Source: a virus
DNA: 64,000 bases
Strand: one strand, 5' to 3'
Virus record (IMG/VR): IMGVR_UViG_3300023176_002545
The translations under genes and the position numbers were made by a program. This document shows, one piece after another, positions 1-64,000 of this stretch (positions within the stretch are counted from its first letter, which is position 1; each line of letters starts with the position of its first letter). The notes beneath the pieces were generated by a model. The model worked only from the letters and a program-made list of their open reading frames with translations. It was not told the origin of the DNA and made no database searches.

Positions 1-5
1 AACCT

Positions 6-308
6 ATGCCTATTGTATCTAATGTTACAGCGTTTAATACTGATCCTTTTAACACTTGGAAAAGTGCATTTAGAGAATGTGTAAAACTAGCGTCACGCTC
101 TATTGACAGACAGCATGATGAAGAAACCGAATACAGACTAACACAGTGGCAGTTTGAAGGAAATAAAAGACGTTATGGAGAATACGCACAAATGGGTGCA
201 AAACAAGGTCAAGAATACGGTGAAGCTAATGCTGATAAACCTGAAGCACTTAAAAAGATAAACGATTTTGATTGGCTTAAAGAGAGGTTTGAAAATGAAA
301 ATACGTGA
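6..308 (+). CDS. C-terminal part of a glycosyltransferase-like protein (probably truncated by window edge), paralog of next gene
   Basis: WKSAFRECVKL matches WRAGFREGVKM in the downstream ORF; frame is open to the window edge. Confidence 0.55.
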   Translation: MPIVSNVTAFNTDPFNTWKSAFRECVKLASRSIDRQHDEETEYRLTQWQFEGNKRRYGEYAQMGAKQGQEYGEANADKPEALKKINDFDWLKERFENENT

Positions 309-1206
309 TATTGATATTATCTATTTGTCATATGACGAACCTAATGCAGATGAAAACTATGCCGATCTGCTTAAAAAAGCACCTTGGGCTAAACGTGTAC
401 ACGGCGTAGAAGGATCAGATGCCGCACACAAAGCCTGTGCAGAACTTGCAGAAACAGAACGATTTATTACTGTTGACGGTGACAATAAAATTTATGCTGA
501 CTTCTTAGAACAAGAAATAGATTTTAAACAACATCCTTATATGAAAAATGCTGTACTAAGTTGGTGCGGATATAATGTAATCAACGGACTTATGTACAGC
601 AATGGCGGTTTAAAATGTTGGCCAAAAGATGTTGTACTAAACATGAAAACACATGAAGCAAGTGAATCAAACGATATTGCTGCTCAAGTAGAATTTTGCT
701 GGAACTTGGATTATATACAAATGAATAGTTGTTATTCAAAGGTATATAATAACGCTACACCTGCACAAGCATGGAGAGCAGGCTTCCGTGAAGGTGTTAA
801 AATGTGTTTGGACAGAGGTCGAAAGTTTAACAGTATAACATTCAAAGATGAAGTCTACTGGCAGAATCTGCATAGACTAATGATATGGCAAATGGTAGGT
901 GCAGATGTTGAACATGGTATGTGGGCAATATATGGAGCACGATTAGGTTGTGTAATGACTAATCTTGAAAATTGGGATTATGTACAAGTTAGAGATTTTA
1001 AGTACCTAAATAGTCTATGGGAAGAAATAACTCAAGATGTAGATGATACTAATATATTGTGGAAAGTAAGAAAGTTAGGATTTAGACTACAGCAAGAATT
1101 AGGATTGCCTGTTGACTTGCCGTTTACTAGAATTCAAAGCGAAATGTTCAAAGACAGTTATACAAATACAGATCGCACAGGTCAAGGATTTATTGATGTT
1201 GAATAA
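295..1206 (+). CDS. GT-A (family 2-like) glycosyltransferase
   Basis: N-terminal IIYLSYDE strand and DxD motif (ITVDGD); ATG at 295 follows AGAGAGG. Confidence 0.6.
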   Translation: MKIRDIDIIYLSYDEPNADENYADLLKKAPWAKRVHGVEGSDAAHKACAELAETERFITVDGDNKIYADFLEQEIDFKQHPYMKNAVLSWCGYNVINGLMYSNGGLKCWPKDVVLNMKTHEASESNDIAAQVEFCWNLDYIQMNSCYSKVYNNATPAQAWRAGFREGVKMCLDRGRKFNSITFKDEVYWQNLHRLMIWQMVGADVEHGMWAIYGARLGCVMTNLENWDYVQVRDFKYLNSLWEEITQDVDDTNILWKVRKLGFRLQQELGLPVDLPFTRIQSEMFKDSYTNTDRTGQGFIDVE

Positions 1207-2581
1207 ACTAGTAAAAAAATTTGCTAGACAGCTAAAGATTGTAAAAGATCCTATTGACCGTATGACTGAAGTAAAAGAAATTACGGATAAAGTTTCTCCT
1301 ACATTTTGTTTGGCAAAATGGCATCACACTACAATATATTTACAAACAGGTGAAACGCATAGTTGTTATCATCCTGCACCGCATATTATTCCCTTACACG
1401 AACTTGAAAACAATCCTAGTGCCCTACACAATACAGTAGAAAAGAAATTACAGCGACGAGAAATGATGGCAGGACTAAAACCTAAAGGGTGTCAGTACTG
1501 CTGGAATATAGAGTGCATGGGCAAAGACTATGTAAGTGACAGGCATGAAAGAAATGCTGGAATCTATACAAAAGAACGATTAGCAGAAATTGTAGACAAT
1601 GATTGGGACTTTAATATTAATCCAGAGTATATTGAAGTTTCATTTGGTAATGAGTGTAATTTAAAATGTGGATACTGTCATCCTAAAGCAAGTAGTAGTT
1701 ACTTTAAAGAAATAGAAGAATATGGCCCTTATGATATGGTTAAAAACCATTCATTTGATACCCGCCGTATGCGTATATACAAAAAGGAAGAAGAAAACCC
1801 TTATGTACAAGCATGGTGGGACTGGTGGCCCCAGGTAAGTAAAACGCTGAACATATTACGCATTACAGGAGGTGAGCCACTTTTGCAACAGAGTACTTGG
1901 CGTTTGCTTGAGGACCTATCCGAGAATCCTCGTCCTAATCTTGAAATCAATATTAACAGTAATCTTGCTGTTAAAAATATACTTGTAAAACGTCTTGCAG
2001 AAAGGGTTAACAAGTTAATTGAAGAAAAGAAAATTAAACGGTTTAAATTGTTTACTAGTATGGACACTTGGGGAACACCTGCAGAATATATTAGAACTAA
2101 CTTAGACTTGTCTGTTTGGGAAAAGAACTTTGATACATGGATGACACAAACAGATCAACCTATTACATTTATGGTTACATTTAATGTGTTGTGTGTAACT
2201 ACATTTAACAAACTGCTTGAAAAGTTTTTAGAGTGGAGACAGAAATATCAAACTGGTACAAGACGCATACGTTTTGATACACCTTATCTAAAAGAACCTT
2301 TGCAGTACGATATGAATATACTTCCTAAAAGTTTTATGAGTTATATGGAAAGTCATTTAGAATTTATCAAAAGCAATCTAGATGACTATGACGTAAACAA
2401 ATTTACAAAACTTGAATATGAAAAGTTTCGTCGTGTTGTAGATTACATGCGTACTACAAACTATGACGAAGAAACCTTAGATATAGGACGAAAAGATTTT
2501 GTTGCTTGGTTTAAAGAACATGATAGACGTCGAGGAACAAATTTTGCTAAAACGTTTCCTGAATTACATGGTATTTTTTGA
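1196..2581 (+). CDS. Radical SAM protein with N-terminal twitch-like Cys domain
   Basis: CNLKCGYC (CxxxCxxC), ITGGEP motif, N-terminal CLAKW..SCYH..CQYC; start uncertain. Confidence 0.9.
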   Translation: MLNKLVKKFARQLKIVKDPIDRMTEVKEITDKVSPTFCLAKWHHTTIYLQTGETHSCYHPAPHIIPLHELENNPSALHNTVEKKLQRREMMAGLKPKGCQYCWNIECMGKDYVSDRHERNAGIYTKERLAEIVDNDWDFNINPEYIEVSFGNECNLKCGYCHPKASSSYFKEIEEYGPYDMVKNHSFDTRRMRIYKKEEENPYVQAWWDWWPQVSKTLNILRITGGEPLLQQSTWRLLEDLSENPRPNLEININSNLAVKNILVKRLAERVNKLIEEKKIKRFKLFTSMDTWGTPAEYIRTNLDLSVWEKNFDTWMTQTDQPITFMVTFNVLCVTTFNKLLEKFLEWRQKYQTGTRRIRFDTPYLKEPLQYDMNILPKSFMSYMESHLEFIKSNLDDYDVNKFTKLEYEKFRRVVDYMRTTNYDEETLDIGRKDFVAWFKEHDRRRGTNFAKTFPELHGIF

Positions 2582-3793
2582 TGGATACGTTGGGTCGTTG
2601 ATTAACTGATTACCTAAGTAATTTTGAGCAGATTCGATAAGTCTTAAAAATTCACTAATTGTGTAATCATTATAATCAGCAAATTTATAATTGTAGTCTA
2701 ATAAATCTTCATTTTTTAATGACCAATCAATTTGTTGTGAACGTGTCATTTTAGAAAGCATAGTACACACACGAACTATTTCTTTTTCTAATTTATTCCA
2801 GCGTTTAACAATGTCTGGTTCAAAGTCAAACTCGTAGTCAAACCAATCAGTGTATAATTTATAACCTAGTCTTTGAAGATTATAGTTTTGTCCTGTTTGT
2901 CCCCATATAAGCACAGGTGTTTTACATACGATAGGTTTAAAAGTTTTTTCGCTATAGAATAAACTAGTTTCTCCCCAATCACTTTGCATAGTTTCAGAAG
3001 TGAGATTAAACAATACTTGATTTTGTAAACCTACTCCTAAATCGTCAGCCCAGTTAGTTTCAAAGTCGGTTGTATCTGCAATAAGAGGAGTAACCCTTGT
3101 TAGAGTTTGTTCCATTTCTTTAGTAAAAAATTTGTTGGCTTTATATTCTTTTGGGTTTAATCGGTCATGACTAAGCAAACCATACTGTGCTACACCTGCT
3201 TCGTGCAGCCTCCAAGTACAATAACTACGCCAAAATCTATTACGTCTAGTTAAGTTAAGATAAAACTTTCCTTGATAGTTTTGTTCTAAACTTTGTCTAC
3301 GGCTAAATCTTCTTTTGCCTTCTGTCATCATAACTTTTTGAAAAGTATCCCAATGCATAATTTCAATAATGTTGATAGGATAGTAATCACCGTGTGTGAT
3401 ATGGAAATTTTTAAAATTTGCTTTTTCTCTAAGATTTCCGCTTAAGAAAAATATAGCAGATGGATCTATGTTATTTTTTATTGCACTATTATATAATGCT
3501 ATAGCAACGCTTTGATGTTCTGGTGCCCAACCTTCGTGTGTACCATCTAATATAAAGATACATTTTCTTTGTCGTAACATATCAAGATAAAATGGTTTTA
3601 TTGAGCTAAACACATCTGTATCTGTATCAAAAGGAGCATCATAGGAATAGTGTGCAAACAGGACAGTTATACTATTATAAGATCCTTTTTTAAGTAGAGG
3701 TATATGTTTTTTATAGTGATAAAAGCAGCCAATCTCACTTGGGCACTCTCTAAAATATTTGGTGTTGATAAGCCAGTCTGTTAGGTGTTGCAT
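2564..3793 (-). CDS. Putative glycosyltransferase (GT10/fucosyltransferase-like C-terminal motif)
   Basis: LFNLTSE...FYSEKTFKPI...PVLIWG resembles the F.L..E...Y.TEK...P motif of GT10-like enzymes. Confidence 0.4.
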   Translation of the reverse strand: MQHLTDWLINTKYFRECPSEIGCFYHYKKHIPLLKKGSYNSITVLFAHYSYDAPFDTDTDVFSSIKPFYLDMLRQRKCIFILDGTHEGWAPEHQSVAIALYNSAIKNNIDPSAIFFLSGNLREKANFKNFHITHGDYYPINIIEIMHWDTFQKVMMTEGKRRFSRRQSLEQNYQGKFYLNLTRRNRFWRSYCTWRLHEAGVAQYGLLSHDRLNPKEYKANKFFTKEMEQTLTRVTPLIADTTDFETNWADDLGVGLQNQVLFNLTSETMQSDWGETSLFYSEKTFKPIVCKTPVLIWGQTGQNYNLQRLGYKLYTDWFDYEFDFEPDIVKRWNKLEKEIVRVCTMLSKMTRSQQIDWSLKNEDLLDYNYKFADYNDYTISEFLRLIESAQNYLGNQLINDPTYPSKNTM

Positions 3794-3804
3794 TGAAAAT
3801 CCAT

Positions 3805-3831
3805 TAAATACTCAGTTAACTAAGATATTTA
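3805..3831. promoter_or_regulatory. Face-to-face pair of T4-late-like TAAATA motifs in an imperfect palindrome
   Basis: TAAATA(3805-3810) CTCAGTTAACTAAGA TATTTA(3826-3831) between divergent genes. Confidence 0.5.
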
Positions 3832-3843
3832 TGAAGGTACAAT

Positions 3844-4974
3844 ATGAGAATAGCATTTATTGGTTTAGGAAAACTAGGACTACCCTGTGCAGAAGAAATA
3901 GCCAAGAGCGGTCACATAGTTTCAGGATATGATATTGTTGAATGCAATACAAATAACGTCAAACAGTTGCCAACAATACAAGAAACTGTAGAAGGTCAAG
4001 AGATTGTATTTGTTGCTGTACCAACGCCACACGACCCTGCATATGACGGTAGAGCTCCTACAGCACACCTAGAGCCAAAAGATTTCAGTTACGATATTGT
4101 TAAAGACGTTTTAACAGAATGTAACAAGCACATGAACAAAGACCAACTGCTTGTTTTAATCAGTACAGTGTTACCTGGAACAACTCGTAGAGAATTTATT
4201 AATTTAGTACCTAATACACGATTTGTGTATAATCCGTATTTGATTGCTATGGGCACAGTTGCATGGGACATGGTAAATCCTGAAATGGTAATGATTGGAA
4301 CAGATGATGGCAGTGAAACAGGTGACGCAAAACAGTTGGTAGACTTCTACAAAACTGTAATGCAAAATGATCCACGTTACGTTATTGGTACTTGGGACGA
4401 ATGTGAAGCAATCAAAGTTTTTTATAATACATTTATTAGTACAAAGATTGGACTAGTAAACATGATACAAGATGTTGCACAAAAGCAAGGCAACATCAAT
4501 GTTGATGTAGTTACCAAAGCACTAGCAGAAAGTTCGCAACGTATCATGGGTCCTAGTTATATGAAGGCAGGCATGGGCGACGGTGGTGCTTGTCATCCTA
4601 GAGATAATATTGCACTACGTTACATGGCAAAAAATCTACATTTAGGATACGACATTTTTGATAGTATTATGAACGCTAGAGAAATACAAGCACGTAACAT
4701 GGCTATTGAAATACTCAAATATGGAAACAAAGTACAGTTTAGTAGTGACAGTTATAAACCAGGTGTAGAATATATAGACGGCAGTTATAGTTTACTAGTA
4801 CAGCATTATGTTAAAGAATTAGGTGGCTGGATAGTAGATAAAGATCCTAGCGTATTTGTAAGAGTACATGATACAGATGCAGTACCTGAAAATGTTACTG
4901 TTTTTGACCCTTGGCGTAATTATGAGGGCCAAAATCCTGTAGTACACTATGGAAATACTAGACACAGCAAGTGA
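3844..4974 (+). CDS. ugd: UDP-glucose/GDP-mannose 6-dehydrogenase family
   Basis: GLGKLG Rossmann motif, FVAVPTP, IKVFYNTF, GDGGACHPRD catalytic Cys motif. Confidence 0.9.
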   Translation: MRIAFIGLGKLGLPCAEEIAKSGHIVSGYDIVECNTNNVKQLPTIQETVEGQEIVFVAVPTPHDPAYDGRAPTAHLEPKDFSYDIVKDVLTECNKHMNKDQLLVLISTVLPGTTRREFINLVPNTRFVYNPYLIAMGTVAWDMVNPEMVMIGTDDGSETGDAKQLVDFYKTVMQNDPRYVIGTWDECEAIKVFYNTFISTKIGLVNMIQDVAQKQGNINVDVVTKALAESSQRIMGPSYMKAGMGDGGACHPRDNIALRYMAKNLHLGYDIFDSIMNAREIQARNMAIEILKYGNKVQFSSDSYKPGVEYIDGSYSLLVQHYVKELGGWIVDKDPSVFVRVHDTDAVPENVTVFDPWRNYEGQNPVVHYGNTRHSK

Positions 4975-4989
4975 AATATGTTATAATTA

Positions 4990-5988
4990 ATGATGATTGA
5001 TGAGAATACTTTTACTGAAATACCATTTGAAAAGATTGTTAAGTTTGGGCAACGTACCTTATTGGAACAGAACCTATTTACTGTCAGTTGGATTCTTGGT
5101 CGCTTTTGCAATTATAATTGTAGCTATTGCTGGCCCTACGCAAGATCAGACAAACCGGACCATTATGATTTATCCGTTTACAAACAGACAATTGATAATA
5201 TAAAATATCAAGCACAGTTAAATGGCTTTAAGAATTTTCATTTTAGTTTCAGTGGAGGCGAACCCACTGCTTATAAATACTTTGGGGAACTTATAGAGTA
5301 CTACTGTAGTGATACAGCACCCGAGTATCAAAGTATACATATGACCACAAATTTATCACCCGGAAGCAAATGGTGGAATAGGTGGTTAGATGCAACAAGT
5401 ACTTTGCAACGTAGAAGTATAACAGCAAGTTTTCACGATGAATTTGCTAACGAGCAAGAGTTTGGAGACAAATGCTTGCAACTAATGAAAGGAGGAACCT
5501 TTGTTACGATTAATCAAGTTATGGTTCCTGAAAGGTTTGAAGAGCTTTACGAACGCCTACAACGATTTGCCGCCAGAGGCATTAGCGTCACTCTCAAACC
5601 TCAGTCCAACAATACTGCCACCGACGTGGTACATGGATATACAAAAGAACAAATTGCAATCATGCAAGCCGGATTCCCACAAAAGTGGCAAGGCGAAAAA
5701 ATCTCGCAAATTGCACTCTACGACGATAAAGGAATAGAGTACGATTTAGATCAAGCAGAACGTTTTAATGCGTTTGGCTTTAATAAGTTTGAAGGCTGGA
5801 CTTGTAATGCAGGGTACCAGGGGATAGTTATTAGAGAAAATGAAGTAAAACGTTCCTATTCCTGTCATGAAGAACCTTTAGGAACAATAACCGATGGGTT
5901 CACTATACATGACGCTCCTAGAAAATGCATTACACGTTCTTGTGTAAGTTCAGCAGATTCTAAACTTCCAAAAGTAAGAGAGATATAA
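4990..5988 (+). CDS. Radical SAM protein (C-terminal SPASM/twitch-like)
   Basis: CNYNCSYC, FSGGEP, C-terminal WTCNAG...SC...C. Confidence 0.9.
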   Translation: MMIDENTFTEIPFEKIVKFGQRTLLEQNLFTVSWILGRFCNYNCSYCWPYARSDKPDHYDLSVYKQTIDNIKYQAQLNGFKNFHFSFSGGEPTAYKYFGELIEYYCSDTAPEYQSIHMTTNLSPGSKWWNRWLDATSTLQRRSITASFHDEFANEQEFGDKCLQLMKGGTFVTINQVMVPERFEELYERLQRFAARGISVTLKPQSNNTATDVVHGYTKEQIAIMQAGFPQKWQGEKISQIALYDDKGIEYDLDQAERFNAFGFNKFEGWTCNAGYQGIVIRENEVKRSYSCHEEPLGTITDGFTIHDAPRKCITRSCVSSADSKLPKVREI

Positions 5989-5990
5989 AA

Positions 5991-6422
5991 ATGTTAAAAC
6001 TAGTTAATGATGATTGGACATTAGGTTATGTAAAAGACGATCCAGTTCGTCCCCATTTGCCTATGCATTGGAGAATAGTAGACGGTAGAGAAGTTTACAC
6101 GTTAGAAGATGACGAAGTAGGTGTTGCCAGGGCTGTTGTTTGTGTAGCATATACCAAAGGTGTTGCTATTACAGAAGAAGAACTAAACAACACAAACGAT
6201 CCTGATACAGCAATGTTTTATACTGTATGGAGTTACGACAAAGGTGCTGGTAGAGAAATTATCTTCAGTACAGCAGATGTTATTAAACGTGACAAGCCAT
6301 ACATCAAACGTTTTTGTACACTAAGTCCATTAACTGAAATGGCAGAAAAGTTTCATTTGCGAAATGGTGCAAAGTTATTACGTAAAGGGGACACTTGTCA
6401 AAACTTTGAGTACATAGTATGA
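5991..6422 (+). CDS. Hypothetical protein, possibly GNAT-fold
   Basis: KGAGREI and AEKFHLRNGAK resemble GNAT acyl-CoA binding motifs. Confidence 0.35.
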   Translation: MLKLVNDDWTLGYVKDDPVRPHLPMHWRIVDGREVYTLEDDEVGVARAVVCVAYTKGVAITEEELNNTNDPDTAMFYTVWSYDKGAGREIIFSTADVIKRDKPYIKRFCTLSPLTEMAEKFHLRNGAKLLRKGDTCQNFEYIV

Positions 6423-7024
6423 AAATTGAACTTGAAGATGTAATGTTCTGGATGGACGCTGTTCGCAACAGTGAAGACAGATATCGTACACTTGAAAGTT
6501 TTTGGAAAGGTCAAATAAGAAGTAAAATATGGTTAACTGAAGCAGTCCAAGCATTAAACTTATACGGTGACAAACGCATTGTAATTCACGGTGGTTGGAA
6601 TGGCGTGTTAGCAAGTATTATGTTTAATAGTAAAATTGGAATCAAACATATTACATCTTTAGATATAGATCCTGTTTGTGAAGAAATAGCAAACACTGTA
6701 AACAAGCGTTATGAGATGGAAGGCAAGTTTACAGCAGTTACAGCAGACATGTGTAATTACAAATATGATGCAGATATAGTAATTAATACCAGTTGCGAAC
6801 ATATTACACAAGAACAATACGAACAATGGTTAGATAATGTTCCTAAAGGAGCAACAGTAGTTTTACAAAGTAATGATTATTTTAATCATGAAGAACATAT
6901 TCGTTGTGCAATAGACTTAGATGATTTTACTCAAATGTCTAAAATAAAAGCTCTTTGGCGAGGCACATTAGATACGCCAAAGTATAATCGGTTTATGATA
7001 ATAGGAAAGAAAGACGTTGTTTAA
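6419..7024 (+). CDS. Class I SAM-dependent methyltransferase-like protein
   Basis: IHGGWNGVLA motif I, SLDID acidic motif II, TADM, VINTSCEH. Confidence 0.65.
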   Translation: MKIELEDVMFWMDAVRNSEDRYRTLESFWKGQIRSKIWLTEAVQALNLYGDKRIVIHGGWNGVLASIMFNSKIGIKHITSLDIDPVCEEIANTVNKRYEMEGKFTAVTADMCNYKYDADIVINTSCEHITQEQYEQWLDNVPKGATVVLQSNDYFNHEEHIRCAIDLDDFTQMSKIKALWRGTLDTPKYNRFMIIGKKDVV

Positions 7025-8084
7025 GTTTGAAAGCCTAAAAAGTATACATTTAGAAATTACCAATCGGTGTCAAGCAAGTTGCCCAATGTGTAGTAGAAAT
7101 GTGCATGGCGGCTTAGAAAATCCTCTTATCAAAAATCAAGACTGGACAACACAAGACTTTAAAGATGTTTTAAACGAAGAAGTTTTACAACAAGTAGACG
7201 GATTTTATTTTTGTGGTAACTTTGGTGATCCTATTATTAATAATGACCTAATAGAAATGTGTCGTTACAGCAAACAGACTAATCCTAATTTATATATTCG
7301 TATACATACCAACGGTGGTGCTAGGTCTCCTGAATGGTGGGAAGAATTACGTTTTGCATTACCTCCTGCACATAATGTTATATTTGCTATTGATGGTTTA
7401 GAAGATACACATAGTTTATATCGTATTGGTACAAAATATGAAACAGTAATAAGAAATGCCAAAGCATTTATAAACGCAGGCGGCACTGCTGAATGGGCTT
7501 TTATAAAATTTAAACACAACGAACATCAATTAGAAGAAGCAGAACGTAGAGCAAAAGAATTAGGCTTTGCTAGATTTACATACAAAGACAGTGCAAGATT
7601 TGTTGCTACTGAAAAGTTTGAAGTACTTGATAGGTATGGTGATGTATCTTATTATTTAGAACCACCAACTGGAAGTAAAATTAACCTAATTACACAAGAC
7701 GTTATTGACAATTACCAAGATATTGTTGATGCTAGTGAGATTGATTGTTATGTTGTACAAACAAAAGAAGTTTATATAGACGCATATAAAAAAGTTATGC
7801 CTTGTTGCTTTTTGTCAAGTATACCTTACAATTATACAAGACAAGACGATAATGTAAAGTATATTAGACAAAAAATGCACTCTCAATATCAAGACCTTAT
7901 TAATGACTTAGGTAACACTAATGCATTAGAACGATCTGTTAAAGACATAATCAACTCAACACCTTGGCAGACTGTATGGAACAAATATTGGGGCGAGAAA
8001 AAACTAATTACTTGTGCAAGGACATGCGGAGTTAATAAACTCAGCAAACCTAAAGATCAGTTTATAGAAAAGGTAGAACTATGA
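7017..8084 (+). CDS. Radical SAM protein with C-terminal twitch domain
   Basis: CQASCPMC, CGNFGDP, C-terminal C...PCC...CARTC. Confidence 0.9.
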   Translation: MFKFESLKSIHLEITNRCQASCPMCSRNVHGGLENPLIKNQDWTTQDFKDVLNEEVLQQVDGFYFCGNFGDPIINNDLIEMCRYSKQTNPNLYIRIHTNGGARSPEWWEELRFALPPAHNVIFAIDGLEDTHSLYRIGTKYETVIRNAKAFINAGGTAEWAFIKFKHNEHQLEEAERRAKELGFARFTYKDSARFVATEKFEVLDRYGDVSYYLEPPTGSKINLITQDVIDNYQDIVDASEIDCYVVQTKEVYIDAYKKVMPCCFLSSIPYNYTRQDDNVKYIRQKMHSQYQDLINDLGNTNALERSVKDIINSTPWQTVWNKYWGEKKLITCARTCGVNKLSKPKDQFIEKVEL

Positions 8085-8782
8085 TACATTTTGATCCTAA
8101 ATGGAAAAACATTGGTATAAGCGTAAGTGGCGGTGCTGACAGTGCATTACTAGCATACTTGGTTTGTTCTCAAGTTGAAGATGCTACTGTACATATACTA
8201 AGCCATGTGCGTATGTGGAAAACAAGACCATGGCAGCGTTATGATAGTATTAGAGTTTTTACTTGGCTTGTAAATAGATTTCCTAACATAAGATTTTTAC
8301 GTCACGAAAACTTTATTCCGCCTGATTTAGAATACGGTAGCAAAGGTGCTAACATTGAAGATGAATATGGACAACTTCGTAGTGGAGATCAAATTGCTGT
8401 AAGAGCTCATGCTGAATGGATTGCAGCAACAGAAAACTTAGATGTATGGTATGCTGCAAAAAGCAAAAACCCTAGCGATCCTACAATTACAAAAGGTATG
8501 CCCGACCGCAATATTATAGTTGAAGATCCTAATGAACTTGTTAAAGAACACAATGGTGTAACTGTGTGTCATCCGTTTTTATATACAGAAAAAGATTGGA
8601 TTGTAAAACAATATATTGATAACGATATTATGGATTTGTTTAACATAACACGCAGTTGTGAAGGCGATTTTGAAAACTTAAATTATACAAACTATATAGT
8701 TGGTGAACCTGTACCAGAGTGCGGAGAATGTTTTTGGTGCCAAGAACGCAACTGGGCCAAGGAAAAGAATAATGTCAAATAA
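8081..8782 (+). CDS. QueC-like PP-loop ATPase
   Basis: SVSGGADS PP-loop; C-terminal RSC...CGECFWCQER Zn-binding motif as in QueC. Confidence 0.65.
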   Translation: MIHFDPKWKNIGISVSGGADSALLAYLVCSQVEDATVHILSHVRMWKTRPWQRYDSIRVFTWLVNRFPNIRFLRHENFIPPDLEYGSKGANIEDEYGQLRSGDQIAVRAHAEWIAATENLDVWYAAKSKNPSDPTITKGMPDRNIIVEDPNELVKEHNGVTVCHPFLYTEKDWIVKQYIDNDIMDLFNITRSCEGDFENLNYTNYIVGEPVPECGECFWCQERNWAKEKNNVK

Positions 8783-10184
8783 GTATTGGTATCACCCAGA
8801 AGATACACAACTAGGAAAGTATCAGCGTATCATAGAACAGCAGTCAGGTACGCCTACTTTCTGTGTACTTCCGTGGATACACTTTGCTACACGACCTAAT
8901 GGTGACATGCGACTTTGCTGTAGTGCAAATGCAAGCGGTGCTGGAGAAGATCATGAAGTAGGACTTGTTAAAATGGAACACGGCAAGCCTGCAAACTTTG
9001 GTCGAGAAACACCTATGGAAGCATGGAACAATGACTACATGAAAAGTGTACGTACGACTATGCTTAAAGGTGAGATACCTGCTAGTTGCCGCAAGTGCTT
9101 TGAAGAAGAGTCTAAAGGTGTAGCAAGTAAACGTGTATGGGAAAGCGGTACATGGTACGAAGATGGTGTAGACATACCTGAACTAGTTCGCCAGACACAA
9201 GAAGACGGAACCGTTCCTGAAAACTTAAAATACTTAGACTTGCGACTAGGACATACTTGCAATATTAAGTGTGTAATGTGTAGCCCTCATGATAGTTCAA
9301 AATGGGTAAGCGACTGGCAAAAATTATTTCCACAACTTGACAATGAATCTGTTAAGCAGCAGATGCAGTGGGACAAAAAAGAGTTTAATAACTTCTGGCA
9401 TGAAAAGGATACGTTTTGGGAAGAAATGTATGCTCAGATTCCTAATCTAAGACAAGTATACTTTGCTGGCGGCGAACCTCTAATGATCAAAGAACACAAG
9501 CAGTTCATTGAAGAAATAGTACGTCAAGGATATCAAGACAAAATACTGTTACGCTACAATTCAAATGGATTGTTGGTTGATGACGATTTGATTGAACTGT
9601 GGAGTAAGTTTAGAAAAGTTAAGTTTGCAGTAAGTATGGATGCATGTCATGAACGTGATGAGTACATACGTTTCCCTACAGACTTTGAAACAGTAGAACG
9701 TACATTGCATTTATTAGACAATACTCCTGATAATATACAAACTAGCCTTGCAACAGCAATACAAATATTCAATGTAAAACACTTGCCAGACTTTATGAAG
9801 TGGAAACTAGACAGCGGCTTTAAGAAACTAAATGTAGGCACTGTTCCGGGTGGTACACAAATGGGCGGTGGTTTAGTCAACATGCATTTATTATACATTC
9901 CTACGTTTTTAAGCATACAGATTCTACCACTAGAAGATAAGCAAGAAGTGCGTGAGCGTTTTATGGACTTTAAAGATTGGCTGTGGAACAACTACAGACA
10001 AGATGATGATTTTTGGAAGCACAATCCATATGGATGGAAACGCTGGGAGGCAGTTCTTAATCACATGGATGCACAAGACAACAGTCACTTATTACCTGGC
10101 TTCAAAGAGTACACAAACAAACTAGATGCTATTAGAGGTTTGTGTGCAGCAAAAATTTTTCCGGAGTTAGCACACTTGTTATGA
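8772..10184 (+). CDS. Radical SAM protein with N-terminal twitch-like domain
   Basis: CNIKCVMC, FAGGEP, N-terminal FCVLPW..CC..CRKC. Confidence 0.9.
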   Translation: MSNKYWYHPEDTQLGKYQRIIEQQSGTPTFCVLPWIHFATRPNGDMRLCCSANASGAGEDHEVGLVKMEHGKPANFGRETPMEAWNNDYMKSVRTTMLKGEIPASCRKCFEEESKGVASKRVWESGTWYEDGVDIPELVRQTQEDGTVPENLKYLDLRLGHTCNIKCVMCSPHDSSKWVSDWQKLFPQLDNESVKQQMQWDKKEFNNFWHEKDTFWEEMYAQIPNLRQVYFAGGEPLMIKEHKQFIEEIVRQGYQDKILLRYNSNGLLVDDDLIELWSKFRKVKFAVSMDACHERDEYIRFPTDFETVERTLHLLDNTPDNIQTSLATAIQIFNVKHLPDFMKWKLDSGFKKLNVGTVPGGTQMGGGLVNMHLLYIPTFLSIQILPLEDKQEVRERFMDFKDWLWNNYRQDDDFWKHNPYGWKRWEAVLNHMDAQDNSHLLPGFKEYTNKLDAIRGLCAAKIFPELAHLL

Positions 10185-11152
10185 TTGTAAAACTACAAAA
10201 TAATCAAGCACAAGATACACTTCGCATAGAATACATGCTGGGCAATCTCTGCAATCATAAATGCTACTACTGTTTTCCGGGCAGTAACGAAGGCGATCAA
10301 CCTTGGCCTGATATTGACATAGTCAAACAGAATCTAGGACACCTATTAGAACATTATCGCAACAATGGCAAACCCAAAAGCGAAATATTCTTTGTTGGCG
10401 GTGAACCTACACTGTGGAAAGGCTTGCCTGAACTGTGTACATACTTGAAAGAAAAGTTTGATACACGAATCGAAATAAGTTCAAACGGTAGTAAAAGCAT
10501 AAGTTGGTGGAAACGTGAAGCACATAACTTTGATATAGTTGGCATAAGTGTACACAATGAATTTGCAAAATTAGATCATATTAGTGAAGTGTGTGATATT
10601 TTATATGAGAACAATGTTATGGTAAACGCAGATGTTCTTATGGATCCTTTAGAGTTCGACAAGTGCAAAGAAAACATTGAATATCTAAAAGATAATTCTA
10701 AATATGAATGGACTATAATTGCTAAACTTGTACATTTTTCTGGTGAACATAGATATACAGATCTACAACTTGACTATTTTCAAGATCCAATAAAGCGTTA
10801 TCCTAACAAAGAATGGTACGAAAAGAATGTTAGAAAACCGGAGACACTTATTGCAGTATACAAGCAAGGATTTAGACCGTTCATAGTAAAAGATGATAAT
10901 TGGGTAATAAGAAATAAACTAAATCATTTTAAAGATTGGACCTGTAACATTGGTGTTGATTTTATAAAAATTTTTAGTAGCGGACAAATCAGTGGTAACT
11001 GTCAGCAAATATTATACGGTGACAAAATTCACCATAACTTATACAGTAAAGATTTTATACAAAAATACAATCCTAAGATAGTGCCTGTAAAATGTACACA
11101 GGATATTTGTGGTTGTAGTGAAGAAGCATCATGTACAAAAAGAATTTTTTAG
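10181..11152 (+). CDS. Radical SAM protein
   Basis: CNHKCYYC, FVGGEP, WTCNIG..C..CTQDICGC; ATGA overlap with upstream stop. Confidence 0.9.
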   Translation: MIVKLQNNQAQDTLRIEYMLGNLCNHKCYYCFPGSNEGDQPWPDIDIVKQNLGHLLEHYRNNGKPKSEIFFVGGEPTLWKGLPELCTYLKEKFDTRIEISSNGSKSISWWKREAHNFDIVGISVHNEFAKLDHISEVCDILYENNVMVNADVLMDPLEFDKCKENIEYLKDNSKYEWTIIAKLVHFSGEHRYTDLQLDYFQDPIKRYPNKEWYEKNVRKPETLIAVYKQGFRPFIVKDDNWVIRNKLNHFKDWTCNIGVDFIKIFSSGQISGNCQQILYGDKIHHNLYSKDFIQKYNPKIVPVKCTQDICGCSEEASCTKRIF

Positions 11153-12183
11153 ACACACTAGAACCTAATTACTTTCACATAGAATGGGAAAGCACTCTAA
11201 AGTGTAATCTTGACTGTAGTTATTGTGGCGATGGGCATAACAATAAAATACCTCACCCATCTCTTGAAGACAGTTTGCACACTCTTGATTTTATTGTAGA
11301 CTATGTTAGTGTACAATTTAAAACTCGTCCTAAAGCATTACAACAAGCAAGTTTAAATATTTTAGGTGGTGAAAGTTTATTTCATCCTAATATATTAGAA
11401 ATACTTGATTACGTAGATCAAAAAAAGAAACAAGTTGACTGGCAATTTTATATTGGAACTATTACAAATGCAGTAGTTGGAAAACGTTTGTGGAAAAGTA
11501 TAGTTGAAATGTTAGACTATTTTACAGTTAGTTTTCATGCAGAAGCATTACCAAAACAACGCAAACAAGTAAAAGACAATTTATTATATCTTAAAAAACA
11601 AAATAAGAACTTTCATGTTAGCATAATGATGCATCCTAAACAATGGGACGTTTGTATTAACATGATAGAGTTTTGTAAAAATCATGACATGCGATACGAA
11701 ACTCGTCAAATCGATCACGATTGGTTTGATTGGCGATTTAATTATACACCAGAACAAGCAGAATTTATAACAGGAAAACGTCCTGCTAGTTTATTGCAAA
11801 CTGCAACAGCAATAGTAACACAAGGTGTAAATCTAAGTGCAGAAGGTAGAGCCTGCTGCGGTGGACAAACGCTATGTACAAATTCAGGTTGTACTAAATT
11901 TGTAGATAATAGATTCAAAGGTTGGAATTGCAGTGTAGATAAATTCTTTTTGTACATTAGACAAACTACTGGAGAGATATTTACTAATAAAGACTGTAGA
12001 ATGAACTTTGATGGAAAAGTTGGTCCTATAGGAAATCTTAAAAATACACAAGCATTATTAGACAGAGTAGAACAAGGCACTGACACTATTGTTTGTAAAA
12101 AGTCTAGATGTTGGTGCGGCATTTGTGCTCCTAAAGCACTAGACAAAAAAGACTATGAGAGTATAATGACAAGATATGTTTAA
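11131..12183 (+). CDS. Radical SAM protein (CCGG subtype)
   Basis: CNLDCSYC, ILGGES, GRACCGG, CKKSRCWCGICAPK. Confidence 0.9.
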   Translation: MYKKNFLDTLEPNYFHIEWESTLKCNLDCSYCGDGHNNKIPHPSLEDSLHTLDFIVDYVSVQFKTRPKALQQASLNILGGESLFHPNILEILDYVDQKKKQVDWQFYIGTITNAVVGKRLWKSIVEMLDYFTVSFHAEALPKQRKQVKDNLLYLKKQNKNFHVSIMMHPKQWDVCINMIEFCKNHDMRYETRQIDHDWFDWRFNYTPEQAEFITGKRPASLLQTATAIVTQGVNLSAEGRACCGGQTLCTNSGCTKFVDNRFKGWNCSVDKFFLYIRQTTGEIFTNKDCRMNFDGKVGPIGNLKNTQALLDRVEQGTDTIVCKKSRCWCGICAPKALDKKDYESIMTRYV

Positions 12184-13420
12184 TTGGTATGTAAAAAATA
12201 AACTAGGCGAAAGTCTATGTTTAGCAAAGTGGACTAACAGCACAATGCATTTGGGCATAGGAAAGAATCACAGTTGTCATCATCCTAATCCACATGTTGT
12301 TCCTGTTGAAGAAGTGCAAGCAGATCCTAGTGCATTGCACAATAGCTCATACAAACGTAGTGTCAGAAATCAAATGCTCAACGGAGAACGTCCTAGTGAG
12401 TGTGATTACTGTTGGCGTATAGAAGAAACAGAAAAATATAGTGATCGTGTTCTTATGAGCAAGAAGCGTGACAGTTGGCCACATCGCAAAGATATCATTG
12501 CCACTGACAGATACGATCCTACTATGCTAGAAGTTAGTTTCTCAAACGTGTGCAACTTTAAATGTGCATACTGTGGACCACAGTTTAGCAGTTTGTGGAC
12601 TAGCGAAATATCTAACCTTGGTGCGTATCCTACTTCCGACAGTTACAACCAAATACACGAAAAACAAATACTAGACAGAGAACACAATCCTTACATTGAA
12701 GCGTTCTGGGAATATTTGCCTACTATGTATGACAAATTACATACACTTCGTATTACTGGTGGTGAACCTATGCTTAGTAGACACACTGAAAAACTGTTAG
12801 AATATATTACGCAACATCCTAACAAAAAACTTACAGTTGTAATCAACAGCAACCTAGGTGCTCCAAAACACATCATTGCTAACTTTATTGAACTGCTTGA
12901 AAAAGTGCAGAAAAATGTAAAGCGTATAGAAATAGCAACCAGTGGAGAAAGTTATGGCGGACAAGCAGAATATGTTCGTGACGGATTAAACTATCGAGAA
13001 TGGTTATTGAACTGTTATTATGTACTAGCAGCATTGCCTAAACTAAGACTTAACTTGATGTGTGCATACAACGTTTTAAGTATAACAAGTTTTGCTAGAT
13101 TTCTAGATGATGTAGTTGCCCTTAAAAAAGAATATAAACGTGTTACGCTCAGTGTTAGTTATGTAAGGCATCCTAGTTTCCTACATGTATCACTAGCACC
13201 TAAAGTATGGAGACCTATACTAGAAGCAAGTTGCGAAAAAATTAAAAAGCATTTTAATAGCGAAACAGTCAAACGTTTTAAGTTTGTACTAGCAGAGTTT
13301 GATAAGCAACCTACAGAAACACAGTTGCAAGATTTCAAACTGTTTATTTCAGAGTATGATAAACGTAGAGAGAAAAAGTTTTTAGATGTTTTTGGCGAGT
13401 ATGGCTGTATAGTCGGATAG
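12176..13420 (+). CDS. Radical SAM protein with N-terminal twitch-like domain (paralog of 1196-2581)
   Basis: CNFKCAYC, ITGGEP, CLAKW..HSCHHP..CDYCW. Confidence 0.9.
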   Translation: MFNWYVKNKLGESLCLAKWTNSTMHLGIGKNHSCHHPNPHVVPVEEVQADPSALHNSSYKRSVRNQMLNGERPSECDYCWRIEETEKYSDRVLMSKKRDSWPHRKDIIATDRYDPTMLEVSFSNVCNFKCAYCGPQFSSLWTSEISNLGAYPTSDSYNQIHEKQILDREHNPYIEAFWEYLPTMYDKLHTLRITGGEPMLSRHTEKLLEYITQHPNKKLTVVINSNLGAPKHIIANFIELLEKVQKNVKRIEIATSGESYGGQAEYVRDGLNYREWLLNCYYVLAALPKLRLNLMCAYNVLSITSFARFLDDVVALKKEYKRVTLSVSYVRHPSFLHVSLAPKVWRPILEASCEKIKKHFNSETVKRFKFVLAEFDKQPTETQLQDFKLFISEYDKRREKKFLDVFGEYGCIVG

Positions 13421-14449
13421 TTCTTTAGCCTTAGGCACACACATTCCACAACCACATCTTTCATTAGGGCAAACAATAGTTCGTTCTTTGTTTGCGTTTG
13501 CATAAGCAAGTATACTATCAGTGTCTTTAAGGGTGCCTACAGGGCCTCTTAGACCGTCGTGTAGTGCTTGACAGGTCTGATGGTGATACACATTGCCCGT
13601 GTGTTGATCAATGTGTAAGAAGTACTTATTGACGCTGCAAAACCATCCTTTAAAATGTGTATCGACTAGCTCAACTGCTTGCCACTCACCGTTTACTTTG
13701 CCCTGTAAACAGCGACCGCCACAGCATTTACGTCCTAATTCTGTTCCTGCTTTAATTCCTTCGCTAGGTTTTGAAGAATTGGTATAATTGTAAAACCATT
13801 CCTGTTGTTCGTCTGTATAATCGTGTGTTGTTCTACGCAAATTACCATCTGTATCAACAAACCAACCTTTGCGTTCAACATTGCCGTCACCAATAGGACG
13901 AGGATTGTGTTTGATACCTAATATTTTTAACTTTTCACACATTTTAACACCATCAGTCCAGTTGTCTGTGTGCAGCATTACATTAACTTGTAACCAAATA
14001 CCAGCTCTGTGCAATAGTTTAATGTTATCGATTGTTTGTTTTCTTAGTCTAGCGTGACCTTCAGTATGGTAACTTACAGTTACACCGTCAAATAACTTAG
14101 CAATACGATCTGTATTACTTGGATGCCAAGCACCATTAGTAGTTAAACTAAGTCTAAAACGTGTTTCTGTATTTTTAATATGTTCTGCTAGTTGCCAAAA
14201 CGCAGGATTAATTGTAGGCTCACCGCCTGTAAAGTTTATGTTAACTAAATCTGAATATATGCTGGTATACTCTTTTATAAATTCAAAAGTTTTTAACAAT
14301 TCTTCGTAACTATGCGGAGGACTTACATTGTCGTGGCGACTTGCTTCGCAGTATGAACAGTCAAAGTTACATCTACGTCCAGTATCCCAAGTAACCATTA
14401 AGCGTTCTGGTCCTGTTAAGTTTATAGCACTAGTTTGTATCATTCGCAA
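13382..14449 (-). CDS. Radical SAM protein (CCGG subtype, paralog of 11131-12183)
   Basis: CNFDCSYC, FTGGEP, GRKCCGG, CPNERCGCGMCVPK. Confidence 0.9.
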   Translation of the reverse strand: MRMIQTSAINLTGPERLMVTWDTGRRCNFDCSYCEASRHDNVSPPHSYEELLKTFEFIKEYTSIYSDLVNINFTGGEPTINPAFWQLAEHIKNTETRFRLSLTTNGAWHPSNTDRIAKLFDGVTVSYHTEGHARLRKQTIDNIKLLHRAGIWLQVNVMLHTDNWTDGVKMCEKLKILGIKHNPRPIGDGNVERKGWFVDTDGNLRRTTHDYTDEQQEWFYNYTNSSKPSEGIKAGTELGRKCCGGRCLQGKVNGEWQAVELVDTHFKGWFCSVNKYFLHIDQHTGNVYHHQTCQALHDGLRGPVGTLKDTDSILAYANANKERTIVCPNERCGCGMCVPKAKELSDYTAILAKNI

Positions 14450-15338
14450 CCTTTGTTAACGGAATGTCAGCAGCACAAGTACACCATTTGCGTGTACAAA
14501 TAACTGCTTCTTCAGGCGGTTCAAATGATCCATCGTATATATTTCCCAAACTTCCGCCTACTCTGCAAGTAGCTCGATGCACATCACCATCCCAATTAAT
14601 CATTAAACTCTCTAATCCTGCATTACAAGTCCAACCTTCAAACTGATTACGTTGTTCTTTAATAATATCATTAGCGTGTGCAAGTTCTTCATCGTCAATA
14701 ACGCAGTTTTCTTTGGCAGTAGACTTTTGATCTAGTATCCAACGCAGATCTTTTTCTTTATATTTCATGTCATCAAACCAATCGTGCTTTTCTGTCCAGC
14801 GTATACGTCTAACAACATAAGGAATATTGTGGCCGTCAAACATCATTGCACACTGTTTTACTCTGTCCATGTGTTCGTGATGTGCCATTAGATTAACTTG
14901 ATAAGGAATATTCTTTTCAATTTCGTTTAGTTGTGACCAATGAAGTATATTGTCAGCACATCGACGCCAATTTTTATCATCTTCTACATGCAAACTAAAC
15001 ACATAATGACTTACAGGAAGTCTATTATATAGTTCTGGCGGCAGTGTTGCATTGGTTGTTATGTTAACCCAATCTAATCGTTGGCTAGCGTGTTCAACAA
15101 TTTCTTCTATATCAGGATGCACACAAGGCTCACCACCTGTTAAACTTAGTCTAATAGGTTTACCTATTTCATAGAGTGCGTCTATTACATCTAGCATAAC
15201 TTTAACATTGGTATGTGGACTAAAGTTGTCATGTATTTCCGCAGGACAATAGGTACAATCTAAATTACAGCGTTTACCAATGTTCCATTCAACATGAATA
15301 CTGTCTTGATGATCCCATCTGCTAGTTATTGAATACAT
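14430..15338 (-). CDS. Radical SAM protein
   Basis: CNLDCTYC, LTGGEP, WTCNAG..C..CTRKWCTC. Confidence 0.9.
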   Translation of the reverse strand: MYSITSRWDHQDSIHVEWNIGKRCNLDCTYCPAEIHDNFSPHTNVKVMLDVIDALYEIGKPIRLSLTGGEPCVHPDIEEIVEHASQRLDWVNITTNATLPPELYNRLPVSHYVFSLHVEDDKNWRRCADNILHWSQLNEIEKNIPYQVNLMAHHEHMDRVKQCAMMFDGHNIPYVVRRIRWTEKHDWFDDMKYKEKDLRWILDQKSTAKENCVIDDEELAHANDIIKEQRNQFEGWTCNAGLESLMINWDGDVHRATCRVGGSLGNIYDGSFEPPEEAVICTRKWCTCAADIPLTKVANDTN

Positions 15339-16138
15339 TCTACGCCCTTAACTTTATTAAATGATTTTAAGTATTCTATATCTATACCATTTACAGCTAA
15401 GTCTGCAACAGGAATCATACCTAAATTTATATTCTTAAATGTAAAAGATTGTAATTTAAGCCAAAGTTTTATATATGCTTTTCTTATAGCATACAACCAA
15501 TAAGGAATAGTAGGACCAAACTTAACCATAAAATCTGCACTATAATATTCTTGTGGTCTAACACCTTGTGCTATGCTGTCTTTGTCTTTAAAAACATCTA
15601 ATACAGTTTTACCTACTTGACAGTAGTTAATATAAACAGTACCATGTGTCCATCTAAATGTAAAGTGCTTCATATCTTCTTCTGTTAGATTTATTATAGG
15701 TCTGTCTTTGAATGTAACAACTACAGTAGGATGATTTTTTGTTCTAAGTTCTGCTTCTAGTTTGTGTATTAGTACATTAAATCGTTCAACTGCTTCTTGT
15801 GCTTCACTAGGTGCAGTATTAAACCACTCTGTTCCTTTATCTACTTCGCCGCGTAGGTCTTCAAAGAACTTGTGTAAGTAGTTTAAATCTCCTTGCATAT
15901 CAGTGCTTGCACTACTAATATATCGATCAATACAAACTCCATGTTGATTTATTTTAGTAATACACTCATTAAGTTCTGGAATAAGATTTTGTGTACCCCA
16001 ATTAGTAAATCTATCTGTTTCGTAAAGCTCGTAATTTTTCAACAGTTCCTCAAACCATTTTTTAGCAATGCTAGTATTTCTTACAGTGAAAGGTATACTA
16101 ACATTTTCCTTGTCATTTGTCAATACCAAATTAAACAT
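15326..16138 (-). CDS. Hypothetical protein
   Basis: Long ORF packed between radical SAM genes; second Met (MFNLVL) is the likely start. Confidence 0.7.
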   Translation of the reverse strand: MFNLVLTNDKENVSIPFTVRNTSIAKKWFEELLKNYELYETDRFTNWGTQNLIPELNECITKINQHGVCIDRYISSASTDMQGDLNYLHKFFEDLRGEVDKGTEWFNTAPSEAQEAVERFNVLIHKLEAELRTKNHPTVVVTFKDRPIINLTEEDMKHFTFRWTHGTVYINYCQVGKTVLDVFKDKDSIAQGVRPQEYYSADFMVKFGPTIPYWLYAIRKAYIKLWLKLQSFTFKNINLGMIPVADLAVNGIDIEYLKSFNKVKGVECIQ

Positions 16139-17399
16139 ATGGAGCAAACTCCGGATTAGTAGCAAGAAAATCCTGTCCACGAGTTGCGTCTAAACGTTTA
16201 TTAAATTCAATACAGTCAGCCCAGTGTGTGTCGTGCATATCTTTTGCTTCTAAGAAGTTTATGTTGTCTTGTATTTGTTGTAGAGTAACTTGTTTTACAA
16301 TATCGTGTTCTTTTACAAGTTTGTATTCAAGCACCTTATGCTTCATTTGCTCAAGGCGATTAACTATACCTGTCTTTAATAACTTTGGTAGTACTTGTGC
16401 AGAAAGTGCCATTGGATAGTTTACACGATGCGAGTAAAATATAATGCCCATTTCTTCTAAAAAGTATTCTATTACTTTGTCAATCTGCATAATGTTATTT
16501 GCTTGTACAGTAAACGCACCAACTACACGACTTACATTAGGAAATGATTTAAAAACTTTTACGTTTTCTTCTATTTCGCTAAACTTGCCATTGCCTCTAA
16601 TATATTCGTAGACATCGTGTATGCCGTCTATGCTTACATTTACAGCAATGCTTTTAAACTTAGGCCAATAGTCGTGTATAGTACGTCCGCCTTTAATGCC
16701 TAGTGTAGTTCCGTTTGTAGCATACTTTAATTCTATTTGATGACCATACTCTGCAAGTTTGTCTAGTATCTTGTAATGATATGGATCCATTAGAGGTTCG
16801 CCACCGGCAAACTCTACTCTACGGAAGTACGGTAATAGTTTTTCAAAACTTGTCCACCAATTGTCACTATTGTCAAACGGACCAATATATTGACCTGGAA
16901 CATCAACTAATTTTTGAACAGTAGGTACAAGATAGTTTTCTTCCTTTTCATAAAATTCTGTAACTTGATCCCAATCTTTCCAACTTGTGCTGTCCAAAGG
17001 ATTGCACATACGACACTTCAAATTACATAAATTATTGAGTTTGATTTCCATTGTAGGAAGCTCAAATGGCATGCTATAATCTTCGTTTAAAGCGTCTAGT
17101 GCATCAGGGTATAAGTTGACCCTTGCTTCTGGTATAACACCCGCTGTATGACGCTGTCGTAAGCTCTGTACACCCTGATCTTCAAGGTCAAAGCACGGTT
17201 TGCATACATCTGGACGCTCGTTATTGAGAACTTGTTTTCGAACAAGTTTCATTGCATCCGAATTCCATGCTTCTTCTAAACTTTGATTTTGGATCCATGC
17301 AATTGGCTGACTGCGACAGCACACTTTAATTGCACCATCTTCTCTAGTTGCCAATCCAGTAAATGGATGCATACAAAATGTACAACTATTTGATTTCAT
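16131..17399 (-). CDS. Radical SAM protein with N-terminal twitch-like domain (paralog of 8772-10184)
   Basis: CNLKCRMC, FAGGEP, FCMHPF..CC..CKPC. Confidence 0.9.
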   Translation of the reverse strand: MKSNSCTFCMHPFTGLATREDGAIKVCCRSQPIAWIQNQSLEEAWNSDAMKLVRKQVLNNERPDVCKPCFDLEDQGVQSLRQRHTAGVIPEARVNLYPDALDALNEDYSMPFELPTMEIKLNNLCNLKCRMCNPLDSTSWKDWDQVTEFYEKEENYLVPTVQKLVDVPGQYIGPFDNSDNWWTSFEKLLPYFRRVEFAGGEPLMDPYHYKILDKLAEYGHQIELKYATNGTTLGIKGGRTIHDYWPKFKSIAVNVSIDGIHDVYEYIRGNGKFSEIEENVKVFKSFPNVSRVVGAFTVQANNIMQIDKVIEYFLEEMGIIFYSHRVNYPMALSAQVLPKLLKTGIVNRLEQMKHKVLEYKLVKEHDIVKQVTLQQIQDNINFLEAKDMHDTHWADCIEFNKRLDATRGQDFLATNPEFAPYV

Positions 17400-17404
17400 A
17401 TCAA

Positions 17405-17448
17405 TATTTACCGTAATTAAACTAGCAGTTTATTAGAAGCGATAAGTA
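17405..17448. promoter_or_regulatory. Back-to-back late-promoter-like motifs, each 5 nt before an ATG
   Basis: minus: GGTAAATA-TTGAT-ATG(17399); plus: GATAAGTA-CTACT-ATG(17454); no SD sequence on either side. Confidence 0.6.
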
Positions 17449-17453
17449 CTACT

Positions 17454-18119
17454 ATGTTAACAAAAACAGGTATATTAGTAGATACAGATAAAATTATTGA
17501 CTGTTTGCCAACAATGGACGTAGGCAAGCACGAGTTATCAACGCCAACTGGAGACTTCTTTTACGATCCTTGGCAACTAAAACCAGAATATGTTGGAACA
17601 GAACTAGAAGTATTGTTTAACAGATTAGAACGTCCGGGGCAAGTTAGAGTAAATGTACTAAAAGAAGGACATTGTTATCAACAGCATTCTGATATAGATG
17701 ATAGATATCATTTGTCATTAGATGGTGTAGAGTGTTACCTAATAGATCTTAGCAACGGACAAATGTTTCCAACAACCAAAGACCATCACGTATATGAAAT
17801 GGATGCTGGCCGTTTACACAGTGCAGCAAACTTTGGTTATTATCCAAGATGCCAACTTGTAATACGCAAATTATTACAGCGTAATAAATTATCCAATCCT
17901 GTTAGTGTTGCATTAAAAGCAACACCTGTACCTAGATTGCGTTACAACTTTGATCAAACATTTAGTGTATGGCTCAACAAGTCAAACAAATTAGGAACTA
18001 TCAGCAACTTTAATAAACGCAGTGAAACACATATAAGTTTTGATATAGAGTCTGCTAATCTTAATGAAGTAGAACAACTTGTTGATCAAAGTGGATTACC
18101 TATTGAGATTATTTTATGA
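17454..18119 (+). CDS. 2OG-Fe(II) oxygenase, aspartyl/asparaginyl beta-hydroxylase-like
   Basis: HxD (QHSD)...H (LHSAAN) facial triad followed by R (PRCQL). Confidence 0.6.
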   Translation: MLTKTGILVDTDKIIDCLPTMDVGKHELSTPTGDFFYDPWQLKPEYVGTELEVLFNRLERPGQVRVNVLKEGHCYQQHSDIDDRYHLSLDGVECYLIDLSNGQMFPTTKDHHVYEMDAGRLHSAANFGYYPRCQLVIRKLLQRNKLSNPVSVALKATPVPRLRYNFDQTFSVWLNKSNKLGTISNFNKRSETHISFDIESANLNEVEQLVDQSGLPIEIIL

Positions 18120-18658
18120 AAACTTTAGAAAAATATCATAACGGAGTGCTTGGTCCTGTAAGTGCTTTGTATGAAGCACGATACAATGACTATTGTATGT
18201 TTATACAGTTTAAAGATAAATTTTGGTTTGACAGAGAAATGCAATATTACAATGAACTCAAAGGCAAACCTTACTGTTATAAAATGTTAGAAGTTGACAA
18301 GTCGCAGTTACTAATATCTTATGGTTATCAAAAAAATCTAAATCATTTGATTTATGAAAATGCTTCAATAGAATTTGACTACAAACAAGAAGTTAGAAAA
18401 ATATTAGACGATTTAGAACAACAAGGTATAAAAAAGATTAATGTATATCCACACACATTTTTTGTAGAAGACGGCCAATTAAAAATATCAGACTTATACG
18501 GATGCACTACAAAGTTTACACTAATACCGCAAGAAATGTTAGGTAACATAATAAATGATGAACAAAGATTTAAATTTATAGACGGATATCTTGATTGTGA
18601 AGCATCGTATGATTATACAATTAAAAACAGTACAAACTATTGGCCGGAGGAGATTTAA
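18116..18658 (+). CDS. Protein-kinase-like fold protein, probable pseudokinase
   Basis: FDREMQYY alphaC-like helix; NVYPHTFFVEDGQLKISDLYG matches catalytic loop/DFG spacing without the catalytic Asp. Confidence 0.5.
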   Translation: MKTLEKYHNGVLGPVSALYEARYNDYCMFIQFKDKFWFDREMQYYNELKGKPYCYKMLEVDKSQLLISYGYQKNLNHLIYENASIEFDYKQEVRKILDDLEQQGIKKINVYPHTFFVEDGQLKISDLYGCTTKFTLIPQEMLGNIINDEQRFKFIDGYLDCEASYDYTIKNSTNYWPEEI

Positions 18659-19203
18659 TGGCAGAGTTTATTGGAATATGTGACACAATAGACTGGCAAG
18701 GATTGCTAGAAAAATTAATGCAAGAAGAAGCAGGCTATGTAGGACCTAGACACGATGTAGGCATGGATGTGCCTGGCATTGAAGAAGTGGGCGGTCCTTT
18801 ACGTGCAGCAGGATACAAAATGGACCACGAAGGTGGCAATATGCGTTGGGATATGCTGTTACCAGGCGAACAGTTTGACCAATCTATTGCAGATAAGTTC
18901 TGTGAGTTTGTAGGCATGGACAGTTATATTAATTGTTGGATTAGTCGTGTAAAGCCAGGCGATGTTGCACCTTGGCATTGGGACGTTACAGATGATGAAA
19001 AAACACTTGAAGCAGGTAAACCCCTGCAACGTTATCATTGTCATGTGAGCGGACCTGAAGATGGTCATACACTTATTGTAGGCGATACTTGTTTGTACAA
19101 ACAACCACAAGGTGCAGTATGGAAGTGGCCTGATCGTAAAAGTTGGCATGCTGGTGCAAATGCAGGACTAGTGCCTAAGTATCTGTTTAACATTTGGGGA
19201 TAA
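18658..19203 (+). CDS. 2OG-Fe(II) oxygenase
   Basis: PWHWD...WHAGAN...KYLF. Confidence 0.65.
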   Translation: MAEFIGICDTIDWQGLLEKLMQEEAGYVGPRHDVGMDVPGIEEVGGPLRAAGYKMDHEGGNMRWDMLLPGEQFDQSIADKFCEFVGMDSYINCWISRVKPGDVAPWHWDVTDDEKTLEAGKPLQRYHCHVSGPEDGHTLIVGDTCLYKQPQGAVWKWPDRKSWHAGANAGLVPKYLFNIWG

Positions 19204-19204
19204 T

Positions 19205-19790
19205 ATGAAAGCAATAATAACTGGAGCAAGTTCCGACATAGGAAAACTTATAGTAGATCATTTTGATTTTGATTGGGTTCCTGTTGATAGAACACACGGT
19301 ATTACTTTGCCAGATGATGCTGACATGATAAAAGAAGCAATAAGACATAGTGATTTATTTTTTAACATTGCACAGTTTGATACAATACAATCTGATTTGT
19401 TAGCAATGGTTTGGAATGTTTGGAATATGCAAGAAAACAAAACTCCTAAAAAAATTATTAGTTTTGGTAGTATAGTTACAGAAATGTCCATGCAAACTAT
19501 TTTAGATCTTAATGACTTTGATTATTTTAATAGAGCTAGAAAAGAGTGGATATATTGCAGAAAAACTTTTGTTAAACAAAACACACGATGAGTACAAAAA
19601 TCTTCATCTTACAGGATATAACAAAGGCTACGCTTTACCTCAAAGCATACTAATTAAACTTGGAAATGTTCTTTACAAAGAACTAAGAAGTCACGAACCA
19701 TACACAACAGCTGAACAACTACTTAATGCTATTGATTATGTTGTTAACAATGAAACGTATATTAGTGATTTAGAGTTACGCTGGAATTAA
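19205..19790 (+). pseudogene. Short-chain dehydrogenase/Rossmann gene split by a +1 frameshift near 19525
   Basis: ORF 19205-19591 has TGASSDIG and ISFGS; the YxxxK motif (YIAEK) lies in the +1 frame ORF 19512-19790. Confidence 0.6.
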
Positions 19791-20281
19791 ACAAACTCAG
19801 TAACTTGTAAAACAAATCTTGGTGTAAATCCTATATTAGCAGCACCGTGATTATCTTGTGCAACATCATATACAAAAACATCACCAGCACGATAGTTTGT
19901 TATTAGCTCGTCTTTGATAATAAACACATGGCCTGCTTCATAGTCCTGTAATGGCATCCAATAGCGTTTACAATTATTTTTTAGTGTTGGGGGATCTTCG
20001 TGCATAGGCATAATATCCCCAGGCATCATTTTTGTAATCCACCAATGAATTTTTCCTGTACACCATGGAGGTGTTATTTGCATAGGAATATCTTGAGATT
20101 CAAATATGTGCCAGTAAGTTGCTGTTAAATCATATCCAGCATTTACACCATGATTGTAAGTTTCGTATTCGTCTAAAGAATGTTTGGGTATGTTATTAGG
20201 TCTTGGTTGCCCTTTGTTAGACAACAAATAATCTATTAATCCGTTAGGAATAATGTCTATGTAATTTCCAACATAATGCAT
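19787..20281 (-). CDS. 2OG-Fe(II) oxygenase
   Basis: PMHED...HGAANIG..PRFVLQ; similar to 18658-19203. Confidence 0.65.
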   Translation of the reverse strand: MHYVGNYIDIIPNGLIDYLLSNKGQPRPNNIPKHSLDEYETYNHGVNAGYDLTATYWHIFESQDIPMQITPPWCTGKIHWWITKMMPGDIMPMHEDPPTLKNNCKRYWMPLQDYEAGHVFIIKDELITNYRAGDVFVYDVAQDNHGAANIGFTPRFVLQVTEFV

Positions 20282-21090
20282 TAGTAACTCTCTAGATGAC
20301 TAATACCTAGTACTTTTCTAAACTCAGGAGTAAAAGTACAGTCAACACGTAGTCCGTATTCAACTTCATTTGAATGTTCACCACCATGCCAGTCTTGATC
20401 GTTCCAAAACGCAGCATTAGAATTTATGTAGTGTTTGTTTTGTGTTTCTGGATCCCATATATAGAATCCACGTTTTGTACGATAGCGAATGTGTATAAAC
20501 TCGTTAGTGTGATTGCTGTATCCTTGATCGTTACCGTTCTTGCCATCTAAGTCTCTGTGTTCAAAAGCATGTCCATTATGGTCACAGTGAAAGAATATAA
20601 CACGACCTATACGATCAATTATATTTTCAGTAACTAAGTTTTCAACCCACTTAACAACACCTGGAAAGTATTGCTGTTCTTCTGTAGGTTTACGTTCTGC
20701 ATTGCGTTCATCCCAGGAACCTTCTTCCCAAAGGAAGTAATAAATGTAAGGGTCATTTGCACCCATTGCTCCTTTGAGATAGCGTGTAAATGTGTTACGT
20801 TGTTTGTAGTCTTTAAAATCTGTAGGAAATATTTCACTTCCTTGTACACGAATAGGATGATCTTCTGGAAGTGCTTGATACTCTGCAAATGCTTGATATA
20901 TAGGTTTCCAGTTTAAAATGTAGCTCATGTCGTCAAATTTAAAACCCGGCGACATCCATGTTCCTTCTTTTGCATACTCACGTGCAAGTGCAAACCCTTT
21001 ACATATTTCAGGGTGCAGGTCTCTAAATCCTTTTATATCTAAGTAAGGATCTAAATCTATATAGGGTTTCCCACCAATTCCTCTTATCAT
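20281..21090 (-). CDS. Putative 2OG-Fe(II)/cupin oxygenase
   Basis: EHRD...WHGG..LRVD pattern. Confidence 0.5.
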   Translation of the reverse strand: MIRGIGGKPYIDLDPYLDIKGFRDLHPEICKGFALAREYAKEGTWMSPGFKFDDMSYILNWKPIYQAFAEYQALPEDHPIRVQGSEIFPTDFKDYKQRNTFTRYLKGAMGANDPYIYYFLWEEGSWDERNAERKPTEEQQYFPGVVKWVENLVTENIIDRIGRVIFFHCDHNGHAFEHRDLDGKNGNDQGYSNHTNEFIHIRYRTKRGFYIWDPETQNKHYINSNAAFWNDQDWHGGEHSNEVEYGLRVDCTFTPEFRKVLGISHLESY

Positions 21091-21095
21091 GTTAA

Positions 21096-21112
21096 TACTT
21101 ATCAGGTAAGTA
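21096..21112. promoter_or_regulatory. Back-to-back late-promoter-like motifs, each 5 nt before an ATG
   Basis: minus: GATAAGTA-TTAAC-ATG(21090); plus: GGTAAGTA-TGTAT-ATG(21118). Confidence 0.6.
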
Positions 21113-21117
21113 TGTAT

Positions 21118-21822
21118 ATGAACAACGAGTTTGAATACTATTATAACAATGTACCGGGCAAAGGCTTGTGCAGAAACAACTTAATCTACACAAGTCTTAT
21201 GAATGATGAACAAACAGTGTTTTGTCAATGGTACCACAATGATAGCGAATACCATAAAGGTAAAAATGAAGTAGTTGATCCTGCAAAGATGGACGAGAAG
21301 TGGAGACGCGAAGTTAGCTTCTTAAAACGTATGCAAGAAAACTATCCACAACACGTACCTGAAATACTTGATATAGATTATACTGAAAAGAAAATAATGC
21401 TTCGTGTTGAAGGTCCAGATTTTTGGGAACAGGCAGGCTGCTTAGAAGAAAACTACAACAGCGTTCTTCCAGACTGGAAAGAGCAGATGCTTGAAATAAC
21501 ACAGGCACACAAAGACTTAGGCATATACAAATACAGTATGCATCCTAGCAGTTACTTTGTAGTAGACGGCAAGCTCAAAAGTATTAACTATTTCTTTGCT
21601 TATGATGAGCGTGAACCAGGCATAACAGTGCGTAGTGTACTAAGCCATATAAGTGAAGATAGACGCAAAGAGCTATTGCCTAAGATGGAATCTATGGGCA
21701 TAGAACTAGATAAAATTGCTGATTTGCATATGCTACAGCACCTTTGCTTTGCTAGTTTTAGTAATAATTACCCTGCAGACTTTATACAAAAATCCAAAGA
21801 AATATACCAAGATATGGTATAA
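21118..21822 (+). CDS. Protein-kinase-like fold protein, probable pseudokinase (paralog of 18116)
   Basis: WRREVSFL alphaC-like helix; SMHPSSYFVVDGKLKSINYF parallels 18116; start at 21112 or 21118. Confidence 0.5.
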   Translation: MNNEFEYYYNNVPGKGLCRNNLIYTSLMNDEQTVFCQWYHNDSEYHKGKNEVVDPAKMDEKWRREVSFLKRMQENYPQHVPEILDIDYTEKKIMLRVEGPDFWEQAGCLEENYNSVLPDWKEQMLEITQAHKDLGIYKYSMHPSSYFVVDGKLKSINYFFAYDEREPGITVRSVLSHISEDRRKELLPKMESMGIELDKIADLHMLQHLCFASFSNNYPADFIQKSKEIYQDMV

Positions 21823-21854
21823 AAGAACCATTAAATCGTAAACCACGCTTTAAC

Positions 21855-21893
21855 CACAAAAAAACCGCATTAAAACCTAAGTTAAATGCGGTT
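21855..21893 (-). terminator. Probable intrinsic terminator between convergent genes
   Basis: 9-bp inverted repeat AACCGCATT(21863-71)/AATGCGGTT(21885-93), followed by a T-run on the minus strand. Confidence 0.6.
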
Positions 21894-21910
21894 CTTATAA
21901 AAACGTATTA

Positions 21911-22132
21911 TTATGCACTGAGCAGTGCTGTGATACCATTCCTAACTTCTCTAAACTTTTTAGACGCTGTAACAATGTATATAGAGTCTGACTCTACATT
22001 TTTAACAAATAATGCATGTTCAGTGTCGTTAGAATATACATGAGTTAGTAGTGTTATGCCCTCTGGATTAGGGTTCATAATAGCAACGATTTCGTTGTTT
22101 TCGATGTTGTATACGCCTACATTTAAATTCAT
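21911..22132 (-). CDS. Hypothetical protein
   Basis: 73-aa ORF preceded by GAGGT SD. Confidence 0.6.
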   Translation of the reverse strand: MNLNVGVYNIENNEIVAIMNPNPEGITLLTHVYSNDTEHALFVKNVESDSIYIVTASKKFREVRNGITALLSA

Positions 22133-22133
22133 T

Positions 22134-22895
22134 TTATTTTACCTCAAAAACATCAGAGTTAAGATCGTCTGTGTATCTATTTACTAATTGTCTATCTGAA
22201 TACAGTTGGGGATTTAAAATTATGTGATCACCAAATATATCTACACCATGTAAGCTATGGTTTGGCAACCAAAAACACATGTATTTTGCATAATCAGAAG
22301 CACCTGTGCCTAGCACATATCTGTTTGTATAAGATAATGGTGACTGCCAATATACTTCCATGTTGTCATTTACATAAAATGATTGATAGTTAAACTTATG
22401 ATCAGGCCATACTTTCATGCCCATTGGTTGATCTGCTAAAGTATTTAAAAACTTTACAGTGTTTGCAGCATAGGTATTAAATAACGCATCATTATTTTTT
22501 GCTTGTGTGCAAATAGCACCCCATACGTTGTAACAACCTGCATAGGGTTTTGCCCATACATCATACATCCATAGTTTGCCGTCAATTTCAACTTCTTCGT
22601 GGGTTTCATTTGTTGCAACAGTAATACCGTTTGAACGCATAACAGTTCTAAATTGATTATGCATATCAATTGTAGTATTTAAACCTAAATCGTTTAGGGT
22701 GTAATAATGTGTAGGAGTATGGTACTCAACTATTGTACCTTCTTGATTATTTCTATAGTTTCGACGTTCAACATTCCAGTATGTTTCACCTGGAGGGCTG
22801 AATGCTACTAGAGTATCGCGATCTACGTTATAATGTGCCGCACGATTCTTTTCTAGTTTATTTGTTATTAAATCATGTAGTTCTGTTGCTTGCAT
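22134..22895 (-). CDS. Hypothetical protein
   Basis: 253-aa ORF; GATAAATA at 22920-22927 and an SD-like sequence upstream. Confidence 0.75.
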   Translation of the reverse strand: MQATELHDLITNKLEKNRAAHYNVDRDTLVAFSPPGETYWNVERRNYRNNQEGTIVEYHTPTHYYTLNDLGLNTTIDMHNQFRTVMRSNGITVATNETHEEVEIDGKLWMYDVWAKPYAGCYNVWGAICTQAKNNDALFNTYAANTVKFLNTLADQPMGMKVWPDHKFNYQSFYVNDNMEVYWQSPLSYTNRYVLGTGASDYAKYMCFWLPNHSLHGVDIFGDHIILNPQLYSDRQLVNRYTDDLNSDVFEVK

Positions 22896-22932
22896 GAATA
22901 TTTCCCATCCTATATAGTATATTTATCCAGAA

Positions 22933-23250
22933 CTATTTCTTTTTAAACTTACCCTTCATAAACTTACGGGTGTTCTTAATCATGTCTCGTTTTACTCGTT
23001 GAGTATGTACTCTAAAGTCTATTGAAGCTATTTGATCTTCGTATTCTTCTAGCATTTCTGCTACAACTTGTTCAGCCGTAGCACCGTCCTCTAAGAGTTC
23101 CTTAGAGTCCATTTGTATTTCCCATACTTCTTGATCGGTAAACGTAACACGAATAGACTGGAGGTACTCAGCGGGAATAGCTTTTATGCTAATATCGCCA
23201 AATACCTCCGGCCAGCTTGCAATCACGTCGTTAGGTAGTTTTCTTGCCAA
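22933..23250 (-). CDS. Hypothetical protein
   Basis: Coding-like from TTG at 23250 (LARKLPNDVIASWPEVF); start uncertain. Confidence 0.6.
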   Translation of the reverse strand: MARKLPNDVIASWPEVFGDISIKAIPAEYLQSIRVTFTDQEVWEIQMDSKELLEDGATAEQVVAEMLEEYEDQIASIDFRVHTQRVKRDMIKNTRKFMKGKFKKK

Positions 23251-23860
23251 GGCTCTTCTTCTTTGTTGGAGAAAGTGTCTCGGCTTCTTCGCGTAATCTT
23301 TTAGCTTCTTTGAACAATGCATCCGCTTGCGAACGATATTGTGCAGCCAAATCTTCGTCTGTTAGAACACCGGGATCATCTGCTGACTGGGCAGGCTGAG
23401 GAGCCTCAGTTGGTTGTGGCATTTCTGACACACTGCCAAGTTCTTGTACCTCGGCGGTATTGCGTTGCGTAGGTGAAATAGTCAAATCATCAATTGAAAC
23501 ACCTCTCTGTTCGGCAACCATTTTGTTAAGGTCACTTAGTAAGATAGATGATGATGCGTTTGGAATCATTTCAACTTGTGCGGTTGAAACTTTAGTTAAA
23601 ATTCCTCTTCGATGGAAACTTACTAACATACTATCACTAGTTTCTGGAAGAGATGCTCTATCTAATGCTTCACCTAATTCGTATGCAGTTTGACCTGCAT
23701 TAGACTCGACGACTTTCATAAGAGCATCGTGATCTGCATCAGTTAGTGACTCTGTAGGAATCACTAGAGCTGAAGTTGCATCACCCGGAATAGTCCGAAA
23801 TGCAACTGCAACTTTTCTCTTATTAGTAGTCATTCTGCCTACGTGTTTTAAATCAGGCAT
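23231..23860 (-). CDS. Hypothetical protein
   Basis: 209-aa ORF with AAGGA SD. Confidence 0.75.
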   Translation of the reverse strand: MPDLKHVGRMTTNKRKVAVAFRTIPGDATSALVIPTESLTDADHDALMKVVESNAGQTAYELGEALDRASLPETSDSMLVSFHRRGILTKVSTAQVEMIPNASSSILLSDLNKMVAEQRGVSIDDLTISPTQRNTAEVQELGSVSEMPQPTEAPQPAQSADDPGVLTDEDLAAQYRSQADALFKEAKRLREEAETLSPTKKKSLGKKTT

Positions 23861-23865
23861 AACTA

Positions 23866-24180
23866 TTATCCTTTTGGCTGAGCTTCCTGGGCAGCTTTAG
23901 CAGCTTCTGCTTGCTTTTGAACTTCTTCTAGGAACCCATTTAGTTTATCATAAAGCGTACCTACAGTAACCATTTCGCCTGGGCGGAATGCACCACGTGC
24001 TGATGCAACATCAATTAATGTACGCATAGCGGCAAGATCTTGAATGTTTAGTTCTTTGCCTTGTGGCTCTTGTGCAGGTGCTTCACCTTTAGTAGCGTTC
24101 TGCAACTCTTCTGCTTTAGCGGCTGCTTGAGCTACTTGTGCATCATGTGCTTCTGCTACGGTCTTTGTTTCTTCAGTCAT
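23866..24180 (-). CDS. Hypothetical protein
   Basis: 104-aa Ala/Gln-rich ORF; AAGGAG SD; TATAAGTA at 24210-24217. Confidence 0.75.
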   Translation of the reverse strand: MTEETKTVAEAHDAQVAQAAAKAEELQNATKGEAPAQEPQGKELNIQDLAAMRTLIDVASARGAFRPGEMVTVGTLYDKLNGFLEEVQKQAEAAKAAQEAQPKG

Positions 24181-24229
24181 ATCTTTCTCCTTTGATTGAA
24201 TTGTACAATTACTTATAACTGTTATTATC

Positions 24230-24508
24230 TTAGTACTTTAAAAGTGGACAAGCTAATTGGAAATAACTTGCTTCTGATGGGTTTTCAAACCCTATTCTGA
24301 GTACTGTACGCTGTTGAGCTTCTATATCTACATGTTTGTTTAGATAGTATCTACCAGATAAGTTATGTGTAATCCACGTATCAATTGCAGATTCCATATT
24401 GTATCTTAGTTTTTCTATATCAACAAAATGTAAATGTTCTGCAGGATAATGATATTTCCTGCAATTAAAATAGTCTAAAGGATTAGGCTTTCCTTTAATT
24501 ATTGGCAT
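24230..24508 (-). CDS. Hypothetical protein
   Basis: 92-aa ORF, TAATG coupling with the upstream VWA gene. Confidence 0.7.
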   Translation of the reverse strand: MPIIKGKPNPLDYFNCRKYHYPAEHLHFVDIEKLRYNMESAIDTWITHNLSGRYYLNKHVDIEAQQRTVLRIGFENPSEASYFQLACPLLKY

Positions 24509-25755
24509 TATGCAGCCTCTTCGTAGTGTGCTGTAACACCAAACGGTGCTTGAATGTCCTTTCGACCATTACTGTGAATTACAAATACTGTATCACAGTA
24601 ATCTTCTTCACCCCAGCTACCCCATGGGTAACCGTCTGTAAACATAATAAACTTCTTAGGAACAATATCATTTTCTTTCATGTATTCCCAATTAGCCATA
24701 AACTCTGTGCCGCCACCGCCATAGATTTCATAGTCCATAATATCTTCGCCAGTATCTGAACCAAAATCTTGTTCGTTATAAACAGCAGTGTCAAAACACC
24801 ACAACTTAATATTGTATTCTTTGTATTCTTCCATAATGCCTTTGATCTCGCCTAGGAAGTCTTTTGCCTGTTCATCACCAATTGAACCGCTCATATCTAG
24901 TGCAATACAAATATCAATAGTTTGATCAAAGTTCATACCTGGAAGTACTGCACCGGTGTGCCAACCCTTACGTGAAGGACGACTAAATGTATAATCGTTA
25001 CGAATAGTACTTTGAATCTGTTGACGTAGTAGTTCACGCCAATTCATCTTAGGCTCAGTAAGCTCTTTGATCATACGCTGAATTTCACCAGGTACATTAC
25101 CAGCACCTGCACTCTGTGCGGCATTGATCATTGATTCTTTAATTTCGTCACGGATCTTACGAAGTTCTTCTTTAGTGTAAGAAGGACGGCTACCTTTGCC
25201 TTCGCCGTCTTGTTCTTCACCACTTTTACCTTCGCCTTTGTCCTTGTCGCCTTCGCCTTCCCAGTCAATGTGTTCGTCTAGTAGTTGGCCTAGTGCTTCG
25301 AGTTCTTCGTCATCATACTTTCCGTAGATGTCATCGTAAACAGCTTCTGAACTCCAACCTTCGTATTTGAAGTCTTGGAAAATTGGAAACTGATCTACTT
25401 TTTCACCAATGCGTTCACGCACCAAAGTATTGTTTACAATGTAATCTGCGGCAATATTATAAATTTTAGGATCACGATCTTCACGGCGTGTTAAGTGATC
25501 ATATACGCAGTGTAAAATTTCGTGTGCAATAACAAACTCAATTTGTCGAGTTGTTAGTTGTTCAAAAAACTGTCTGTTCCAATATAAGTTGCGACCATCT
25601 GTTGCCGCGGTAGGAAGCCAATCGTTATTCTCAATAATTCTGAGTCGAGTAGCCATGTTACCAAAAAACGGATGACGCATTAGCAAGCCAATACGTGCTA
25701 CAATAATTTTATCTAGAATTTCATCACCAGTTTGTTGCATAGCCTGTTCCTTCAT
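24508..25755 (-). CDS. Putative metallopeptidase-VWA domain protein (partner of MoxR-type ATPase)
   Basis: TAATDG..HEILH (HExxH) N-terminal domain; MIDAS DMSGS...T(GGGT)...FTDG. Confidence 0.85.
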   Translation of the reverse strand: MKEQAMQQTGDEILDKIIVARIGLLMRHPFFGNMATRLRIIENNDWLPTAATDGRNLYWNRQFFEQLTTRQIEFVIAHEILHCVYDHLTRREDRDPKIYNIAADYIVNNTLVRERIGEKVDQFPIFQDFKYEGWSSEAVYDDIYGKYDDEELEALGQLLDEHIDWEGEGDKDKGEGKSGEEQDGEGKGSRPSYTKEELRKIRDEIKESMINAAQSAGAGNVPGEIQRMIKELTEPKMNWRELLRQQIQSTIRNDYTFSRPSRKGWHTGAVLPGMNFDQTIDICIALDMSGSIGDEQAKDFLGEIKGIMEEYKEYNIKLWCFDTAVYNEQDFGSDTGEDIMDYEIYGGGGTEFMANWEYMKENDIVPKKFIMFTDGYPWGSWGEEDYCDTVFVIHSNGRKDIQAPFGVTAHYEEAA

Positions 25756-25766
25756 TTTCTATATAT

Positions 25767-25795
25767 AGTATAACAGTATTTAATAGGATTGTCAA
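25767..25795 (-). promoter_or_regulatory. sigma70-type promoter
   Basis: TTGACA-17nt-TATACT. Confidence 0.8.
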
Positions 25796-25800
25796 GAGGA

Positions 25801-25836
25801 ATATAAAATTAGGGGATCCATTTCTGAATCCCCTAA
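25801..25836 (-). terminator. Probable intrinsic terminator after the AAA+ gene
   Basis: TTAGGGGAT(25809-17)/ATCCCCTAA(25828-36) stem then TTTTATAT on the minus strand. Confidence 0.65.
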
Positions 25837-25844
25837 AGTGGGCT

Positions 25845-26933
25845 TTAGCCCTTCTGGGCAGCCGCGATATACTTGCCGTAGTTCTCGTGGAACTCATCAA
25901 AGTTATCAAGCTCATCCGGGTCAATTGGCAAACCGTATTGTGTAATAGCAAGTTTGACACCCATTACAATAAGCTCAGTCTCAAAGTTATCCATCGCAAA
26001 ACGCAGATAGTTATCAACCATTTCGTTGAACTTGTCTGAGTTTTTATCAGATGCTTCTTTGAGTTCGTAGCAGAGTGAGACCGTTAAGGAATACATGGCA
26101 CTGATTTCTTTGGTCTTAAGCTCTTTAACTTTACCAACAAGAATATCAGTTGGGTTAGGCATGCTTGCGGCAAACTTGCGGTGTGCCATAAACTTTACTG
26201 CCAAACCTTCACCTACTGCTCCAGAAACTAGATCGGTAGTTGTGTTTTCGTCATCGTCGTCTTCAAGCAACTCAGAAACAAAAGACCAACTACGTGGTGT
26301 TGCGAAAGAACGTGAAGGACTCTTAGGATCAAAGTCATACAAGTCTTTCTTAGAAAAAGTCAAGTAACCTACAACGTCTTTGTGGATTTTGTTTTCAGCG
26401 GCCCACTGGAACCAGTCTTCAAAATCAACTGCCATTTCCAAGTGAACAAAACGGTTAGCTAACGGAGCAGGCATACGATAAGTAACACCTTTGTCTGCTT
26501 CGCGGTTACCTGCCGCAATAATAAGAACGTTGTCTGGAAGGACATACTGTCCAACTCGACGGTTAAGAATAAGTTGATATGCTGCCGCTTGTACTGCTGG
26601 AGCCGCAGAGTTCATTTCGTCTAGGAAAAGAACAATGTGGTCGTATTTTGCAGCCATTTCTGCATCAGGCAATTCCATTGGAGGAGCCCATTTCATGCAG
26701 TTGTCATTTGCCGCATAGTACGGGATACCTTTAATGTCTGTAGGTTCCCAAAGTGAAAGTCGAATGTCAATTAGATGACTATTGTTAAAGCCTTCGGTAA
26801 TCTGCTTTACAATGTCTGATTTACCAATACCTGGAGGACCCCATAAAAAGATTGGACGCTTTTTACTAAAAGCTCGTTGAATGCTTTTCTTAGCATTGTT
26901 TGGAGTCACGGTACGAACTGCGATATTTTCCAT
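25845..26933 (-). CDS. MoxR/dynein-related AAA+ ATPase
   Basis: Walker A GPPGIGKS, Walker B LFLDEMN, AAGNR sensor, PAPLANRF arginine finger. Confidence 0.9.
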   Translation of the reverse strand: MENIAVRTVTPNNAKKSIQRAFSKKRPIFLWGPPGIGKSDIVKQITEGFNNSHLIDIRLSLWEPTDIKGIPYYAANDNCMKWAPPMELPDAEMAAKYDHIVLFLDEMNSAAPAVQAAAYQLILNRRVGQYVLPDNVLIIAAGNREADKGVTYRMPAPLANRFVHLEMAVDFEDWFQWAAENKIHKDVVGYLTFSKKDLYDFDPKSPSRSFATPRSWSFVSELLEDDDDENTTTDLVSGAVGEGLAVKFMAHRKFAASMPNPTDILVGKVKELKTKEISAMYSLTVSLCYELKEASDKNSDKFNEMVDNYLRFAMDNFETELIVMGVKLAITQYGLPIDPDELDNFDEFHENYGKYIAAAQKG

Positions 26934-26984
26934 TTGTATTCCCTCTTGTGTCATTCAGTGCCAGTTATTTCTAACTATGTATAT

Positions 26985-27013
26985 ATAATAGCATCGCCCT
27001 AGGCAAAGGTCAA
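26985..27013 (-). promoter_or_regulatory. sigma70-type promoter
   Basis: TTGACC-17nt-TATTAT with TGn extended -10. Confidence 0.7.
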
Positions 27014-27031
27014 CCACTTTTTTGCTGAAAA

Positions 27032-28348
27032 TTAAATCTTTTCGCCAATTTCAAATCCGCGGAATGTTTTAAATCGCGGAAAACGTAGACTATATGTGCC
27101 GTCTTGATTTTGGGTAACAGCGTCTGCTCTAACCTCTACTAGATTGCTGATAATAGCATCACGATGGTTCCAAAAATCATCGCGGTTAGCATCACTAAAC
27201 CCACTACCGACATTAACGCGAATATCTTTTCCATCATCGGTCCCGGAGCATACAAACGCTCCCAATCTGCCTTCATTCCTGCCAGTACCTTCTTCAACAT
27301 CTACTACCTCCAATGTTACTTCAATAAATGGCTTTGCTTTGAGCCAAGCATGAGTTCGTTTGCATTCGTATGGTGCATCAACATCCTTGATCATTACACC
27401 TTCGTAACCACCGTCTACAGCCGCTTTATTAAGCTCTACAAAGCGTTTTTGTCCTTCATCAGTGTCTAAGTCTACTGTTTCCCAGTCCAACGCTTGTACG
27501 TGCTTTAAGACGTCTTTATGCTCCTCTACCCAATGCTTGGTAATAGCACTTCTAAACGACTGAGGCTTATCCCACTTACCGTTTTTAAAGTTACCTAGCG
27601 GAATAGTATCAAAAACGTGTAGTACAGCATCGCCTGCGGCTACGTTATCCTTACGATGTACTTGCTTCATTAGATCCTGGAAGTTTGAACTCATTACCTC
27701 ACCGTCTAGCACCAGCGGATACGGCACAGGATACTCTTGCACCACAGCACGAATTTCTTCAATGATGTGATCAAAGTTATGAAACTGTTTTCCGTTGCGG
27801 CTGTACATTTCAATCTTCTTGCCGTGACGATCGTGAATAACACATAGTACACGAACGCCATCAAGTTTAACTTCGATCTGTTTCTTGCCAGTCATTTTCT
27901 TTTCGTGATTGGCTGAGTCATGTGCAAGAGCACAAGTGAATACAGGTACAGTACCAGGCACCACTTTGTTCACGGTCTTTTCACTTACTCCGCAACGTAG
28001 GTCCTTGATAAGGATACGACGATACCAATCATTCCACTGTTCTGTAGTAGCAACACTCATTGCTAATTCAATAGCATCACGAGCTGCGTGTCCTGTCAAC
28101 GCACGAGCATTTAGATCGTGTGCCAAATCAAGAAAGACATCCCATGACAAACCTTGTCCAGTTAATACATCTGAACGCACAGGAACCTGCTTTACACCAA
28201 AAGTGTACAGTGGATCTAGTGCCATACGCAATCCTTCAAAGAACTCTGGAAGTCCTTCTTCGTGTGCCGCTCGTAGAATATCTTCTTTATTGATGCGACT
28301 GTTGTGGATTTCAAGTTGTCGGATAATGCTGTCTGGTTGCGTTCTCAT
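27032..28348 (-). CDS. lig: ATP-dependent DNA ligase
   Basis: Motif I EVKLDGVR, LDGE, EGVMIK, WLKAK, OB-fold VGSGF and LRFPRF. Confidence 0.95.
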   Translation of the reverse strand: MRTQPDSIIRQLEIHNSRINKEDILRAAHEEGLPEFFEGLRMALDPLYTFGVKQVPVRSDVLTGQGLSWDVFLDLAHDLNARALTGHAARDAIELAMSVATTEQWNDWYRRILIKDLRCGVSEKTVNKVVPGTVPVFTCALAHDSANHEKKMTGKKQIEVKLDGVRVLCVIHDRHGKKIEMYSRNGKQFHNFDHIIEEIRAVVQEYPVPYPLVLDGEVMSSNFQDLMKQVHRKDNVAAGDAVLHVFDTIPLGNFKNGKWDKPQSFRSAITKHWVEEHKDVLKHVQALDWETVDLDTDEGQKRFVELNKAAVDGGYEGVMIKDVDAPYECKRTHAWLKAKPFIEVTLEVVDVEEGTGRNEGRLGAFVCSGTDDGKDIRVNVGSGFSDANRDDFWNHRDAIISNLVEVRADAVTQNQDGTYSLRFPRFKTFRGFEIGEKI

Positions 28349-28508
28349 AATATTCTGGTTCCATGCCTAATGATTTGTGAAAGTCAAATACTTCATACCC
28401 TTTTAACATATATATTATAGCATCACGAGGGGGGCAGAGCAAGAGTTTTTCTTCCGTTTTCTTGCCCTGCTCCCATTTTTCAATGCTATAAAGACGATGT
28501 TCAATCAT
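28311..28508 (-). CDS. Hypothetical protein
   Basis: 65-aa ORF, ATGA coupling with the upstream gene. Confidence 0.55.
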   Translation of the reverse strand: MIEHRLYSIEKWEQGKKTEEKLLLCPPRDAIIYMLKGYEVFDFHKSLGMEPEYYENATRQHYPTT

Positions 28509-29038
28509 CGTACTCTCAATTCCTCAATGTTAATTGGAGTGTAGTTGATTTGCTCAACACACACGCATTTGTGGAACTCAGTTGGCGATGGATTCTGGTG
28601 AATGTGTCCGTGTACGTTTACCATACTGCCTTCGCCGAATCTGTGACTTTCCGCCAATGTACTGTTGTGTACAGGAACGTGAGTCAACAACAATCCAAAC
28701 TCTGGAAACATTCTCCACATGTCGATCTTGCCCCACCAGCCGCCAGCAGCGTGGAACTTGATGTTGTCGTGGTTACCGACGATCAAACGCTTCTGTCCGT
28801 TCAAGCGAGGCATGTTAGTGTCCATCCACTCTTGTTTGCGAGTGCCAAACAACACATCGCCCAAGTGGTACACTTTGTCACCTGGCTTGACTACACTGTT
28901 CCAGTTAGCAATCATAGTCTCGTTCATTTCGTCTACGTCCGCGAAGTTACGAGTAGGTTTGCCAACCTTGTCAGTGAAGTTTAAGATGTTGGCGTGATCA
29001 AAGTGTGTGTCACTGATTACCCAAATATCTCTTGCCAT
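28505..29038 (-). CDS. Calcineurin-like metallophosphoesterase
   Basis: SDTH, HLGD, GNHD, LTH, HGHIH motifs. Confidence 0.9.
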   Translation of the reverse strand: MARDIWVISDTHFDHANILNFTDKVGKPTRNFADVDEMNETMIANWNSVVKPGDKVYHLGDVLFGTRKQEWMDTNMPRLNGQKRLIVGNHDNIKFHAAGGWWGKIDMWRMFPEFGLLLTHVPVHNSTLAESHRFGEGSMVNVHGHIHQNPSPTEFHKCVCVEQINYTPINIEELRVR

Positions 29039-29066
29039 AGTGTTACCCTCTTATCTAATATTTGTT

Positions 29067-29095
29067 AGTTTAATTTCATTTAACTAGTTTGTCAA
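29067..29095 (-). promoter_or_regulatory. sigma70-type promoter
   Basis: TTGACA-17nt-TAAACT. Confidence 0.65.
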
Positions 29096-29788
29096 GTGGT
29101 TTATAATAAATTTGGCAACTTTTTTGAATGCATAACTATTCAAATGACAACCGTCTTCTATACTAATGTCGTTTTTTAGCATACGATCATACTTTTTAAT
29201 GTAGTTTGATGTTGCTTCTAGCCAAACACTTACATCAGCGTGTTTTAAGTTACCCATAAGTTTTAAGTCACCGCTGCCATCATGTACACTGTACTTTTCT
29301 GTGTCTATTGTACTATCTAAAAAATTTAGTATACTAGGTATAACTACTTTGATGTTATGTGTTTTGTAGTTGTCTATTCTACTAAGTCCACCTAAACATA
29401 ATACTTTAGTGTTGTATTGTAATTGAATAGCGTCTAATCTGTCAAGTATTTCTTTTTGTCTTGTAACTAGTATGTTTTCTAAATCTATGTGATGTGGAAG
29501 AGAATCTTCGTTTGAATCTCTTCTGTGTCGTAACAAATCACTTTGTATAAAAATAACACAAGGATAATTATGATATTCTAATGCACATTCTATGCTATCT
29601 AGTATATCGTAATTATTGTAGCCGCCACATGAAATGTTTTGTACACTAATATGTTCGTCTAGATGTGTAGCAAGTCCTTGATGTTCGTGCGGCACACCCC
29701 AGCTATCAGCACACAATAATACCTTACATGTCTTGTCTAGTAAATGTGTATCTCGTGGTAGTTGATGTGTATCTAAACGTTTTTTCAT
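29084..29788 (-). CDS. SGNH/GDSL hydrolase-like protein
   Basis: LCADSWG (GDS-like block I), SCGG.NN (block II), DGCHLN (DxxH block V). Confidence 0.5.
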   Translation of the reverse strand: MKKRLDTHQLPRDTHLLDKTCKVLLCADSWGVPHEHQGLATHLDEHISVQNISCGGYNNYDILDSIECALEYHNYPCVIFIQSDLLRHRRDSNEDSLPHHIDLENILVTRQKEILDRLDAIQLQYNTKVLCLGGLSRIDNYKTHNIKVVIPSILNFLDSTIDTEKYSVHDGSGDLKLMGNLKHADVSVWLEATSNYIKKYDRMLKNDISIEDGCHLNSYAFKKVAKFIINHLTN

Positions 29789-30165
29789 TGTTCTTTGGAT
29801 TGCCTGTTCATTGCTTTTGTAAGTCCATACTTGCGTATGTCTCCGCTGAAAAGATGCAATTCGACTGCTTTCTTTTCATCAGTAACTACAATGCCATGAC
29901 GTCCAACCCAATAAGGACAATTAATAAATCTGTCTAAAAAAATAATAACTTGGCTAGTTATTTTAAAGTCTTTTGGAAAAGGAACATCGTATGTTTGTAT
30001 TTGTAGTTCCTCGGTGATGAACATCATCCCTTCATCAGTTAATCTAAGGCCACCGTTAAGTCGTGTGTTTTGCCACCATACAGGCAAGTTTTGTTTTAAA
30101 GTAACTTCGTTAACTGCTTGTCCTGATGATCTTAGAAAAACTTTTGTAAGGGATTCTTTATTCAT
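29785..30165 (-). CDS. Hypothetical protein
   Basis: ORF in a tightly coupled run. Confidence 0.7.
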   Translation of the reverse strand: MNKESLTKVFLRSSGQAVNEVTLKQNLPVWWQNTRLNGGLRLTDEGMMFITEELQIQTYDVPFPKDFKITSQVIIFLDRFINCPYWVGRHGIVVTDEKKAVELHLFSGDIRKYGLTKAMNRQSKEQ

Positions 30166-30451
30166 TTTCACTTTCTATTGTCCCCTGAGTAAGTTTATAA
30201 ACGGCAAACTCGTCGGTGTCGAATAGAGTGTTTAATTTTTTTGATAAGTTATGTGCGTGGCCTGGGTTAGAAAAACTTGTTTTCTTATATTTAGGTCCTG
30301 GATAGCTCGTTAACATATTAGAGCTTTTTAAGTTAAAAGGCTTTCCCTGGAAAAACACAGCCCAGATTGCTTCAGAGTCAAGAATTTGTTCTACTTTGTA
30401 AGTTTTCTTATTTACATGCTCTAATAGCACATTTGGTTTAGGTCTGCTCAT
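30158..30451 (-). CDS. Hypothetical protein
   Basis: 97-aa ORF with AAGGA SD, upstream GATAAATA and a hairpin over the start. Confidence 0.75.
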   Translation of the reverse strand: MSRPKPNVLLEHVNKKTYKVEQILDSEAIWAVFFQGKPFNLKSSNMLTSYPGPKYKKTSFSNPGHAHNLSKKLNTLFDTDEFAVYKLTQGTIESENE

Positions 30452-30490
30452 ATGCGTATTTCCTTAAAATAAACTACGCATATATTTATC
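30450..30490 (-). promoter_or_regulatory. Late-promoter-like motif overlapping a start-codon-sequestering hairpin
   Basis: GATAAATA 30490-30483; 9-bp inverted repeat ATATGCGTA/TACGCATAT at 30450-58 and 30475-83. Confidence 0.6.
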
Positions 30491-30496
30491 CTTTTT

Positions 30497-30748
30497 TTAG
30501 CTTTTGCCCCAACCTGAACCGCCATCTAATTCAACGGTAATATCTTCTGTAGATGTGTTTGATGAAGAGTTTCTTAATAGATCTTCGTAGTTGCCTGCAA
30601 GTCTTGACATAACAATACCTAGAGTATTTGCTAGTGTACGAGCAGTTGCCATAGTAAGTTTTACTTCTTTCTGATTGGCTTTGTCTAACTGTTCAACAGT
30701 TTTAATAAACTGCTGTATTGGCAATGTATTCAATGGTTCACTTGGCAC
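30497..30748 (-). CDS. Hypothetical protein
   Basis: 83-aa ORF with AGGAG SD, GTG start. Confidence 0.65.
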   Translation of the reverse strand: MPSEPLNTLPIQQFIKTVEQLDKANQKEVKLTMATARTLANTLGIVMSRLAGNYEDLLRNSSSNTSTEDITVELDGGSGWGKS

Positions 30749-31205
30749 GACTCAACTCCTGACGCATTTCAATATCTGTTTTAAAAGGTCCTTTATATTC
30801 ATATCGCTCAAGTGTAATTAGCTTAGGACAATGACTTTTAACCCAACCTTTGTCAAATTTAATAATATAGTAACCTGCACAATAAAGACTCTTTGACTTT
30901 TCACTTTTAGTAAACAGTGGAAGGTTGCGTTTCACATCATACATAGTATTGTATGGTTTTCCGCTGGTTGTGTAACCATTAATTTCTTTTACATCATCAA
31001 CACTAACAATTTTAGTTTTTGCTTCAAAAAAGTCAGGACCAAATGTTTTGATAAGAGACTTTTTGCTATTGTAATTGCTTACACCTCTAGCACTACTAAT
31101 CACATACTTGTTATTTTCATCTATACGTAACGTACCTACTCTAGTTCCTTGTTCTTCTAAGATCCAGAACTTCCCGTCAAGTATAGGCTTTGCTTTTACA
31201 GTCAT
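30738..31205 (-). CDS. Hypothetical protein
   Basis: 155-aa ORF, ATGA coupling. Confidence 0.7.
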   Translation of the reverse strand: MTVKAKPILDGKFWILEEQGTRVGTLRIDENNKYVISSARGVSNYNSKKSLIKTFGPDFFEAKTKIVSVDDVKEINGYTTSGKPYNTMYDVKRNLPLFTKSEKSKSLYCAGYYIIKFDKGWVKSHCPKLITLERYEYKGPFKTDIEMRQELSRAK

Positions 31206-32188
31206 ACAGGGTACCTCGCTGCCAATGGTTTAGAATATTGTTCTGCTTGGTCTGCAATACGTTGCATATCCCATTTAGCACAGAACTTCATTAAGCGTAA
31301 TCCAACTTGTGCAATTTCTTTAGGTTGCACAGATGTTACGGTATTATTTATAATCTCTCTAATCTCTGCAGGTTGTGCAGTCAAATCACAAAGAGTTACA
31401 TTGCGATTGTAGTCATCTAGTACACGATGTTCATCGCCATTATGATCAACCCAACGCTGTAGCATAAGATTATTCCAGTTAAAACCTTTCGTTGTTTTAT
31501 CTTCGAACGCTTCAAGTAATCCAACTTTGTTTTTTGTGCCTTTTGTTCGTACACCTGGGTAAGCACTGAATACGTTATCACTAGTATCTCCTCGCATACA
31601 TTTTTCAAACAGTAACCATTGTGGATCAGGAGCACCTTTAGGCTCACCTGTCTTTTTATCTATAACAGGTTGCTTTTTCTTATCGTCAAAGTAACCTTCA
31701 TGTGTAATAATTGTATTGCTAACACCATTGTACTGTTTTACATTAGGTGCAATAAGTTGTGCAAAGTCACCATCTGTACTAATAATAACGTGATCGTCAT
31801 CTGGATGATTTTGTACCCAACCTGCAATAAGATCATCTGCTTCTAGTTGCGGATGTCGAATCATTGTACAGTTAGTTTTAGTATCAATAAAATCTTTAAA
31901 CTCATCAAAGATTTCCCAAAACACTTTATCTTCTTCTGCTTCACGCGGATTCATTGCATCGCGTGTTTCTTGTCTGTTACGTTTGTATGGCTCGTAATAA
32001 TCTTTACGCCAACTACGGCCTTCTAAACAAAACACCACATGATCTGCATTAAAGTCATTCCATGCTTTTTTAATGCTGTTAAGTGTAATGTGTAATGCCA
32101 TACCTACTTTAGTATCTACATCGCCACGTACAACATGACGAGCTCTAAAGAAAGTGTTAGCAGTGTCTACTAATACATATGTACTCAT
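31202..32188 (-). CDS. rnh: T4-like RNase H / 5'-3' exonuclease (FEN family)
   Basis: LVDTAN, SWRKDYY..YK.NR, LEADD, ISTDGDF.QL, GDTSDNV. Confidence 0.9.
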   Translation of the reverse strand: MSTYVLVDTANTFFRARHVVRGDVDTKVGMALHITLNSIKKAWNDFNADHVVFCLEGRSWRKDYYEPYKRNRQETRDAMNPREAEEDKVFWEIFDEFKDFIDTKTNCTMIRHPQLEADDLIAGWVQNHPDDDHVIISTDGDFAQLIAPNVKQYNGVSNTIITHEGYFDDKKKQPVIDKKTGEPKGAPDPQWLLFEKCMRGDTSDNVFSAYPGVRTKGTKNKVGLLEAFEDKTTKGFNWNNLMLQRWVDHNGDEHRVLDDYNRNVTLCDLTAQPAEIREIINNTVTSVQPKEIAQVGLRLMKFCAKWDMQRIADQAEQYSKPLAARYPV

Positions 32189-32898
32189 TTTTCAAATATT
32201 CTCTTCATTGATCGTTTAAACAGGTTGTACATGTCTTCTAACTTTAGTCCTGGATAGTAATCTTTTAAACTAGTTGCCTTTGCTTGTTCTTGCAGTAGTA
32301 GATGTTTGCGATCAGAATCTTCAACTCTAACAAGTTTTACAGTGTCGTCTGTTCTAAATCTAACTGCATACAAAGGATCACCTCTTTTAAATTTTACTTC
32401 TGTTACGCCAGGCTTTACAAAAAACGTAAAGTTAGTAGGCCTGCACCATTTACTAATATTAAACTCACCTGGCATATTTGTCAAGTCTAAATTTACCAAA
32501 GGAGGCTGAACTATTTCCATTATAATGTTATCACCGTTGTTTACAAAATAGTATTGTAATCCAACGTTTATGCAAGGTATTCCGTTCATTAGTTTGCTTT
32601 CAGGTGCATTTACATCTAAATAAGGACCAAGTGGTCTTGATTTTGATCTAGTATTGCTAATGCCCCAATGCTCGTCGCTGATTTTTCCAATTGTAAAATC
32701 AATAGGACTAGTAATATAGAATGTGTTTTTTACGTGGCTTGTAAATGCAGGACATTTAAAAACATCCATAGTACCATACTTGTCTTTAAGATAAGACAAT
32801 ACAGGAACAGGTTCGTTAATCAAAAGATCATCTTCGAACAAGTTGCTTATTTGTTGTCTGGTACTGGACAACATTCCAAAATACTCAACAGTTTGCAT
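32185..32898 (-). CDS. Hypothetical protein
   Basis: 237-aa ORF; KRGDPLYAV weakly recalls dUTPase-like beta-clip folds. Confidence 0.6.
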   Translation of the reverse strand: MQTVEYFGMLSSTRQQISNLFEDDLLINEPVPVLSYLKDKYGTMDVFKCPAFTSHVKNTFYITSPIDFTIGKISDEHWGISNTRSKSRPLGPYLDVNAPESKLMNGIPCINVGLQYYFVNNGDNIIMEIVQPPLVNLDLTNMPGEFNISKWCRPTNFTFFVKPGVTEVKFKRGDPLYAVRFRTDDTVKLVRVEDSDRKHLLLQEQAKATSLKDYYPGLKLEDMYNLFKRSMKRIFEK

Positions 32899-33293
32899 TA
32901 ACTAACTTCGCTTTTGTCTTTGTCAATTGGCACTACGTTAATATAACCCATTCCTCTATCAGATGATTGACCATCTTCTTCTAGCATTTGAATAACAATA
33001 GTTCTAAACCATTTGTCAACTATCTGTTCAGGAGTTTCACCTTTGTATCCTGCATCAAGTAACTGTTCAATAAACTCGTTGTTCCAATCAAGTTCAAAGA
33101 AACCGTTTCGAATATTATCAGGATTAATTTGTGTATCAAGTACAGCAACCCAAGGTTTGCCTTCTTTTGTTGCAGCCTGTTTTTCAGCCTCAAGAGCTTC
33201 TCGGCGAATTTCTTCCTGTGTCTTTTCTTTTACAGGTTCTTCAATCTTAGATTTGATTCCTGCATCTCTTACTAGTTTACTCCACCATCCCAT
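32898..33293 (-). CDS. Hypothetical protein
   Basis: 131-aa ORF with AGGAG SD. Confidence 0.7.
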   Translation of the reverse strand: MGWWSKLVRDAGIKSKIEEPVKEKTQEEIRREALEAEKQAATKEGKPWVAVLDTQINPDNIRNGFFELDWNNEFIEQLLDAGYKGETPEQIVDKWFRTIVIQMLEEDGQSSDRGMGYINVVPIDKDKSEVS

Positions 33294-33409
33294 TACATAT
33301 GTCTCCTTACACGTTCAACAAAAGCATCGTCAACATTGACTTTTGCTTTTGCTTGTTGTTCTTTTTCAAATTCGTCTGGGTCAAACGCATTCTCAAGTCC
33401 CCCACGCAT
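33293..33409 (-). CDS. Small ORF or frameshifted C-terminal extension of QueE
   Basis: 38-codon ORF (MRGGLENAF...) in the +1 frame of QueE across a G5 run; its TAA overlaps the next ATG. Confidence 0.35.
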   Translation of the reverse strand: MRGGLENAFDPDEFEKEQQAKAKVNVDDAFVERVRRHM

Positions 33410-34286
33410 TTCCGAATAAGGATATGTGTAGTCGCGGCGTAAACCGCCATCCTTTTTCCATGCAGACTTCTGCAACTTCTTTGACGTTGAGGTTGTATTC
33501 TTCACTGCGTCCGCCCAGCGGCATACAATATACCGGACATTGTACCCCGGCGTCTCTGTAAGCCTCCACAGCTCTTTCAGCTTCTTCAATGTCGTCACGA
33601 TTAGCGACAACAAACTTGAGATAAAGGTCACTACCGTCAACAAGGCTATACTCACGAGCGACAGCAGGCAGTATAGCAGTATCCCAAGGTTCTCCGCTAA
33701 CACTAAGTTTTGGGGAACAAGACCACGTGACTGCAAATCTGTTTTGATCTGTGAGATAGTTGAAGAAATCATCATGTAGATGTTGTGTAGTGTTTGTTTC
33801 AAATGTAACATTTTTCAAGTCCTGCATCTTTGGATGCTCAAATAAATCGATGTATAACTTTTGCCATGCAAGCAAAGGCTCTCCACCTGTCATAATTAAA
33901 TGGATATCTTGTCCATTATCCTGTGTCCACTTACCATTAGGAGTAAGTGACAATAAATGTTCAACAACTTCGTCTACTTCTTTAAGCATATTAAAGTCTT
34001 TAAACTCAGGATAGATACTTGCATATGTATCACAGCCTGTGTGAATAATAGGTAAGTCGTTAAACTCCTTTGTAGTCTTGTGTACACCAGCATCGATAAG
34101 AGCCTTAACTTCGTCGTTATACTTCTTACCTTCTTTGTGCAGTGTCCATCTATCTTTTGTTTCGCCAGTACCAAAGTTCATGCAGCGAAAGTTACAACCA
34201 AAGGTACGTAGAAATACACTAGGTACTCCTACAAACTTACCTTCACCTTGTACGCTATAAAATGCTTCTGAATATCTTAACTTCAT
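33393..34286 (-). CDS. queE: 7-carboxy-7-deazaguanine synthase (radical SAM)
   Basis: YSEAFYSVQGEG..VG.PSVFLR.FGCN.RC, GCDT, TGGEPL, FETN, SPKL, PRLH. Confidence 0.9.
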   Translation of the reverse strand: MKLRYSEAFYSVQGEGKFVGVPSVFLRTFGCNFRCMNFGTGETKDRWTLHKEGKKYNDEVKALIDAGVHKTTKEFNDLPIIHTGCDTYASIYPEFKDFNMLKEVDEVVEHLLSLTPNGKWTQDNGQDIHLIMTGGEPLLAWQKLYIDLFEHPKMQDLKNVTFETNTTQHLHDDFFNYLTDQNRFAVTWSCSPKLSVSGEPWDTAILPAVAREYSLVDGSDLYLKFVVANRDDIEEAERAVEAYRDAGVQCPVYCMPLGGRSEEYNLNVKEVAEVCMEKGWRFTPRLHISLFGNAWGT

Positions 34287-34969
34287 CGCGGTGCAAACTC
34301 CTGTTGCAGTTTAATGTTATCAAAGAACTCTTTCTTTGTACCTGCATCATCTTTGAAACTACCTTTTAGTACAGTTGTTTGTGTAAGACTACTGTGTGCC
34401 ATAATGCCACGGTTCTCACAACAACCGTGTGTTGCTTGGATATAAACACCTAAGTGTTTAGCACCTGTTGCTTTTGCAATCTCACGTGCAATATCATTTG
34501 CAAGTTCTTCTTGCAGTGTGCCACGTCTAGCACACCACTGTGCAATACGTGTATACTTTGACAAGCCAATTAGTTTGTCTGCGGCAATAATACCAATGTA
34601 TGCTACACCGCTTACTGGTTGGTGATGATGTGAACACATGCTCTTTAGTTCTGAACGAACCACTAGCATACCTTCATAACGATCATCGCTGTCATTTGGA
34701 AATGCTGTTGCACTTGGAATAGGATCATATCGTCCACTCATAATTTCATTAAAATACATCTTTGCAAGACGTCTTGCAGTACCTTTTGAGTTTGGATCAT
34801 TATGTCGATCAATTACAAGTGAATCTAATACTTGCTCAAACGCTTCAGTTGCTTCTTCAATCAACTGTTCTTTGTCGCCCGCTTGTAGGACTTCTGAAAT
34901 GTTGTCACCTGCCCAATAGCGGATACCAGCATCTTCTAGTTTTGCTTTAATTTGTAGTGCTTTGCTCAT
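34283..34969 (-). CDS. folE: GTP cyclohydrolase I
   Basis: TARRLAKMY, SMCSHH, GLSKYTRI, LQEEL, HGCC..RG. Confidence 0.95.
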   Translation of the reverse strand: MSKALQIKAKLEDAGIRYWAGDNISEVLQAGDKEQLIEEATEAFEQVLDSLVIDRHNDPNSKGTARRLAKMYFNEIMSGRYDPIPSATAFPNDSDDRYEGMLVVRSELKSMCSHHHQPVSGVAYIGIIAADKLIGLSKYTRIAQWCARRGTLQEELANDIAREIAKATGAKHLGVYIQATHGCCENRGIMAHSSLTQTTVLKGSFKDDAGTKKEFFDNIKLQQEFAPR

Positions 34970-35015
34970 CAATGTTTTTACTCCGAGTTAAAGACGAGGA
35001 TGTCTTATTGTTTAT

Positions 35016-35044
35016 AGTATACACTTATTTAGGTTTTATGTCAA
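35016..35044 (-). promoter_or_regulatory. sigma70-type promoter (spacer also contains CTAAATA)
   Basis: TTGACA-17nt-TATACT. Confidence 0.8.
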
Positions 35045-35046
35045 GT

Positions 35047-35259
35047 TTATTCTTTAAAATAACCGTCAATAACTTCCAAAACATCATGATACTTTGCTAT
35101 TTCCATCATTTCTTTTTCAATTTCATCACCAATGTTTCCGTGTTCTCCAATTCCTACAGGATTGTTTAGTAGCACTTCTACGTTAATGCGATGTTTTTCA
35201 ATGTGTCCTAGAGCATGATCTCTAGCAGCCTTCAGCAAATGCGATCTCAAGTTGGTCAT
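35047..35259 (-). CDS. Hypothetical protein
   Basis: AAAGGA SD before MTNLRSH. Confidence 0.65.
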   Translation of the reverse strand: MTNLRSHLLKAARDHALGHIEKHRINVEVLLNNPVGIGEHGNIGDEIEKEMMEIAKYHDVLEVIDGYFKE

Positions 35260-35641
35260 TGTTTTTCCTTTCATATTTTTGCTGTGACGGAATGACGCCT
35301 CGAACGCCGCCTCTTGGATCTTCCATATCTCCGTCTCTACGGAAGATCAAATGAACATGTGGATACATGCAAGTTTGCCCTGCACTTTCTCCCATATTAA
35401 TTCCTACATTAAATCCTGTAATAGGATTACTATCTGATTCAACATTCATTGTACCCATTTCCATAGCAAACTTAAAACATTTTAAAATGTTTTCTTGTGT
35501 GTTTTCTTTTGGAACAACTAGAGTATGTCCTAGTGTTACGGGATAGATATCTTCGTATACAACAAAGTCCCTAGTATTTAAAAACACTTGAGTCCAAGGT
35601 GCTCTACCTTCTTCTTGTGCCTTTTCTAATGTATCAATCAT
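35222..35641 (-). CDS. HIT family hydrolase
   Basis: YPVTLGHTLVVPK, GFNVG.N.GE.AGQT..YPHVHLI..R.GD. Confidence 0.9.
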   Translation of the reverse strand: MIDTLEKAQEEGRAPWTQVFLNTRDFVVYEDIYPVTLGHTLVVPKENTQENILKCFKFAMEMGTMNVESDSNPITGFNVGINMGESAGQTCMYPHVHLIFRRDGDMEDPRGGVRGVIPSQQKYERKNNDQLEIAFAEGC

Positions 35642-35792
35642 CTTTTTCCTTAATATGCCGATAGTCTAAATACCCAGAACACCATTCATAAAATTGTCTA
35701 TCAGTGTCTGCCCAACATTCTGCAAAGACTTTGTCTTTTTTACGCATTTCTTTGTATTGTTTTCTTGCTTCTTTTTCAGTTATTTGAGTCAT
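35634..35792 (-). CDS. Small hypothetical protein (52 aa, absent from ORF track)
   Basis: AGGAGAGT-ATG; MTQITEKEARKQYKEMRKK...; fills the gap between PRTase and HIT genes. Confidence 0.65.
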   Translation of the reverse strand: MTQITEKEARKQYKEMRKKDKVFAECWADTDRQFYEWCSGYLDYRHIKEKDD

Positions 35793-36348
35793 ACTCTCCT
35801 ACATTCTCCCAGGGATATACTAACCATACATCTTCCTCGGCTTTGTTTACTTCGTGTGTACTGTAACTTACACCATCAAATTCTGAACTTAAATTTTCTG
35901 TAATAACTGCAAAGCGGACATTGTTGCCCCAGACACTATTCCAGTCTTCTGAATCTGGCAAACAAGTGCTTTGCCAATCTTCTTTAATCCAGTTAAACGT
36001 AGCACCAGTATCGTTGATATCATCTACAATAAGAATGTTTTTACGGTTGTCTGCACTTGTTTTGTTATGCCCCATTGCAGGATCATAGTAATCACTTGAT
36101 ACATAACCGTAAGCATCTTCGCTCATCCAACAGTTAGTTTCGCTTTCGCTATCATCGTCACGTAAACTTACCTTTAGTGCTTCACACCGAATTTTTAACA
36201 TATTACTAAGAATAGTAGCAGGTACGTTGCCACCTCGTGTAATCCCTACAATATAATCAGGCTTCCAGTTGTCGTTGTACATTTGTAGTGCGATACTTAG
36301 GCAAGCACGTTCTACATCTTGCCAACTATAATAATGTTTCTTAATCAT
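35776..36348 (-). CDS. Type I phosphoribosyltransferase (xanthine-guanine PRT-like)
   Basis: IVGITRGG and PRPP loop ILIVDDINDTGAT; WLVYPWE. Confidence 0.9.
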   Translation of the reverse strand: MIKKHYYSWQDVERACLSIALQMYNDNWKPDYIVGITRGGNVPATILSNMLKIRCEALKVSLRDDDSESETNCWMSEDAYGYVSSDYYDPAMGHNKTSADNRKNILIVDDINDTGATFNWIKEDWQSTCLPDSEDWNSVWGNNVRFAVITENLSSEFDGVSYSTHEVNKAEEDVWLVYPWENVGEYDSNN

Positions 36349-36553
36349 TTTGTTTTTTCCGTAGTTTAGGATGGATAGTACGATCGTTGTAGATGTCGCC
36401 TGCCAGTGCTTGTATTTGTTCTACAAGGTGTGTAACGCTATCTACGTCATAAGGCTCACCCGGAGCCTTTTTATATTTTTCTCTGTGTGCTTGCACAGCC
36501 AATCCGTGCATTGCACTAATCTTGTCCATAAGATCTTGAATAGTGTGTTGCAT
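36341..36553 (-). CDS. Hypothetical protein
   Basis: 70-aa coupled ORF. Confidence 0.6.
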   Translation of the reverse strand: MQHTIQDLMDKISAMHGLAVQAHREKYKKAPGEPYDVDSVTHLVEQIQALAGDIYNDRTIHPKLRKKQND

Positions 36554-37074
36554 TATTCGCCCTTTGCTCCTCTTGCAAGATATTCTTCATTGTGAATCCA
36601 ACGGTATCCTGCATCAGCAATGTTTTCTACTTTTGTTGCATGTACAAAACGAACAAATCCCCATTCTTTTTGTTTGCGTCCCATAAAGAACAAACTCCAG
36701 CAAGGAATTTCATTACCGTCTGCGTCTTTAGCAAGTTCAAGCCAATGCAAATCATCTGGCTTACGAATACGGAAGTGTCCAGGGCCACGCCATACTTTTG
36801 TAGCACCTACAACAGCACCTTCTTTACTAATGATAGGAATGTGTTCCCAATAGCCGCCTTTAAGAATGAATGTAGCATATCCCCAAGGATGGTCGTGTAG
36901 TGTAGGTTCATCACTTTTTAAAACTTTGTGTAGTGTGATGTTAAAAGGAAAGTTCTTTCTGTCCTTTAAGAATACATAGTATCTAATAAGATAAGGCTCT
37001 GTTGAGCCACGTTCTGTGATTACTCGACGTCTGCCGAGCTTGTCCATAATCTTAGAAAGGAATGTCTTCATCAT
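36553..37074 (-). CDS. Cupin-like protein
   Basis: LHDHPW...GGYWE...H cupin motifs. Confidence 0.55.
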   Translation of the reverse strand: MMKTFLSKIMDKLGRRRVITERGSTEPYLIRYYVFLKDRKNFPFNITLHKVLKSDEPTLHDHPWGYATFILKGGYWEHIPIISKEGAVVGATKVWRGPGHFRIRKPDDLHWLELAKDADGNEIPCWSLFFMGRKQKEWGFVRFVHATKVENIADAGYRWIHNEEYLARGAKGE

Positions 37075-37366
37075 CTATTTCTCCTGCCTTTATTTTGCCT
37101 TCGTAGTCTTTTTCACACATGTCGTATATTACAATAAATTTTTCCCATACTTGTTTGAGTGCAGGATATTCTTTGCACATACTTTCAATTGTTGACCTAG
37201 ATAGTCTAGTATCAACATAACCTGAATTAATAGTAAATGTTCCGTCACTACCTACCCAGTCTGTGTCTAAAGTAGTACTATTAAAAGTTATAGTTGATCC
37301 AATGTCGCTAGTATAGTCTACATTGATATCTCCAATATCAATTGTAATAGTTCCGTCGTCACCCAT
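37052..37366 (-). CDS. Hypothetical protein
   Basis: 104-aa ORF, TAATG coupling; acidic DEDIPF tail. Confidence 0.6.
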   Translation of the reverse strand: MGDDGTITIDIGDINVDYTSDIGSTITFNSTTLDTDWVGSDGTFTINSGYVDTRLSRSTIESMCKEYPALKQVWEKFIVIYDMCEKDYEGKIKAGEIDDEDIPF

Positions 37367-38460
37367 TATCTAATATTCTCCCAAATAGTTGCATACAATG
37401 CATCACCACTAAAAAAGTCGTTTGTTAGTTTGTGTTTTAGTTTTTGAATACTAGGAACATAACTATCATAGTTGTCGATATAATCACGTAATTGTTTTAC
37501 AATTTTATCTTTGTTTGCTTCATAAGACTTGTAGTCTTTGGTCCATGTACTTGCATACTTAAATTCATTACCATACATTTCAACATAACTAAGTCTGTTG
37601 GGCACCATAGGAATTGCACCTACAATAGCACCTTCATATGCACTAATACCTAGTGTTTCTTGTAGGTTAGCACTAAACACTACTTTTGCTTCGCCTAGCA
37701 AGTTATGATATTCGTTTTTAGTAAGCTCTTGTTCTTGACAAACGACAAACTCAACATCGTTAAATTCTTTTTTAAGATCTCTAAAAATTTCTGGCTGTTT
37801 CTCAGGAGCAATACGATGCGGAAATAATACTAGGTTACGTTTTTCCATGTTTGTATAAGGAACTAGGGTATCTTCCAAATACTCCATTGGCCAACCTACA
37901 CGAACAATTTTATTTGTTTTTAAGTTATCTTCAACCCACTTGTCCTGTTCTTGACTAGCATATTTTGCAAAGCCTTTTGCAAACAGTCTAATATGAAAGT
38001 CTGTAGCAAAGTAGTTGTGGTCGTAGCATTGAAACATTGAATACTCTGCATGACGTACCCAATATCTGTCGCCGATTAGCCTACCCAGGAAATCATGAGG
38101 ATCATAGCTACCAGCATGCCAAAGGCCACCGATTCGAATGTCCACGCCCAAGAGCTCAGCCATGTAACGAAGCTGGATAACAGTTGGGTTCCACGCATCC
38201 GTATATAGGAAATAATCTCCATCTTTTACTTCACCTTTACAAAACATTTCACCAATAGTTTCAAGTTGCTTGCTCTTGTACACATTGGTACCGCCAAAAT
38301 TGAGAAAAGCCCCAGGTGTAGTAGCCTGAGGCGTTTCGCCACCTGATATCACACGGATATCAGATTTAACATATTTTGCCAGTTGTTTAGGTAGATGTTC
38401 TTTCCACTGCTTAGTATACCTAGTATCTACAGCTTCAATATCTACAATAAACACTGCCAT
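37366..38460 (-). CDS. GT-B fold glycosyltransferase
   Basis: LFPHRIAPEKQPEIF, QETLGIS.YEG..VGAIP (E-x7-E motif of GT4-like enzymes). Confidence 0.8.
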   Translation of the reverse strand: MAVFIVDIEAVDTRYTKQWKEHLPKQLAKYVKSDIRVISGGETPQATTPGAFLNFGGTNVYKSKQLETIGEMFCKGEVKDGDYFLYTDAWNPTVIQLRYMAELLGVDIRIGGLWHAGSYDPHDFLGRLIGDRYWVRHAEYSMFQCYDHNYFATDFHIRLFAKGFAKYASQEQDKWVEDNLKTNKIVRVGWPMEYLEDTLVPYTNMEKRNLVLFPHRIAPEKQPEIFRDLKKEFNDVEFVVCQEQELTKNEYHNLLGEAKVVFSANLQETLGISAYEGAIVGAIPMVPNRLSYVEMYGNEFKYASTWTKDYKSYEANKDKIVKQLRDYIDNYDSYVPSIQKLKHKLTNDFFSGDALYATIWENIR

Positions 38461-38470
38461 ATTGTTCTCC

Positions 38471-38704
38471 TTAATTCAAATACTTTCCATTACGTCGGAA
38501 AGGCTTACGCGGCTTCTGCGGTTTAGGACCTTTATGTCGGTTCTGAAACGCTCGCCAAGCGTAACTTTCGTTGTTGTACAAATCCTTTTCGTCAAACACG
38601 TAACCAGGAAAACCCTGCAAATACGAGTAAGCACAAAAATTACGATACTCCTCCAAATCGTTAAATACTTTTTCGTATGCTTCACGATTAAATTTGATAG
38701 TCAT
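38471..38704 (-). CDS. Hypothetical protein
   Basis: 77-aa ORF with GAGGA SD and basic C-terminus. Confidence 0.65.
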   Translation of the reverse strand: MTIKFNREAYEKVFNDLEEYRNFCAYSYLQGFPGYVFDEKDLYNNESYAWRAFQNRHKGPKPQKPRKPFRRNGKYLN

Positions 38705-38716
38705 TTTATAATCCTC

Positions 38717-39166
38717 TTATGACTTGGGGTAAAAAATGGAACAGCCGTTTTCGTTGTCTTCAGCGACACTAATCTCTACAAACCGGCCTGGATATTTTGT
38801 AGAAATTTCTTGATACAAGTCATCTGCAATCATTTCACATGACTTGTGATTTAGTTCAAGGACACCTTCGACGTCATACAGTCGTTGCATCCAACGTTTA
38901 AATTGAATAAATTCAATATCGCGATCGTTGTGAAATACTTCAATACGAACACGGAAGTGAAAAATATGACGATGCGGAATACCAAGGAATGATACATCAT
39001 CCCAATCGCCTGTTGCTAGTTTAGGATCTTTATCAGCACCTGGATACATATGTACACCTTCTTTTGCAAAGGTTACCCAAATACTACGTTCTGCATTTTG
39101 CATAGACATTTTTTTATCTTCTTCTTTCATTCTACGTAACATGTAATCATGATATCGTTCTTGCAT
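38717..39166 (-). CDS. T-fold QueD-like protein (6-carboxytetrahydropterin synthase or DpdL-like decarboxylase)
   Basis: LGIPHRHIFHF (LxxxHRHxF replacing QueD CxxxHGH), DRDIEF, SCEMIA..L, V.EDNEN. Confidence 0.75.
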   Translation of the reverse strand: MQERYHDYMLRRMKEEDKKMSMQNAERSIWVTFAKEGVHMYPGADKDPKLATGDWDDVSFLGIPHRHIFHFRVRIEVFHNDRDIEFIQFKRWMQRLYDVEGVLELNHKSCEMIADDLYQEISTKYPGRFVEISVAEDNENGCSIFYPKS

Positions 39167-39173
39167 TGTTTAC

Positions 39174-39202
39174 AGTATACTTTCATTTAATAATCTTGTC
39201 AA
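39174..39202 (-). promoter_or_regulatory. sigma70-type promoter, probably leaderless transcript
   Basis: TTGACA-17nt-TATACT then 7 nt to ATG 39166, no SD. Confidence 0.75.
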
Positions 39203-39725
39203 GGCCATATTTTGCCCAATCTGTAAATTTTTCTCTGTCCATTAGATCGTGCAAACTATGACACCAAACGCCAGGATTGGTTGCTTTAAAATCTACATCA
39301 TCAATTTTAATCATTGTGTTGTAGTTCCACAGTTTTGTGTAAGGCAATGGAACACGGATTTGTGGAATAAAGTTTTCATACTCACAAAGTCCACCATCAT
39401 GAAAACTACCATTGGCGGCACTTAGTGGAATGTCAAGTGTACAAAGATATCCTTCTTTAAGAAACTCTTCGATCATATCTTCCCACTCTTTATAGTAGTC
39501 GTATAGACTTTGATTGTTAAGTATGTTTTCTGGATTAAAACTGTGATTAGCACCAAAGAAGATGTGTTTACAATCGTGTTCGTTGTAGTACTCTAGTATT
39601 TCTTCCCAATCTTGTACGCCTGTAACAAACAATGTTTTGAGACCAAACGCAGGTGTTTTTTCAACTTCAATGCCTACGAAAAATTTTATATCAAAATCTT
39701 CGCCATCATCGTAATCACGCTTCAT
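39183..39725 (-). CDS. Hypothetical protein
   Basis: 180-aa ORF with GAGGA SD inside the deazaguanine locus. Confidence 0.75.
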   Translation of the reverse strand: MKRDYDDGEDFDIKFFVGIEVEKTPAFGLKTLFVTGVQDWEEILEYYNEHDCKHIFFGANHSFNPENILNNQSLYDYYKEWEDMIEEFLKEGYLCTLDIPLSAANGSFHDGGLCEYENFIPQIRVPLPYTKLWNYNTMIKIDDVDFKATNPGVWCHSLHDLMDREKFTDWAKYGLDKIIK

Positions 39726-39750
39726 AATATAATCCTCTTAATGTCCTTTT

Positions 39751-39779
39751 ATTATACAGATAATCTATATAAATGTCAA
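39751..39779 (-). promoter_or_regulatory. sigma70 consensus promoter
   Basis: TTGACA-17nt-TATAAT. Confidence 0.85.
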
Positions 39780-39782
39780 GTA

Positions 39783-39992
39783 CTATTTTAGTTCTAACTG
39801 TATTAATTGGGCATTTAGCCTATGAATTTCATCTTTCAAATACAGTTTCATTGTTTTCAATTTTCGAACTTCTTCGGTTATGCTCATATTATGATAACGT
39901 GATTCAATTAGTTCATCTAAATTTCTATGTTTTCTTTCTAGTTCTTCTAGATGTGCTCTAATTTTATCACTTGCGTCTGTGTAATCACTCAT
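39783..39992 (-). CDS. Small coiled-coil protein (DUF465/YdcH-like)
   Basis: LEELERKHRNLDELI...LKTMKLYLKDEI. Confidence 0.55.
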   Translation of the reverse strand: MSDYTDASDKIRAHLEELERKHRNLDELIESRYHNMSITEEVRKLKTMKLYLKDEIHRLNAQLIQLELK

Positions 39993-41443
39993 TCAAACAA
40001 CTCTCCAAACTTAGTTTGTGCGTTAACTGTTTTCTTACCAGTGGCACCTCGTGTGCCAATGATGCTCATCCAAAAACGACTATATTCTTCTACAAGTGCT
40101 TCTGCTTTTTGTCTGTCGTCAGTTCTGAATATTTCATCCACAACATCTCTAAAAAATAACCTGTCAAAACGCTCTTCGACAAGCATTGACGGAAATACTC
40201 CATTGTCGTATTGTCTATTTGCTTCTTGTACTGCATTAATGTGCATCCATACGTTATGCCCCATCATGATAGCGTAACTAAAACTATCCCATGAGGTTTT
40301 GCCTTCCTTGCCTATTTTATTTAGGTCGCCAGGACCATAAATGCAAATATCTTTAGCCATTAGTTCTGCTGTGATTGGACTATCCATAAAACTTGGATGT
40401 TTTCCTTCACGCACAAATGCTTGTCCAAAAGGTGTAGTATCTTGTGCAAGTGCTTTATCGTCAATTGACGGCACCATTCGATATACCCATTTAGTTCTAT
40501 CTTGTGTTTCTAATTCACAGTAGATCTGTCCATTTGCTGTGGCAAGGAACGGACTAGCACAGTCAAATGTAATGGTAAAGTTTTCGTTATGATATTTACG
40601 AACTGCTCGTTGAATATCTGTAAGTAGTGTAGCCCACTCAAGTTTTGATGTGCCCAAGAAGTGCATAACATCGTGTATGCCTTTTTCAAGTAGTCCGTCA
40701 AAACGTAGTGCAACCAAACGTTTAAGTGCAAGGTGTACATCGCACATATTCTGTCCACCCATTGACCATCCGTTAAAATGATCGTTTGGATATTTCTTTG
40801 GATCACAGTAGTCCTTCATTTGATTGTACCAATCATCTGCATCTGCATGATTTTCACCTTGCAATACATTTAAGAACTTACAAGCACCTGTACGATGCTT
40901 CATCCAATAGTCGTTGTTGATGCGTGTTGCTTTTACTGCTTCTGCATATGTGCTAATGCCTGTTGCTTTTGCACCTTCTGGTGATCTTGCTACCCACGCA
41001 GGAATATCAAGTATCATACCATAGTCCATATAAGCATCCATCCAACGTAATACACCGTCACGTTTCTTTTGTGCCTTTGGACAGTTTGGATCTTTCCAAT
41101 CACCTTCCCAAACACCCTTACCAATTTGGAAACCACCTGAGTCTCCAAGTAGCCAAGTGTTTTGTCTATCTCTGTTTCGTACCATGTCTTCCTTAGGCGA
41201 AAACTTGTTTACGTCTAAGTCAGCATGACCTGCTGAGTACAAACTCCATTTATATTGGAACTGTCCTTCTTGTGCATTAAGATAGTTTAAACTTTCAACA
41301 CCATTTTTAAAATTAGAAGGTATTCTGGACTTATCCACATATTCTTCATGACGTTGCTTGCCTACATAAGTTGCATAGAATCCACTTAGTGCAGGAAGGA
41401 AACGTGCATAATCATTTTGTGACGCAGTTAAGTCTGTATTCAA
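39989..41443 (-). CDS. dpdA: tRNA-guanine-transglycosylase-fold protein, probable DNA deoxyribosyltransferase DpdA
   Basis: TGT motifs GDSGGFQ, MILDIP, VLQG, GWSMGG, HFLG, FDCAS; no C-terminal CxCxxC Zn site; next to folE/queE. Confidence 0.8.
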   Translation of the reverse strand: MNTDLTASQNDYARFLPALSGFYATYVGKQRHEEYVDKSRIPSNFKNGVESLNYLNAQEGQFQYKWSLYSAGHADLDVNKFSPKEDMVRNRDRQNTWLLGDSGGFQIGKGVWEGDWKDPNCPKAQKKRDGVLRWMDAYMDYGMILDIPAWVARSPEGAKATGISTYAEAVKATRINNDYWMKHRTGACKFLNVLQGENHADADDWYNQMKDYCDPKKYPNDHFNGWSMGGQNMCDVHLALKRLVALRFDGLLEKGIHDVMHFLGTSKLEWATLLTDIQRAVRKYHNENFTITFDCASPFLATANGQIYCELETQDRTKWVYRMVPSIDDKALAQDTTPFGQAFVREGKHPSFMDSPITAELMAKDICIYGPGDLNKIGKEGKTSWDSFSYAIMMGHNVWMHINAVQEANRQYDNGVFPSMLVEERFDRLFFRDVVDEIFRTDDRQKAEALVEEYSRFWMSIIGTRGATGKKTVNAQTKFGELFE

Positions 41444-41446
41444 TGT

Positions 41447-41632
41447 CTATCCTCCGTATGCCTTGAACGCTAAGAGAGGTACAAGCCACGGATAAACTAA
41501 GTGTTCAACAAGCTCATATAAAACTAATGCAGTCAACAGTATTGCCCATACTTTAGAGGTTTTTGCTTTCTCTGAAACATATGCAAATGCTCGACTGTGT
41601 AGTTTACCTATCTTTTCAATCAATCGCTTCAT
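41447..41632 (-). CDS. Small membrane protein
   Basis: Hydrophobic VWAILLTALVLYELVEHLVYPWLVPLLAF. Confidence 0.55.
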   Translation of the reverse strand: MKRLIEKIGKLHSRAFAYVSEKAKTSKVWAILLTALVLYELVEHLVYPWLVPLLAFKAYGG

Positions 41633-41635
41633 ATA

Positions 41636-42364
41636 TTACTTGCTTTGTGCTGGCAGAATATAATCGTATTTGACCATACCGCTGTCTACGCTAATTTGCA
41701 TTGCACCTTGATCTGAAATGCTCATGCTTAGATCACCATCTAAACTTAAAATACTTTGCACTTGACTTACTGGCCAACTCCATGTGTGCTGTAGTGAACC
41801 TTCAACACCGTGCTGGAATACAAACTCACCTGCGTGTGTATTTGCATCACCAAAACTAAACACTAGATTGTTGTCTTTAGTCATTACATTAAATGTTGGC
41901 TCTTCGCTGTGTGCTGCACTCATTAGTTTCATACGTGCAATACTTGCCATTGAAGGTGTAACAGTAACATTCCAACTAGCACCTTTGAACTTAACAGTTT
42001 TAAGTTTTTCTTCAATGATTGCTTTATTCATAAAGCGATAATCATTCTTAAAGTCACCTGCGGCATTTTCAAAGTGAATGTGTGTTGGAATAGTTTCACC
42101 ATTGCGTTCTGCTTGTACAACTTCAATTTTTGCATTGTCTTTGTACTCAGGGTTCTTAAGGTGTAGTGCAAGTTTGTCTAGGTTAGGCATACCAAATGTG
42201 CCTACAAACTCTGCAACTGGTGCTTTTGTTTCTGCACTCAAAATAACAGAACGATCTTCTGCCATTGAGTCAATATTGGTATTTTCATCGTTGCTAACTT
42301 TTACTAGGCTAAGGAAGCCAAGTGCGTGGGTGTGAGCAACTACGTCTTGCAAGATATCTTTCAT
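41636..42364 (-). CDS. Probable sliding clamp (gp45-like processivity factor)
   Basis: About 240 aa two-domain alpha/beta pattern, C-terminal YDYILP, close to DNA polymerase; fold not confirmed. Confidence 0.5.
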   Translation of the reverse strand: MKDILQDVVAHTHALGFLSLVKVSNDENTNIDSMAEDRSVILSAETKAPVAEFVGTFGMPNLDKLALHLKNPEYKDNAKIEVVQAERNGETIPTHIHFENAAGDFKNDYRFMNKAIIEEKLKTVKFKGASWNVTVTPSMASIARMKLMSAAHSEEPTFNVMTKDNNLVFSFGDANTHAGEFVFQHGVEGSLQHTWSWPVSQVQSILSLDGDLSMSISDQGAMQISVDSGMVKYDYILPAQSK

Positions 42365-43125
42365 GCTGTTTCTCCATTGTTAAAGTTTATTATATTGTCT
42401 AAGCCTTTGTTTGTCAAGAAGTTTTCTACACTATATTTAGGTTTCCAACCCAAAGCCTTAATTTTTTCTATGTTTGCACAAGTAAACTCTCGTTCTCCAG
42501 GGGTATTTAGGCGGACAGGTAAATTTGGTGCAAGGTCTTGGATCTTGATTGGATGTCCAGATCCAATATCAATAACACCCTTGACATGTGTGTTACGAAT
42601 TAGTATTTCAATAGCATCTATTACATCATACAAATGTACAAAGTCTCTGCGATGTCTAGTGATATATTCTAGTTTATTATGACGCAACTTGTAAAAGAAC
42701 ATGTTCTCTCTGGTAACATTATCACTATAAACTGTATGAAAACGCATACCTAGTGTATCTGGATAGCGTTCTGCTAGTTCTTCTAATATATATTTGCTTG
42801 CCGCATAAGGATTTAAATCAGGTTCATATGCACTTGAACTACTTGCATATAATATACGTGTATTATCGCCATAGCGTTGGAACAGTCTACGACTTGCTTC
42901 TACATTGTTAAACCAATATGAACTAGGGTCTTGTAAACTTTCTCTTACACCACTTTTACCAGCAAGGTGTATGATTAGATCAAAATCTTCTTTAAACTCA
43001 CAGTGCAGTAAATCATGTCTTGGATCATCTACAATGTCAAGTCCTACAACAGTATGAGTTCTTTTTAGTCTTTCAAAGAGTGCAGATCCAATGTATCCTT
43101 GATATCCTGTTAGTAAAATTTTCAT
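42361..43125 (-). CDS. NAD-dependent nucleotide-sugar epimerase/dehydratase
   Basis: TGYQGYIG, HLAG, YASSSS, YAASK, RFHTVY, RDFVHL.D. Confidence 0.9.
   Translation of the reverse strand: MKILLTGYQGYIGSALFERLKRTHTVVGLDIVDDPRHDLLHCEFKEDFDLIIHLAGKSGVRESLQDPSSYWFNNVEASRRLFQRYGDNTRILYASSSSAYEPDLNPYAASKYILEELAERYPDTLGMRFHTVYSDNVTRENMFFYKLRHNKLEYITRHRRDFVHLYDVIDAIEILIRNTHVKGVIDIGSGHPIKIQDLAPNLPVRLNTPGEREFTCANIEKIKALGWKPKYSVENFLTNKGLDNIINFNNGETA
42389..42417 (-). promoter_or_regulatory. sigma70 consensus promoter inside the 3' end of the epimerase gene
   Basis: TTGACA-17nt-TATAAT, followed by GGAG SD for 42364. Confidence 0.8.
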
Positions 43126-43829
43126 CTTGCTATTCCTTGCTCTTGGAACCATGTAAGGTATTCCCAAGTATTCTTCCAATTCAATACATGTCTATGATGA
43201 TGTACAACTTTTGCTAATGGTAAGTCATTTCCGCCTTCGTGCATAGCATCTCCAAAGAACCAAATTACATCTTCATCATCAAAATCTTTTACAATTTGAC
43301 TCTTATCAAAACCCTTGGGTGAAATATCAATACCAGTTTCACCGCCTACTTTTGCTTCTAGGTCTGGAAACTTTAGATTAAAGTTGTGTGCAATAAAGTC
43401 TCGTTCACTGTGATCTTCATCCCACTTTACATAAATTTTTCTTTGCTCTTGATTAGCATTGCGTCCTACAATACTAAAATTTACCATGCCAGGGCGATGT
43501 TCAAAGTGTAAGCCTGTGCGTAGCGGAAATCCACTTGCGGTTAATTCTTCACTTAACCAATCATGTGCTGCTTCTGGAAGAATCCATTCATTAGTACGGA
43601 TATGTTTGTTTCCTTCCCAAACGTCATTACCGTTACAGTTATAAACACGTTTACATAAGTTGTAGGTAGGTTCACTAATTTGTTCTACAGTTTTTGCTTT
43701 ATCACTACCAGTAACTAGATAAACATCGTTAGATAAACAAAACGTATTAAAGAACGCTTTAAAGTTGAGATCAATAATGCCTCTGCTTGGAGTTAGTGTA
43801 CCATCTACATCAAATATAAACTTGTTCAT
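43122..43829 (-). CDS. HAD-IIB hydrolase, phosphomannomutase-like
   Basis: FDVDGTLTPSR, LVTGSD, R.GMVNFS..GR, GG..GIDI.P.G.DK, FFGD....GGND. Confidence 0.85.
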   Translation of the reverse strand: MNKFIFDVDGTLTPSRGIIDLNFKAFFNTFCLSNDVYLVTGSDKAKTVEQISEPTYNLCKRVYNCNGNDVWEGNKHIRTNEWILPEAAHDWLSEELTASGFPLRTGLHFEHRPGMVNFSIVGRNANQEQRKIYVKWDEDHSERDFIAHNFNLKFPDLEAKVGGETGIDISPKGFDKSQIVKDFDDEDVIWFFGDAMHEGGNDLPLAKVVHHHRHVLNWKNTWEYLTWFQEQGIAR

Positions 43830-43999
43830 CTCAAACTCTCTTGATTTTCAAGTAGCCAAATACATTCACCAATGTCACTTGGATCTGTAAACCCTTTTTC
43901 AACTGTACATCTTTCGTATGGATGTATTTGGTAAGCAAATTCAAATCCTAAACCAAATGCACCTGCCATTAGTACAAGTATAAGCAAAAACTGTTTCAT
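43826..43999 (-). CDS. Small secreted or membrane protein (57 aa, absent from ORF track)
   Basis: MKQFLLILVLMAGAFGLG... with ATGA overlaps at both ends. Confidence 0.7.
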   Translation of the reverse strand: MKQFLLILVLMAGAFGLGFEFAYQIHPYERCTVEKGFTDPSDIGECIWLLENQESLR

Positions 44000-44184
44000 C
44001 CTTGAATAGCCTTGTGTTGTGCAATACTTGCGGCTTTTGAAAGTTCACTAAAACGGTCTGCTGTTTGACGTAGTTCTGCTCCATAAGTAGGATCACGGTT
44101 TTCTAAATCACGTGCCATGTTATGCAACAGTATAATCATATCACCGTCTGTTAGTGCTTTTCTTCCTTCAGGTAGTTGTCCCAT
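43996..44184 (-). CDS. Hypothetical protein
   Basis: 62-aa coupled ORF. Confidence 0.6.
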   Translation of the reverse strand: MGQLPEGRKALTDGDMIILLHNMARDLENRDPTYGAELRQTADRFSELSKAASIAQHKAIQG

Positions 44185-44593
44185 TTTCTTTCTCCGATAC
44201 TCTTTTGCGTAAGTCGCTTGAACTAAAGCGATGGTCTCTTTTGTTGAAGTAAAGATCTATATCACGTTTGCGACAAATATCTTTACCAGTGAATTCTTTA
44301 TCTCTATACTCTTCTCCTAATATTCTAACATCAATGTGATACATTGTCAAGATATCTTCTAGATCTTTTTCGCTAGAATAAGGAACTATTTCGTCTACAT
44401 AGCTCACTGCTTTTAGTTGAGTATAGCGTTCTACAATAGTTTGTATAGGAGCGTTCTTTTCTGCTCTATCTACACTTGGATCAACTTGTAATCCGCAAAT
44501 AAGATAGTCGCATTGTTCTTTTGCTTCACGTAGCATTTGTACGTGTCCTGCGTGTAGCAAATCAAATGTGCTACAAGTAAATCCTACTATCAT
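44168..44593 (-). CDS. Cytidylyltransferase (TagD/glycerol-3-phosphate CTase-like)
   Basis: STFDLLHAGH (HxGH), ER..QL.AV.YVDE, RDHRFSSS. Confidence 0.9.
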   Translation of the reverse strand: MIVGFTCSTFDLLHAGHVQMLREAKEQCDYLICGLQVDPSVDRAEKNAPIQTIVERYTQLKAVSYVDEIVPYSSEKDLEDILTMYHIDVRILGEEYRDKEFTGKDICRKRDIDLYFNKRDHRFSSSDLRKRVSEKENGTTT

Positions 44594-44928
44594 TTTGTAC
44601 CTCTTGCACCATCAAATACACAAATAAAGTAGCAACCATCTTCCATTGCTTCTACTCTGTGATGTACGCCGTCATGAATAGGAACAGTGTCGCCTGCTGT
44701 TACGTTCATTGGCACATCGTCTAAGTACATAATGCCGTTTCCTTTAATAAAGATGTAAACTTCTTCTTGTCCTTCGTGCTTATGACCAGTTGTACTTTTG
44801 AACGGAAACAATGTCGTTGAGCTAATAACTAAATTGTTTAGTTCTGTGTTATCCTGTACAACATAGCGGTCGTCTTGTTTAACAATTTTCCCGCCAATGT
44901 CCCATCCAATATACTTGTTCATAATCAC
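44590..44928 (-). CDS. Cupin-domain protein (mannose-6-phosphate isomerase-like)
   Basis: HKHEGQEEVY....G.G and GVHHRV cupin motifs. Confidence 0.75.
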   Translation of the reverse strand: MIMNKYIGWDIGGKIVKQDDRYVVQDNTELNNLVISSTTLFPFKSTTGHKHEGQEEVYIFIKGNGIMYLDDVPMNVTAGDTVPIHDGVHHRVEAMEDGCYFICVFDGARGTK

Positions 44929-45080
44929 CCCTTTCGTTTATTAGTAGTACGTTTATTTAGGTTTTGTTGCTTGACTTCTAACAATTCTTTGATATCTTGA
45001 AGTTGAAATAATACTTCTTCAATCATATCAAGGTCTTGTTGCTTTTCAGTATCAAGCAAAACCTTTACTTCTATTTCCAT
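44925..45080 (-). CDS. Small hypothetical protein (51 aa, absent from ORF track)
   Basis: GGAG SD; MEIEVKVLLDTEKQQDLDMIEE...; stop overlaps the next start (GTGA). Confidence 0.65.
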   Translation of the reverse strand: MEIEVKVLLDTEKQQDLDMIEEVLFQLQDIKELLEVKQQNLNKRTTNKRKG

Positions 45081-45081
45081 A

Positions 45082-47778
45082 TTAGTCTCCAAAGTCAAAC
45101 AAACTATTAAACGTAGTGTGTTGCTTAGTATCTTCTAGATCATATTCCAACACACCAATAAGGTTGTCTAACTTGTTATCGATAATTGTACTTTCCATTG
45201 CTGAATCATCAAATGGAAGTTCTTTAAACCATTCAGGTAAGCGGAGCTCATCTGTTGGATAAGCTACTGACGTATACCCTAGTGGATTTTGTTTTAGTTT
45301 ACAAACAATAACTTTCATACCGTCAACGATTTCTTGTGAGTATTTGTCACCATTCATTCGTTTAAGTGTGTTCCAGTTGATGCTTGCTCTTACGTGACCT
45401 GGCATATTTGCCTTGCCTTGCTTTTGCTCTAGACGTTGATAGTGTCCAATCTTGTTTGCACGTTTGGGAGAACCTTTCTCAAAGCCTGGACGTTCTTTAA
45501 ACTCTGTACGGAACTGTGTAATACGTTCTAGTATTTCTTTTTCAGGTTTGTCTTGCAACACCATTAGCAATACTTCACTTAGAAACTCTTGCATAAACAC
45601 AGGTGTGTCTGACCTACGCAAGTCTAAGCCCATTGCTTTTACTTTGCCTGGTTTACCATCTACATCTGAACGGAAACCTTCTACATCATACACTAGTGCC
45701 GCATAACGTTTCTTAGTAATGTACAATCCGCTTTCTGCAACAATTTCTCTACCTGCGGCAATAACATCTGAACGGCTCTTTGGACAGTGAAATGCTCGTG
45801 CCATAAAGTCTGGGAATGTAGTGTTTGCTTGTTCTGCTACTTGATCATAAAGTGTAATTACACTTTCTTTGGTCCAAGGTATAGTGCCTGCTTGAATTTC
45901 ATCTTTAAGAACAGGATATGCACTAAAGTACACAGAGTCAGTATCACCATAGATAACTGCTTTACCTACGTGATCATATTCGCCTGTGATAACTTTGTTT
46001 ACTTCTGCACTCATGTGCTTAACAATCTGTCTGCCAGTAAGTGTAGTTGACTGTCCTATACGTTTGTCAAAAAATCTGCAACCAGGATTAAGAATGGCCC
46101 CATAAAGAGAGTTAAGATTAATTTTTTTAACAAGTTGCCGTTTGTCCCAAAATGCAGTCTCAATAGCATTGCCTGCTTCTTTTGCTTTCTTAAGTTGTTT
46201 TTGTAGATCCTTACGTTCTGCATACCAGCGTTTTAAGATACCAGGTATCACTCCTTCAAATTCTGTTGTAAAAATTGTGCCATTAGCACTTAGCATCCAC
46301 GGCATGTGGCTGTCAAAAATTAGTTTGTGTATTTCAGCACCGCTTAATACATCACTTTTGCCATCTTCCCAATCAACAGTTAGTGCAACATCTTTGCGTT
46401 GTTCCATAACTGCTTCGTATTCTTCTGTGCTGAAACGTCCTTCCCAACTACCTGCGAATGACTTTTTCTTTAGTGTCATGTCCTCATGAATACGTGACTC
46501 GCTAATATCCGGACGTAGTTGTCCTATAATAGTTTCTGGAGCCATGTTCAAAGCACGAATCACTGATGGATACAGTGAGTTCAAGTCCATTGAACCAATC
46601 CATTTGTGTACGCCCTTTTTAGGAAACGCAACATACGCACCTGCGGCTTGTGTGTTTTCATCATCACGTTTTGGTCTGTTTGGAACTTGCAGTCCTCTGT
46701 GATGTGCTTCGTTAATAATTGCTTGCTCTGTAACTGCAACAGCACCCATTGTTGTTTGTAGAAGAACTGTATTTGCGTGTGCAAGTTCATTACTCAAATC
46801 AATAAAGCGTAGTTTCTTGTCTAGTTTGTCAAGTAGTGCAACGTCTTGTCTGTTATATTCAATAAACGTTTCGAAGTCATTGTTATACAGTTGATCAAGT
46901 GTGCCTTCATAAACAGTTTTACGCTCGCCTACTTCTAGCTCACCAATTGCATCTAATCGATATGTGTGACGTTCTTCGTATGTGTACTTACGATACAGTT
47001 CGAGCGAATCTAAATGCACACGACCTACAAAGTCATATGTTTCACTTGTCTTACCATATTTTTCATATTCACGTTTTTTAGGCATCTGACCCCACAAACA
47101 AAAACGTCTTGTGTCATCGTTGCTGAGTACACGTTTAATACGGTTAACTGTGTAAGGTACGTCATAGCCTTCTGAGTTCCAACCGCTAAAGATATCTGCA
47201 TCTTCAATTAGATCTAAGAACGCTTGTAACATAGCACGTTCGCCATTACCATCTGCGTCATTTTCAAACAGAATAACTTCGTCACCCCAACGTGCTTTAC
47301 ACATTTCTTGTGCTTGATCAAACGCAAGACCTTTGGGCGGAACTGCTAGAGTAATCAATGCACTGTCTAACCACTGTAAGCATACAGTGATAGCAGTAAT
47401 TGGCATAAACGGATCTGCAGGATCAGCAAAGCCACGCTCTGGATCAAAGTCCGTCTCAATATCCCAAAACGCAATGTTTAGTTTAGGTGCATCTTGGTTA
47501 AGATAGTTTTCGCTTAGACATTGGAATATTGGATTGATGTCGCTTTCAAAAAGTTCTTTGTCTTTGTTGATAGCAACTTCTTTACGAAAGTCTTTTGTGT
47601 TTTTACACACAACACGACTTAGAGGATCACCGTACACACTCTTGTACTTGCCTCGTGGATCTTTATAATAAAAAGTATATTTTGCAGGGTATTCGTGATA
47701 GTGTCTTTTGCCGTCACGGCGTTCAACTACACGTATAATATCTTGATCGCGATCAAACATCGCATCAACGTACGGCAT
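45082..47778 (-). CDS. polB: Family B DNA polymerase
   Basis: ExoI DIET, ExoII WNSEGYD, ExoIII YNRQD, DLNSLYPS, KINLNSLYG, YGDTDS. Confidence 0.97.
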   Translation of the reverse strand: MPYVDAMFDRDQDIIRVVERRDGKRHYHEYPAKYTFYYKDPRGKYKSVYGDPLSRVVCKNTKDFRKEVAINKDKELFESDINPIFQCLSENYLNQDAPKLNIAFWDIETDFDPERGFADPADPFMPITAITVCLQWLDSALITLAVPPKGLAFDQAQEMCKARWGDEVILFENDADGNGERAMLQAFLDLIEDADIFSGWNSEGYDVPYTVNRIKRVLSNDDTRRFCLWGQMPKKREYEKYGKTSETYDFVGRVHLDSLELYRKYTYEERHTYRLDAIGELEVGERKTVYEGTLDQLYNNDFETFIEYNRQDVALLDKLDKKLRFIDLSNELAHANTVLLQTTMGAVAVTEQAIINEAHHRGLQVPNRPKRDDENTQAAGAYVAFPKKGVHKWIGSMDLNSLYPSVIRALNMAPETIIGQLRPDISESRIHEDMTLKKKSFAGSWEGRFSTEEYEAVMEQRKDVALTVDWEDGKSDVLSGAEIHKLIFDSHMPWMLSANGTIFTTEFEGVIPGILKRWYAERKDLQKQLKKAKEAGNAIETAFWDKRQLVKKINLNSLYGAILNPGCRFFDKRIGQSTTLTGRQIVKHMSAEVNKVITGEYDHVGKAVIYGDTDSVYFSAYPVLKDEIQAGTIPWTKESVITLYDQVAEQANTTFPDFMARAFHCPKSRSDVIAAGREIVAESGLYITKKRYAALVYDVEGFRSDVDGKPGKVKAMGLDLRRSDTPVFMQEFLSEVLLMVLQDKPEKEILERITQFRTEFKERPGFEKGSPKRANKIGHYQRLEQKQGKANMPGHVRASINWNTLKRMNGDKYSQEIVDGMKVIVCKLKQNPLGYTSVAYPTDELRLPEWFKELPFDDSAMESTIIDNKLDNLIGVLEYDLEDTKQHTTFNSLFDFGD

Positions 47779-47853
47779 TCATTTCTCCTTCGTTGCTTAT
47801 GGCCAACTTAACCTTCATACATGCCTGGCAATTGCCATTGGCGTTACTATTAT

Positions 47854-48081
47854 TTATTGTGCAAAAAGACCTACTAGATAAATTATGGTCAATCCTGCAT
47901 TTAGCACTATCAAACTTTTCTCTTTCCAAAGAACACCTATTAGGACCCAAAGTCCATTTGCTACTGTAAATGCGTAACTGTAATATGGATACATGTTAAA
48001 TGCAGCCATTGTTGCAGCCACTAATAATACTGCTGTTGCAATCCACGCTAGGAATTGATATGGTTTAGGTTGTACTGTCAT
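47854..48081 (-). CDS. Small multi-pass membrane protein
   Basis: Three hydrophobic segments; AAGGAG SD before MTVQPKP. Confidence 0.7.
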   Translation of the reverse strand: MTVQPKPYQFLAWIATAVLLVAATMAAFNMYPYYSYAFTVANGLWVLIGVLWKEKSLIVLNAGLTIIYLVGLFAQ

Positions 48082-48175
48082 TTGGTGTCTCCTTGTTCCA
48101 CATCCATAATGCCCAAACTGGAATAGCATACACTGCTAAAAGAAATGATAACACTTTTAAAAGTTCTACCACCAT
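48065..48175 (-). CDS. Single-pass membrane peptide (36 aa, absent from ORF track)
   Basis: MVVELLKVLSFLLAVYAIPVWALWMWNKETPNDSTT; overlaps both neighbours. Confidence 0.5.
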   Translation of the reverse strand: MVVELLKVLSFLLAVYAIPVWALWMWNKETPNDSTT

Positions 48176-48450
48176 AGCATTGCTACTCCAAATCCAAATA
48201 CATTAACAAAGGCAAAGTATGTTGTTAACATCATAGGCCATGCTAGTGTACGTCTGTAATAAGCATAAATTGCTGTACACGAACCGATAAAGAAACCTGG
48301 ATACACTATTCGCATATCAGGTGCATCTGCATGCAATGCAAGTGTTAAACTTGCACCAACTGTAAAGATAAAACTTACAAGTTCAAACGCAAATGCTATC
48401 TTATCTGTGCGGTAACTGTGTAACCAAAATTCTTTAATTCGATTTATCAC
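48166..48450 (-). CDS. Small multi-pass membrane protein
   Basis: Three hydrophobic segments, similar layout to 47854-48081. Confidence 0.7.
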   Translation of the reverse strand: MINRIKEFWLHSYRTDKIAFAFELVSFIFTVGASLTLALHADAPDMRIVYPGFFIGSCTAIYAYYRRTLAWPMMLTTYFAFVNVFGFGVAMLWW

Positions 48451-48707
48451 TTATCGTAGCCTAATGTAGTAATAAGTGTTTCTAGATCGTCAAACGCATC
48501 ATAGTGCTGCTGCCAATCACGTTTTTGTGCAATCTTAATTGCTTTGTTAATTAGAGCAGGTTTGATATCTAATTCTTCTGCTACTGCCTTTACTGTGTCT
48601 TTTAATCCTGCCTGTAGATCTTCAACTTCTTGTAGTACTGTTACGCCTTCACGAACTAGTCGCTCGAGTTTGGCTTTTTCTTCTGCACCATAGGTACGGT
48701 CACTCAT
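48447..48707 (-). CDS. T4 DsbA-like double-stranded DNA-binding protein
   Basis: Helical pattern LKDTVKAVAEELDIKPALINKAIKIAQK as in DsbA/GapR-like proteins. Confidence 0.55.
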   Translation of the reverse strand: MSDRTYGAEEKAKLERLVREGVTVLQEVEDLQAGLKDTVKAVAEELDIKPALINKAIKIAQKRDWQQHYDAFDDLETLITTLGYDK

Positions 48708-48738
48708 AGGTCACTCCTGTTGTGTTAGTTATAAGTGT

Positions 48739-48767
48739 ATTATATATTAGATTTTGGGTGTTGTCAA
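48739..48767 (-). promoter_or_regulatory. sigma70 consensus promoter heading the replication operon
   Basis: TTGACA-17nt-TATAAT. Confidence 0.85.
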
Positions 48768-48777
48768 CCAGAAATGG

Positions 48778-49461
48778 TTAATTATTTTGGGCTGCGTGTT
48801 GTCTAGCTCTTGATATAGCAACTAAAGATAAATTGCCACCACCTGTGATATCATCTCCTATTTTTTGATTATTAGGACCCCATAACTGATATCTATTAGA
48901 AGCTAACATACGTATTTCATATCCTTCTGGAAAATCGTCTGTTCCAGGAGGGACTGGCGTTCCTCGACGATCAGCTACAGACGGATCTTCAGTATTGCCA
49001 TCTTCATCTTCAGGTGCATTTGCTCTATCTAAAACATATTTTGCAGAATTAAAACTCATTACAATACTATTAAGCATCATGCCTAATGCTTCGTTCTTTT
49101 TAATTTTAGGATTAGATTGTTCTGAAATAACTCTCATCATATTTGATATATTGGCCTTTTCTTGAGCACCTGGACCATTCCAGTAATTAACTAGAGCAGA
49201 AACAAGAGCTTCAAGAGAGTGACCACTGCGACTACCACTATAATGATTTCCATATATTAAAATAGCTTCTTCTGCTAATGCTTTCATATTTTGACTGTTG
49301 TAAGTCCACTCGCTTTCATCAGTACCCCATGGTCTAAATCTAGCATTTCTGCTAATAGCTAATTCTTCAGCACGATCAGCAGAAATAAATTCTTGCTGAT
49401 CACCGCCTTCAATATAAAACTCGTCTAGTTTTGCTTCTGATATTACGTCAAATACTTTCAT
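48778..49461 (-). CDS. Putative internal virion protein
   Basis: N-terminus MKVFDVISEA resembles a T4 capsid-targeting sequence. Confidence 0.55.
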   Translation of the reverse strand: MKVFDVISEAKLDEFYIEGGDQQEFISADRAEELAISRNARFRPWGTDESEWTYNSQNMKALAEEAILIYGNHYSGSRSGHSLEALVSALVNYWNGPGAQEKANISNMMRVISEQSNPKIKKNEALGMMLNSIVMSFNSAKYVLDRANAPEDEDGNTEDPSVADRRGTPVPPGTDDFPEGYEIRMLASNRYQLWGPNNQKIGDDITGGGNLSLVAISRARQHAAQNN

Positions 49462-49471
49462 CTAATTATCC

Positions 49472-52087
49472 TTACGGCGATACGTTATCGAAATCATTAG
49501 TTTCTGGTTGTTGCTGTTGAGTAGCTGTAGGATCTGTTAGTGTACCTGCTGCTCTTCTTCTTTCAACTTCTGTTTCGACTGCTGTTAATAGAGCAGGACT
49601 TGTAACCCATGCACGTCTGCCATCAGGTGAACCTTGGTGTCCTTCGAACCTATCGCCTTGCTTAATAGGATTGACGTAGTACTTTTGACCTTGCCAGTAT
49701 AGTACAATCCAGCCGCCTTCTTGTTCGTTGTCTGGAGCAATACCATTTACTGTTGTAGAGCCATTTCTTTCACTACGTGATGCTGGAGCACCCCATTGAC
49801 CTTCGCCGGTGATTTCAACATTAAATCTTCTTAGAACGCCGTTTAGTTGGATTAAGTCATCGCCGCCAAACTCTTCTGAAAGGTGTTGTAGTAGTTCAGC
49901 TTGATATCTGTCTTTGTAAATAGATTGTACGTTTTCCCAACTATTTTGTATTTTACCAAGAATAGCTAATACTGCATCTTCGGTAGTTCCCATACCAAAC
50001 AACCAGCCGCCTTTCATAGCTTCGTACAGTCCTTCAGCAGCATCAGCAGCATTTGCAATAGCTTCTACGCTTCCTGGATCACCACTATCGGCTCCTTCTA
50101 AACGAGCAACAATAGCATCAACTCTGTCTTGGTCGCTAAACGAAACTTCACCGTTAACCCAATCCATCATATCTTCGTTGTATGCATTTTGGAATGCTGA
50201 TTTAACTCTTTGCCATTCTGCGGTATCTGCAATAGAAGCTAGTATAGCCATTACTGCTTGTTCATCAGTTCCTGCACCGTCAATACCATCATGCATTGCT
50301 CTTGCTTTTTGTTGAGCATCCATGTTATCAACGTCTGTTGCTACTCTAGCATCATCCGCTGATTGTTCTGGTTCAGTTGCTGGTGCTGATCTTGCCCATT
50401 CTCCTACTGCACTAAATTGTGTTTGTAGTTCTTGTGGCAGTCCTGACTGATATTCTCCATCTTCTAGTTTTGCTTTTAGTGCATTGTACAGTTCCATTGC
50501 ACGAGCTTGTTGTTCTGGAGTTACTGCTTCTTTTAACATTGACTCAACAATGTTAATCATAGATCTAAAATCAAAAGATTTAGATTCTTCTTGTGTTTGA
50601 TTAGGCTGCTCGCCATTAAACGTTGCACCTGCTGTAATCAACTCGTTTAGTTCTTTTAGTTGTGCTGACCAAGTTTTAACATCTGGTAGTCTACCCCAAA
50701 CTAGAATCTTTTCAATAGTTTGTGGGCCTGCATCGCCATCATCTGTTAGACCAACTAGTTGCTGGAACTCTTTTACCGCACTAATTGTTTGTGGACCATA
50801 GCGTCCGTCAGTGCCAATATCCCAACCCATAGTTTTTAAGAACTCTTGTAGTTCTGTAATAGCACGAGTTTCGCCTGGATCGTTTTTAATACCGCCCTTA
50901 CCAGACTGTGCAAAGTCTGCTAGTGACATACCATTTGGATCTCCTGAAGCAGCACCGCTATCAGCAGCATCTGCATCGGCAACACCGTCTGCTACTCCAC
51001 CTTCTTGGTCTTGTGGCTGTTGTGGTGCTGTCGGAGCAGCTCCTAGATCGTCACCTGCATCGCCTGCTTGTGGTTCAATATTTGCTGCTGCTTCTCTTGC
51101 TTGTGTTACTAAACGCACAGTCTCTGCATCATCAATTTGATCTAATGATGAAGTATCTTTGAACACTAGTAGTAGTTCTTGGAACTCTGTTTCTTCTGCA
51201 TCTGTAAGTGCTTCAGTTAGCAGTCTTGCCAGTGATGAAATATAAGTAATTCCTTCTTCAGTTTGTGTACCTTCGTTACGTTTTGCAAGTAGTTCTAAGA
51301 AACGTCTTGCTTGTGTACGCATTCTTTGCTGACCTTGACGACTAGCATTTACGCCTGAGGTTTGGGCACGGTCTTCGTCACTGTATCCTAATCCACCTGC
51401 AAGTCCACCTAAGAAACCAATGTTTTCTGCTGCTTCTTCTGGAAGTAGTCCTCTATCTGCTAGAGCTCGTGCAAGACGTTCGCTTGCACCTCTTGCTTGT
51501 TGGTAGTTACCGTTCTCATCTTTTTCTGCTTTTGTAACTAGTTTGTTATCAGAGTTAAACAATGCTTCAACACGGATTTGTTTAGCAACAGCACCAAGGT
51601 ATTGTCTTTCTGAATAACTTCTGCTAACGTCATGACTTCCTGATTCAAGTTCACTGCGTAGTTCTCTAAAACCTCTTTGAATATCTTCTAAACTTGGATC
51701 TCTTCCTAGGCTTCTAACTTTAGAGTCAAAAATTCTATTGATAGCGTTGCGATCTGCTCCCCAACCCCAGTTACCCATACTTGGAATTCTTCTGTCTTCT
51801 CTGTCACTTGCTGCCGTTGCTGTGTCACCTACTTCTTCAGCACGACGACCTTGACTAGATGCTAACCATGAATCTAAACGTTCTTGATCACTATAATAAA
51901 TTTTAACAACATCGTCTGGTCCGTATCCAGAGCCTGTAATTCCAGTATATAATTTTGATGGAAGCTCTCTATTGATATTAACATTAGTTAATCCACCGTT
52001 AGACTGAATAATGCGTTCTGCATCAAATTCTCGTCTAGCTTCATTCAGTCTTTCTACAGACTCAATTAGTTTACGCATATCAGACAT
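49472..52087 (-). CDS. Large putative virion protein with peptidoglycan-binding domain and two annexin-like repeats
   Basis: PG_binding_1-like ITELQEFL...DGRYGPQT.SAVKEFQ...DGDAGPQT; annexin-like GAGTDEQAVMAIL and AMKG..GMGTTEDAVLAIL. Confidence 0.75.
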   Translation of the reverse strand: MSDMRKLIESVERLNEARREFDAERIIQSNGGLTNVNINRELPSKLYTGITGSGYGPDDVVKIYYSDQERLDSWLASSQGRRAEEVGDTATAASDREDRRIPSMGNWGWGADRNAINRIFDSKVRSLGRDPSLEDIQRGFRELRSELESGSHDVSRSYSERQYLGAVAKQIRVEALFNSDNKLVTKAEKDENGNYQQARGASERLARALADRGLLPEEAAENIGFLGGLAGGLGYSDEDRAQTSGVNASRQGQQRMRTQARRFLELLAKRNEGTQTEEGITYISSLARLLTEALTDAEETEFQELLLVFKDTSSLDQIDDAETVRLVTQAREAAANIEPQAGDAGDDLGAAPTAPQQPQDQEGGVADGVADADAADSGAASGDPNGMSLADFAQSGKGGIKNDPGETRAITELQEFLKTMGWDIGTDGRYGPQTISAVKEFQQLVGLTDDGDAGPQTIEKILVWGRLPDVKTWSAQLKELNELITAGATFNGEQPNQTQEESKSFDFRSMINIVESMLKEAVTPEQQARAMELYNALKAKLEDGEYQSGLPQELQTQFSAVGEWARSAPATEPEQSADDARVATDVDNMDAQQKARAMHDGIDGAGTDEQAVMAILASIADTAEWQRVKSAFQNAYNEDMMDWVNGEVSFSDQDRVDAIVARLEGADSGDPGSVEAIANAADAAEGLYEAMKGGWLFGMGTTEDAVLAILGKIQNSWENVQSIYKDRYQAELLQHLSEEFGGDDLIQLNGVLRRFNVEITGEGQWGAPASRSERNGSTTVNGIAPDNEQEGGWIVLYWQGQKYYVNPIKQGDRFEGHQGSPDGRRAWVTSPALLTAVETEVERRRAAGTLTDPTATQQQQPETNDFDNVSP

Positions 52088-52685
52088 TGTTTTTCTCCAT
52101 GTGTTCTTTTAGTTGTTTGTTTAGCATAGCTACTATTGATTCTGTTTGTTCGGGCTCAGTTACTTCTGGTGCTGGTTCTTGTTGTGCAGAATCTTCTCTA
52201 TTTGCAATTTTAATAATATTATCTAGCATTTGTGCTAGTCTTGGTTCTTCTAGTATACGCTCTAGCATTTTAGCATACGGAGCAAACGCTTCACGCTGTT
52301 TTGGCTGCATAATTTCACCGTCCATTGCTCTACGTATTGCTTGTTGTACTAGAACTGTTGGATCTTCTGAGCCAACATCTTTTCTTGTTTTTGTAAGTCC
52401 AGGAAGTAAACTTGGTGCAGGACCTGTTGGTTCTGCTGCTACTTCTGCATCTTCTTTTAAGTATTTAGGGGTATGTTTAACACCTGCTAGTGCAGCAAGT
52501 CCTGCTAAGTCTAAGTCTAAAGGTAAACTGCCCGGAGCAACTTGGGCACTTTCATTTACATAGTCTTTAGTAGGTGGAACATCTGAAACTGTCTTGCCTG
52601 CTGCGGCAAGTAGTGCTTCTCTATCTCTTTTAGGATCTGAAGGAATAAGATCTTTCATGAGATTGCTCATTGCGTAGAAATCCAT
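52080..52685 (-). CDS. Putative virion protein
   Basis: 201-aa ORF in the structural run with LAGV and xNE/xKE motifs. Confidence 0.6.
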   Translation of the reverse strand: MDFYAMSNLMKDLIPSDPKRDREALLAAAGKTVSDVPPTKDYVNESAQVAPGSLPLDLDLAGLAALAGVKHTPKYLKEDAEVAAEPTGPAPSLLPGLTKTRKDVGSEDPTVLVQQAIRRAMDGEIMQPKQREAFAPYAKMLERILEEPRLAQMLDNIIKIANREDSAQQEPAPEVTEPEQTESIVAMLNKQLKEHMEKNNV

Positions 52686-53179
52686 TAGTTGCCTGCCTCT
52701 GCTGCTTTAAATGCTGCTACAGCCATTTCTCTACGTTTTTCTTTTGATTTGCCTTGAAACTGTGGAGCATTTGACTCTTGAAAGTCTTTGATCCATGCTT
52801 CAATTCCATCGGAAACTTGAAGTTTTTCTGCTAGTTTAGATTCTAATACTTTGCTTAGTGTTTGCTTGTAGTTTACAGAATCTTTAACAGGAACGTATGC
52901 TTTTTTTGCTTTTGCAGTTTCAACAACATTTTCTTCAAACTTCATTTCATAATCTAGTGCATGATACACAGATCCAATGTAGTCTGCTGCTTTAGTAATT
53001 TTTGATTGCTGCCAACCTTCAATGCCTTGTGCTTCTGAAACACCTTTTAGCATATCATGCAATTTAATTGCATATTTGGCAATTTTGTATAATTCGGCTC
53101 GTGCCATTTGCACTTCGTGATCACGCTCAACTGCGTGAGCCATATCACCTAAGTGTCCTTCGTTAACTTTTTTAGTCAT
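52685..53179 (-). CDS. Putative internal virion protein
   Basis: MTKKVNEG start; GATAAATA at 53205-53212 and AGGAG SD. Confidence 0.6.
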   Translation of the reverse strand: MTKKVNEGHLGDMAHAVERDHEVQMARAELYKIAKYAIKLHDMLKGVSEAQGIEGWQQSKITKAADYIGSVYHALDYEMKFEENVVETAKAKKAYVPVKDSVNYKQTLSKVLESKLAEKLQVSDGIEAWIKDFQESNAPQFQGKSKEKRREMAVAAFKAAEAGN

Positions 53180-53223
53180 TCGGTTGCTCCTAAATACTAT
53201 AATGTATTTATCAAGGCAACGTC

Positions 53224-53748
53224 TTACGAGGCTCGTTTTATTGTTTTGGGTTTAGCACTAGCCATTAGAGTGTCTTTTCCATCTAGTGCATTTTTGGCTG
53301 TGCCGTCTGAATTTTTACGTTGTGGTGCTATAGGAACACCGTATTTGTCACGTTTGATCTTAGCATATGCTGCACGAGGATTTGCAACACTAGCAATATT
53401 ACCTGAACTAGTTGCACCTGCACTTGCGTCTTCTTTAACACAAGAGCCTTTTTCGCCACGCTTCTTACCTTTTACTTTGCGATAACCTTTCCAGCATTTG
53501 TTGTATACTTTACTATTACCGTGTGCTTCTAGAAATGCTTCTTTAATATCTTCATCTGAAATTACATAGCGATGGTCACTACCTGAACGAGGTTTTAGTT
53601 CTTTACCTACAATAAACTTTAACCATTCTGCAAGTTGTTCAATATCATCTGTTTGTGCAACTTTATCTGCGATTAAACTAATGATATGTGAGCGTAAACG
53701 GCTTTTATCTAATACTAGGTTACCTTCTACTATTTCAAATATTTTCAT
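53224..53748 (-). CDS. Putative internal virion protein
   Basis: MKIFEIVEG start; CWKGYRKV...CVKE module; AATAAATA 5 nt before ATG. Confidence 0.6.
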   Translation of the reverse strand: MKIFEIVEGNLVLDKSRLRSHIISLIADKVAQTDDIEQLAEWLKFIVGKELKPRSGSDHRYVISDEDIKEAFLEAHGNSKVYNKCWKGYRKVKGKKRGEKGSCVKEDASAGATSSGNIASVANPRAAYAKIKRDKYGVPIAPQRKNSDGTAKNALDGKDTLMASAKPKTIKRAS

Positions 53749-53752
53749 ACTA

Positions 53753-54823
53753 CTATTTATTCCTACCTGATTTCATGTTAGCACACCAATGATACATTTT
53801 GCCTCGTTCACCACTATACTTTTTTGCTTTTTTACGTAAACTAGTTACACTACCTTTACAACTAGCACCTGCTTTTTTAACTCTACCCGGACGGCTTTTG
53901 CCTTTCTTCTTACCGTCAGCAAAGTTTTCGTCTATACTTTCAATAGTCTTTTCTATACCTTTTAGTATTTTAGCAATTTCCTGCTTACCTAAATGTACAA
54001 TCTTTTCAGCAGCTTCTGCTTTACCCTGATCCATATGCTCACCTGCTCTAACGTTAGCATTAAATCTATCTGCTTTTCGTTGAGCATTTTCCATCTTAGT
54101 AAGAACTTTGTCTATTTGTTGAGCTTCTTTTTCTGTAGCCTTAAGAGGTTGTTTAAAGTTTTTTTGCACAACTCTATGTAACCATTGCAGTCCACGCTTA
54201 CTAAGTTCTGGAGCAGCAGTTCTTGCTAGAATAGCAATTATTATTAGAGGGTTTTCAACTAAATCTACACTTTCAGCAAAGTTTTCTTCTACAGGCTCTT
54301 GTATATGCTGTTTAATAGCATCAGCAGTTCTTTCAAACTTGTGATCTTTATATTTAAAACCAACACCACCTGCACCTTCCCAGTTGCGTATGTTAACACC
54401 GTAGTCATCAATTAGTATGTTAGGAGTACCATCTCTTTGTGTAGCATATCTTGCTTTGTCGTGTGTAATAATAACACGCTTTGGTGGAAAGAAATTTAAA
54501 TTATTTTCAATCCATTCACGTTTGTGTGGTTCTGAATTAGGATCATCTGGTAATGGTGAGCTTAGTATATTGTACTCGCCTCTAACATCCTTAATAAGAT
54601 TTAATAAGTTTTGTGCATTAGCAGTCATAGGCAAGTCTAACCAAAAGTTTTCAGTGTCTCTAATCTTTTGTAGTGCTGGTTTGATATCCGTAATATCTCT
54701 CCAACCTTGTCCTATAAGTTTTTTCCATTCTGTAAAAAAGTCTGCAAGAACTCCATCCATGTCTACGAAAATTTCAGTAGTACTGGCTATTTCGTTTTCA
54801 TATATAAGTTCTCTTAATCTCAT
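53753..54823 (-). CDS. HAD 5'(3')-deoxyribonucleotidase-like domain fused to putative virion modules
   Basis: IFVDMDGVLADF, ILSSP, K..W, ILIDD....I..W...GG.G; N-terminus MRLRELIYENE. Confidence 0.75.
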   Translation of the reverse strand: MRLRELIYENEIASTTEIFVDMDGVLADFFTEWKKLIGQGWRDITDIKPALQKIRDTENFWLDLPMTANAQNLLNLIKDVRGEYNILSSPLPDDPNSEPHKREWIENNLNFFPPKRVIITHDKARYATQRDGTPNILIDDYGVNIRNWEGAGGVGFKYKDHKFERTADAIKQHIQEPVEENFAESVDLVENPLIIIAILARTAAPELSKRGLQWLHRVVQKNFKQPLKATEKEAQQIDKVLTKMENAQRKADRFNANVRAGEHMDQGKAEAAEKIVHLGKQEIAKILKGIEKTIESIDENFADGKKKGKSRPGRVKKAGASCKGSVTSLRKKAKKYSGERGKMYHWCANMKSGRNK

Positions 54824-55512
54824 GACTTCTTTTTCTTTTTAGGTTTGTATCCATTAGCAAATGCTGCTTTGCGTTGTGCATCGCTTGCAAAGCCTTCAAC
54901 AAATTTTAAATTATCATAATAACTTGGATCTTCAGCAATATGATCTAGTGCAATTTCTTTTGCAACTTCAAAATTACTAGTATGTTCATATTCAACTTCA
55001 ATGCCCATTTCTAATTGTTTAAGAATTTGTTTTACAGGTACATTGTGTTTACTAGCAAGATCAGAAATAGACGGAGTTGGTTTGTCTAAATCTTCTATGC
55101 TATGGCCGCCCTCCATAAGAGCCAATTCATAATCAGTAAACGTTTTACTACTGTTTACTTCTTCTTTGTCATTGTAGTAAGCAAGAAACTCTTTGTGTTT
55201 TTTTCTAAAAGTCATTTCAGCACGTTGTGGATTACGCACATATATACGCTTCCATGCTTTGTATTCTGGATTGTTTGCTAGTCCACCTTCAAACCAACTC
55301 AAAGGATTAAATCCTTCTGTTAGGCCTAGGTTAAACATTGTGTTAGGATTGTTTTTAGATTTTTTAGTAATAAGCGGAGGACGTCCATCTTTGTCTACTT
55401 TGAAGCCAAACTTTGCTGCTTCTTTAGAAACTTGATCTACATCAACATCGGGTGTAGTGTTAACACCTTTTACAATGCGTCCAACGCCTTCGTCTAGTTG
55501 ATCTATTTTCAT
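54820..55512 (-). CDS. Putative virion protein (DUF5661-like C-terminal module)
   Basis: GIEVEYEHT...AKEIALDHIAEDPSYYDNL; MKIDQLDEG start. Confidence 0.55.
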   Translation of the reverse strand: MKIDQLDEGVGRIVKGVNTTPDVDVDQVSKEAAKFGFKVDKDGRPPLITKKSKNNPNTMFNLGLTEGFNPLSWFEGGLANNPEYKAWKRIYVRNPQRAEMTFRKKHKEFLAYYNDKEEVNSSKTFTDYELALMEGGHSIEDLDKPTPSISDLASKHNVPVKQILKQLEMGIEVEYEHTSNFEVAKEIALDHIAEDPSYYDNLKFVEGFASDAQRKAAFANGYKPKKKKKS

Positions 55513-55730
55513 TTCTTGCGTCCTCTAAACTTTGAATTAACAGATCCTGTCATATGTGGTAAACTAAACCAAAGTTTAAACCAATCAGCATCGCCTGGCT
55601 TTAATCCTAGCTCACGTTCTTTTTGTTTTAGTTCATTTGCAGTGTGTGATATATTCTCAAGAGATACAGTGTTTTGCCAAGGTTGTGGCTCGTTTACACC
55701 TGCTAATCTTTTGAGTTCTTCTAAATCCAT
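55509..55730 (-). CDS. Small putative virion protein
   Basis: MDLEELKRLAGVNE start; coupled at both ends. Confidence 0.6.
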   Translation of the reverse strand: MDLEELKRLAGVNEPQPWQNTVSLENISHTANELKQKERELGLKPGDADWFKLWFSLPHMTGSVNSKFRGRKK

Positions 55731-57568
55731 TACACACCTGCTAACATCTTAATTCTATCTAGCTCAACACTTTCATTTGGTCTTGCCATATCTTGCATTA
55801 GTTTTTCAATAACTGCTAGTTTTATTTGATAGTATTCTGCTTGTGTTCTAAGTTCAGGATCGCCTTGAAGTTCTTGAACCATTCCTTTTAGTTCATTGAT
55901 GAGCCCTGAGAAAGTAGCTTCACCTCTTACTTCTCCGCCAAAGTCAGATTGTAACATTCTTTCAATAGTGACTCTAGCAACTGCTTGCGGTATTTCACCT
56001 GCAAGTTCTGCTTGAAGTGCTTTCATAGCATTTAAACTTTGTGTTTCTTCTGCTGGTGAGTTTTGTTGATAGTTTAGTGCAGGGTTTAAAAATCTGTCAC
56101 GGAACAGTGCCGGAAGTTGTCCATCGCTGCCGCTGCCGTATGCTTGTTGGAATCTTGATATTTGTTGTGCTGTTGCTGTAGCACTGTCTACACTCGGTGC
56201 TGCTTCAGGTTCTTGCACTCCGCCTAGACCTGGTGTTGTTTGATTTGAACCACCTGGAGTTGTTGTAGTTGAAGGTCTTTGTACTTCTGAATCGCCGCCT
56301 ACTTCTGGACTTTGTAAAGTAGGAGAATCTGTGCTTGCAGTTGGAGTAGGTGTAGTTCTATCAACTGTTGGTACTAGCTCTGCAATATATGCAGCCATAG
56401 CACCACGTTCTCTCCAGTTGTTGTTTAGACCTTGTTCAACTGCACGTTGAGTAATAGTTTGTATTAGTTGATCGTTTGGCATGGTTGCACGTACTCTAGT
56501 TAGTTCAGCAACTTGTGCTCTAACAAACTCTTCGGTTGCTTGTCTTGCTGCTTCTTCACGTCTTGCTGCAACTTCTGCATTGCCGTCGCCACGACCTGAT
56601 CCAGTAACTTCTGGTTCGTCTGCTGTTCCTTGCTCTCTGTTTAATCTGTCAATGTATTGTTGACCTTCACCATCTGCTTTAGATCTTGTAAACGGATTAC
56701 CATTGTTGAAACTTGTGTCAATACTGCCGTCTGGACGTCTAACAACAAAAGTAGTAGGATTGTTTGGTGACGGAGTAATACGCCATTGACCAGTACCTTC
56801 AATCTCATTGTCACGCATTGTGCTTGCAGGATCTGCAGGGCGTTCTATGCCCATGCCCTGAGCTCGTTGTGCATCTCGACCGTCTATGCCTGCACCGGCT
56901 GCACGTTCTTGATCTGCTTCGATATCTGCTTGTGCAACACGTATTAGTCCTTGTAGATCATTACTTGTTTCTTCTGTACCATTTGGACGTATAAGTAAGA
57001 ACATATCTTCACCGTCTACACGACCACGTTTTATTTGATATCCGTCTGGAAGACCTTGTGCAAACTGTGGATCAACATCTTGCCAACCGTTTTCTGGTTC
57101 TGCAACTTGTTGACTCATTACATCAGCTTCTGAACCACGTGGTTGTCCATTGTTGTCTGCTGCTCTACGAGCTGCTTCTGCACCGCCGTCACCACGTCCG
57201 ACACCTGTTGGTTCTTGTGCTGCTGGTTCTTGTGCTGCTGGTTCTTGTCTTAGTGTAAGTTCAATTTCACCTGGATCTAATGCACTCCAATCGGTGCCAG
57301 GTCTTATTTGACCATAGTCGCTTGATGCACCTGGTTCTTCTGCAAATTTACGAATTGCTGCTTGTGTTTGTCCACCTGCAATACCGTCAACGGTAATTTT
57401 TGCTGCTGTTTGAAAATTTCTAACAGCTCTTTCTGTAGCAGGACCAAAGATACCATCTGCTGGTCTAATACCCAATGCTCTTTGCATTGCTTTAACTTCG
57501 TCGCCTCTGCTGCCACGTCTTAGTGTTGCTTCGTTTAATGTTTTATAAAATAGTTCACGTAGTAGCAT
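55730..57568 (-). CDS. Putative virion protein with N-terminal peptidoglycan-binding domain
   Basis: LRRGSRGDEVKAMQRALG...DGIFGPATERAVRNFQ...VDGIAG.QT; low-complexity linkers. Confidence 0.75.
   Translation of the reverse strand: MLLRELFYKTLNEATLRRGSRGDEVKAMQRALGIRPADGIFGPATERAVRNFQTAAKITVDGIAGGQTQAAIRKFAEEPGASSDYGQIRPGTDWSALDPGEIELTLRQEPAAQEPAAQEPTGVGRGDGGAEAARRAADNNGQPRGSEADVMSQQVAEPENGWQDVDPQFAQGLPDGYQIKRGRVDGEDMFLLIRPNGTEETSNDLQGLIRVAQADIEADQERAAGAGIDGRDAQRAQGMGIERPADPASTMRDNEIEGTGQWRITPSPNNPTTFVVRRPDGSIDTSFNNGNPFTRSKADGEGQQYIDRLNREQGTADEPEVTGSGRGDGNAEVAARREEAARQATEEFVRAQVAELTRVRATMPNDQLIQTITQRAVEQGLNNNWRERGAMAAYIAELVPTVDRTTPTPTASTDSPTLQSPEVGGDSEVQRPSTTTTPGGSNQTTPGLGGVQEPEAAPSVDSATATAQQISRFQQAYGSGSDGQLPALFRDRFLNPALNYQQNSPAEETQSLNAMKALQAELAGEIPQAVARVTIERMLQSDFGGEVRGEATFSGLINELKGMVQELQGDPELRTQAEYYQIKLAVIEKLMQDMARPNESVELDRIKMLAGV
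57209..57250. repeat. 15-bp in-frame tandem repeat encoding (QEPAA)n
   Basis: GGTTCTTGTGCTGCT repeated twice plus a partial copy. Confidence 0.7.
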
Positions 57569-58142
57569 CTGCGGTTTCCTCGTCTCTAATACCCATTCCT
57601 GATCTTACTGCTGCATACATTTCGTCTGCAACTTCTGGATTAGGTACTCCTTGTTTAAAAGAATCTAAATCGCCTTCTGCCGCTGCTTGACGCATTTTAC
57701 TTGCACTCATGCCTTCTGCTCCGTCTGCGTCTGGATCACGTTCACCGGCACTTACAACTTGTATATTTTTAAATGTATAATCTTTACCGTTATACTTGTT
57801 TAGTAATTCTTCAAATGATTTAACACGATCTGATCCTGCAACATATATTAGATGATCGTATCCTAATTCTTGTACTTTTTGTAGAGCTTGTATAATAGTT
57901 CTTACTTCAGGATGTCCAATAGTAATTTCTGGAAAGAAAAATTTAGCGTATCTTAGTTTGTCTGTAAATGACAAAGGATCAGTTGCAGGTTTTTGTGACT
58001 GACTTAGAAATACATAGTGGTCACCTGGTAGGTTTTTAATCTTTTCTACTAGTTTTGCATGACCAATAGTGGGCGGGTTCATACGACCAAAGGCCATTAC
58101 TGCCGTTCTAGTTGGTGCCTCAAATATTTCTCTGAGTCTCAT
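57555..58142 (-). CDS. HxGH nucleotidyltransferase (cytidylyltransferase/NMNAT-like)
   Basis: FGRMNPPTIGH.KL, DPLS...K, AGSDR, MSASKMR; N-terminus MRLREIFEA. Confidence 0.8.
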   Translation of the reverse strand: MRLREIFEAPTRTAVMAFGRMNPPTIGHAKLVEKIKNLPGDHYVFLSQSQKPATDPLSFTDKLRYAKFFFPEITIGHPEVRTIIQALQKVQELGYDHLIYVAGSDRVKSFEELLNKYNGKDYTFKNIQVVSAGERDPDADGAEGMSASKMRQAAAEGDLDSFKQGVPNPEVADEMYAAVRSGMGIRDEETADATT

Positions 58143-58471
58143 TAGTTGGCTCCTGTTTCAATATCATATATTTTACAAGCCAACAATTCAATTTCTTCTT
58201 CATCAAGTAATTTTTCAGAATCTGCATTAACTTGAAACTTTTCTACATACTGTTTGCAAGCATTTAAAATAATAGGTTCTAATGAACTGCGTGGATCTAT
58301 TTGTACGCCTTTTTTGTGTTGGCTGCACATATTAGAAACCGCTGGATAATATGTTCTACGATAGAACATAGGATCATTAATCATAAATTGATGCACGTCA
58401 TCAACTACATCATAGTCAAAACGTACCTTTTGTGAATCTTGTTCGCTGTTAAAAAATTCTCTTAATAACAT
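58142..58471 (-). CDS. Putative internal virion protein
   Basis: Likely start MLLREFFNSE just after the stop of the upstream gene. Confidence 0.6.
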   Translation of the reverse strand: MLLREFFNSEQDSQKVRFDYDVVDDVHQFMINDPMFYRRTYYPAVSNMCSQHKKGVQIDPRSSLEPIILNACKQYVEKFQVNADSEKLLDEEEIELLACKIYDIETGAN

Positions 58472-58472
58472 C

Positions 58473-59066
58473 TTACCACTTCCTACATGACCAGTAACGT
58501 GCCTTATGACGAGGTCCTGGATTATCGCAATTATGTCTAGCACGGAATGAACGTCTACGTGCTGGGTTAGACTTTTTAATACGCATAGTCTTGTCACCAA
58601 AGTTAACTTTTACAATATTACCCTTTGGATTCTTTACATATACTTTAAATTTTTTAACATCGCCTTGCATAGGCTTGCCAAGTTTTACTTTACGTCCGCG
58701 GTATTCTGCTTCATCAATTTCATCATCGTCGTTGTACCACATTACACCATATGCTTCAAAAAACTCATCTCCATCATAAGTTTCTTCGTCAGTATCTTCG
58801 CCTGTAATTTCAATATCAAAGTTGTCATAACCTTGTGTATATAAATGTGTGTACAGATGATCTGCTAGTTTGTCTGCTTCTGCATCACTAGGAGATTCTT
58901 TAATACCTACACGATAAACAGTTTTACCACCTTTTGCTTCAAAAACAACATAGTCTGTTTCTTCTTCCATTAGTGATTCGTTGATGTTATCAAAACATGC
59001 AAGGAATGTTTTGCTAAAGTTTCTATCTGGTTTTTCATCAAATACTATGCTAATAAAGTTTTCCAT
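58473..59066 (-). CDS. Putative virion protein with basic C-terminal module
   Basis: Acidic N-half; C-terminal NPARRRSFRARHNC..ARYWSC.KW. Confidence 0.6.
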   Translation of the reverse strand: MENFISIVFDEKPDRNFSKTFLACFDNINESLMEEETDYVVFEAKGGKTVYRVGIKESPSDAEADKLADHLYTHLYTQGYDNFDIEITGEDTDEETYDGDEFFEAYGVMWYNDDDEIDEAEYRGRKVKLGKPMQGDVKKFKVYVKNPKGNIVKVNFGDKTMRIKKSNPARRRSFRARHNCDNPGPRHKARYWSCRKW

Positions 59067-59076
59067 TGCCTATTCC

Positions 59077-61854
59077 TTATGTGTAATACGGTATGTATAC
59101 TGTTGTACCGTTGAGTACTATTTCCATATATCCTGCAGGTGTTGCTGTGTTTGTTGGTGTGTTACTGTCAGGTGCACCGATAGTTAGTGTATCTGTTGCT
59201 TGGTTACCTAGTGTAGTATTACCGTTAACAACTAAGCTACCTGTAAATGTTGCGTTTGTAGTTTGAATACTTGCAGGTAATCCAATAGTAACACTACCAG
59301 TTGATGCACTAACTTCAACTTCACTAGCAGTACCAGCAATACTTGTTACACCAGTATTGTTAACTGTAAATGTACCTGCACCATTGTTAGTAACACTTGT
59401 TGCAGTTCCGTTTGCAATACTAATAACACCACTGTTTGCAATAGTTAATGTGTCAGTGGTTGCATTACCAGTTAATGAAATACCACTTCCAGCTGATACA
59501 GTTAGTGTATCGCTGTTTGAATCTGCTACAATGCTGTTTGAACCTGTTACCGCAACAGTTTTAAATATGTTTTGATCGCTACCTCTGTCAGTGTTAGTAA
59601 TACTTACTGCACCAGTAGCGTTTGTATTTGTGCTTAGACCTGTACCTGTTGTAAGATCTGTAACACCTGTGTTGAGTATTTGTATAGCACCATTAGTTGC
59701 ATCAATGTCAATGTCAATTGCTGTGCTACCAATAAATGTAAATTCGTCTGAGTTACCACTTACACTGTAACTTCCAGTTTCTGCCATTACAAATGAGCCA
59801 ATAGTGTCTGCAACAGTAATGGTTTTAATAATATCTTGATCACTACCTAGGTCAGTATTTTCAATAGTTCTTGCTGCATCACCACTCCACGTAGTAACGC
59901 CTGATCCTAAACTAATACCTGTACCTGCGGTTAGTGCATAGTCTGTTTGTGCTGTAATAGTAATGTTAGCAGTACCATTAAAGCTAACATTGTTGATGCT
60001 ACGAGCGTTTGCTAGTTGAGTTGCAGTATCTGCATTACCAACTAATGCACCATTAAAGTTAGTAGCATATACGTTGCTTGCACCAAGATCTCTATCAAAC
60101 TGCCAACGGTCAGTTGCACTAGCATAAGTTAGTGTTGCAGCACCATCAGTACCTAGATCAACTGTTAAACCACCACCGTTTGCTGCGGTAGCATTTGCTG
60201 CATCTTTTGCAACAGTAATGTTTAGGTCTGTAACTTCTAGTGTTGTTGAGTTAACTGTAGTGGTTGTTCCACTAATTGTTAAGTCACCTGTAACTGTTAG
60301 GTTACCTGCAATAGAACTTGTACCAGTTCCGTTAACTGTTAAATCACCACCTGCGGTAAAGTTACCATGTACACTTGTATTTTCTGTACTGTAATCTACC
60401 CATAGTAACTTGTTAGGGAAGCCGTTAACATCTACTGAACCACCCAGTACAATAAAGTCATCTTGTGCATTATAAAAGTTTACAATAGTTGCTTTGTATG
60501 CATCGCCACTAGCACCTGATGGTTCACTGTTATAACCTATAACAAATGGAATACTTGTGTAGTTACCTGTTTGTACAGGAGTATGTGTGTTATCAAATAC
60601 TTCAAATTTATAAAAGAATGAACTTTGGTTAGCACTTAGTACGCTTTCGTCATCTTCTGTACCAACTCTAATTTTTGCAACAGTTCTATAACTTGCCCAA
60701 CTATCTTGTGCAGAAAGACCAATAAATTCAATTTCACCCATATCGCTGTTGATAGCAGGGTTCTTTCTGTCACTTTGTATTTTAAATGTTGCTGTTGAAC
60801 CATTGTTGTTAAATGCATCTGTTGAACGCAACAACATATTTGGATCAGTGCCAGTTACATTTAAGCCGCCTGTAAATGTTGCTGAAAGTGGAAATGCTTG
60901 TGCTTTTAATTCACCATCAACTTCTAGTACATTATTGATGTTTACTTTTGCAGTTTCAATATCAATGCCAGTGTTACCACTGCCACCAATAGTAATGTTA
61001 GTATTGTTAGAACCAATATTAAGTCTTGTAGTTCCTGATTGTATTGATGTTTGACTTGCGTCAATAACAATATCACCTATTGTAAATGTGTTTGCTACTG
61101 CTAGTGACTGCGACGAAATAGCATTAAATGTACTTGAAGAATTACTGTCAATATCACCAGTTATTCTTCCGTTTACAGTAACACCATTTTTGTCAACTCT
61201 AAATGTGTTTAGTAGTGAACCGTTTGAACCTGTGCCACCACGTACATAAAATTCGTATCTGGAATCTAATCCTGTTTGTGTGTTGTTAGATACAGACATT
61301 TCTAAATGTCCAAAATCAACACTATTACCTGCGTTGTCAACACCGTCAAAAGTTATGTCTGCTAGTTTACCTAGTGCTTGATCTGAATGTCTTAGTTTTA
61401 TTTGTGCAGGTGTATCTGTTAAATCGTTAACATTGTTAAATGTAAAGTTAGCAACATTACTGTTTTGGGTACCAACGCTAAGTCCTACGTCCAGTGTAGC
61501 TGTAGCAATAATAATACCATCTAGTGAAGTTTGTCCTCTGCCAACAACATCTGCTAGTGTATCTGTAAATGGCGGAATGTCTGCTGCTGTAATAAAGACT
61601 AGTCCTGGGTTTCCGTCACCATCGTTTACAAGGTCACTTGTAGTAATAGGAATATTTGGAAGACCTTGTAGATCAGCATAAACACCAGTAAAAGTACTAA
61701 CAGGTAAACCGCCCTGTCTGATAACACCAGTTGAAGTAATGTTACCAACTTGCGAAATATCACTTCCGCTTAGGTCTAAATTATCGCCTACCGGAAGTTC
61801 TTTTATTTTATTATTGTCGTTTATATCAACAATTAACGGTACTCTGTTTGCCAT
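59077..61854 (-). CDS. Tail fibre/baseplate-associated structural protein
   Basis: 925 aa Gly/Thr/Asn/Ser-rich beta-repeat pattern; GATAAATA at 61883-61890 upstream. Confidence 0.7.
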   Translation of the reverse strand: MANRVPLIVDINDNNKIKELPVGDNLDLSGSDISQVGNITSTGVIRQGGLPVSTFTGVYADLQGLPNIPITTSDLVNDGDGNPGLVFITAADIPPFTDTLADVVGRGQTSLDGIIIATATLDVGLSVGTQNSNVANFTFNNVNDLTDTPAQIKLRHSDQALGKLADITFDGVDNAGNSVDFGHLEMSVSNNTQTGLDSRYEFYVRGGTGSNGSLLNTFRVDKNGVTVNGRITGDIDSNSSSTFNAISSQSLAVANTFTIGDIVIDASQTSIQSGTTRLNIGSNNTNITIGGSGNTGIDIETAKVNINNVLEVDGELKAQAFPLSATFTGGLNVTGTDPNMLLRSTDAFNNNGSTATFKIQSDRKNPAINSDMGEIEFIGLSAQDSWASYRTVAKIRVGTEDDESVLSANQSSFFYKFEVFDNTHTPVQTGNYTSIPFVIGYNSEPSGASGDAYKATIVNFYNAQDDFIVLGGSVDVNGFPNKLLWVDYSTENTSVHGNFTAGGDLTVNGTGTSSIAGNLTVTGDLTISGTTTTVNSTTLEVTDLNITVAKDAANATAANGGGLTVDLGTDGAATLTYASATDRWQFDRDLGASNVYATNFNGALVGNADTATQLANARSINNVSFNGTANITITAQTDYALTAGTGISLGSGVTTWSGDAARTIENTDLGSDQDIIKTITVADTIGSFVMAETGSYSVSGNSDEFTFIGSTAIDIDIDATNGAIQILNTGVTDLTTGTGLSTNTNATGAVSITNTDRGSDQNIFKTVAVTGSNSIVADSNSDTLTVSAGSGISLTGNATTDTLTIANSGVISIANGTATSVTNNGAGTFTVNNTGVTSIAGTASEVEVSASTGSVTIGLPASIQTTNATFTGSLVVNGNTTLGNQATDTLTIGAPDSNTPTNTATPAGYMEIVLNGTTVYIPYYT

Positions 61855-61891
61855 TCTTTTATATTCCTATAATATACTAGTGTATTTATCG

Positions 61892-62119
61892 TTATGCTCC
61901 TGTACCACCATTTAAACTTTTAACCACTGTAGCAAGACGATCAAGTGCTTCACCTACTGTAGTAGGCGGAGTTCCGTCCCAATCAGTTGAAGTTGAAGGT
62001 GTATATGGTGTTGAGTATAGCTCAGAGAAGTTTTGATTTGTTTTATCAAATGCATCACGTAGTGTATCTGCATTTAAATCAAATTCATAAGCACCTATGT
62101 TTATTGTCTGTTTCGCCAT
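61892..62119 (-). CDS. Small protein with T4 gp9/gp10-like N-terminal domain
   Basis: MAKQTINIG.....ADTLRDAFDKTNQNFSELY. Confidence 0.7.
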   Translation of the reverse strand: MAKQTINIGAYEFDLNADTLRDAFDKTNQNFSELYSTPYTPSTSTDWDGTPPTTVGEALDRLATVVKSLNGGTGA

Positions 62120-62129
62120 TACTCATCTC

Positions 62130-62555
62130 TTAGTGATTCAACAATATACTGTTTACTGTTCCTGCTGTCCAAACGTCAACAACCACTCTAATCCAGGTAA
62201 AATTACCTACAAAGTTATAAATTTTTGTGCTTGTTTCTGGTGCAGTATATTCTATTTCACTAACGAGATTACCACTTTGCGAAACTGCTCCTGATGCCAA
62301 TACAGTTAATTGTGTAGTACTAACTGTTGGCTCTGCAAGTTTAATAGTAATCCAATCTGTACTTGTTGGATTATTAGCAATACTTGCTTCAACGTGAAAC
62401 TTTCCAGTAAAGCCGTCTAGGCCAAACTGAACTGTATGATTCCCGTCACCACTTCCAAAGTATCCGTCCCCTGCTGTTTTTTCAGTCATATAAGGCAGCA
62501 CTCTTGAAATGTCATATGCTATTGATGGTTGTATAATTACGCTTCTACTGGACAT
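62130..62555 (-). CDS. Putative structural protein
   Basis: All-beta pattern; GATAAATA 4 nt before ATG. Confidence 0.55.
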   Translation of the reverse strand: MSSRSVIIQPSIAYDISRVLPYMTEKTAGDGYFGSGDGNHTVQFGLDGFTGKFHVEASIANNPTSTDWITIKLAEPTVSTTQLTVLASGAVSQSGNLVSEIEYTAPETSTKIYNFVGNFTWIRVVVDVWTAGTVNSILLNH

Positions 62556-62573
62556 ACTGTATTTATCCTTACT

Positions 62574-63260
62574 TTAAATATCTAAGTCGTCACTGGTCAC
62601 TAGGCGTGTAACACTTTGTATTCCTTCGCCTATAAACAGTGTAACTATATTTAAAGTTTTTTTGTCTTTTACGTGTATTATACGACCCTCAGAAAGAAAA
62701 GAATCTGTCATCAGCTCTTTTAAAAATATATTGCTTATTTTAACATGCTTTGGAAATTTTTGACACCATTCTGCAAAAGGTTTAAAAGACTGTCTAACGT
62801 ATCTAGTTTTAAGTTTATATTCGTATTCGTTATTTTTTACTATTTCAATGTTAGGATTTTCTAACAAATAAGATGCCATATCAGTGTTTTTAGGCTCCAT
62901 AAAGTCAACTATATGGTAGTGCAGTTTATTTTTTAAACTGTCTAACCATACAGTATCATTACTAAAAACATTGATAGTTTTACTTTCAATACGTAGAGTA
63001 AATTCAGTATTTGCAGTTGTAAAAATATTAAGTAGTCTTAATGCTAGGTGTATATCTGACATTTGTATAGCATTGCCAGTGCCATATATACCAAAGGTTG
63101 GAACTATACCTTTAGCAATGTCTTGATTCCAAAGATCTAATCTATATTTTGCATAATTAAAATCTTTATTTCTAAAGATACTGGCTAGGTGACATCTAAT
63201 CCCTAGCCTGTATGCATATTTTTTATAAAATAGTTTTGAAGTAAACTTATTCTGATACAA
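62574..63260 (-). CDS. Hypothetical protein
   Basis: Long ORF after clpA; start uncertain (TTG at 63260 or ATG at 63311). Confidence 0.6.
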   Translation of the reverse strand: MYQNKFTSKLFYKKYAYRLGIRCHLASIFRNKDFNYAKYRLDLWNQDIAKGIVPTFGIYGTGNAIQMSDIHLALRLLNIFTTANTEFTLRIESKTINVFSNDTVWLDSLKNKLHYHIVDFMEPKNTDMASYLLENPNIEIVKNNEYEYKLKTRYVRQSFKPFAEWCQKFPKHVKISNIFLKELMTDSFLSEGRIIHVKDKKTLNIVTLFIGEGIQSVTRLVTSDDLDI

Positions 63261-63999
63261 CGGTTTCTTCCACTGACTCTGTAACAAGCAATAGATTACC
63301 GTCTTTGACATCGACTTTTACGTCACCACCGTTTCGAAGATCACCAAACAACAATAGTTTCGACAAAGGACGTTTAATGTCTTGATCGATAACACGTTGT
63401 AATGGTCTTGCACCCATTGTTGGATCAAAGCCTTTATCAACTAGATAATCTAGTGCATCGTCTGTAATAGTCATATTTACGTCTTTGTCTACAATTTGAG
63501 TTTTTAGTTCTAGCAAGAACTTACCAACAATCTTCATCATTGTGTTCTTTTCTAGTTTACCAAATGTAATAACGCCATCAAGTCTATTACGGAACTCTGG
63601 ACTAAAGTATTGTTTTAGTTCAGTATCTTCATAGTCTCGAACATCTTCACCAAAACCAATAGTATTCTGTTCGCTTGCGGCTGCACCCAAGTTAGTAGTT
63701 AAAATAAGAACACAATTACGTGCATCTGCTACTTTACCATTACTACCTGTAACAAAACCATTGTCCATAATCTGTAGTAGGATCTGTGAAACATCTGGGT
63801 GTGCTTTTTCAATTTCGTCTAGCAATAGAACACAGTTAGGAGTTTCTTGAAGTTTAGTAATCAATAGTCCTGCGTTTTCTTCGTGTCCTACATAGCCTGG
63901 AGGTGAACCAATAAACTTAGCAACTGAGTGCTTCTCCATAAACTCTGACATGTCAAAGCGTACTAATGGAATACCCAAGTGCTTGCTCAACTGTTTAGC
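63247..63999 (-). CDS. clpA: ClpA/ClpB-family AAA+ ATPase, C-terminal D2 domain (truncated by window edge)
   Basis: RFDMSEFMEKHSVAKFIGSPPGYVG, LLLDEIEKAHPDV, LILTTN, FSPEFRNRLD, MGARPLQR. Confidence 0.9.
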   Translation of the reverse strand, partial: AKQLSKHLGIPLVRFDMSEFMEKHSVAKFIGSPPGYVGHEENAGLLITKLQETPNCVLLLDEIEKAHPDVSQILLQIMDNGFVTGSNGKVADARNCVLILTTNLGAAASEQNTIGFGEDVRDYEDTELKQYFSPEFRNRLDGVITFGKLEKNTMMKIVGKFLLELKTQIVDKDVNMTITDDALDYLVDKGFDPTMGARPLQRVIDQDIKRPLSKLLLFGDLRNGGDVKVDVKDGNLLLVTESVEETVVSE

Positions 64000-64000
64000 A

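Follow-up and report, generated by a model that had tools for sequence, protein, structure and literature searches.

Cultured phages seldom carry radical SAM enzymes, and the locus analysed here raises the question of what an uncultured giant phage from a salt marsh does with ten of them. The window, i.e. the whole stretch of 64,000 nucleotides under study, contains ten ORFs with a CxxxCxxC motif between 1.1 and 17.4 kb, all of them intact and all matched by the Pfam model PF04055; no further ORF of at least 120 amino acids in the 64-kb window carries the motif. The count of ten such enzymes in 17 kb, which an initial annotation had reported, is thereby confirmed. The answer that we favour, given the sugar-handling genes nearby both in the phage and around its cellular relatives, is a sugar or glycan substrate. 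In particular, we hold with about even confidence that a cassette for building sugars has its radical-chemistry half in this island, with radical tailoring of nucleotide-sugars or of a glycan and decoration of a surface.

The window belongs to a phage, as indicated by a family-B DNA polymerase with 50% identity to that of Sinorhizobium phage Phosso, a ligase and other replication genes, and this phage is a giant member of the T4 supergroup. Among uncultured marine T4-type phages, radical SAM cassettes occur beside tail fibres, glycosyltransferases and UDP-glucose dehydrogenase (UGD) in the host recognition cluster of pelagimyophages (Zaragoza-Solas et al. 2020, PMC7029224), and one T4-like marine genome has 12 radical SAM genes (Nishimura et al. 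2017, PMC5332604), both papers mentioning these genes in passing only. The likeness is one of gene class, and the polymerase places our phage nearer to Atu_ph07 and Phosso than to these marine phages. A gene for FolE (GTP cyclohydrolase I) lies at 34283-34972 of the window. Solving the chemistry of the cassette would give a function to thousands of "hypothetical" viral genes, would probably uncover new radical carbohydrate or protein chemistry and would show what giant phages place on virions or host surfaces.

The ten radical SAM proteins

The start of the window falls inside the cassette. Its genes are tightly packed, with a largest intergenic gap of 54 bp, and the radical SAM genes are interspersed with genes for UGD, one or more GT-A-fold proteins, a methyltransferase-like protein, a PP-loop ATPase and Fe/2OG hydroxylase-like proteins. 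Conservation is given below for 80 related viral loci (at least 80 contigs carry the cassette).

r1, 1196-2581 (alternative start 1112), plus strand: family A, N-terminal twitch; variable
r2, 4990-5988, plus strand: family B, C-terminal four-Cys twitch; core
r3, 7017-8084, plus strand: singleton; CQASCPMC, without GGEP motif
r4, 8775-10184 (alternative start 8700), plus strand: family A, N-terminal twitch; best-conserved gene of the cassette
r5, 10181-11152 (alternative start 10142), plus strand: family B; fixed position after r4
r6, 11131-12183, plus strand: family B, extra CCGG insert; variable
r7, 12176-13420, plus strand: family A, N-terminal twitch; variable
r8, 13382-14449, minus strand: family B, CCGG insert; variable
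r9, 14430-15338, minus strand: family B; core
r10, 16131-17399, minus strand: family A, N-terminal twitch; core

Eight of the ten proteins exceed the PF04055 cut-off of 29.5 bits (among them r2 with 48, r3 with 37.4, r5 with 47.7, r8 with 56.7 and r9 with 50.3 bits), whereas r1 (26.7 bits) and r6 (27.6 bits) lie slightly under it. These two are counted as radical SAM proteins because r1 scores 316 bits with NF033640 and r6 matches r8 with a BLASTP E-value of 8e-55. An all-versus-all BLASTP comparison yields a family of four (A), a family of five (B) and the singleton r3, with 20-31% identity within the families (31% between r7 and r1). Each of the ten, r5 included, represents an old orthogroup of its own, r6 being sister to the r8 group. 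The proteins had been described as ten paralogs; this is partly right, since they are related within families but fall into three families and ten old orthogroups.

Family A corresponds to NF033640 (N_Twi_rSAM; cut-off 170 bits), a catalogue entry that covers four of the ten island genes only: r1, r4, r7 and r10 score 316, 390, 290 and 335 bits, and the remaining six are non-members with 34-44 bits. In its members an auxiliary four-Cys twitch module stands in front of the CxxxCxxC core. C30, C49, C105 and C108 precede C162/C166/C169, and all of these are invariant across 34 phage and cellular sequences except C49 (at least 90%). PF13186 covers residues 55-133 in r4 and 9-69 in r10. Family B begins straight at the core and carries a C-terminal four-Cys twitch that is invariant in the family alignment. 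With four conserved auxiliary Cys in each of these two families, against the seven (two clusters) of SPASM domains, the auxiliary sites are, judged by the alignments, twitch-type with a single cluster site and not SPASM. All ten enzymes, r3 among them, thus combine the CxxxCxxC cluster that cleaves SAM with a single additional four-Cys site of twitch type.

None of the island proteins reaches the curated NCBIfam cut-off of a named equivalog. The best scores and their cut-offs in bits are 53/180 for viperin_w_prok, 48/284 for MoaA, 33/131 for NrdG2, 38/381 for PqqE, 33/260 for QueE and 28/349 for sulfatase maturase, and the BlsE model gives 20-22 bits against a cut-off of 400. The best NCBIfam matches of r3 are likewise far under their cut-offs, and the C-terminus of r9 aligns with the tail of the STM4011 family at a score far under the STM4011 cut-off. 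A mere collection of NrdG, PqqE and MoaA genes was therefore rejected. Assignment to separate known families, which the initial annotation had named as the outcome that would refute it, is thus not what the HMM searches returned for NrdG, MoaA, PqqE, QueE or viperin.

In the AF2 model of r4 (pLDDT 87), the nearest folds to the core are anSME (Z 13.7), CteB (13.1), BlsE (12.8), viperin (12.6), DesII (12.3) and SkfB (12.2), with EpeE also among the top neighbours. Peptide-modifying and sugar- or nucleotide-modifying enzymes rank level, and the fold is therefore uninformative on the substrate.

It is conceivable that a phage protein, such as one of the neighbouring fibres, is the direct target of the whole enzyme set (radical SAM, hydroxylase, methyltransferase and GT-A) and receives D-amino acids, cross-links and hydroxyl, methyl and glycosyl groups, as peptides do in proteusin and other RiPP pathways. 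We consider this unlikely. Proteusins are typically tailored by several enzymes, hydroxylases and methyltransferases among them, and the RiPP maturases (anSME, CteB, SkfB, EpeE/YydG, PoyD-type) share the core fold and an auxiliary cluster with the island proteins, anSME being the top fold match. Moreover, SPASM/twitch enzymes are known chiefly for the maturation of peptides (PMC11002830). However, the island has neither a precursor-peptide gene nor room for even a short one in its gaps of at most 54 bp, and no leader-binding (RRE/PqqD-like) domain was matched by Pfam at E ≤ 0.01; the N-terminus of family A is the twitch module. The single auxiliary cluster site and the scores far under the equivalog cut-offs also set the island apart from these maturases.

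Partner genes of the cassette

g00, 3-308, plus strand: C-terminal 101 amino acids of a GT-A-like protein truncated at the window boundary; g01 paralog
g01, 295-1206, plus strand: GT-A fold, DxD (VDGDN); probable glycosyltransferase
g03, 2564-3793, minus strand: no assigned domain; variable
UGD, 3844-4974, plus strand: UDP-glucose/GDP-mannose dehydrogenase family; variable
g06, 5991-6422, plus strand: small protein, weak GNAT-fold hint
g07, 6419-7024, plus strand: methyltransferase-like; core
g09, 8081-8782, plus strand: PP-loop ATPase (SGGADS), C-terminal Cys4 motif; QueC-like in outline
g16, 15326-16138, minus strand: conserved protein between r9 and r10
g18, 17454-18119, plus strand: Fe/2OG beta-hydroxylase-like; travels with the cassette, outside the island as first delimited
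g19 and g20, 18116-19203, plus strand: conserved syntenic partners

The initial call of a GT-A enzyme at 295-1206 was borne out by the DxD motif and by fold matches of its AF2 model (pLDDT 86). VIA aligns g01 with B4GALNT1 (Z 11.0, 140 residues, 2.9 Å rmsd), and further GT-A matches in Foldseek and VIA, at Z 9-10.7, are a Leptospira glycosyltransferase, STIV A197, SunS/ThuS and WrtF; ppGalNAc-T and the PBCV-1 capsid glycosyltransferase are also among the neighbours. D61 and D63 of the conserved VDGD motif are invariant. Nucleotidyltransferases of the same fold reach Z ~9.4, and neither Pfam nor PHROG matches g01; going by the model, it is probably a glycosyltransferase. The truncated g00 aligns with homologues of 225 amino acids that start with MYDIVFISYxEPNADEN...VDGDA, an N-terminal signature shared with g01. 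The predicted UDP-glucose dehydrogenase also holds, with PF00984 (3.1e-17, 62.9 bits), PF03721 (3.5e-17, 63 bits), phrog_9148 (3.5e-92) and the catalytic-Cys motif GGACHPRD in the translation; the C-terminal UDP-binding domain is absent from its Pfam matches.

Other assignments found no such backing. For the supposedly GT10-like g03, searches against Pfam, PHROG and PDB profiles gave no match, and none of its 56 homologues carries a domain. For the GNAT-like g06, the match to PF05292 (MCD_C) stays under the cut-off (E 1e-4); it has a homologue in none of the 80 loci and is private to this phage lineage. The methyltransferase call for g07 meets PrmA and Methyltransf_25 matches at E 0.006-0.007 only, under their cut-offs. 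As to the QueC-like g09, PF06508 gives 16.2 bits against a cut-off of 22 and covers the C-terminal 74 residues only, phrog_1550 (1.3e-7) matches the C-terminal Zn motif only, and PF06508 is found on one of the 120 listed among at least 2529 homologues. The SGGADS and C..C..C columns are invariant, and by its sequence g09 is a member of a separate PP-loop family, not QueC. No Pfam, PHROG, PDB-profile or Atlas relative was found for g16, the start of which was set at residue 15 after the Atlas record.

Beyond r10, the g18 profile matches PDB 7v4f (Cpz10) at E 9e-16, its H..D..H columns are invariant and it is syntenic in relatives. The alignment of g20 shows an invariant HxD...H triad, and its link to g18 is weak (hhalign E 0.002, probability 14%); no PDB match was found. 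Modification of a protein would agree with the beta-hydroxylase-like g18 and with SunS/ThuS, ppGalNAc-T and the PBCV-1 capsid enzyme as GT-A neighbours of g01.

Some of the partners might instead suggest that nucleotides or DNA are hypermodified, i.e. that a modified base is built or decorated and the transferases glycosylate DNA, possibly linked to GTP cyclohydrolase I and the QueC-like ATPase. The FolE gene and the QueC-like outline of g09 would suit such a function, as would viperin, MoaA and QueE as weak sequence neighbours of the radical SAM proteins and the fact that Cpz10, the nearest solved relative of g18, acts on a nucleoside (PMC9814697). Nevertheless, we regard it as very improbable: the cut-offs of QueC, QueE, viperin and MoaA are reached by no protein, g09 belongs to its separate family and travels with r10 and r4 rather than with FolE, DNA glycosyltransferase, hydroxymethylase and DNA-kinase families are unmatched in Pfam and PHROG searches, and the cellular relatives lie in glycan clusters.

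Promoter-like motifs

Divergent GGTAAATA / GATAAGTA pair, 17397-17456, unstranded: each 5 nt before an ATG; T4-late-like

RTAARTA-N5-ATG occurs five times in the window against 1.55 expected, always at an ORF start, the two sides of 17399/17454 being among these places. The divergent pair is kept at the same place in five related loci (L008, L067, L069, L047 and L007). The canonical TATAAATA is not enriched (2 observed, 6.9 expected). Of the initial annotation's TAAATA-type motifs, the one at 17405 falls within this pair, and those at 3805-3831 are looser. By analogy with T4, the conserved motif may point to late expression of the cassette. Contigs from RNA libraries of four salt-marsh samples match most island genes at 100%, although they may stem in part from carried-over DNA.

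Distribution and conservation in viruses

The synteny check in related phages, as proposed initially, showed that the cassette is kept in at least 80 viral contigs, and it is abundant in marine and marsh viromes. The gene r4 is present in all 80 loci with 81-97% identity (median 86%) and was found at this identity on 203 IMG/VR contigs; its homologues number 4183 at E ≤ 1e-10. The conserved core further comprises g07 (79/80 loci, 50-70% identity), r9 (66/80), r2 (65/80), r10 (58/80, 66-90% identity, median 83%), the GT-A-like g00 (57/80, 50-87% identity) and the PP-loop ATPase g09. The position of r5 is syntenic and that of r3 next to r2 is kept. The variable part consists of the glycosyltransferase-like genes, UGD and r1, r6, r7 and r8; r1 occurs in only 8 of the 80 loci (identity at least 45%), r6 in 15 and r8 in 18. 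In one related contig, PF04055 is matched fifteen times. That r4 and r10 have changed so little would agree with a conserved protein target, and for r4 it counts against sugar tailoring, as genes that tailor glycans are normally variable.

In the relative G001 (84% identical), fibre-like structural proteins lie about 6 kb upstream of the cassette: proteins of 1971, 697 and at least 1511 amino acids are located 6-20 kb upstream, the first with stretches like cyanophage structural or YadA-type proteins. Instead of the virion, the sugar chemistry could be directed at the LPS or capsule of the infected cell, blocking superinfection or the adsorption of progeny. The glycosyltransferase, UGD and radical SAM genes of the pelagimyophage clusters have been read in this way (PMC7029224), and the same sets of enzymes occur in free-living Bdellovibrionota, where there is no virion to decorate. 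On the other hand, the T4-late-like motifs at operon heads and the fibre-like neighbours in G001 fit virion assembly better, and the window shows no recognisable flippase, polymerase or lipid-carrier transferase, so that we judge conversion of the host surface to be quite improbable.

Cellular relatives

The three radical SAM families are common to the phage and to predatory Bdellovibrio-type bacteria. Bdellovibrionota genomes have 12-20 radical SAM copies, with all three types together. The r1 orthogroup includes Bdellovibrionota sisters with 39-40% identity, r2 has sisters in Bdellovibrionales (44-45%), r3 has cellular sisters at 30-32%, and a cellular sister of r10 exists as well.

Several of these relatives lie amid sugar genes. 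An N-twitch relative in a Lysobacterales MAG neighbours GT4, two PhyH dioxygenases, a CBM4_9 protein and GT87, and a relative of r7 in a Leptospiraceae MAG adjoins a DegT/EryC1 sugar aminotransferase; BtrN is likewise paired with an aminotransferase. One Bdellovibrionales array has a GT1/GT28 transferase and a methyltransferase as neighbours. The DegT, GT4 and GT87 contexts, together with UGD in the phage, indicate sugars and speak against direct protein modification, as do the intergenic spaces of the Bdellovibrionales arrays, in which transposase-like fragments and not peptide genes were found. The Asp/Asn hydroxylases (PF05118) carried by Bdellovibrionota arrays count for protein modification, and in several Bdellovibrionales arrays the radical SAM genes simply follow one another and no sugar gene adjoins them, which counts against sugar tailoring.

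Proposed radical tailoring of sugars

In the preferred reading as a sugar-building cassette, UGD would convert UDP-glucose to UDP-glucuronate, and each radical SAM enzyme would attack one particular C-H bond of a sugar and remove its hydrogen. With the help of the auxiliary cluster, the sugar might then be oxidised to a keto sugar, as in BtrN, or undergo epimerisation, deoxygenation or decarboxylation, as with DesII, AprD4 and BlsE. It could next be methylated and hydroxylated and a carboxylate activated at the expense of ATP, before the GT-A enzymes transfer the products. The core (r2, the methyltransferase-like protein, r4, r5, r9, r10 and the PP-loop ATPase) would be responsible for a single invariant product, a rare sugar or a motif, the decoration of which would be varied by r1, r6, r7, r8, UGD and the transferases. 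The acceptor would probably be a virion fibre or another virion protein, or alternatively the envelope of the infected cell.

BtrN, DesII, AprD4 and BlsE act in sugar pathways with the same radical SAM core and, in most cases, an auxiliary-cluster domain; the substrate of BlsE is a glucuronate moiety and that of DesII a TDP-sugar. The island differs in sequence scores far under the cut-offs of these families, in the permutation of the family A auxiliary domain to the N-terminus and in its ten enzymes, where known sugar pathways use one or two.

Sugar tailoring is supported by ten radical SAM enzymes of which none falls into a named functional family, by the invariant twitch-type sites of families A and B, by UGD and a GT-A fold with DxD inside the operon (with the g00 paralog in most loci), by the sugar genes around the cellular N-twitch relatives and by the lack of space for a precursor peptide and of a Pfam-detected leader-binding domain. 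The fibre-like proteins near the G001 cassette and the precedent of the pelagimyophage host recognition cluster (PMC7029224) point in the same direction. Against it stand the level fold ranking, the variability of UGD and most transferases, a core in which the GT-A-like g00 is the one recognisable sugar enzyme, and the fact that AspH/Cpz10-like hydroxylases and GT-A enzymes such as SunS/ThuS act on peptides too. A literature search found no experimentally tested NF033640 member and, to our knowledge, no member of the three radical SAM families has been assayed, which also weighs against sugar tailoring. The uncharacterised multi-step modification pathway of the initial annotation agrees with the lack of named families and the packed, conserved cassette; its choice among virion protein, glycan and DNA as substrate is here a matter of weighting.

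Somewhat more tentatively, giant phages and predatory Bdellovibrionota might draw on a common toolkit of at least ten orthogroups that diverged long ago, each performing a different functionalisation of a sugar or glycan C-H (epimerisation, oxidation, deoxygenation or decarboxylation). If true, this would mean a radical route to rare sugars that is independent of the nucleotide-sugar pathways of the host, and several new enzyme activities would be defined together. The Bdellovibrionota, whose genomes contain up to some 20 copies each, offer cultivable test organisms. One design within such a toolkit is the auxiliary-cluster domain permuted to the N-terminus.

Radical SAM enzymes of the island

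The initial annotation had counted ten radical SAM enzymes by their CxxxCxxC motif, and this count is confirmed: exactly ten such ORFs lie between 1.1 and 17.4 kb, all of them match PF04055, and the motif is absent from all other ORFs of at least 120 aa in the 64-kb window. The island genes abut or overlap each other, and the largest gap measures 54 bp and is found at the heads of the divergent operons (3793/3844 and 17399/17454). However, the description of the ten enzymes as one paralogous set has to be narrowed, since all-vs-all BLASTP resolves three groups.

Grouping of the ten radical SAM genes (r1-r10, in window order) by all-vs-all BLASTP
Family A: r1, r4, r7, r10 (20-31% identity within the family)
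Family B: r2, r5, r6, r8, r9 (20-31% identity within the family)
Singleton: r3

With the NCBIfam model NF033640 ('twitch domain-containing radical SAM protein', cut-off 170), the members of family A reach 290-390 bits. The auxiliary cysteines of this family (C30, C49, C105 and C108 in r4) are located N-terminal to the CxxxCxxC core and are conserved in 34 phage and bacterial sequences. Family B has its core at the N-terminus and four invariant cysteines at the C-terminus (WxC...C...C....C), and r6 and r8 possess an extra CCGG insert. None of the ten proteins reaches the NCBIfam cut-off of a RiPP maturase model or those for MoaA, NrdG, PqqE, QueE, viperin and anSME, so that a dispersal over families like NrdG, PqqE and MoaA, considered initially as the counter-case to a common pathway, is not observed. 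In quick FastTree phylogenies, which have long branches and are reliable for orthogroup assignment only, each of the ten genes forms its own clade of phage orthologues, and bacterial sequences are sisters to the clades of r1, r2, r3, r4 and r10.

Other genes of the cassette

The accessory genes discussed here are the following (window coordinates):
3-308: g00, truncated first ORF of the window, paralog of g01
295-1206: g01, GT-A-like
2564-3793 (−): g03
3844-4974: UDP-glucose dehydrogenase (UGD)
6419-7024: g07, methyltransferase-like
8081-8782: g09, PP-loop protein
15326-16180 (−): g16 ORF, between r9 and r10
17454-18119: g18
18116-19203: g19 and g20

The identification of the UDP-glucose dehydrogenase is solid (Pfam and PHROG matches). 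The GT-A assignment of g01 also holds, with a predicted GT-A fold (pLDDT 86) and an invariant DxD motif; the model aligns with B4GALNT1 (Z 11.0) and with other GT-A enzymes (Z 9-10.7), among them viral enzymes as well as SunS and ThuS, which glycosylate peptides. In related phages, the g00/g01 module occurs in tandem fusions of at least two modules (L008:559-1896, L014:3817-5751 and L007:1650-4196), with proteins of 445, 644 and 848 aa.

Other assignments could not be confirmed. The supposedly GT10-like g03 is placed by neither Pfam, PHROG nor PDB profiles and its homologues carry no domain, while the methyltransferase and GNAT calls go back to sub-threshold Pfam hits. The protein g09, described as QueC-like, is a PP-loop ATPase that has the SGGADS motif and, at its C-terminus, a Cys motif. 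Its family is a separate one with at least 2529 members, in which the QueC domain is almost never present. An orthodox QueC was not seen within the 64-kb window.

Just beyond the stretch initially delimited, g18 resembles the Fe/2OG beta-hydroxylase Cpz10 (E 9e-16) and g20 contains an HxD...H triad; hhalign comparisons of g18 with g20 and with a PF05118 protein from Bdellovibrionota were not significant. Pfam and PHROGs provided no usable match for g00, g01, g03, g16 and g19-g24, nor for ten accessory proteins from related loci, and PDB profile searches gave nothing significant for g01, g03, g09, g16, g19 and g20. An ESM Atlas search with g16 had no return. Since the ESM Atlas record of this ORF begins at residue 15, translation probably starts with the ATG at 16138, and the apparent 50-base overlap with r10 would vanish.

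Distribution among viruses

The r4 protein matches 203 IMG/VR contigs with 79-95% identity, and 4183 proteins are homologous at E 1e-10 or better. Gene content was compared in 80 related loci.

Occurrence of cassette genes in 80 fetched loci, many of them truncated (identity at least 45%)
Core: methyltransferase-like g07, 79/80; r9, 66/80; r2, 65/80; r10, 58/80; g00, 57/80; PP-loop g09, 49/80
Variable: r8, 18/80; r6, 15/80; UGD, 11/80; r7, 11/80; r1, 8/80; g03, 3/80

The genes r3 and r5 keep their position across relatives, their sequences being more diverged. Median identity is 86% for r4 and 83% for r10 and far lower for neighbouring genes (53-67%). Related loci contain 6-11 radical SAM genes each. 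In an 84%-identical relative, the contig (G001, which includes locus L008) shows two clusters with 15 matches to PF04055 in total, and the window's own genome may possess a second cluster outside the window, too. In G001, the second cluster is located at about 114-122 kb, far from the main island, and comprises about five matches.

Relatives in bacteria

In a scan with one genome per species, full-length relatives were mainly found in MAGs of Bdellovibrionales and Oligoflexia and in Halobacteriovorax, and single relatives in Lysobacterales, Aliidongia and Leptospiraceae. Halobacteriovorax marinus (locus L086) has a homologue in single copy. Three Bdellovibrionota genomes, one of only 1.9 Mb, possess about 12, 16 and 20 copies above the NF033640 cut-off, a level reached by no protein in 14 model genomes. 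The Bdellovibrionota arrays also carry r1-like (39-40%), r2-like (44-45%), r3-like (30-32%) and r9-like genes, and therefore the three families travel together in bacteria, too. The MAGs concerned (L081, L087, L110-L114) have sizes of 1.9-4.4 Mb and 12-20 copies with the N-terminal twitch, some of which are recent tandem duplicates with transposase-like HTH fragments in between.

Neighbours of bacterial relatives (annotated by hand, few loci only)
Lysobacterales: GT4, two PhyH dioxygenases, FGE-sulfatase domain, CBM4_9 protein, GT87
Leptospiraceae: DegT/EryC1 sugar aminotransferase
Further array neighbours: two PF05118 hydroxylases and a sulfatase-like protein
Further array neighbours: GT1/GT28 transferase and methyltransferase

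Other bacterial arrays consist of nothing but radical SAM genes in a row, broken by transposase-like fragments. The GC content of the Bdellovibrionota loci (0.32-0.41) is close to that of the phage (0.37), a similarity that is no evidence of a host and at most a possible hint.

Possible substrates

In the reading with the best support, the radical SAM enzymes would modify nucleotide-sugars, or else a glycan for subsequent transfer by the GT-A enzymes. Enzyme classes, their conservation and the neighbouring sugar genes in phage and bacteria are established, whereas we infer substrate, individual reactions and acceptor, and we give the reading an even chance of being correct.

The predicted structure of r4 is confident (pLDDT 87), and its core aligns with anSME (Z 13.7), CteB (13.1), BlsE (12.8), viperin (12.6), DesII (12.3) and SkfB (12.2). 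Fold searches (Foldseek, VIA, VIA wide) led to nothing more specific than the common radical SAM core, and enzymes acting on peptides, on sugars and on nucleotides came out level; BtrN is not among the listed matches, an absence without any weight. The modelled fold thus confirms the superfamily and is uninformative on the substrate, because the core aligns about equally to enzymes of different substrates. An ESM Atlas search with r4 returned viral radical SAM clusters only.

The peptide-acting fold neighbours, together with the strong conservation of r4 and r10 and the presence of hydroxylases, would also suit a direct modification of a virion protein. We regard this alternative as a serious rival, though a less likely one. 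No precursor ORF or peptide was found in the island, nor a peptide in the Bdellovibrionales arrays, which weighs against a classical RiPP system. The weakest of the readings is a role in DNA or nucleotide modification, which appears very improbable to us.

Large fibre-like proteins are encoded a few kilobases upstream of the cassette in a close relative, in agreement with the radical SAM cassettes noted in pelagimyophage host-recognition clusters (PMC7029224) and with the 12 radical SAM genes noted in a marine T4-like genome (PMC5332604). Phage radical SAM arrays have already been mentioned in these two papers, and the island is a further instance and not a first sighting. In our literature search, no paper dealt with enzymes that have an N-terminal twitch, with radical SAM arrays in Bdellovibrio or with glycan pathways of jumbo phages that use radical SAM enzymes. 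The N-terminal twitch architecture is unstudied, and the literature searched does not describe a toolkit common to phage and Bdellovibrionota.

Promoter motifs and expression

Five copies of the motif RTAARTA-N5-ATG are present in the window (1.55 expected), always at ORF starts:
17397-17411 (−)
17442-17456 (+)
21088-21102 (−)
21106-21120 (+)
53746-53760 (−)

Two back-to-back divergent pairs are among these sites, one of them at the starts of both genes that diverge at 17399/17454, and the position is kept in relatives whose proteins are about 50% identical. The motif resembles the T4 late promoter; the canonical form TATAAATA is not enriched in the window, and scans for sigma-70 promoters and terminators remained at background level. 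Since the motif stands exactly 5 nt before the ATG and is conserved in relatives, the sites suggest T4-late-like transcripts that have no leader or almost none.

Parts of most island genes are matched at 100% identity by contigs from the RNA libraries of four salt-marsh samples, with DNA carry-over being possible; cover is patchy and of low depth, and uncovered bins are meaningless. Contigs from two RNA libraries skip 148 bases within the UGD gene (4304-4453) and have loose ends that differ from the window, which probably reflects related strains with a variable segment.

The phage and its genome

The window is phage DNA with a GC content of 36-38% and was found again in many salt-marsh metagenomes. 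Its family-B DNA polymerase is 50% identical to the enzymes of Sinorhizobium phage Phosso and Agrobacterium phage Atu_ph07, and further replication genes include a DNA ligase and an HNH endonuclease. Megablast of the first 20 kb revealed no DNA-level match among cultured phages, and tblastn with r4 found three records only (Ralstonia phage RsoM2USA and Vibrio phages K566 and K567; 24% identity, annotated as hypothetical). For two island genes, identical proteins are encoded on a 185,898-bp contig. Since a 159-kb fragment of a close relative is estimated to be 44% complete, the genomes of these phages probably have a size of about 350 kb.

Among unknown genes, the window also encodes a GTP cyclohydrolase I (34283-34972, −; PF01227, 3.1e-38) and a phosphoribosyltransferase-domain protein (35776-36348, −). 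In two large proteins of 871 aa (49472-52087, −) and 612 aa (55730-57568, −), a short segment matches endolysin families in their peptidoglycan-binding part, and no assignment was obtained for the remainder of either protein.

Follow-up and report, generated by a model that had tools for sequence, protein, structure and literature searches.

A probable QueC-less, DpdL-type 7-deazaguanine DNA-modification module linked to a putative glycosyltransferase gene

Described deazaguanine and DNA-glycosylation systems

The closest described counterpart of the locus is the cluster of Cellulophaga phage phiST, in which FolE, QueD, QueE, DpdL and DpdA3 make 2'-deoxy-7-deazaguanosine (dDG) (Cui, Hutinet et al., NAR 2023; PMC10516641). 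The block of deazaguanine genes described here occupies positions 33393-41443 on the minus strand of the window (the whole 64,000-nucleotide stretch of DNA analysed); like phiST, it holds FolE, QueE, DpdL with the signature LxxxHRHxF and a TGT-fold enzyme homologous to DpdA3, without QueC, and a Gpt-like phosphoribosyltransferase (PRTase) is present in both phages. It differs in that phiST has neither the glycosyltransferase (GT) nor the conserved protein h180 and carries MazG and a small ATPase instead, that DpdA3 of phiST counts 259 aa against the 484 aa of the DpdA-like protein (core identity about 20%), and that a canonical QueD belongs to the phiST cluster while none is found in the window. 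Unlike that of phiST, the QueE of the locus is also of a subfamily whose cluster motif is extended by about 47 residues between the second and third cluster cysteines. The core of the module is the already published DpdL/DpdA3 system and the GT is the new element in such clusters; a literature search found no paper on a GT linked to deazaguanine clusters or on glycosylated deazaguanine in DNA. Pseudomonas jumbo phage PA5oct (Wroclawvirus) has DNA with a modified G whose structure was not determined and which, by experiment, resists restriction at G-containing sites; in the END-nuclease preprint reporting this, QueE and a PTPS-like gene are the only ones named for the phage, and no transglycosylase, DpdL or GT is mentioned (PMC12191111). 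PA5oct is syntenic with the locus through its DNA polymerase, clamp-like, DpdA-like (37%), GT (43%), DpdL (57-60%), PRTase, QueE and RNase H (50%) genes; its block is without FolE, HIT, cupin and sugar-nucleotide genes, and its DpdL reads PHFHYF.

The bacterial Dpd systems and phage DpdA1 and DpdA2 (dPreQ0, dADG, dG+) likewise exchange guanine through an enzyme of the TGT superfamily and start from GTP via FolE, QueD and QueE, but they need QueC and insert preQ0, whereas the locus is without QueC, DpdB and DpdC and carries a GT. The alpha- and beta-glucosyltransferases of T4 have the GT-B fold; they and other phage DNA GTs act on 5-hydroxymethyl- or 5-hydroxy-pyrimidines. The proposed logic would be shared, with a sugar placed on a modified base after replication as a protection against nucleases, but here the sugar would go onto a purine analogue devoid of an obvious hydroxyl, and the enzyme of the locus is GT4-like with an EX7E motif. 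No glycosylated purine in DNA was reported in the literature searched, and we know of none. By analogy, two pathways can serve as precedents for the proposed chemistry: HuiG (huimycin), a glycosyltransferase of PF13439, glycosylates a 7-deazapurine base, and the TubE route to tubercidin is a QueC-less pathway from 7-carboxy-7-deazaguanine (CDG) with a PRTase and a decarboxylase (bioRxiv 10.64898/2026.04.15.718813). Both are actinomycete small-molecule pathways without a transglycosylase, and the GT and PRTase of the locus were compared with them by description.

Genes of the deazaguanine module

The queE, folE, QueD-like and TGT-fold DpdA-like genes named in the original prediction, and the GT, PRTase, HIT and cupin genes between them, are all present on the minus strand (Table 1); as it had also stated, the locus holds no queC, queF or gat-queC. 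The locus sits inside a replication block, with the clamp gene on one side and the RNase H gene on the other. The gene arrangement is far from chance and is found in at least 1,100 IMG/VR loci. The source is an uncultured salt-marsh giant phage.

Table 1. Features of the locus and related genes in the window
Feature	Position	Strand	Basis
QueC-like PP-loop ATPase, in a distant radical-SAM island	8081..8782	+	SGGADS, CGECFWC motif
QueE, radical-SAM CDG synthase	33393..34286	-	phrog_2076 at 5e-49
FolE, GTP cyclohydrolase I, first step from GTP	34283..34972	-	PF01227 at 3.1e-38, 131 bits
Small protein h75	35047..35274	-	phrog_1811 at 2e-24
HIT-family nucleotide hydrolase or transferase	35222..35641	-	PF01230, 30.3 bits (cut-off 21.5)
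Type I phosphoribosyltransferase, Gpt/XGPRT-like	35776..36348	-	PF00156 at 5.8e-14, 52 bits
Cupin-like protein, phrog "cysteine dioxygenase"	36553..37074	-	phrog_4786 at 2.8e-33, no Pfam match
Hypothetical protein, 104 aa	37052..37366	-	no family match
Putative GT4-like (GT-B type) glycosyltransferase	37366..38460	-	EX7E motif, weak Glycos_transf_1 matches
Hypothetical basic protein, 77 aa, between GT and DpdL	38471..38704	-	no family match
DpdL, QueD/T-fold paralogue	38717..39166	-	LGIPHRHIF = LxxxHRHxF signature
h180, conserved protein, semi-core module member	39183..39725	-	locus conservation
Hypothetical coiled-coil-like protein, 69 aa	39783..39992	-	no family match
DpdA-like DNA guanine transglycosylase, TGT fold, 484 aa	39989..41443	-	AlphaFold model, hhalign to DpdA3
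Nucleotide-sugar set: SDR epimerase/dehydratase, HAD-IIB phosphomannomutase (PMM)-like, RfaE-domain-II-like nucleotidyltransferase, cupin	42361..44928	-	

QueE matches the NCBIfam QueE models at 1e-11 to 1e-12, under their cut-offs; when compared with QueE of PA5oct, BUCT-ZZ01, X1, ACP17 and phiST, its cluster cysteines C31, C35 and C85 are invariant and its TGGEP (GGE), ETN and SPK motifs are kept. FolE is 64% identical to that of Phosso, and a canonical QueD is found in a related 275-kb contig, about 60 kb from the locus. The gene described as QueD-like is indeed a T-fold paralogue, but it is not a canonical QueD: its LGIPHRHIF matches the published DpdL signature (PMC10516641) and the catalytic Cys of QueD is replaced by Leu. 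Both phiST DpdL (about 30-33% identity; blastp E 6e-11) and canonical QueDs can be aligned with it. DpdL has been proposed to be a CDG decarboxylase (PMC10516641), and the identification of this gene as DpdL, based on its signature, suggests that the locus handles 7-deazaguanine and not CDG.

The DpdA-like protein has no sequence match in Pfam, whose TGT models do not detect it, or in the PDB. Its AF2 model (pLDDT 92.7) gives a Foldseek result in which the best 50 matches listed are all TGTs (E about 1e-6), and VIA superposes it on TGT with Z scores of 18-19.6 over some 300 aligned residues (rmsd 4.2-4.5). In hhalign it matches DpdA3 of ACP17, X1, BUCT-ZZ01, BCSR5, phiST and D479 with 97.4% probability (E 1.2e-11). 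Across 56 relatives, D101-S-G-G-F-Q (DSGGFQ), D146, Q-G196, H261xLG and D294 show little or no variation. The protein is thus confidently modelled as a TGT fold, and would represent a distant branch of DpdA3. The prediction of a 7-deazaguanine DNA-modification locus that is without QueC and inserts the base by a TGT-fold enzyme is supported, and we put the probability of a deazaguanine DNA-modification module at about 85%.

The distant PP-loop gene resembles QueC weakly: PF06508 (E 0.008) and phrog_1550 (1.3e-7) match it over the C-terminal 75 residues only. It has no match in NCBIfam, the homologous genes of G001 and G002 likewise fall under the QueC cut-off, and its membership of the pathway is doubtful. 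No QueC above the cut-off was found in two relatives that are 72-77% complete, nor was any of QueC, QueF, QueA and QueG, the route to preQ1 or Q, found.

Linkage of the glycosyltransferase and accessory genes

The GT is putatively assigned as GT4-like from its sequence. Glycos_transf_1 matched six of eight family members, all below threshold (best 2.5e-4), the language-model (Atlas) neighbours are GT1-domain clusters, and the EX7E (E268-E276) and FPHRxxPEKQ motifs are invariant over seven lineages; no match to any T4-type GT family appeared at E values of up to 0.1. In every lineage the GT is an acidic protein (pI 5.4-6.2), a property in which the T4 DNA glucosyltransferases differ from it and which would fit a small-molecule acceptor equally well. 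Its identity is 50%, 43% and 37% to genes of Phosso, PA5oct and ACP17, respectively, that sit beside DpdL or DpdA.

Co-occurrence of the GT with dpdA, whose lack the original prediction had named as one possible refutation, was found in seven cultured-phage lineages, where the two adjoin, in all 36 divergent loci and in bacterial islands. In Pseudomonas PA5oct, Acidovorax ACP17, Sinorhizobium Phosso, Xanthomonas X1, Burkholderia BCSR5 and Synechococcus BUCT-ZZ01, the GT is one or two genes away from DpdL or from the DpdA-like gene, in differing orders. All 24 close loci contain DpdA, h180, DpdL, GT, PRTase and QueE; among 36 divergent complete metagenomic loci (DpdA 31-52% identical), the GT is found in 36 and DpdL in 34, with a median distance of 647 bp between their starts. 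Many of the metagenomic loci sit in one broad PA5oct-like clade sharing the polymerase-to-RNase H synteny, and these are not independent of one another. The four core genes occur in ten orders among 80 loci, some of which end at contig ends. In a Pseudooctadecabacter island, the order is Vut_1/YhhQ-like transporter, GT, DpdA-like gene, and the island also holds an integrase and a C5 methylase; in a prophage-like region of Methylobacterium, the DpdA-like gene and DpdL, in that order, precede the GT.

The PRTase, HIT and cupin genes find no support as core members of the module, being present in only 12, 9 and 8 of the 36 divergent loci. The PRTase (nearest NCBIfam model NF006613, xanthine PRT, at 2.5e-13, under cut-off; PRPP loop ILIVDDINDTGAT) has homologues inside the PA5oct and BUCT-ZZ01 deazaguanine clusters and elsewhere in phiST; it is accessory but recurrent, and cannot be essential because it is absent from ACP17, Phosso, X1, BCSR5 and 24 of the 36 divergent loci. 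HIT and cupin are dispensable accessory parts. The HIT protein (19/24 close loci) retains the last two of the triad histidines in YPHVHLI; the cupin-like protein (16/24) has homologues in 89 unrelated phage records, mostly mycobacteriophages, and is probably outside the pathway. The small protein h75 and the hypothetical proteins of 104, 77 and 69 aa are found in 19, 16, 21 and 17 of the 24 close loci, respectively. Present in 24/24 close and 25/36 divergent loci, h180 has many invariant His, Asp and Glu residues, and a fold search with its AF2 model (pLDDT 72) returned nothing convincing (Foldseek E above 0.03, best VIA Z 5.9). The nucleotide-sugar set (PF01370 at 9e-21, PF03332 at 2e-22, PF01467 at 2e-15 and PF07883 at 1.5e-8; best NCBIfam models heptose epimerase and heptose-1-P adenylyltransferase, all under cut-off) is a possible, lineage-specific donor supply for the GT; in 24 loci, the SDR gene is found 20 times, the nucleotidyltransferase 15, the PMM 9 and the cupin 6.

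Proposed pathway and alternatives

From the identities, folds, motifs and linkage of these genes, we infer a route whose chemical steps, DNA target, sugar and acceptor atom would be as follows. GTP would be converted to CDG by FolE and QueE, with QueD coming from the host or from a gene in another part of the genome; DpdL would decarboxylate CDG to 7-deazaguanine, and the TGT-fold DpdA-like enzyme would swap guanine in replicated phage DNA for this base. The GT would then add a sugar to the deazaguanine, most likely once the base is in DNA, from a nucleotide sugar provided by the host or by the neighbouring sugar-nucleotide genes, to give a bulkier base blocking restriction enzymes and other nucleases. 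The PRTase would most likely return the released guanine to GMP and GTP, the pathway precursor, and h180 may be a helper of the module. It is the linkage of the genes that predicts the sugar decoration, and glycosylation of the deazaguanine by the GT is held tentatively, at slightly under even odds; that 7-deazaguanine offers no obvious hydroxyl acceptor counts against it. The sugar might be accepted by N2, for which huimycin is an example, by the C7 carboxyl, should CDG be the inserted base, or by a ring carbon, C7 or C8. If true, phage DNA would contain a sugar-bearing purine, testable in cultured phages.

A rather unlikely reading, though one with several observations behind it, is that the product is plain dDG (or dCDG) as in phiST and that the GT, linked only through the replication block that both occupy in one large phage clade, acts on something unrelated, for example a different base, a protein of the phage or host, or an envelope glycan. 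Full dDG replacement is attained without this GT in phiST and Vibrio phage VP1; five DpdL lineages (phiST, D479, RHph_I1_18, Ahp1 and Bakedbeans) have no GT within 8 kb; in PhiXhv-12, a distant relative of the GT has GlmS and a PIG-L deacetylase for neighbours but no deazaguanine genes; and both the acidity of the GT and the polymerase-clamp to RNase H synteny common to most metagenomic loci agree with it. However, the linkage outlasts the rearrangement of the core genes, is found outside the clade in T4-like BUCT-ZZ01, ACP17, X1 and BCSR5, and persists in bacterial islands that have kept just the GT and DpdA-like genes together; moreover, G001 has an ordinary thymidylate synthase only (337 bits) and shows no trace of a hydroxymethyl-pyrimidine pathway for a DNA glycosyltransferase to serve.

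It is improbable that the sugar precedes insertion, the GT acting on a free deazapurine or nucleotide that a polymerase incorporates as a modified dNTP (or, in a variant, the PRTase making a deazaguanine ribonucleotide from CDG, like TubE), with a proofreading or salvage role for the TGT-fold enzyme. The tubercidin pathway does combine CDG, a PRTase and a decarboxylase without QueC, the PF13439 enzyme of huimycin does act on a free 7-deazapurine, HIT enzymes work on nucleotides, the PRTase lies inside the cluster in the studied lineage, PA5oct and BUCT-ZZ01, and an acidic GT would suit such an acceptor. Against this stand the many loci devoid of the PRTase, the intact catalytic TGT residues of the DpdA-like protein and a TGT base pocket unlikely to accept a glycosylated base. 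All known deazaguanine phages, besides, carry a DpdA, and the literature favours post-replicative insertion (PMC10516641). A queuosine-like pathway, in which the TGT-fold protein acts on phage or host tRNA, is very improbable: the nearest solved structures, among the matches listed, are all tRNA-guanine transglycosylases, but the profile homology (97.4%) is to the DNA-acting DpdA3 enzymes of phiST and relatives, QueC, QueF, QueA and QueG are missing, PA5oct, which carries a homologue, has restriction-resistant DNA with a modified G, and the gene lies in the replication block.

One published experiment bears on the preferred reading: on their own, dpdL and dpdA of ACP17 failed to produce dDG in E. 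coli (PMC10516641). This fits missing partners, as the GT gene of ACP17 is placed between its dpdA and dpdL genes and an h180 homologue just upstream of dpdA (DpdA3).

The deazaguanine module and its genomic setting

A single long minus-strand replication block spans 30-48 kb of the window, and the flagged deazaguanine stretch sits within it, between a clamp-like protein and an RNase H/5'-3' exonuclease (see the table). The prediction of a deazaguanine DNA-modification locus is well supported, and the system is of the known DpdL/DpdA3 kind. The stretch derives from salt-marsh metagenomes of 2018; a megablast search for near-identical phage DNA gave no match to the window, and two related contigs (256 kb and 275 kb long, 72-77% complete) served as stand-ins for its own genome. 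Four metatranscriptome runs contain contig pieces that match the stretch exactly across most genes, which is compatible with expression and also with DNA carry-over, contigs as such giving no expression levels.

Coordinates of the features discussed (GT, glycosyltransferase; h180, conserved protein)
Feature	Sequence	Coordinates	Strand	Remark
PP-loop ATPase	window	8081-8782	+	in radical-SAM island
RNase H / 5'-3' exonuclease	window	31202-32188	-	far end of replication block
131-aa protein	window	32898-33293	-	directly downstream of QueE
172-codon ORF	window	33293-33811	-	other frame, in 3' half of queE
Flagged deazaguanine stretch	window	33393-41443	-	
QueE	window	33393-34286	-	
QueE CX3CX49C segment	window	34032-34196	-	residues 31-85
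FolE	window	34283-34972	-	
HIT hydrolase	window	35222-35641	-	
PRTase	window	35776-36348	-	
Cupin-like protein	window	36553-37074	-	
GT	window	37366-38460	-	GT4-like
DpdL	window	38717-39166	-	149 aa
h180	window	39183-39725	-	
DpdA-like protein	window	39989-41443	-	484 aa
Clamp-like protein	window	41636-42364	-	replication block
Nucleotide-sugar genes	window	42361-44928	-	SDR, PMM-like HAD, RfaE-domain-II-like nucleotidyltransferase, cupin; between DNA polymerase and clamp-like protein
Family-B DNA polymerase	window	45082-47778	-	start of replication block
Pseudooctadecabacter jejudonensis island	locus L184	8401-15676		
Bakedbeans gp176	locus L091	7215-8366		383 aa
PhiXhv-12 GT relative and neighbours	locus L093	4669-7903		

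FolE matches PF01227 at 3e-38 (131 bits, cut-off 27), with the NCBIfam equivalogs below their cut-offs, and QueE matches phrog_2076 at 5e-49, all NCBIfam QueE equivalogs falling far under theirs. The three radical-SAM cluster cysteines and the GGE motif of QueE are invariant, but the cysteines are spaced CX3CX49C rather than CX3CX2C; the spacer of about 49 residues is common to the QueE proteins of phages PA5oct, BUCT-ZZ01, Ahp1 and X1 and is not found in those of ACP17 or phiST. The 172-codon reading frame inside queE ends precisely where the next gene starts. Of 80 related loci, 41 give a tblastn match to it (roughly 51% identity, 98% coverage); either overprinting or a mere shadow of queE conservation may account for this. 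All 24 close loci retain the 131-aa protein, homologues of which occupy the equivalent position in PA5oct and Phosso; it has a “virion structural protein” PHROG as its sole match.

The gene originally described as QueD-like is a QueD homologue; it is not a canonical QueD, however, and its motif and its alignment to the phiST protein identify it as DpdL. DpdL is defined by the change of the QueD motif CxxxHGH to LxxxHRHxF (Cui, Hutinet et al., PMC10516641), and residues 61-69 of the window protein read LGIPHRHIF, the QueD catalytic cysteine being lost. H65, E111 and E136 are common to it and canonical QueDs, as are the remaining metal ligands; PF01242 gives no match. Identity to phiST gp040 (DpdL) is about 30-33% (tblastn E 2e-7, blastp E 6e-11), and the gene is found together with FolE, QueE and DpdA and without QueC. 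DpdL has been proposed as a decarboxylase of 7-carboxy-7-deazaguanine (CDG) yielding 7-deazaguanine (DG) in Cellulophaga phage phiST (PMC10516641), and the same CDG decarboxylase activity is predicted from sequence for the window protein. Two divergent IMG/VR loci, L110 and L118, carry DpdA-like, GT, FolE, PRTase, in part HIT, and QueE genes with no detectable DpdL or h180, and may represent a variant inserting CDG or using another decarboxylase. In Vibrio phage Bakedbeans, the annotated DpdL is the C-terminal third of gp176, whose N-terminal 260 residues match nothing within the module; this reflects a fusion or else a wrongly called start.

Family searches confirmed the prediction that the locus holds no QueC, QueF or Gat-QueC, and the pathway thus ends at CDG or DG. 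The PP-loop gene of the window was considered as a QueC and rejected: it is QueC-like in its C-terminal zinc ribbon only and under every cut-off, PF06508 giving 16.2 bits (cut-off 22) over the C-terminal 75 residues with no NCBIfam match, and its homologues in the two related contigs reach 12-15 bits, again under the QueC cut-off. One possibility is an enzyme derived from QueC that forms amides or nitriles in some other pathway. The window likewise contains no canonical QueD; the 275-kb relative has one (47 bits, CxxxHGY motif) about 60 kb from the module, a position whose equivalent would lie outside the window.

The relationship of the DpdA-like protein to TGT and DpdA was revealed only by fold comparison and hhalign, as sequence searches of Pfam, NCBIfam and PDB returned nothing, even with a 56-sequence profile. 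The protein carries DSGGFQ and has 977 relatives among 1.8 billion cluster representatives. Its AlphaFold (AF2) model, built with relatives (pLDDT 92.7), adopts a TGT-type TIM-barrel fold, as the original prediction had it; the best 50 Foldseek matches are all tRNA-guanine transglycosylases (E about 1e-6), and VIA-align gives Z scores of 18-19.6 over about 300 residues, at an rmsd of 4.2-4.5 A, against 2ash, 4gi4, 1iq8 and 7nq4. Among 56 relatives, D101, S102, G104 and D294 (FDxASP) never vary and G103, Q106 and D146 hardly do; the QG and HxLG elements are invariant or almost so, and the aspartates are those that, by motif, we take to be TGT Asp102, Asp156 and Asp280. Alignment by hhalign to a DpdA3 set (the ACP17, X1, BUCT-ZZ01, BCSR5, phiST and D479 proteins) gives a probability of 97.4% and an E of 1.2e-11 over 188 columns. 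As this match holds at just 20% identity, and in view of the missing sequence matches, the protein is placed on a distant, DpdA3-like branch of the DpdA family and is predicted to insert a 7-deazaguanine into DNA; indirectly, the modified G in the DNA of phage PA5oct, which encodes a homologue, fits this.

A linked glycosyltransferase and its neighbours

The window GT scores 16.5 bits against Glycos_transf_1, under the cut-off of 26.4; six of eight family members give such sub-threshold hits (best E 2.5e-4). A profile search of the PDB returned only WlaC (E 0.11), and the language-model neighbours in the Atlas are GT1-domain clusters carrying PF00534 or PF13692. An EX7E motif, E268-T-L-G-I-S-A-Y-E276, has both glutamates invariant in eight sequences from four lineages. 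No T4 alpha-GT or beta-GT family turned up for any of the eight members among matches with E values of 0.1 or less. Net charge was dropped as a test of DNA binding, since it does not tell the GT from the DpdA-like enzymes, which are likewise acidic.

The original prediction turned in part on the co-occurrence of this enzyme with dpdA, and the two do co-occur, in IMG/VR loci, in cultured phages and in bacterial genomes. At least 588 IMG/VR loci contain close GT relatives; in the 24 that extend from the polymerase as far as RNase H, DpdA, h180, DpdL, GT, PRTase and QueE are each present 24 times, FolE 23, HIT 19 and cupin 16 times. A second scan, seeded with a seven-sequence alignment of far more distant DpdA-like proteins, yielded at least 588 further loci, and the 36 of these reaching QueE or RNase H were counted: GT is present in 36/36, DpdL in 34, FolE in 32, h180 in 25, PRTase in 12, HIT in 9 and cupin in 8. 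The median distance between GT and DpdL starts is 647 bp, and the four core genes occur in ten different orders across 80 loci, some of which end at contig edges. The gene set is very common overall: marine, freshwater and salt-marsh samples together supply thousands of protein clusters and at least 1,100 IMG/VR loci.

Among cultured phages, the Pseudomonas jumbo phage PA5oct shares 43% (GT), 57-60% (DpdL) and 37% (DpdA-like) identity, in a block ordered polymerase, clamp-like, DpdA-like, GT, DpdL, two small genes, PRTase, QueE, RNase H. The GT adjoins DpdL or a DpdA3 in five further cases: Acidovorax ACP17 (QueD, FolE, h180-like, DpdA3, GT, DpdL, QueE), Sinorhizobium Phosso (DpdL then GT), Xanthomonas X1 and BUDD (GT, DpdA, DpdL, QueE), Burkholderia BCSR5 (GT then DpdA) and the T4-like cyanophage BUCT-ZZ01 (QueE, PRT, x, QueD, FolE, x, DpdA3, DpdL, GT, where x is any other gene). 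Five DpdL-bearing lineages (phiST, D479, RHph_I1_18, Ahp1 and Bakedbeans) have no GT within 8 kb, and the enzyme is thus an add-on to a subset of DpdL systems. In bacterial genomes the GT again adjoins a DpdA-like gene. An integrase-flanked island of P. jejudonensis holds a C5 DNA methylase, DUF3800, a transporter (Vut_1/YhhQ-like, just under cut-off), GT, a 550-aa DpdA-like protein, a 585-aa protein and a second GT4, and resembles a bacterial island for DNA modification or defence, with import of a deazaguanine precursor. A prophage-like region of Methylobacterium carries DpdA-like, DpdL and GT genes; several other “bacterial” matches are phage contigs binned into MAGs.

The conserved h180 protein has a large number of His, Asp and Glu positions that never vary, and a homologue adjoins the DpdA3 of ACP17. 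It matches nothing in Pfam, PHROGs or NCBIfam, and the Atlas gave unnamed viral clusters only; its AF2 model is mediocre (pLDDT 72), with no convincing Foldseek or VIA match (best Z 5.9, to assorted TIM-barrel enzymes). The PRTase matches PF00156 at 6e-14 (52.2 bits against 26.3), is nearest to xanthine PRT with the Gpt equivalog below cut-off, and has the PRPP-binding acidic loop ILIVDDINDTGAT; homologues occur in phiST and inside the BUCT-ZZ01 and PA5oct clusters and are absent from seven other DpdL phages. The simplest role would be salvage of the guanine freed by base exchange, back towards GTP. Alternatively, the enzyme might act on CDG, as a PRTase does in the tubercidin pathway (bioRxiv 10.64898/2026.04.15.718813). 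HIT matches PF01230 (30.3 bits against 21.5) with the motif YPHVHLI, the first His of the HxHxHxx triad being replaced. The cupin-like protein matches phrog_4786 and shows no similarity to the PA5oct gene at the same position; as a hydroxylase making the sugar acceptor it was rejected from the core, since most divergent loci lack a member of its family, itself common among unrelated phages. The best matches of the nucleotide-sugar genes are ADP-heptose enzymes, all sub-threshold; these genes are lineage-specific, their presence varying among close relatives. The proposal that they are a common trait of GT-bearing phages was set aside, a nucleotidyltransferase search of ten cultured phage genomes having returned an empty answer, in itself uninformative.

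A possible sugar-bearing deazaguanine

Which restriction, CRISPR and glycosylase defences succeed against a phage depends on the hypermodifications of its DNA, and these also supply biotechnology with enzymes and bases. To our knowledge, all sugar decorations of DNA described so far are on pyrimidines, and all deazaguanines of DNA are small; literature searches found nothing on glycosylated deazaguanine in DNA. The conserved GT and h180 are not explained by the published pathway, and no glycosyltransferase is mentioned in the NAR 2023 paper (PMC10516641). Linkage, together with the precedent of HuiG (huimycin), a PF13439 glycosyltransferase that can glycosylate a 7-deazapurine (bioRxiv 10.64898/2026.04.15.718813), suggests a further derivative, probably one with a sugar. 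In full, the DpdA-like protein, DpdL, a dedicated GT4-like enzyme and h180 as a further catalyst would exchange guanine for a glycosylated 7-deazaguanine, among the commonest DNA hypermodifications of aquatic giant phages and present in bacterial mobile islands too. We hold this tentatively, at a probability of roughly 0.4.

A serious rival is that the GT has an unrelated target. The DpdL lineages with no GT nearby leave room for it; the constancy of the GT beside DpdA-like genes, from close loci to bacterial islands, speaks for the glycosylated deazaguanine. The latter, a sugar on a deazaguanine, would make a new chemical class, and in no DNA has a purine been known to bear a sugar before. 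ACP17 dpdL and dpdA expressed in E. coli gave no 2'-deoxy-7-deazaguanosine (dDG) (PMC10516641), which the missing partners GT and h180 may explain. Cultured phages carry the gene set too, among them the therapy candidate PA5oct with its modified G. PA5oct virion DNA is resistant to five restriction enzymes, the pattern indicating that G is modified within GA or GG, and the phage is targeted by END nucleases specific for modified G, in a paper that lists QueE and a PTPS-like gene and gives no structure for the modification (PMC12191111).

A distant GT relative (27% identity) in Xanthomonas phage PhiXhv-12, with no deazaguanine genes nearby, lies with GlmS and a PIG-L-type deacetylase and may belong to a different, amino-sugar modification system.

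Follow-up and report, generated by a model that had tools for sequence, protein, structure and literature searches.

Why should ten neighbouring phage genes share an N-terminus on otherwise dissimilar proteins? The question is raised by a 64,000-nt stretch of viral DNA (the window; IMG/VR record IMGVR_UViG_3300023176_002545), which probably derives from an uncultured giant T4-like phage with a genome of about 350 kb, as in its complete, syntenic 357-kb relative G003 (DNA polymerase 85% identical; gene order shared with the window). An initial annotation had read the locus as virion cargo with a T4-like capsid-targeting sequence (CTS), and this is partly borne out: the (L/I)-x-E match, the Peptidase_S77 and capsid and scaffold sites of G003, module shuffling at the motif, and virion mass spectrometry of homologues all favour it. 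From sequence, the shared N-terminus appears likely to be a T4-type leader that targets proteins to the capsid and ends in a protease site, borne by virion cargo whose make-up is changeable.

The cassette and its N-terminal leader

The cassette comprises twelve minus-strand genes across 48778-59066, between a fibre-like gene and a DNA-polymerase unit (Table 1). All ten N-termini quoted in the initial annotation are real minus-strand gene starts (48778-58471), and the genes are tightly coupled: a Shine-Dalgarno-like motif lies 9-13 nt 5' of nearly all cassette starts, and many starts overlap the preceding gene's stop (as the 73-aa start does the 612-aa gene stop), while the 109-aa start ATG directly follows the stop of the 197-aa gene. 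Leader-bearing genes number ten, rather than the "about nine" first counted, and two further genes lie within the span. The 201-aa protein lacks such an N-terminus (its relatives begin MDFxALQxKLF, with no conserved Glu), and the 197-aa protein is probably not leader-bearing, because an AlphaFold model places its residues 3-9 in beta-strand 1 of a ferredoxin/ACT-like domain, where they would not form a detachable peptide.

Table 1. Features of the cassette and promoter-like signals within or beside it, upstream to downstream (slashes mark predicted cuts).
Feature	Position	Strand	N-terminus or motif	Remarks
197-aa conserved backbone gene	58473..59066	-		Upstream edge of cassette
109-aa protein	58142..58471	-	Leader MLLREFFNSE/Q	Internal ATG of listed 152-aa ORF
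195-aa cytidylyltransferase-like nucleotidyltransferase	57555..58142	-	Leader MRLREIFE/A	Pfam CTP_transf_like, residues 17-152
612-aa acidic protein	55730..57568	-	N-terminus MLLRELFYKTLNEA; leader MLLRELFYKTLNE/A	PG_binding_1, residues 21-72; pI 4.6
73-aa protein	55509..55730	-	Longer leader MDLEELKRLAGVNE/P	Conserved ~70-aa family
230-aa protein	54820..55512	-	Leader MKIDQLDE/G	N-terminal module ending GLTE/G, then DUF5661, residues 151-206
356-aa protein	53753..54823	-	Leader MRLRELIYE/NE	5'-nucleotidase NT5C, residues 18-158; phrog_2643
174-aa basic protein	53224..53748	-	Leader MKIFEIVE/G	pI 9.7
Late-promoter-like motif	53205..53211	-	ATAAATA (GATAAATA)	25 nt 5' of 164-aa gene
164-aa helical protein	52685..53179	-	Short leader MTKKVNE/G	Most conserved cassette member
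201-aa acidic protein	52080..52685	-	N-terminus MDFYAMSNLMKDL	Leaderless, within cassette
871-aa acidic protein	49472..52087	-	N-terminus MSDMRKLIESVERLNEA; long leader MSDMRKLIE/SVERLNE/A	pI 4.5
227-aa protein	48778..49461	-	Leader MKVFDVISE/A	Last cassette gene
Sigma-70-type promoter	48739..48767	-	TTGACA-17-TATAAT	12/12 positions; just past cassette

The leader consensus is M-[KR]-[LI]-x-[ED]-[LI]-[FIY]-E with a small residue next. Its end obeys the (L/I)-x-E rule that T4-type prohead proteases follow, and the Glu falls at position 7-9 in short leaders or 13-16 in long ones (10 in T4). A strict regular expression matched 5/12 cassette genes vs. 0/81 other window ORFs (Fisher p = 1.5e-5) and 8/488 ORFs in G003, three of them in the G003 cassette. 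Across 27 related IMG/VR loci, which are not statistically independent, the counts were 71/182 cassette genes vs. 0/279 flanking genes. A PSSM trained on relatives placed six cassette genes within the top 7 of 93 (AUC 0.83).

The leader is conserved at the protein level only, since its codons vary synonymously (Leu as CTC, TTA or CTA; Arg as AGA or CGT) and the DNA 5' of the leader genes is unrelated between genes. It also appears to be an add-on to the cargo bodies, because NT5C in phages phiM9 and Phosso is leaderless and residues 1-9 of the 164-aa AlphaFold model are unstructured, with helices following. MRLREIFE, MKLIDLNE, MKISELLNE and MKVYEILNE all precede GRIVKGVNTT; the leader varies and the residue at which the body starts is constant.

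Within the cassette, GATAAATA occurs once only; it also lies 24-32 nt 5' of another four genes, one of them the 925-aa fibre-like gene next to the cassette on its upstream side (61883), a placement that weakly hints at late transcription. Neither the T4 late promoter TATAAATA nor any sigma-70-type match of 11 or 12 positions was found inside the cassette, and the sigma-70-type promoter past its end marks where the following unit begins, in the direction of the DNA polymerase gene.

Cargo bodies and their exchange among related phages

Leader aside, the twelve proteins are mutually unrelated, save that the 612-aa and 871-aa proteins have a peptidoglycan-binding domain in common (residues 409-461 of the latter, PG_binding_1, ahead of an Annexin repeat at residues 594-649). 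Relatives of the 871-aa protein (801-938 aa) begin MSDMRDLINKLERIDE or MNNLRQYIDILDE. The 164-aa protein has 64 relatives; in an alignment of 30 sequences the core is invariant from residue 10 onwards and is preceded by a variable start, M-x3-5-[IFV]-x-E-G. Its model has no fold match in the PDB. At least 557 relatives of the 195-aa protein are present in IMG/VR, and it is about 45% identical to Syn9 gp184 and 35% to S-CREM2 gp154 (E 5e-29). The 197-aa protein has 67% mean column identity in an alignment of 40 relatives, and its C-terminal module (phrog_7595) also terminates a cytidylyltransferase fusion protein of Melnitz. No Pfam or PHROG family matched the 109-aa protein (66 relatives of which begin with MK[IL]xEF-type leaders), the 201-aa protein or the 227-aa protein, the last of which has no homologue in G003, among the fetched IMG/VR loci or in a metagenome scan.

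Modules that stand behind a leader in the window are embedded in longer proteins of relatives, where they come straight after [LIVMF]-x-E; this holds at 59/95 junction contexts vs. 22.6 +/- 4.0 expected, in a test that counts related sequences. The NT5C module is found in this way immediately behind [LM]-x-E-[AN]-x-G-E, and module 1 of the 174-aa protein is internal in loci L009, L027, L036 and L058, right behind VKE/G, VKE/G, IDE/G and VGE/G, respectively. The GRIVKGVNTT...G[LM]xE module of the 230-aa protein stands behind nine different leaders in relatives and is followed by different modules; the 356-aa protein ends in a basic, Cys-containing C-terminal module, and its tail (ENFADGK...HWCANMK) reappears on other proteins; and the 73-aa family always begins ..[KR]LAG[VI]NE/F (21 distinct examples). 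A 1228-aa fusion in L009 contains three modules, each a separate gene in the window, and its C-terminal part corresponds to the 612-aa body (both end ...RLKVLAGV). The polyprotein-like processing suggested earlier finds its support mainly in relatives. Most window proteins have one to three modules. Cargo in relatives also includes Pterin_4a, LysM and GH19. The slot is hypervariable, the leader grammar being kept and the cargo exchanged, fused and split among related phages.

Links to head assembly and virion proteins

The gp21-like protease that the initial annotation had proposed to locate was found in the relative G003, which encodes Portal_T4, Peptidase_S77 and Gp23. The G003 capsid protein reads ..RRYLAE/SATAGATSAGN (predicted cut YLAE/S), its scaffold begins with the same kind of leader (MLDALKKLFE/N), and a small protein encoded between the portal and protease genes begins MILRELFYFDKE. 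In the T4 record, gp24 (MAKINELLRE/S), gp22 (MLKEQLIAE/A) and gp23 (..FLTE/A) have the same form as the cassette leader. Furthermore, the second half of the 174-aa protein copies the capsid propeptide, cut site and N-arm: its residues 66-121 can be aligned to the G003 capsid protein at residues 10-56 (pairwise E 2e-4), including ..E/(D/S)A(S/T)AGATS(S/A)GN.

Evidence from virions comes from cyanophages. A cytidylyltransferase (T4-GC190) was detected in purified S-SM1 virions (PMC3037559), and the cytidylyltransferase gp154 is an S-CREM2 virion protein by mass spectrometry (PMC10665884). These homologues of the 195-aa protein likewise start with a T4-like leader (MKNFSSFLTE/A), of a consensus that differs from that of the window lineage. 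[quoted passage not shown] 0/10 undetected proteins; genome-wide the association is modest (p = 0.015), and the phage is a distant relative whose leader consensus differs. Non-structural S-CREM2 virion proteins carry a T4-like leader that had gone unremarked; no targeting mechanism for the virion cytidylyltransferase is given in the portions available of PMC3037559 and PMC10665884, and a full-text literature search joining capsid targeting with cyanophages gave only a T4 review.

Known systems, alternatives and a proposed mechanism

The closest comparison is with the T4 internal proteins IPI, IPII, IPIII and Alt, which carry a CTS (Mullaney and Black, 1996; reviewed in PMC9026906, PMC5694885); ten residues are enough for packaging, and varied CTS proteins occur in many T-even phages (PMC9026906, PMC5694885). 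In T4 as in the cassette, unrelated mature proteins bear a short N-terminal propeptide (a predicted one in the cassette) ending in (L/I)-x-Glu, the gp21-family protease site; the genes stand apart from the head module; their complement differs among related phages; and enzymes can be cargo (Alt). The cassette leader, however, usually has 8-9 residues and does not literally match positions 4, 7, 8 and 10 of T4 MKTYQEFIAE; no mature part is homologous to IPI-III or Alt; and, unlike T4, the cassette packs ten tagged genes into a single 10-kb block, its cargo includes acidic, wall-binding proteins of 612 and 871 aa, and in relatives its modules are chained up to 1228 aa. These two proteins, large and acidic where the T4 internal proteins are small and basic, count against the CTS reading, as do a leader shorter than the T4 CTS, the lack of TATAAATA and the single GATAAATA within the cassette. 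T2, T6 and other T-even phages have a similarly hyperplastic slot in which different ORFs for variable basic proteins keep only the targeting leader (reference 69 in PMC9026906); that slot holds small proteins of about 170-kb coliphages, whereas the cassette belongs to a jumbo phage lineage and its modules are shuffled at protease-type joints.

Other systems are less similar. In phiKZ, 201phi2-1 and SPN3US, many head-internal proteins (inner-body and ejection proteins) are trimmed after Glu by gp175/gp245, a distant gp21 relative (PMC5694885, PMC10052503), but the motif is S/A/G-x-E or A-x-E, propeptides often exceed 100 residues, there is no short common leader, and the phage lineage is different. 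Polyvalent proteins (Iyer et al., 2017; PMC5512222) combine several effector domains per polypeptide and are predicted to be packaged and delivered with DNA; they are defined by domain content and often have their own peptidase, and neither a shared N-terminal leader nor prohead-protease joints were seen in the available part of that paper, whereas cassette proteins have one to three modules only.

If loaded into the head and trimmed, the proteins might instead act within the particle, as extra scaffold or core, DNA-condensing proteins, protease regulators or decoys, or a capsid lining. The capsid-propeptide mimicry of the 174-aa protein, the strongly basic tails (pI 9.3-9.7) or basic, Cys-rich modules of several cassette proteins, the 164-aa helical protein (which belongs to the conserved core and shows no enzyme fold) and the occurrence of the same leader on G003 scaffold and core proteins all point this way. 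We nevertheless regard a purely in-particle role as unlikely: the enzymes (cytidylyltransferase-like and NT5C; Pterin_4a in relatives) and wall-directed domains (PG_binding_1; LysM and GH19 in relatives) lack an evident job inside a capsid, the hypervariability of the locus is as expected of arms-race cargo, and T4 internal proteins and Alt are injected (PMC9026906, PMC5512222).

Clp unfoldases often read N-terminal tags, and the leader could be recognised as a tag by the ClpA/ClpB-like unfoldase and DnaJ-like chaperone that the phage itself encodes, for regulated unfolding or degradation rather than capsid targeting. In G003 and the related loci, a 748-aa Clp_N plus double-AAA+ protein and a DnaJ protein are encoded a few genes upstream of the cassette in conserved synteny (the C-terminal part of the Clp-like gene is visible in the window at 63247-63990). 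This is nonetheless very improbable, as tagged homologues occur in HTVC008M, Melnitz, Syn9 and S-CREM2 with no Clp or DnaJ annotated nearby, Phosso has both genes yet its adjoining NT5C is leaderless, the leader resembles capsid, vertex and scaffold propeptides, and in S-CREM2 it accompanies virion presence. A DNA-level by-product without protein meaning (recent duplication, recombination at shared gene starts or a translation-initiation element), for which tight coupling with overlapping stops and starts and the commonness of MK-type starts in A+T-rich phages might speak, is extremely improbable and largely refuted by the flanking-gene counts (relatives and window), the codon differences and the unrelated upstream DNA, and the motif recurs at internal module joints where no translation starts.

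For the capsid-cargo reading, core binding, cleavage and copy number are inferred, as is release into the host together with the DNA. The 8-16-residue N-termini would be propeptides of the T4 CTS type, with alternating charged and hydrophobic positions and an (L/I/V/F)-x-Glu end. By analogy with T4, the leader would bind the scaffolding core while the prohead assembles, and the attached protein would thereby be enclosed; this binding is assumed, because the leader is without T4's aromatic residue at position 7. A gp21-family (Peptidase_S77) prohead protease would then cut behind the leader Glu and, where a protein has several modules, at this motif between them too. The mature cargo (the cytidylyltransferase-like enzyme, 5'-nucleotidase, peptidoglycan-binding and annexin proteins, basic Cys modules and the capsid-propeptide mimic) may be released into the host along with the DNA. 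Loading plus cleavage is probable from the sequences; ejection with a host-directed role, argued by analogy, is more tentative and leans slightly to the doubtful side. Most likely, the cassette is a swappable set of capsid-packed proteins, and as such would extend the known T4 mechanism rather than represent a new one.

Leader-bearing genes and their genomic setting

The cassette comprises twelve neighbouring minus-strand genes (named here by product length), the products of which are mutually unrelated save for a PG-binding domain common to the 612-aa and 871-aa proteins. The initial annotation described about nine proteins between 48778 and 59066 with an N-terminus like the T4 capsid targeting sequence (CTS). 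Each of the ten N-termini that it quoted is a true gene start, and these ten genes carry the leader, but two other genes of that span do not belong to the leader set. Of these, the 201-aa gene lacks a leader; the 197-aa gene (start MENFISIVFDE) was first counted as an eleventh leader and was dropped because its N-terminus is modelled as the first core beta-strand of a ferredoxin/ACT-like domain. Cassette starts have Shine-Dalgarno-like motifs, and stop/start overlaps are frequent.

The DNA polymerase of the window shares 42-50% identity with its counterparts in jumbo phages of the T4 superfamily (such as Phosso, Atu_ph07, and GAP32), and the cassette DNA matches no cultured phage (megablast, 50,697 phage records). 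The comparison set consists of the window, 80 related IMG/VR loci picked with the cytidylyltransferase protein, and the complete relative G003 (357,559 bp), which has the same gene order and a DNA polymerase 85% identical to that of the window. A few genes upstream of the cassette, the related loci examined encode a ClpA/ClpB-like unfoldase and a DnaJ-like chaperone; Phosso has a peptide deformylase in addition to its Clp and DnaJ genes.

A strict leader pattern (^M{1,2}[KRLFI][ILVMAFT].[EDQN][ILVFM].{1,3}E) matches 5 of the 12 cassette genes vs. none of the 81 other ORFs of the window (p = 1.5e-5). In the 27 related loci with both conserved anchor genes, it matches 71 of 182 non-redundant cassette genes vs. 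0 of 279 flanking genes, and in G003 it occurs in 8 of 488 ORFs, including three in the cassette, one near head/neck genes and two near 347-357 kb. When the 93 window ORFs are ranked by a position matrix built from cassette vs. flanking genes of the relatives, six of the first seven are cassette genes (AUC 0.83); this test is only partly independent because the training set included homologues.

The leader consensus is M, K/R, L/I, x, E/D, L/I, F/I/Y, E, and A, D, T, G or S usually comes next. Among the 71 leaders in relatives, 53 have 8 residues, 16 have 9 and two have 10; 62 of them have L or I at P3, the pattern itself restricting P3 to I/L/V/F/M for 8-residue leaders. All ten window leaders contain [LIVF]-x-E inside residues 7-16. 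Two families have longer leaders, MDxxEL[KR][KR]LAG[VI]NE/ and MSDMRxLIxxxERLNE/ (the slash marks the predicted cut after Glu). In one family, the leader drifts with its pattern kept and the body starts at a fixed residue, with nine leaders found ahead of GRIVKGVNTT.

G003 has a second cluster of leader genes, with starts that include MKINEIVLE, MKIKDVMVE, MRFQEFKTLLTE and MNLRKEMKAILKE, and several further genes there open with looser leader-like N-termini. This cluster encodes a 364-aa protein with a ..HLEDLVF.. motif, as in Syn9 gp183 and Melnitz gene 16; its homologue in the related locus L030 is located within the cassette.

Only two copies of the T4 late promoter TATAAATA are present in the window, which is below chance expectation, and neither lies in the cassette. 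A different motif, GATAAATA, lies upstream of five genes, including the 164-aa gene and a 925-aa fibre-like gene just upstream of the cassette. Its core, ATAAATA, is probably the late-promoter core of this phage in place of T4's. A perfect sigma-70 promoter precedes the 86-aa gene and the DNA polymerase unit. The promoter pattern is a weak hint of a late cassette adjoining an early unit.

Features of the window and of G003 by position
Feature	Position	Strand	Remark
Ten leader gene starts	48778-58471	-	
ATAAATA, G-preceded at 4/5 sites	3826, 22920, 30483, 53205, 61883	-	24-32 nt upstream of gene starts
DNA polymerase	45082-47778	-	
Perfect sigma-70 promoter (TTGACA, 17 nt, TATAAT)	48739-48767	-	directly after last cassette gene
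871-aa protein	49472-52087	-	PG-binding domain (409-461), annexin repeat (594-649, Pfam E 7e-12)
Copy of capsid propeptide end, cut site and N-arm start	53224-53748	-	residues 66-125 of 174-aa protein; alignment with G003 capsid
Basic three-Cys module, ENFADGKKKGKSRPGRVKKAGASC..GSVT.LRKKAKK.SGE.GKMYHWCANMKSGR	53753-53930	-	C-terminus of 356-aa protein
612-aa/73-aa junction	55730-55760	-	612-aa protein ends ..ELDRIKMLAGV; overlapping next gene starts MDLEELKRLAGVNE
ClpA/ClpB-like double-AAA+ unfoldase, phage-encoded	63247-63990, onward past edge	-	Clp_N, AAA, AAA_2, ClpB_D2-small
G003, Pterin_4a module	223405-224493	-	also a three-Cys basic module
G003, ClpA/ClpB-like unfoldase and DnaJ-like chaperone	227806-230881		
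G003, second leader-gene cluster	347000-357000	-	

Relation to T4-type head maturation and cyanophage virions

In T4, the first ten residues of IPIII are enough for packaging, CTS positions 8 and 10 control cutting, and a variety of CTS proteins is found across the T-even phages (PMC9026906, PMC5694885); the CTS determinants are an aromatic residue at 4, Phe at 7, Ile at 8, and Glu at 10 (PMC9026906). In the T4 record, MKTYQEFIAE is the start of exactly two genes, gp24 starts MAKINELLRE/S, gp22 MLKEQLIAE/A and gp68 MLLIPE.., and gp23 contains ..SFLTE/A. The window leaders resemble the CTS of T4 cargo (IPI-III and Alt) as a short N-terminal propeptide shared by unrelated mature parts, with an (L/I)-x-Glu ending that fits the cleavage rule of gp21. 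They differ in that none combines an aromatic residue at 7 with Glu at 10, with Glu at 7-9 in short leaders and 13-16 in long ones. None of the mature parts falls in the IPI/IPII/IPIII or Alt families when every cassette protein is scanned with Pfam and PHROG. Inner-body proteins of the phiKZ type have an S/A/G-x-E motif and long propeptides, in contrast to window leaders of 7-16 residues with L/I/V/F at P3.

A search for the gp21-like protease called for by the initial annotation succeeded in the syntenic relatives, with Peptidase_S77 and a capsid (L/I)-x-E site found in both G003 and the partial relative G004. The G003 head module is T4-type (Portal_T4, Peptidase_S77, and Gp23), with the Peptidase_S77 gene at 111645-112268. 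Its capsid protein reads ..TRRYLAE/SATAGATSAGNVATLNRV, which is the only (L/I)-x-E just before the conserved N-arm, and this N-arm aligns with that of T4 gp23. The scaffold starts MLDALKKLFE/N and an acidic core protein ..MLERLINE/D; between portal and protease, an 82-aa protein starts MILRELFYFDKE, near-identical to the leader of the window's 612-aa protein. The head genes of G004 present the same picture.

Residues 10-56 of the G003 capsid protein can be aligned, across the cut site, to the second half of the 174-aa protein of the cassette (LAE/SATAGATSAGNVATL vs. VKE/DASAGATSSGNIASV). Small proteins that combine a leader with a capsid-like motif occur in most relatives. The capsid-like stretch of the 174-aa protein may act on the protease, as a decoy or regulator, or may be an anchor lining the capsid. 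Some proteins of relatives (57-72 aa; phrog_17311) consist only of leader, capsid-like motif and basic tail. Indirect evidence gives good support to the cassette as a form of T4 capsid targeting that is specific to this lineage and has a large slot for modular cargo.

The 195-aa protein is a member of a cytidylyltransferase family of T4-like cyanophages (tblastn, 562 phage records, mostly Synechococcus phages), members of which are virion components: the cytidylyltransferase T4-GC190 was detected in purified S-SM1 virions (Sullivan et al. 2010; PMC3037559), as was gp154 in those of S-CREM2 (PMC10665884). According to the S-CREM2 authors, kinases and cytidylyltransferases are frequent in cyanophage virion proteomes (PMC10665884). 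No N-terminal peptides are reported in the portions of the two papers considered here (PMC3037559, PMC10665884). S-CREM2 gp154, 35% identical to the 195-aa protein (E 5e-29), starts MKNFSSFLTE/A, and the S-CREM2 capsid protein contains ..LLTE/A. Similar starts are found on other non-structural virion proteins of S-CREM2 (OR473000), as taken from Table 3 of PMC10665884: MKDFDSFLEE (ORF6), MKDLHSFLTE (ORF13), (V)KRFDAFLTE (ORF14) and MQTFSMFFSE (ORF136). With ORF154, these five share the T4-like form MK-x-F-x-x-F-L-x-E; ten undetected neighbours have no similar N-terminus. When a pattern from the T4 CTS determinants was applied to every start of every S-CREM2 ORF in six frames, five of the eight matches were exact starts of detected proteins (p about 0.015-0.017). 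This T4-derived pattern fits the S-CREM2 leaders but not the window leaders. The leader is unmentioned in Table 3 and the virion-protein text of the S-CREM2 paper (PMC10665884), and a full-text literature search for capsid targeting and cyanophage returned one T4 review only. The cytidylyltransferase and NT5C cluster, with leaders, is present in phages HTVC008M and Melnitz; the NT5C enzymes of phiM9 and Phosso lack a leader and lie among ordinary metabolic genes.

Modules, joints and cargo

Relatives fuse and split the same cassette pieces, giving chains of 590-1228 aa from the modules seen in the window. In the 1228-aa chain of L009, a related locus, a cytidylyltransferase is followed by ..KVKE/GDLVLDQSRLRSHII, which is module 1 of the window's 174-aa protein, and then by a 612-aa-like body ending ..RLKVLAGV. 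The NT5C module follows MRLRELIYE/NE in the window; in seven or more distinct relatives it is internal to longer proteins, where [LM]-x-E-[AN]-x-G-E precedes it. Every GRIVKGVNTT module ends G-[LM]-x-E/ with a varying next module, and the basic tail ENFADGK...HWCANMK ends four different architectures.

Across all cassette proteins, junction contexts were defined as modules N-terminal in one protein and starting inside another. [LIVMF]-x-E occurs between -10 and +2 of the junction at 59 of 95 distinct contexts vs. 22.6 +/- 4.0 (max 37) at random positions in the same proteins, a figure that is a description rather than a clean probability because the contexts are related sequences. Internal [LIVMF]xE[AGS] sites, with N-terminal sites counted, reach 8.4 per 1000 aa in cassette proteins vs. 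3.2. The proposed polyprotein-like processing is therefore carried by the junctions in relatives and not by site density, the rise in which is only moderate. The polyvalent proteins of portal-terminase phages have two to fifteen effector domains per polypeptide (Iyer et al. 2017), compared with one to three modules in window proteins and the longer chains of the same modules in relatives.

The motif ..LAGVNE was rejected as an internal polyprotein joint in this lineage, being almost only the N-terminus of a ~70-aa family. At the 612-aa/73-aa junction, the LAGV ending of the 612-aa protein may be left over from an old fusion, or may repeat the leader helix at the C-terminus; a ..LAGV/..LAGM ending is kept in L009 and L011. 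The basic three-Cys module, which may bind DNA or metal as part of head proteins, is also encoded in L036 and L060, and ends four architectures, always after x-x-E/N. Tails of the 164-aa family (L040, L053, L049, L051 and others) carry Cys-rich HCSDKCCGSDVKREDCKCPPDCKHCNCN and ..CWKGYKR..GKRVNKCV on a helical core; the CWKGY piece is present also in the window's 174-aa protein.

The enzymes in the window cargo are a cytidylyltransferase-like protein and NT5C; PG_binding_1 is found in two other proteins and DUF5661 in another, alongside a helical protein that is conserved and several proteins of unknown function. For relatives, a set of 63 representative cassette proteins has PG_binding_1 in six, NT5C in five and Pterin_4a in three, with a single protein each for GH19 and LysM, and the majority match no Pfam family. 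The domain pairing of the 871-aa protein is unusual for a phage. The Pterin_4a (pterin-4a-carbinolamine dehydratase) module occurs in G003 and two other relatives. The 164-aa protein is modelled with an unstructured leader followed by long helices, with no PDB fold match, and the cytidylyltransferase has no PDB sequence match. A protein atlas search gave unnamed viral clusters only, and a metagenome scan found no relative of the unique 227-aa protein.

Alternative readings and biological meaning

Once loaded, the cargo may be released into the host, at slightly below even odds; work within the head instead is considered unlikely. That the leader serves as a tag read by the ClpA/B-like unfoldase and DnaJ encoded nearby by the phage is improbable, given that tagged homologues go with virions where the regions examined have no annotated Clp/DnaJ gene, and that Phosso has both chaperone genes beside an NT5C without a leader. 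A DNA-level artefact is scarcely credible as the source of the leader likeness, because the DNA upstream of cassette starts (the ends of preceding genes) is unrelated between genes, leader codons differ synonymously between cassette genes, and the pattern is absent from flanking genes of relatives and other ORFs of the window.

For the capsid-targeting reading, a broader form is possible, at somewhat less than an even chance: the leader and [LIVMF]-x-E joints would be a general head-cargo grammar of marine and estuarine T4-like phages, including Kyanoviridae. If so, the delivered proteome could be readable directly from sequence; in this lineage, wall binders (PG-binding, annexin, LysM, and GH19) would be active in the periplasm while the DNA enters; and the cytidylyltransferase/NMNAT-like enzyme and 5'-nucleotidase would act before any phage gene expression. 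If the capsid-targeting reading holds, a short sequence rule would predict the head-carried proteins of a large, abundant group of aquatic T4-like phages, and would explain the metabolic-looking enzymes in cyanophage virion proteomes, published without a mechanism in the portions of those papers considered. It would also provide a natural modular loading tag besides that of T4, and the head-carried proteins would be candidates for the earliest contact with the host and its defences. The hypervariable slot is most likely the site where the lineage adapts to host defences.
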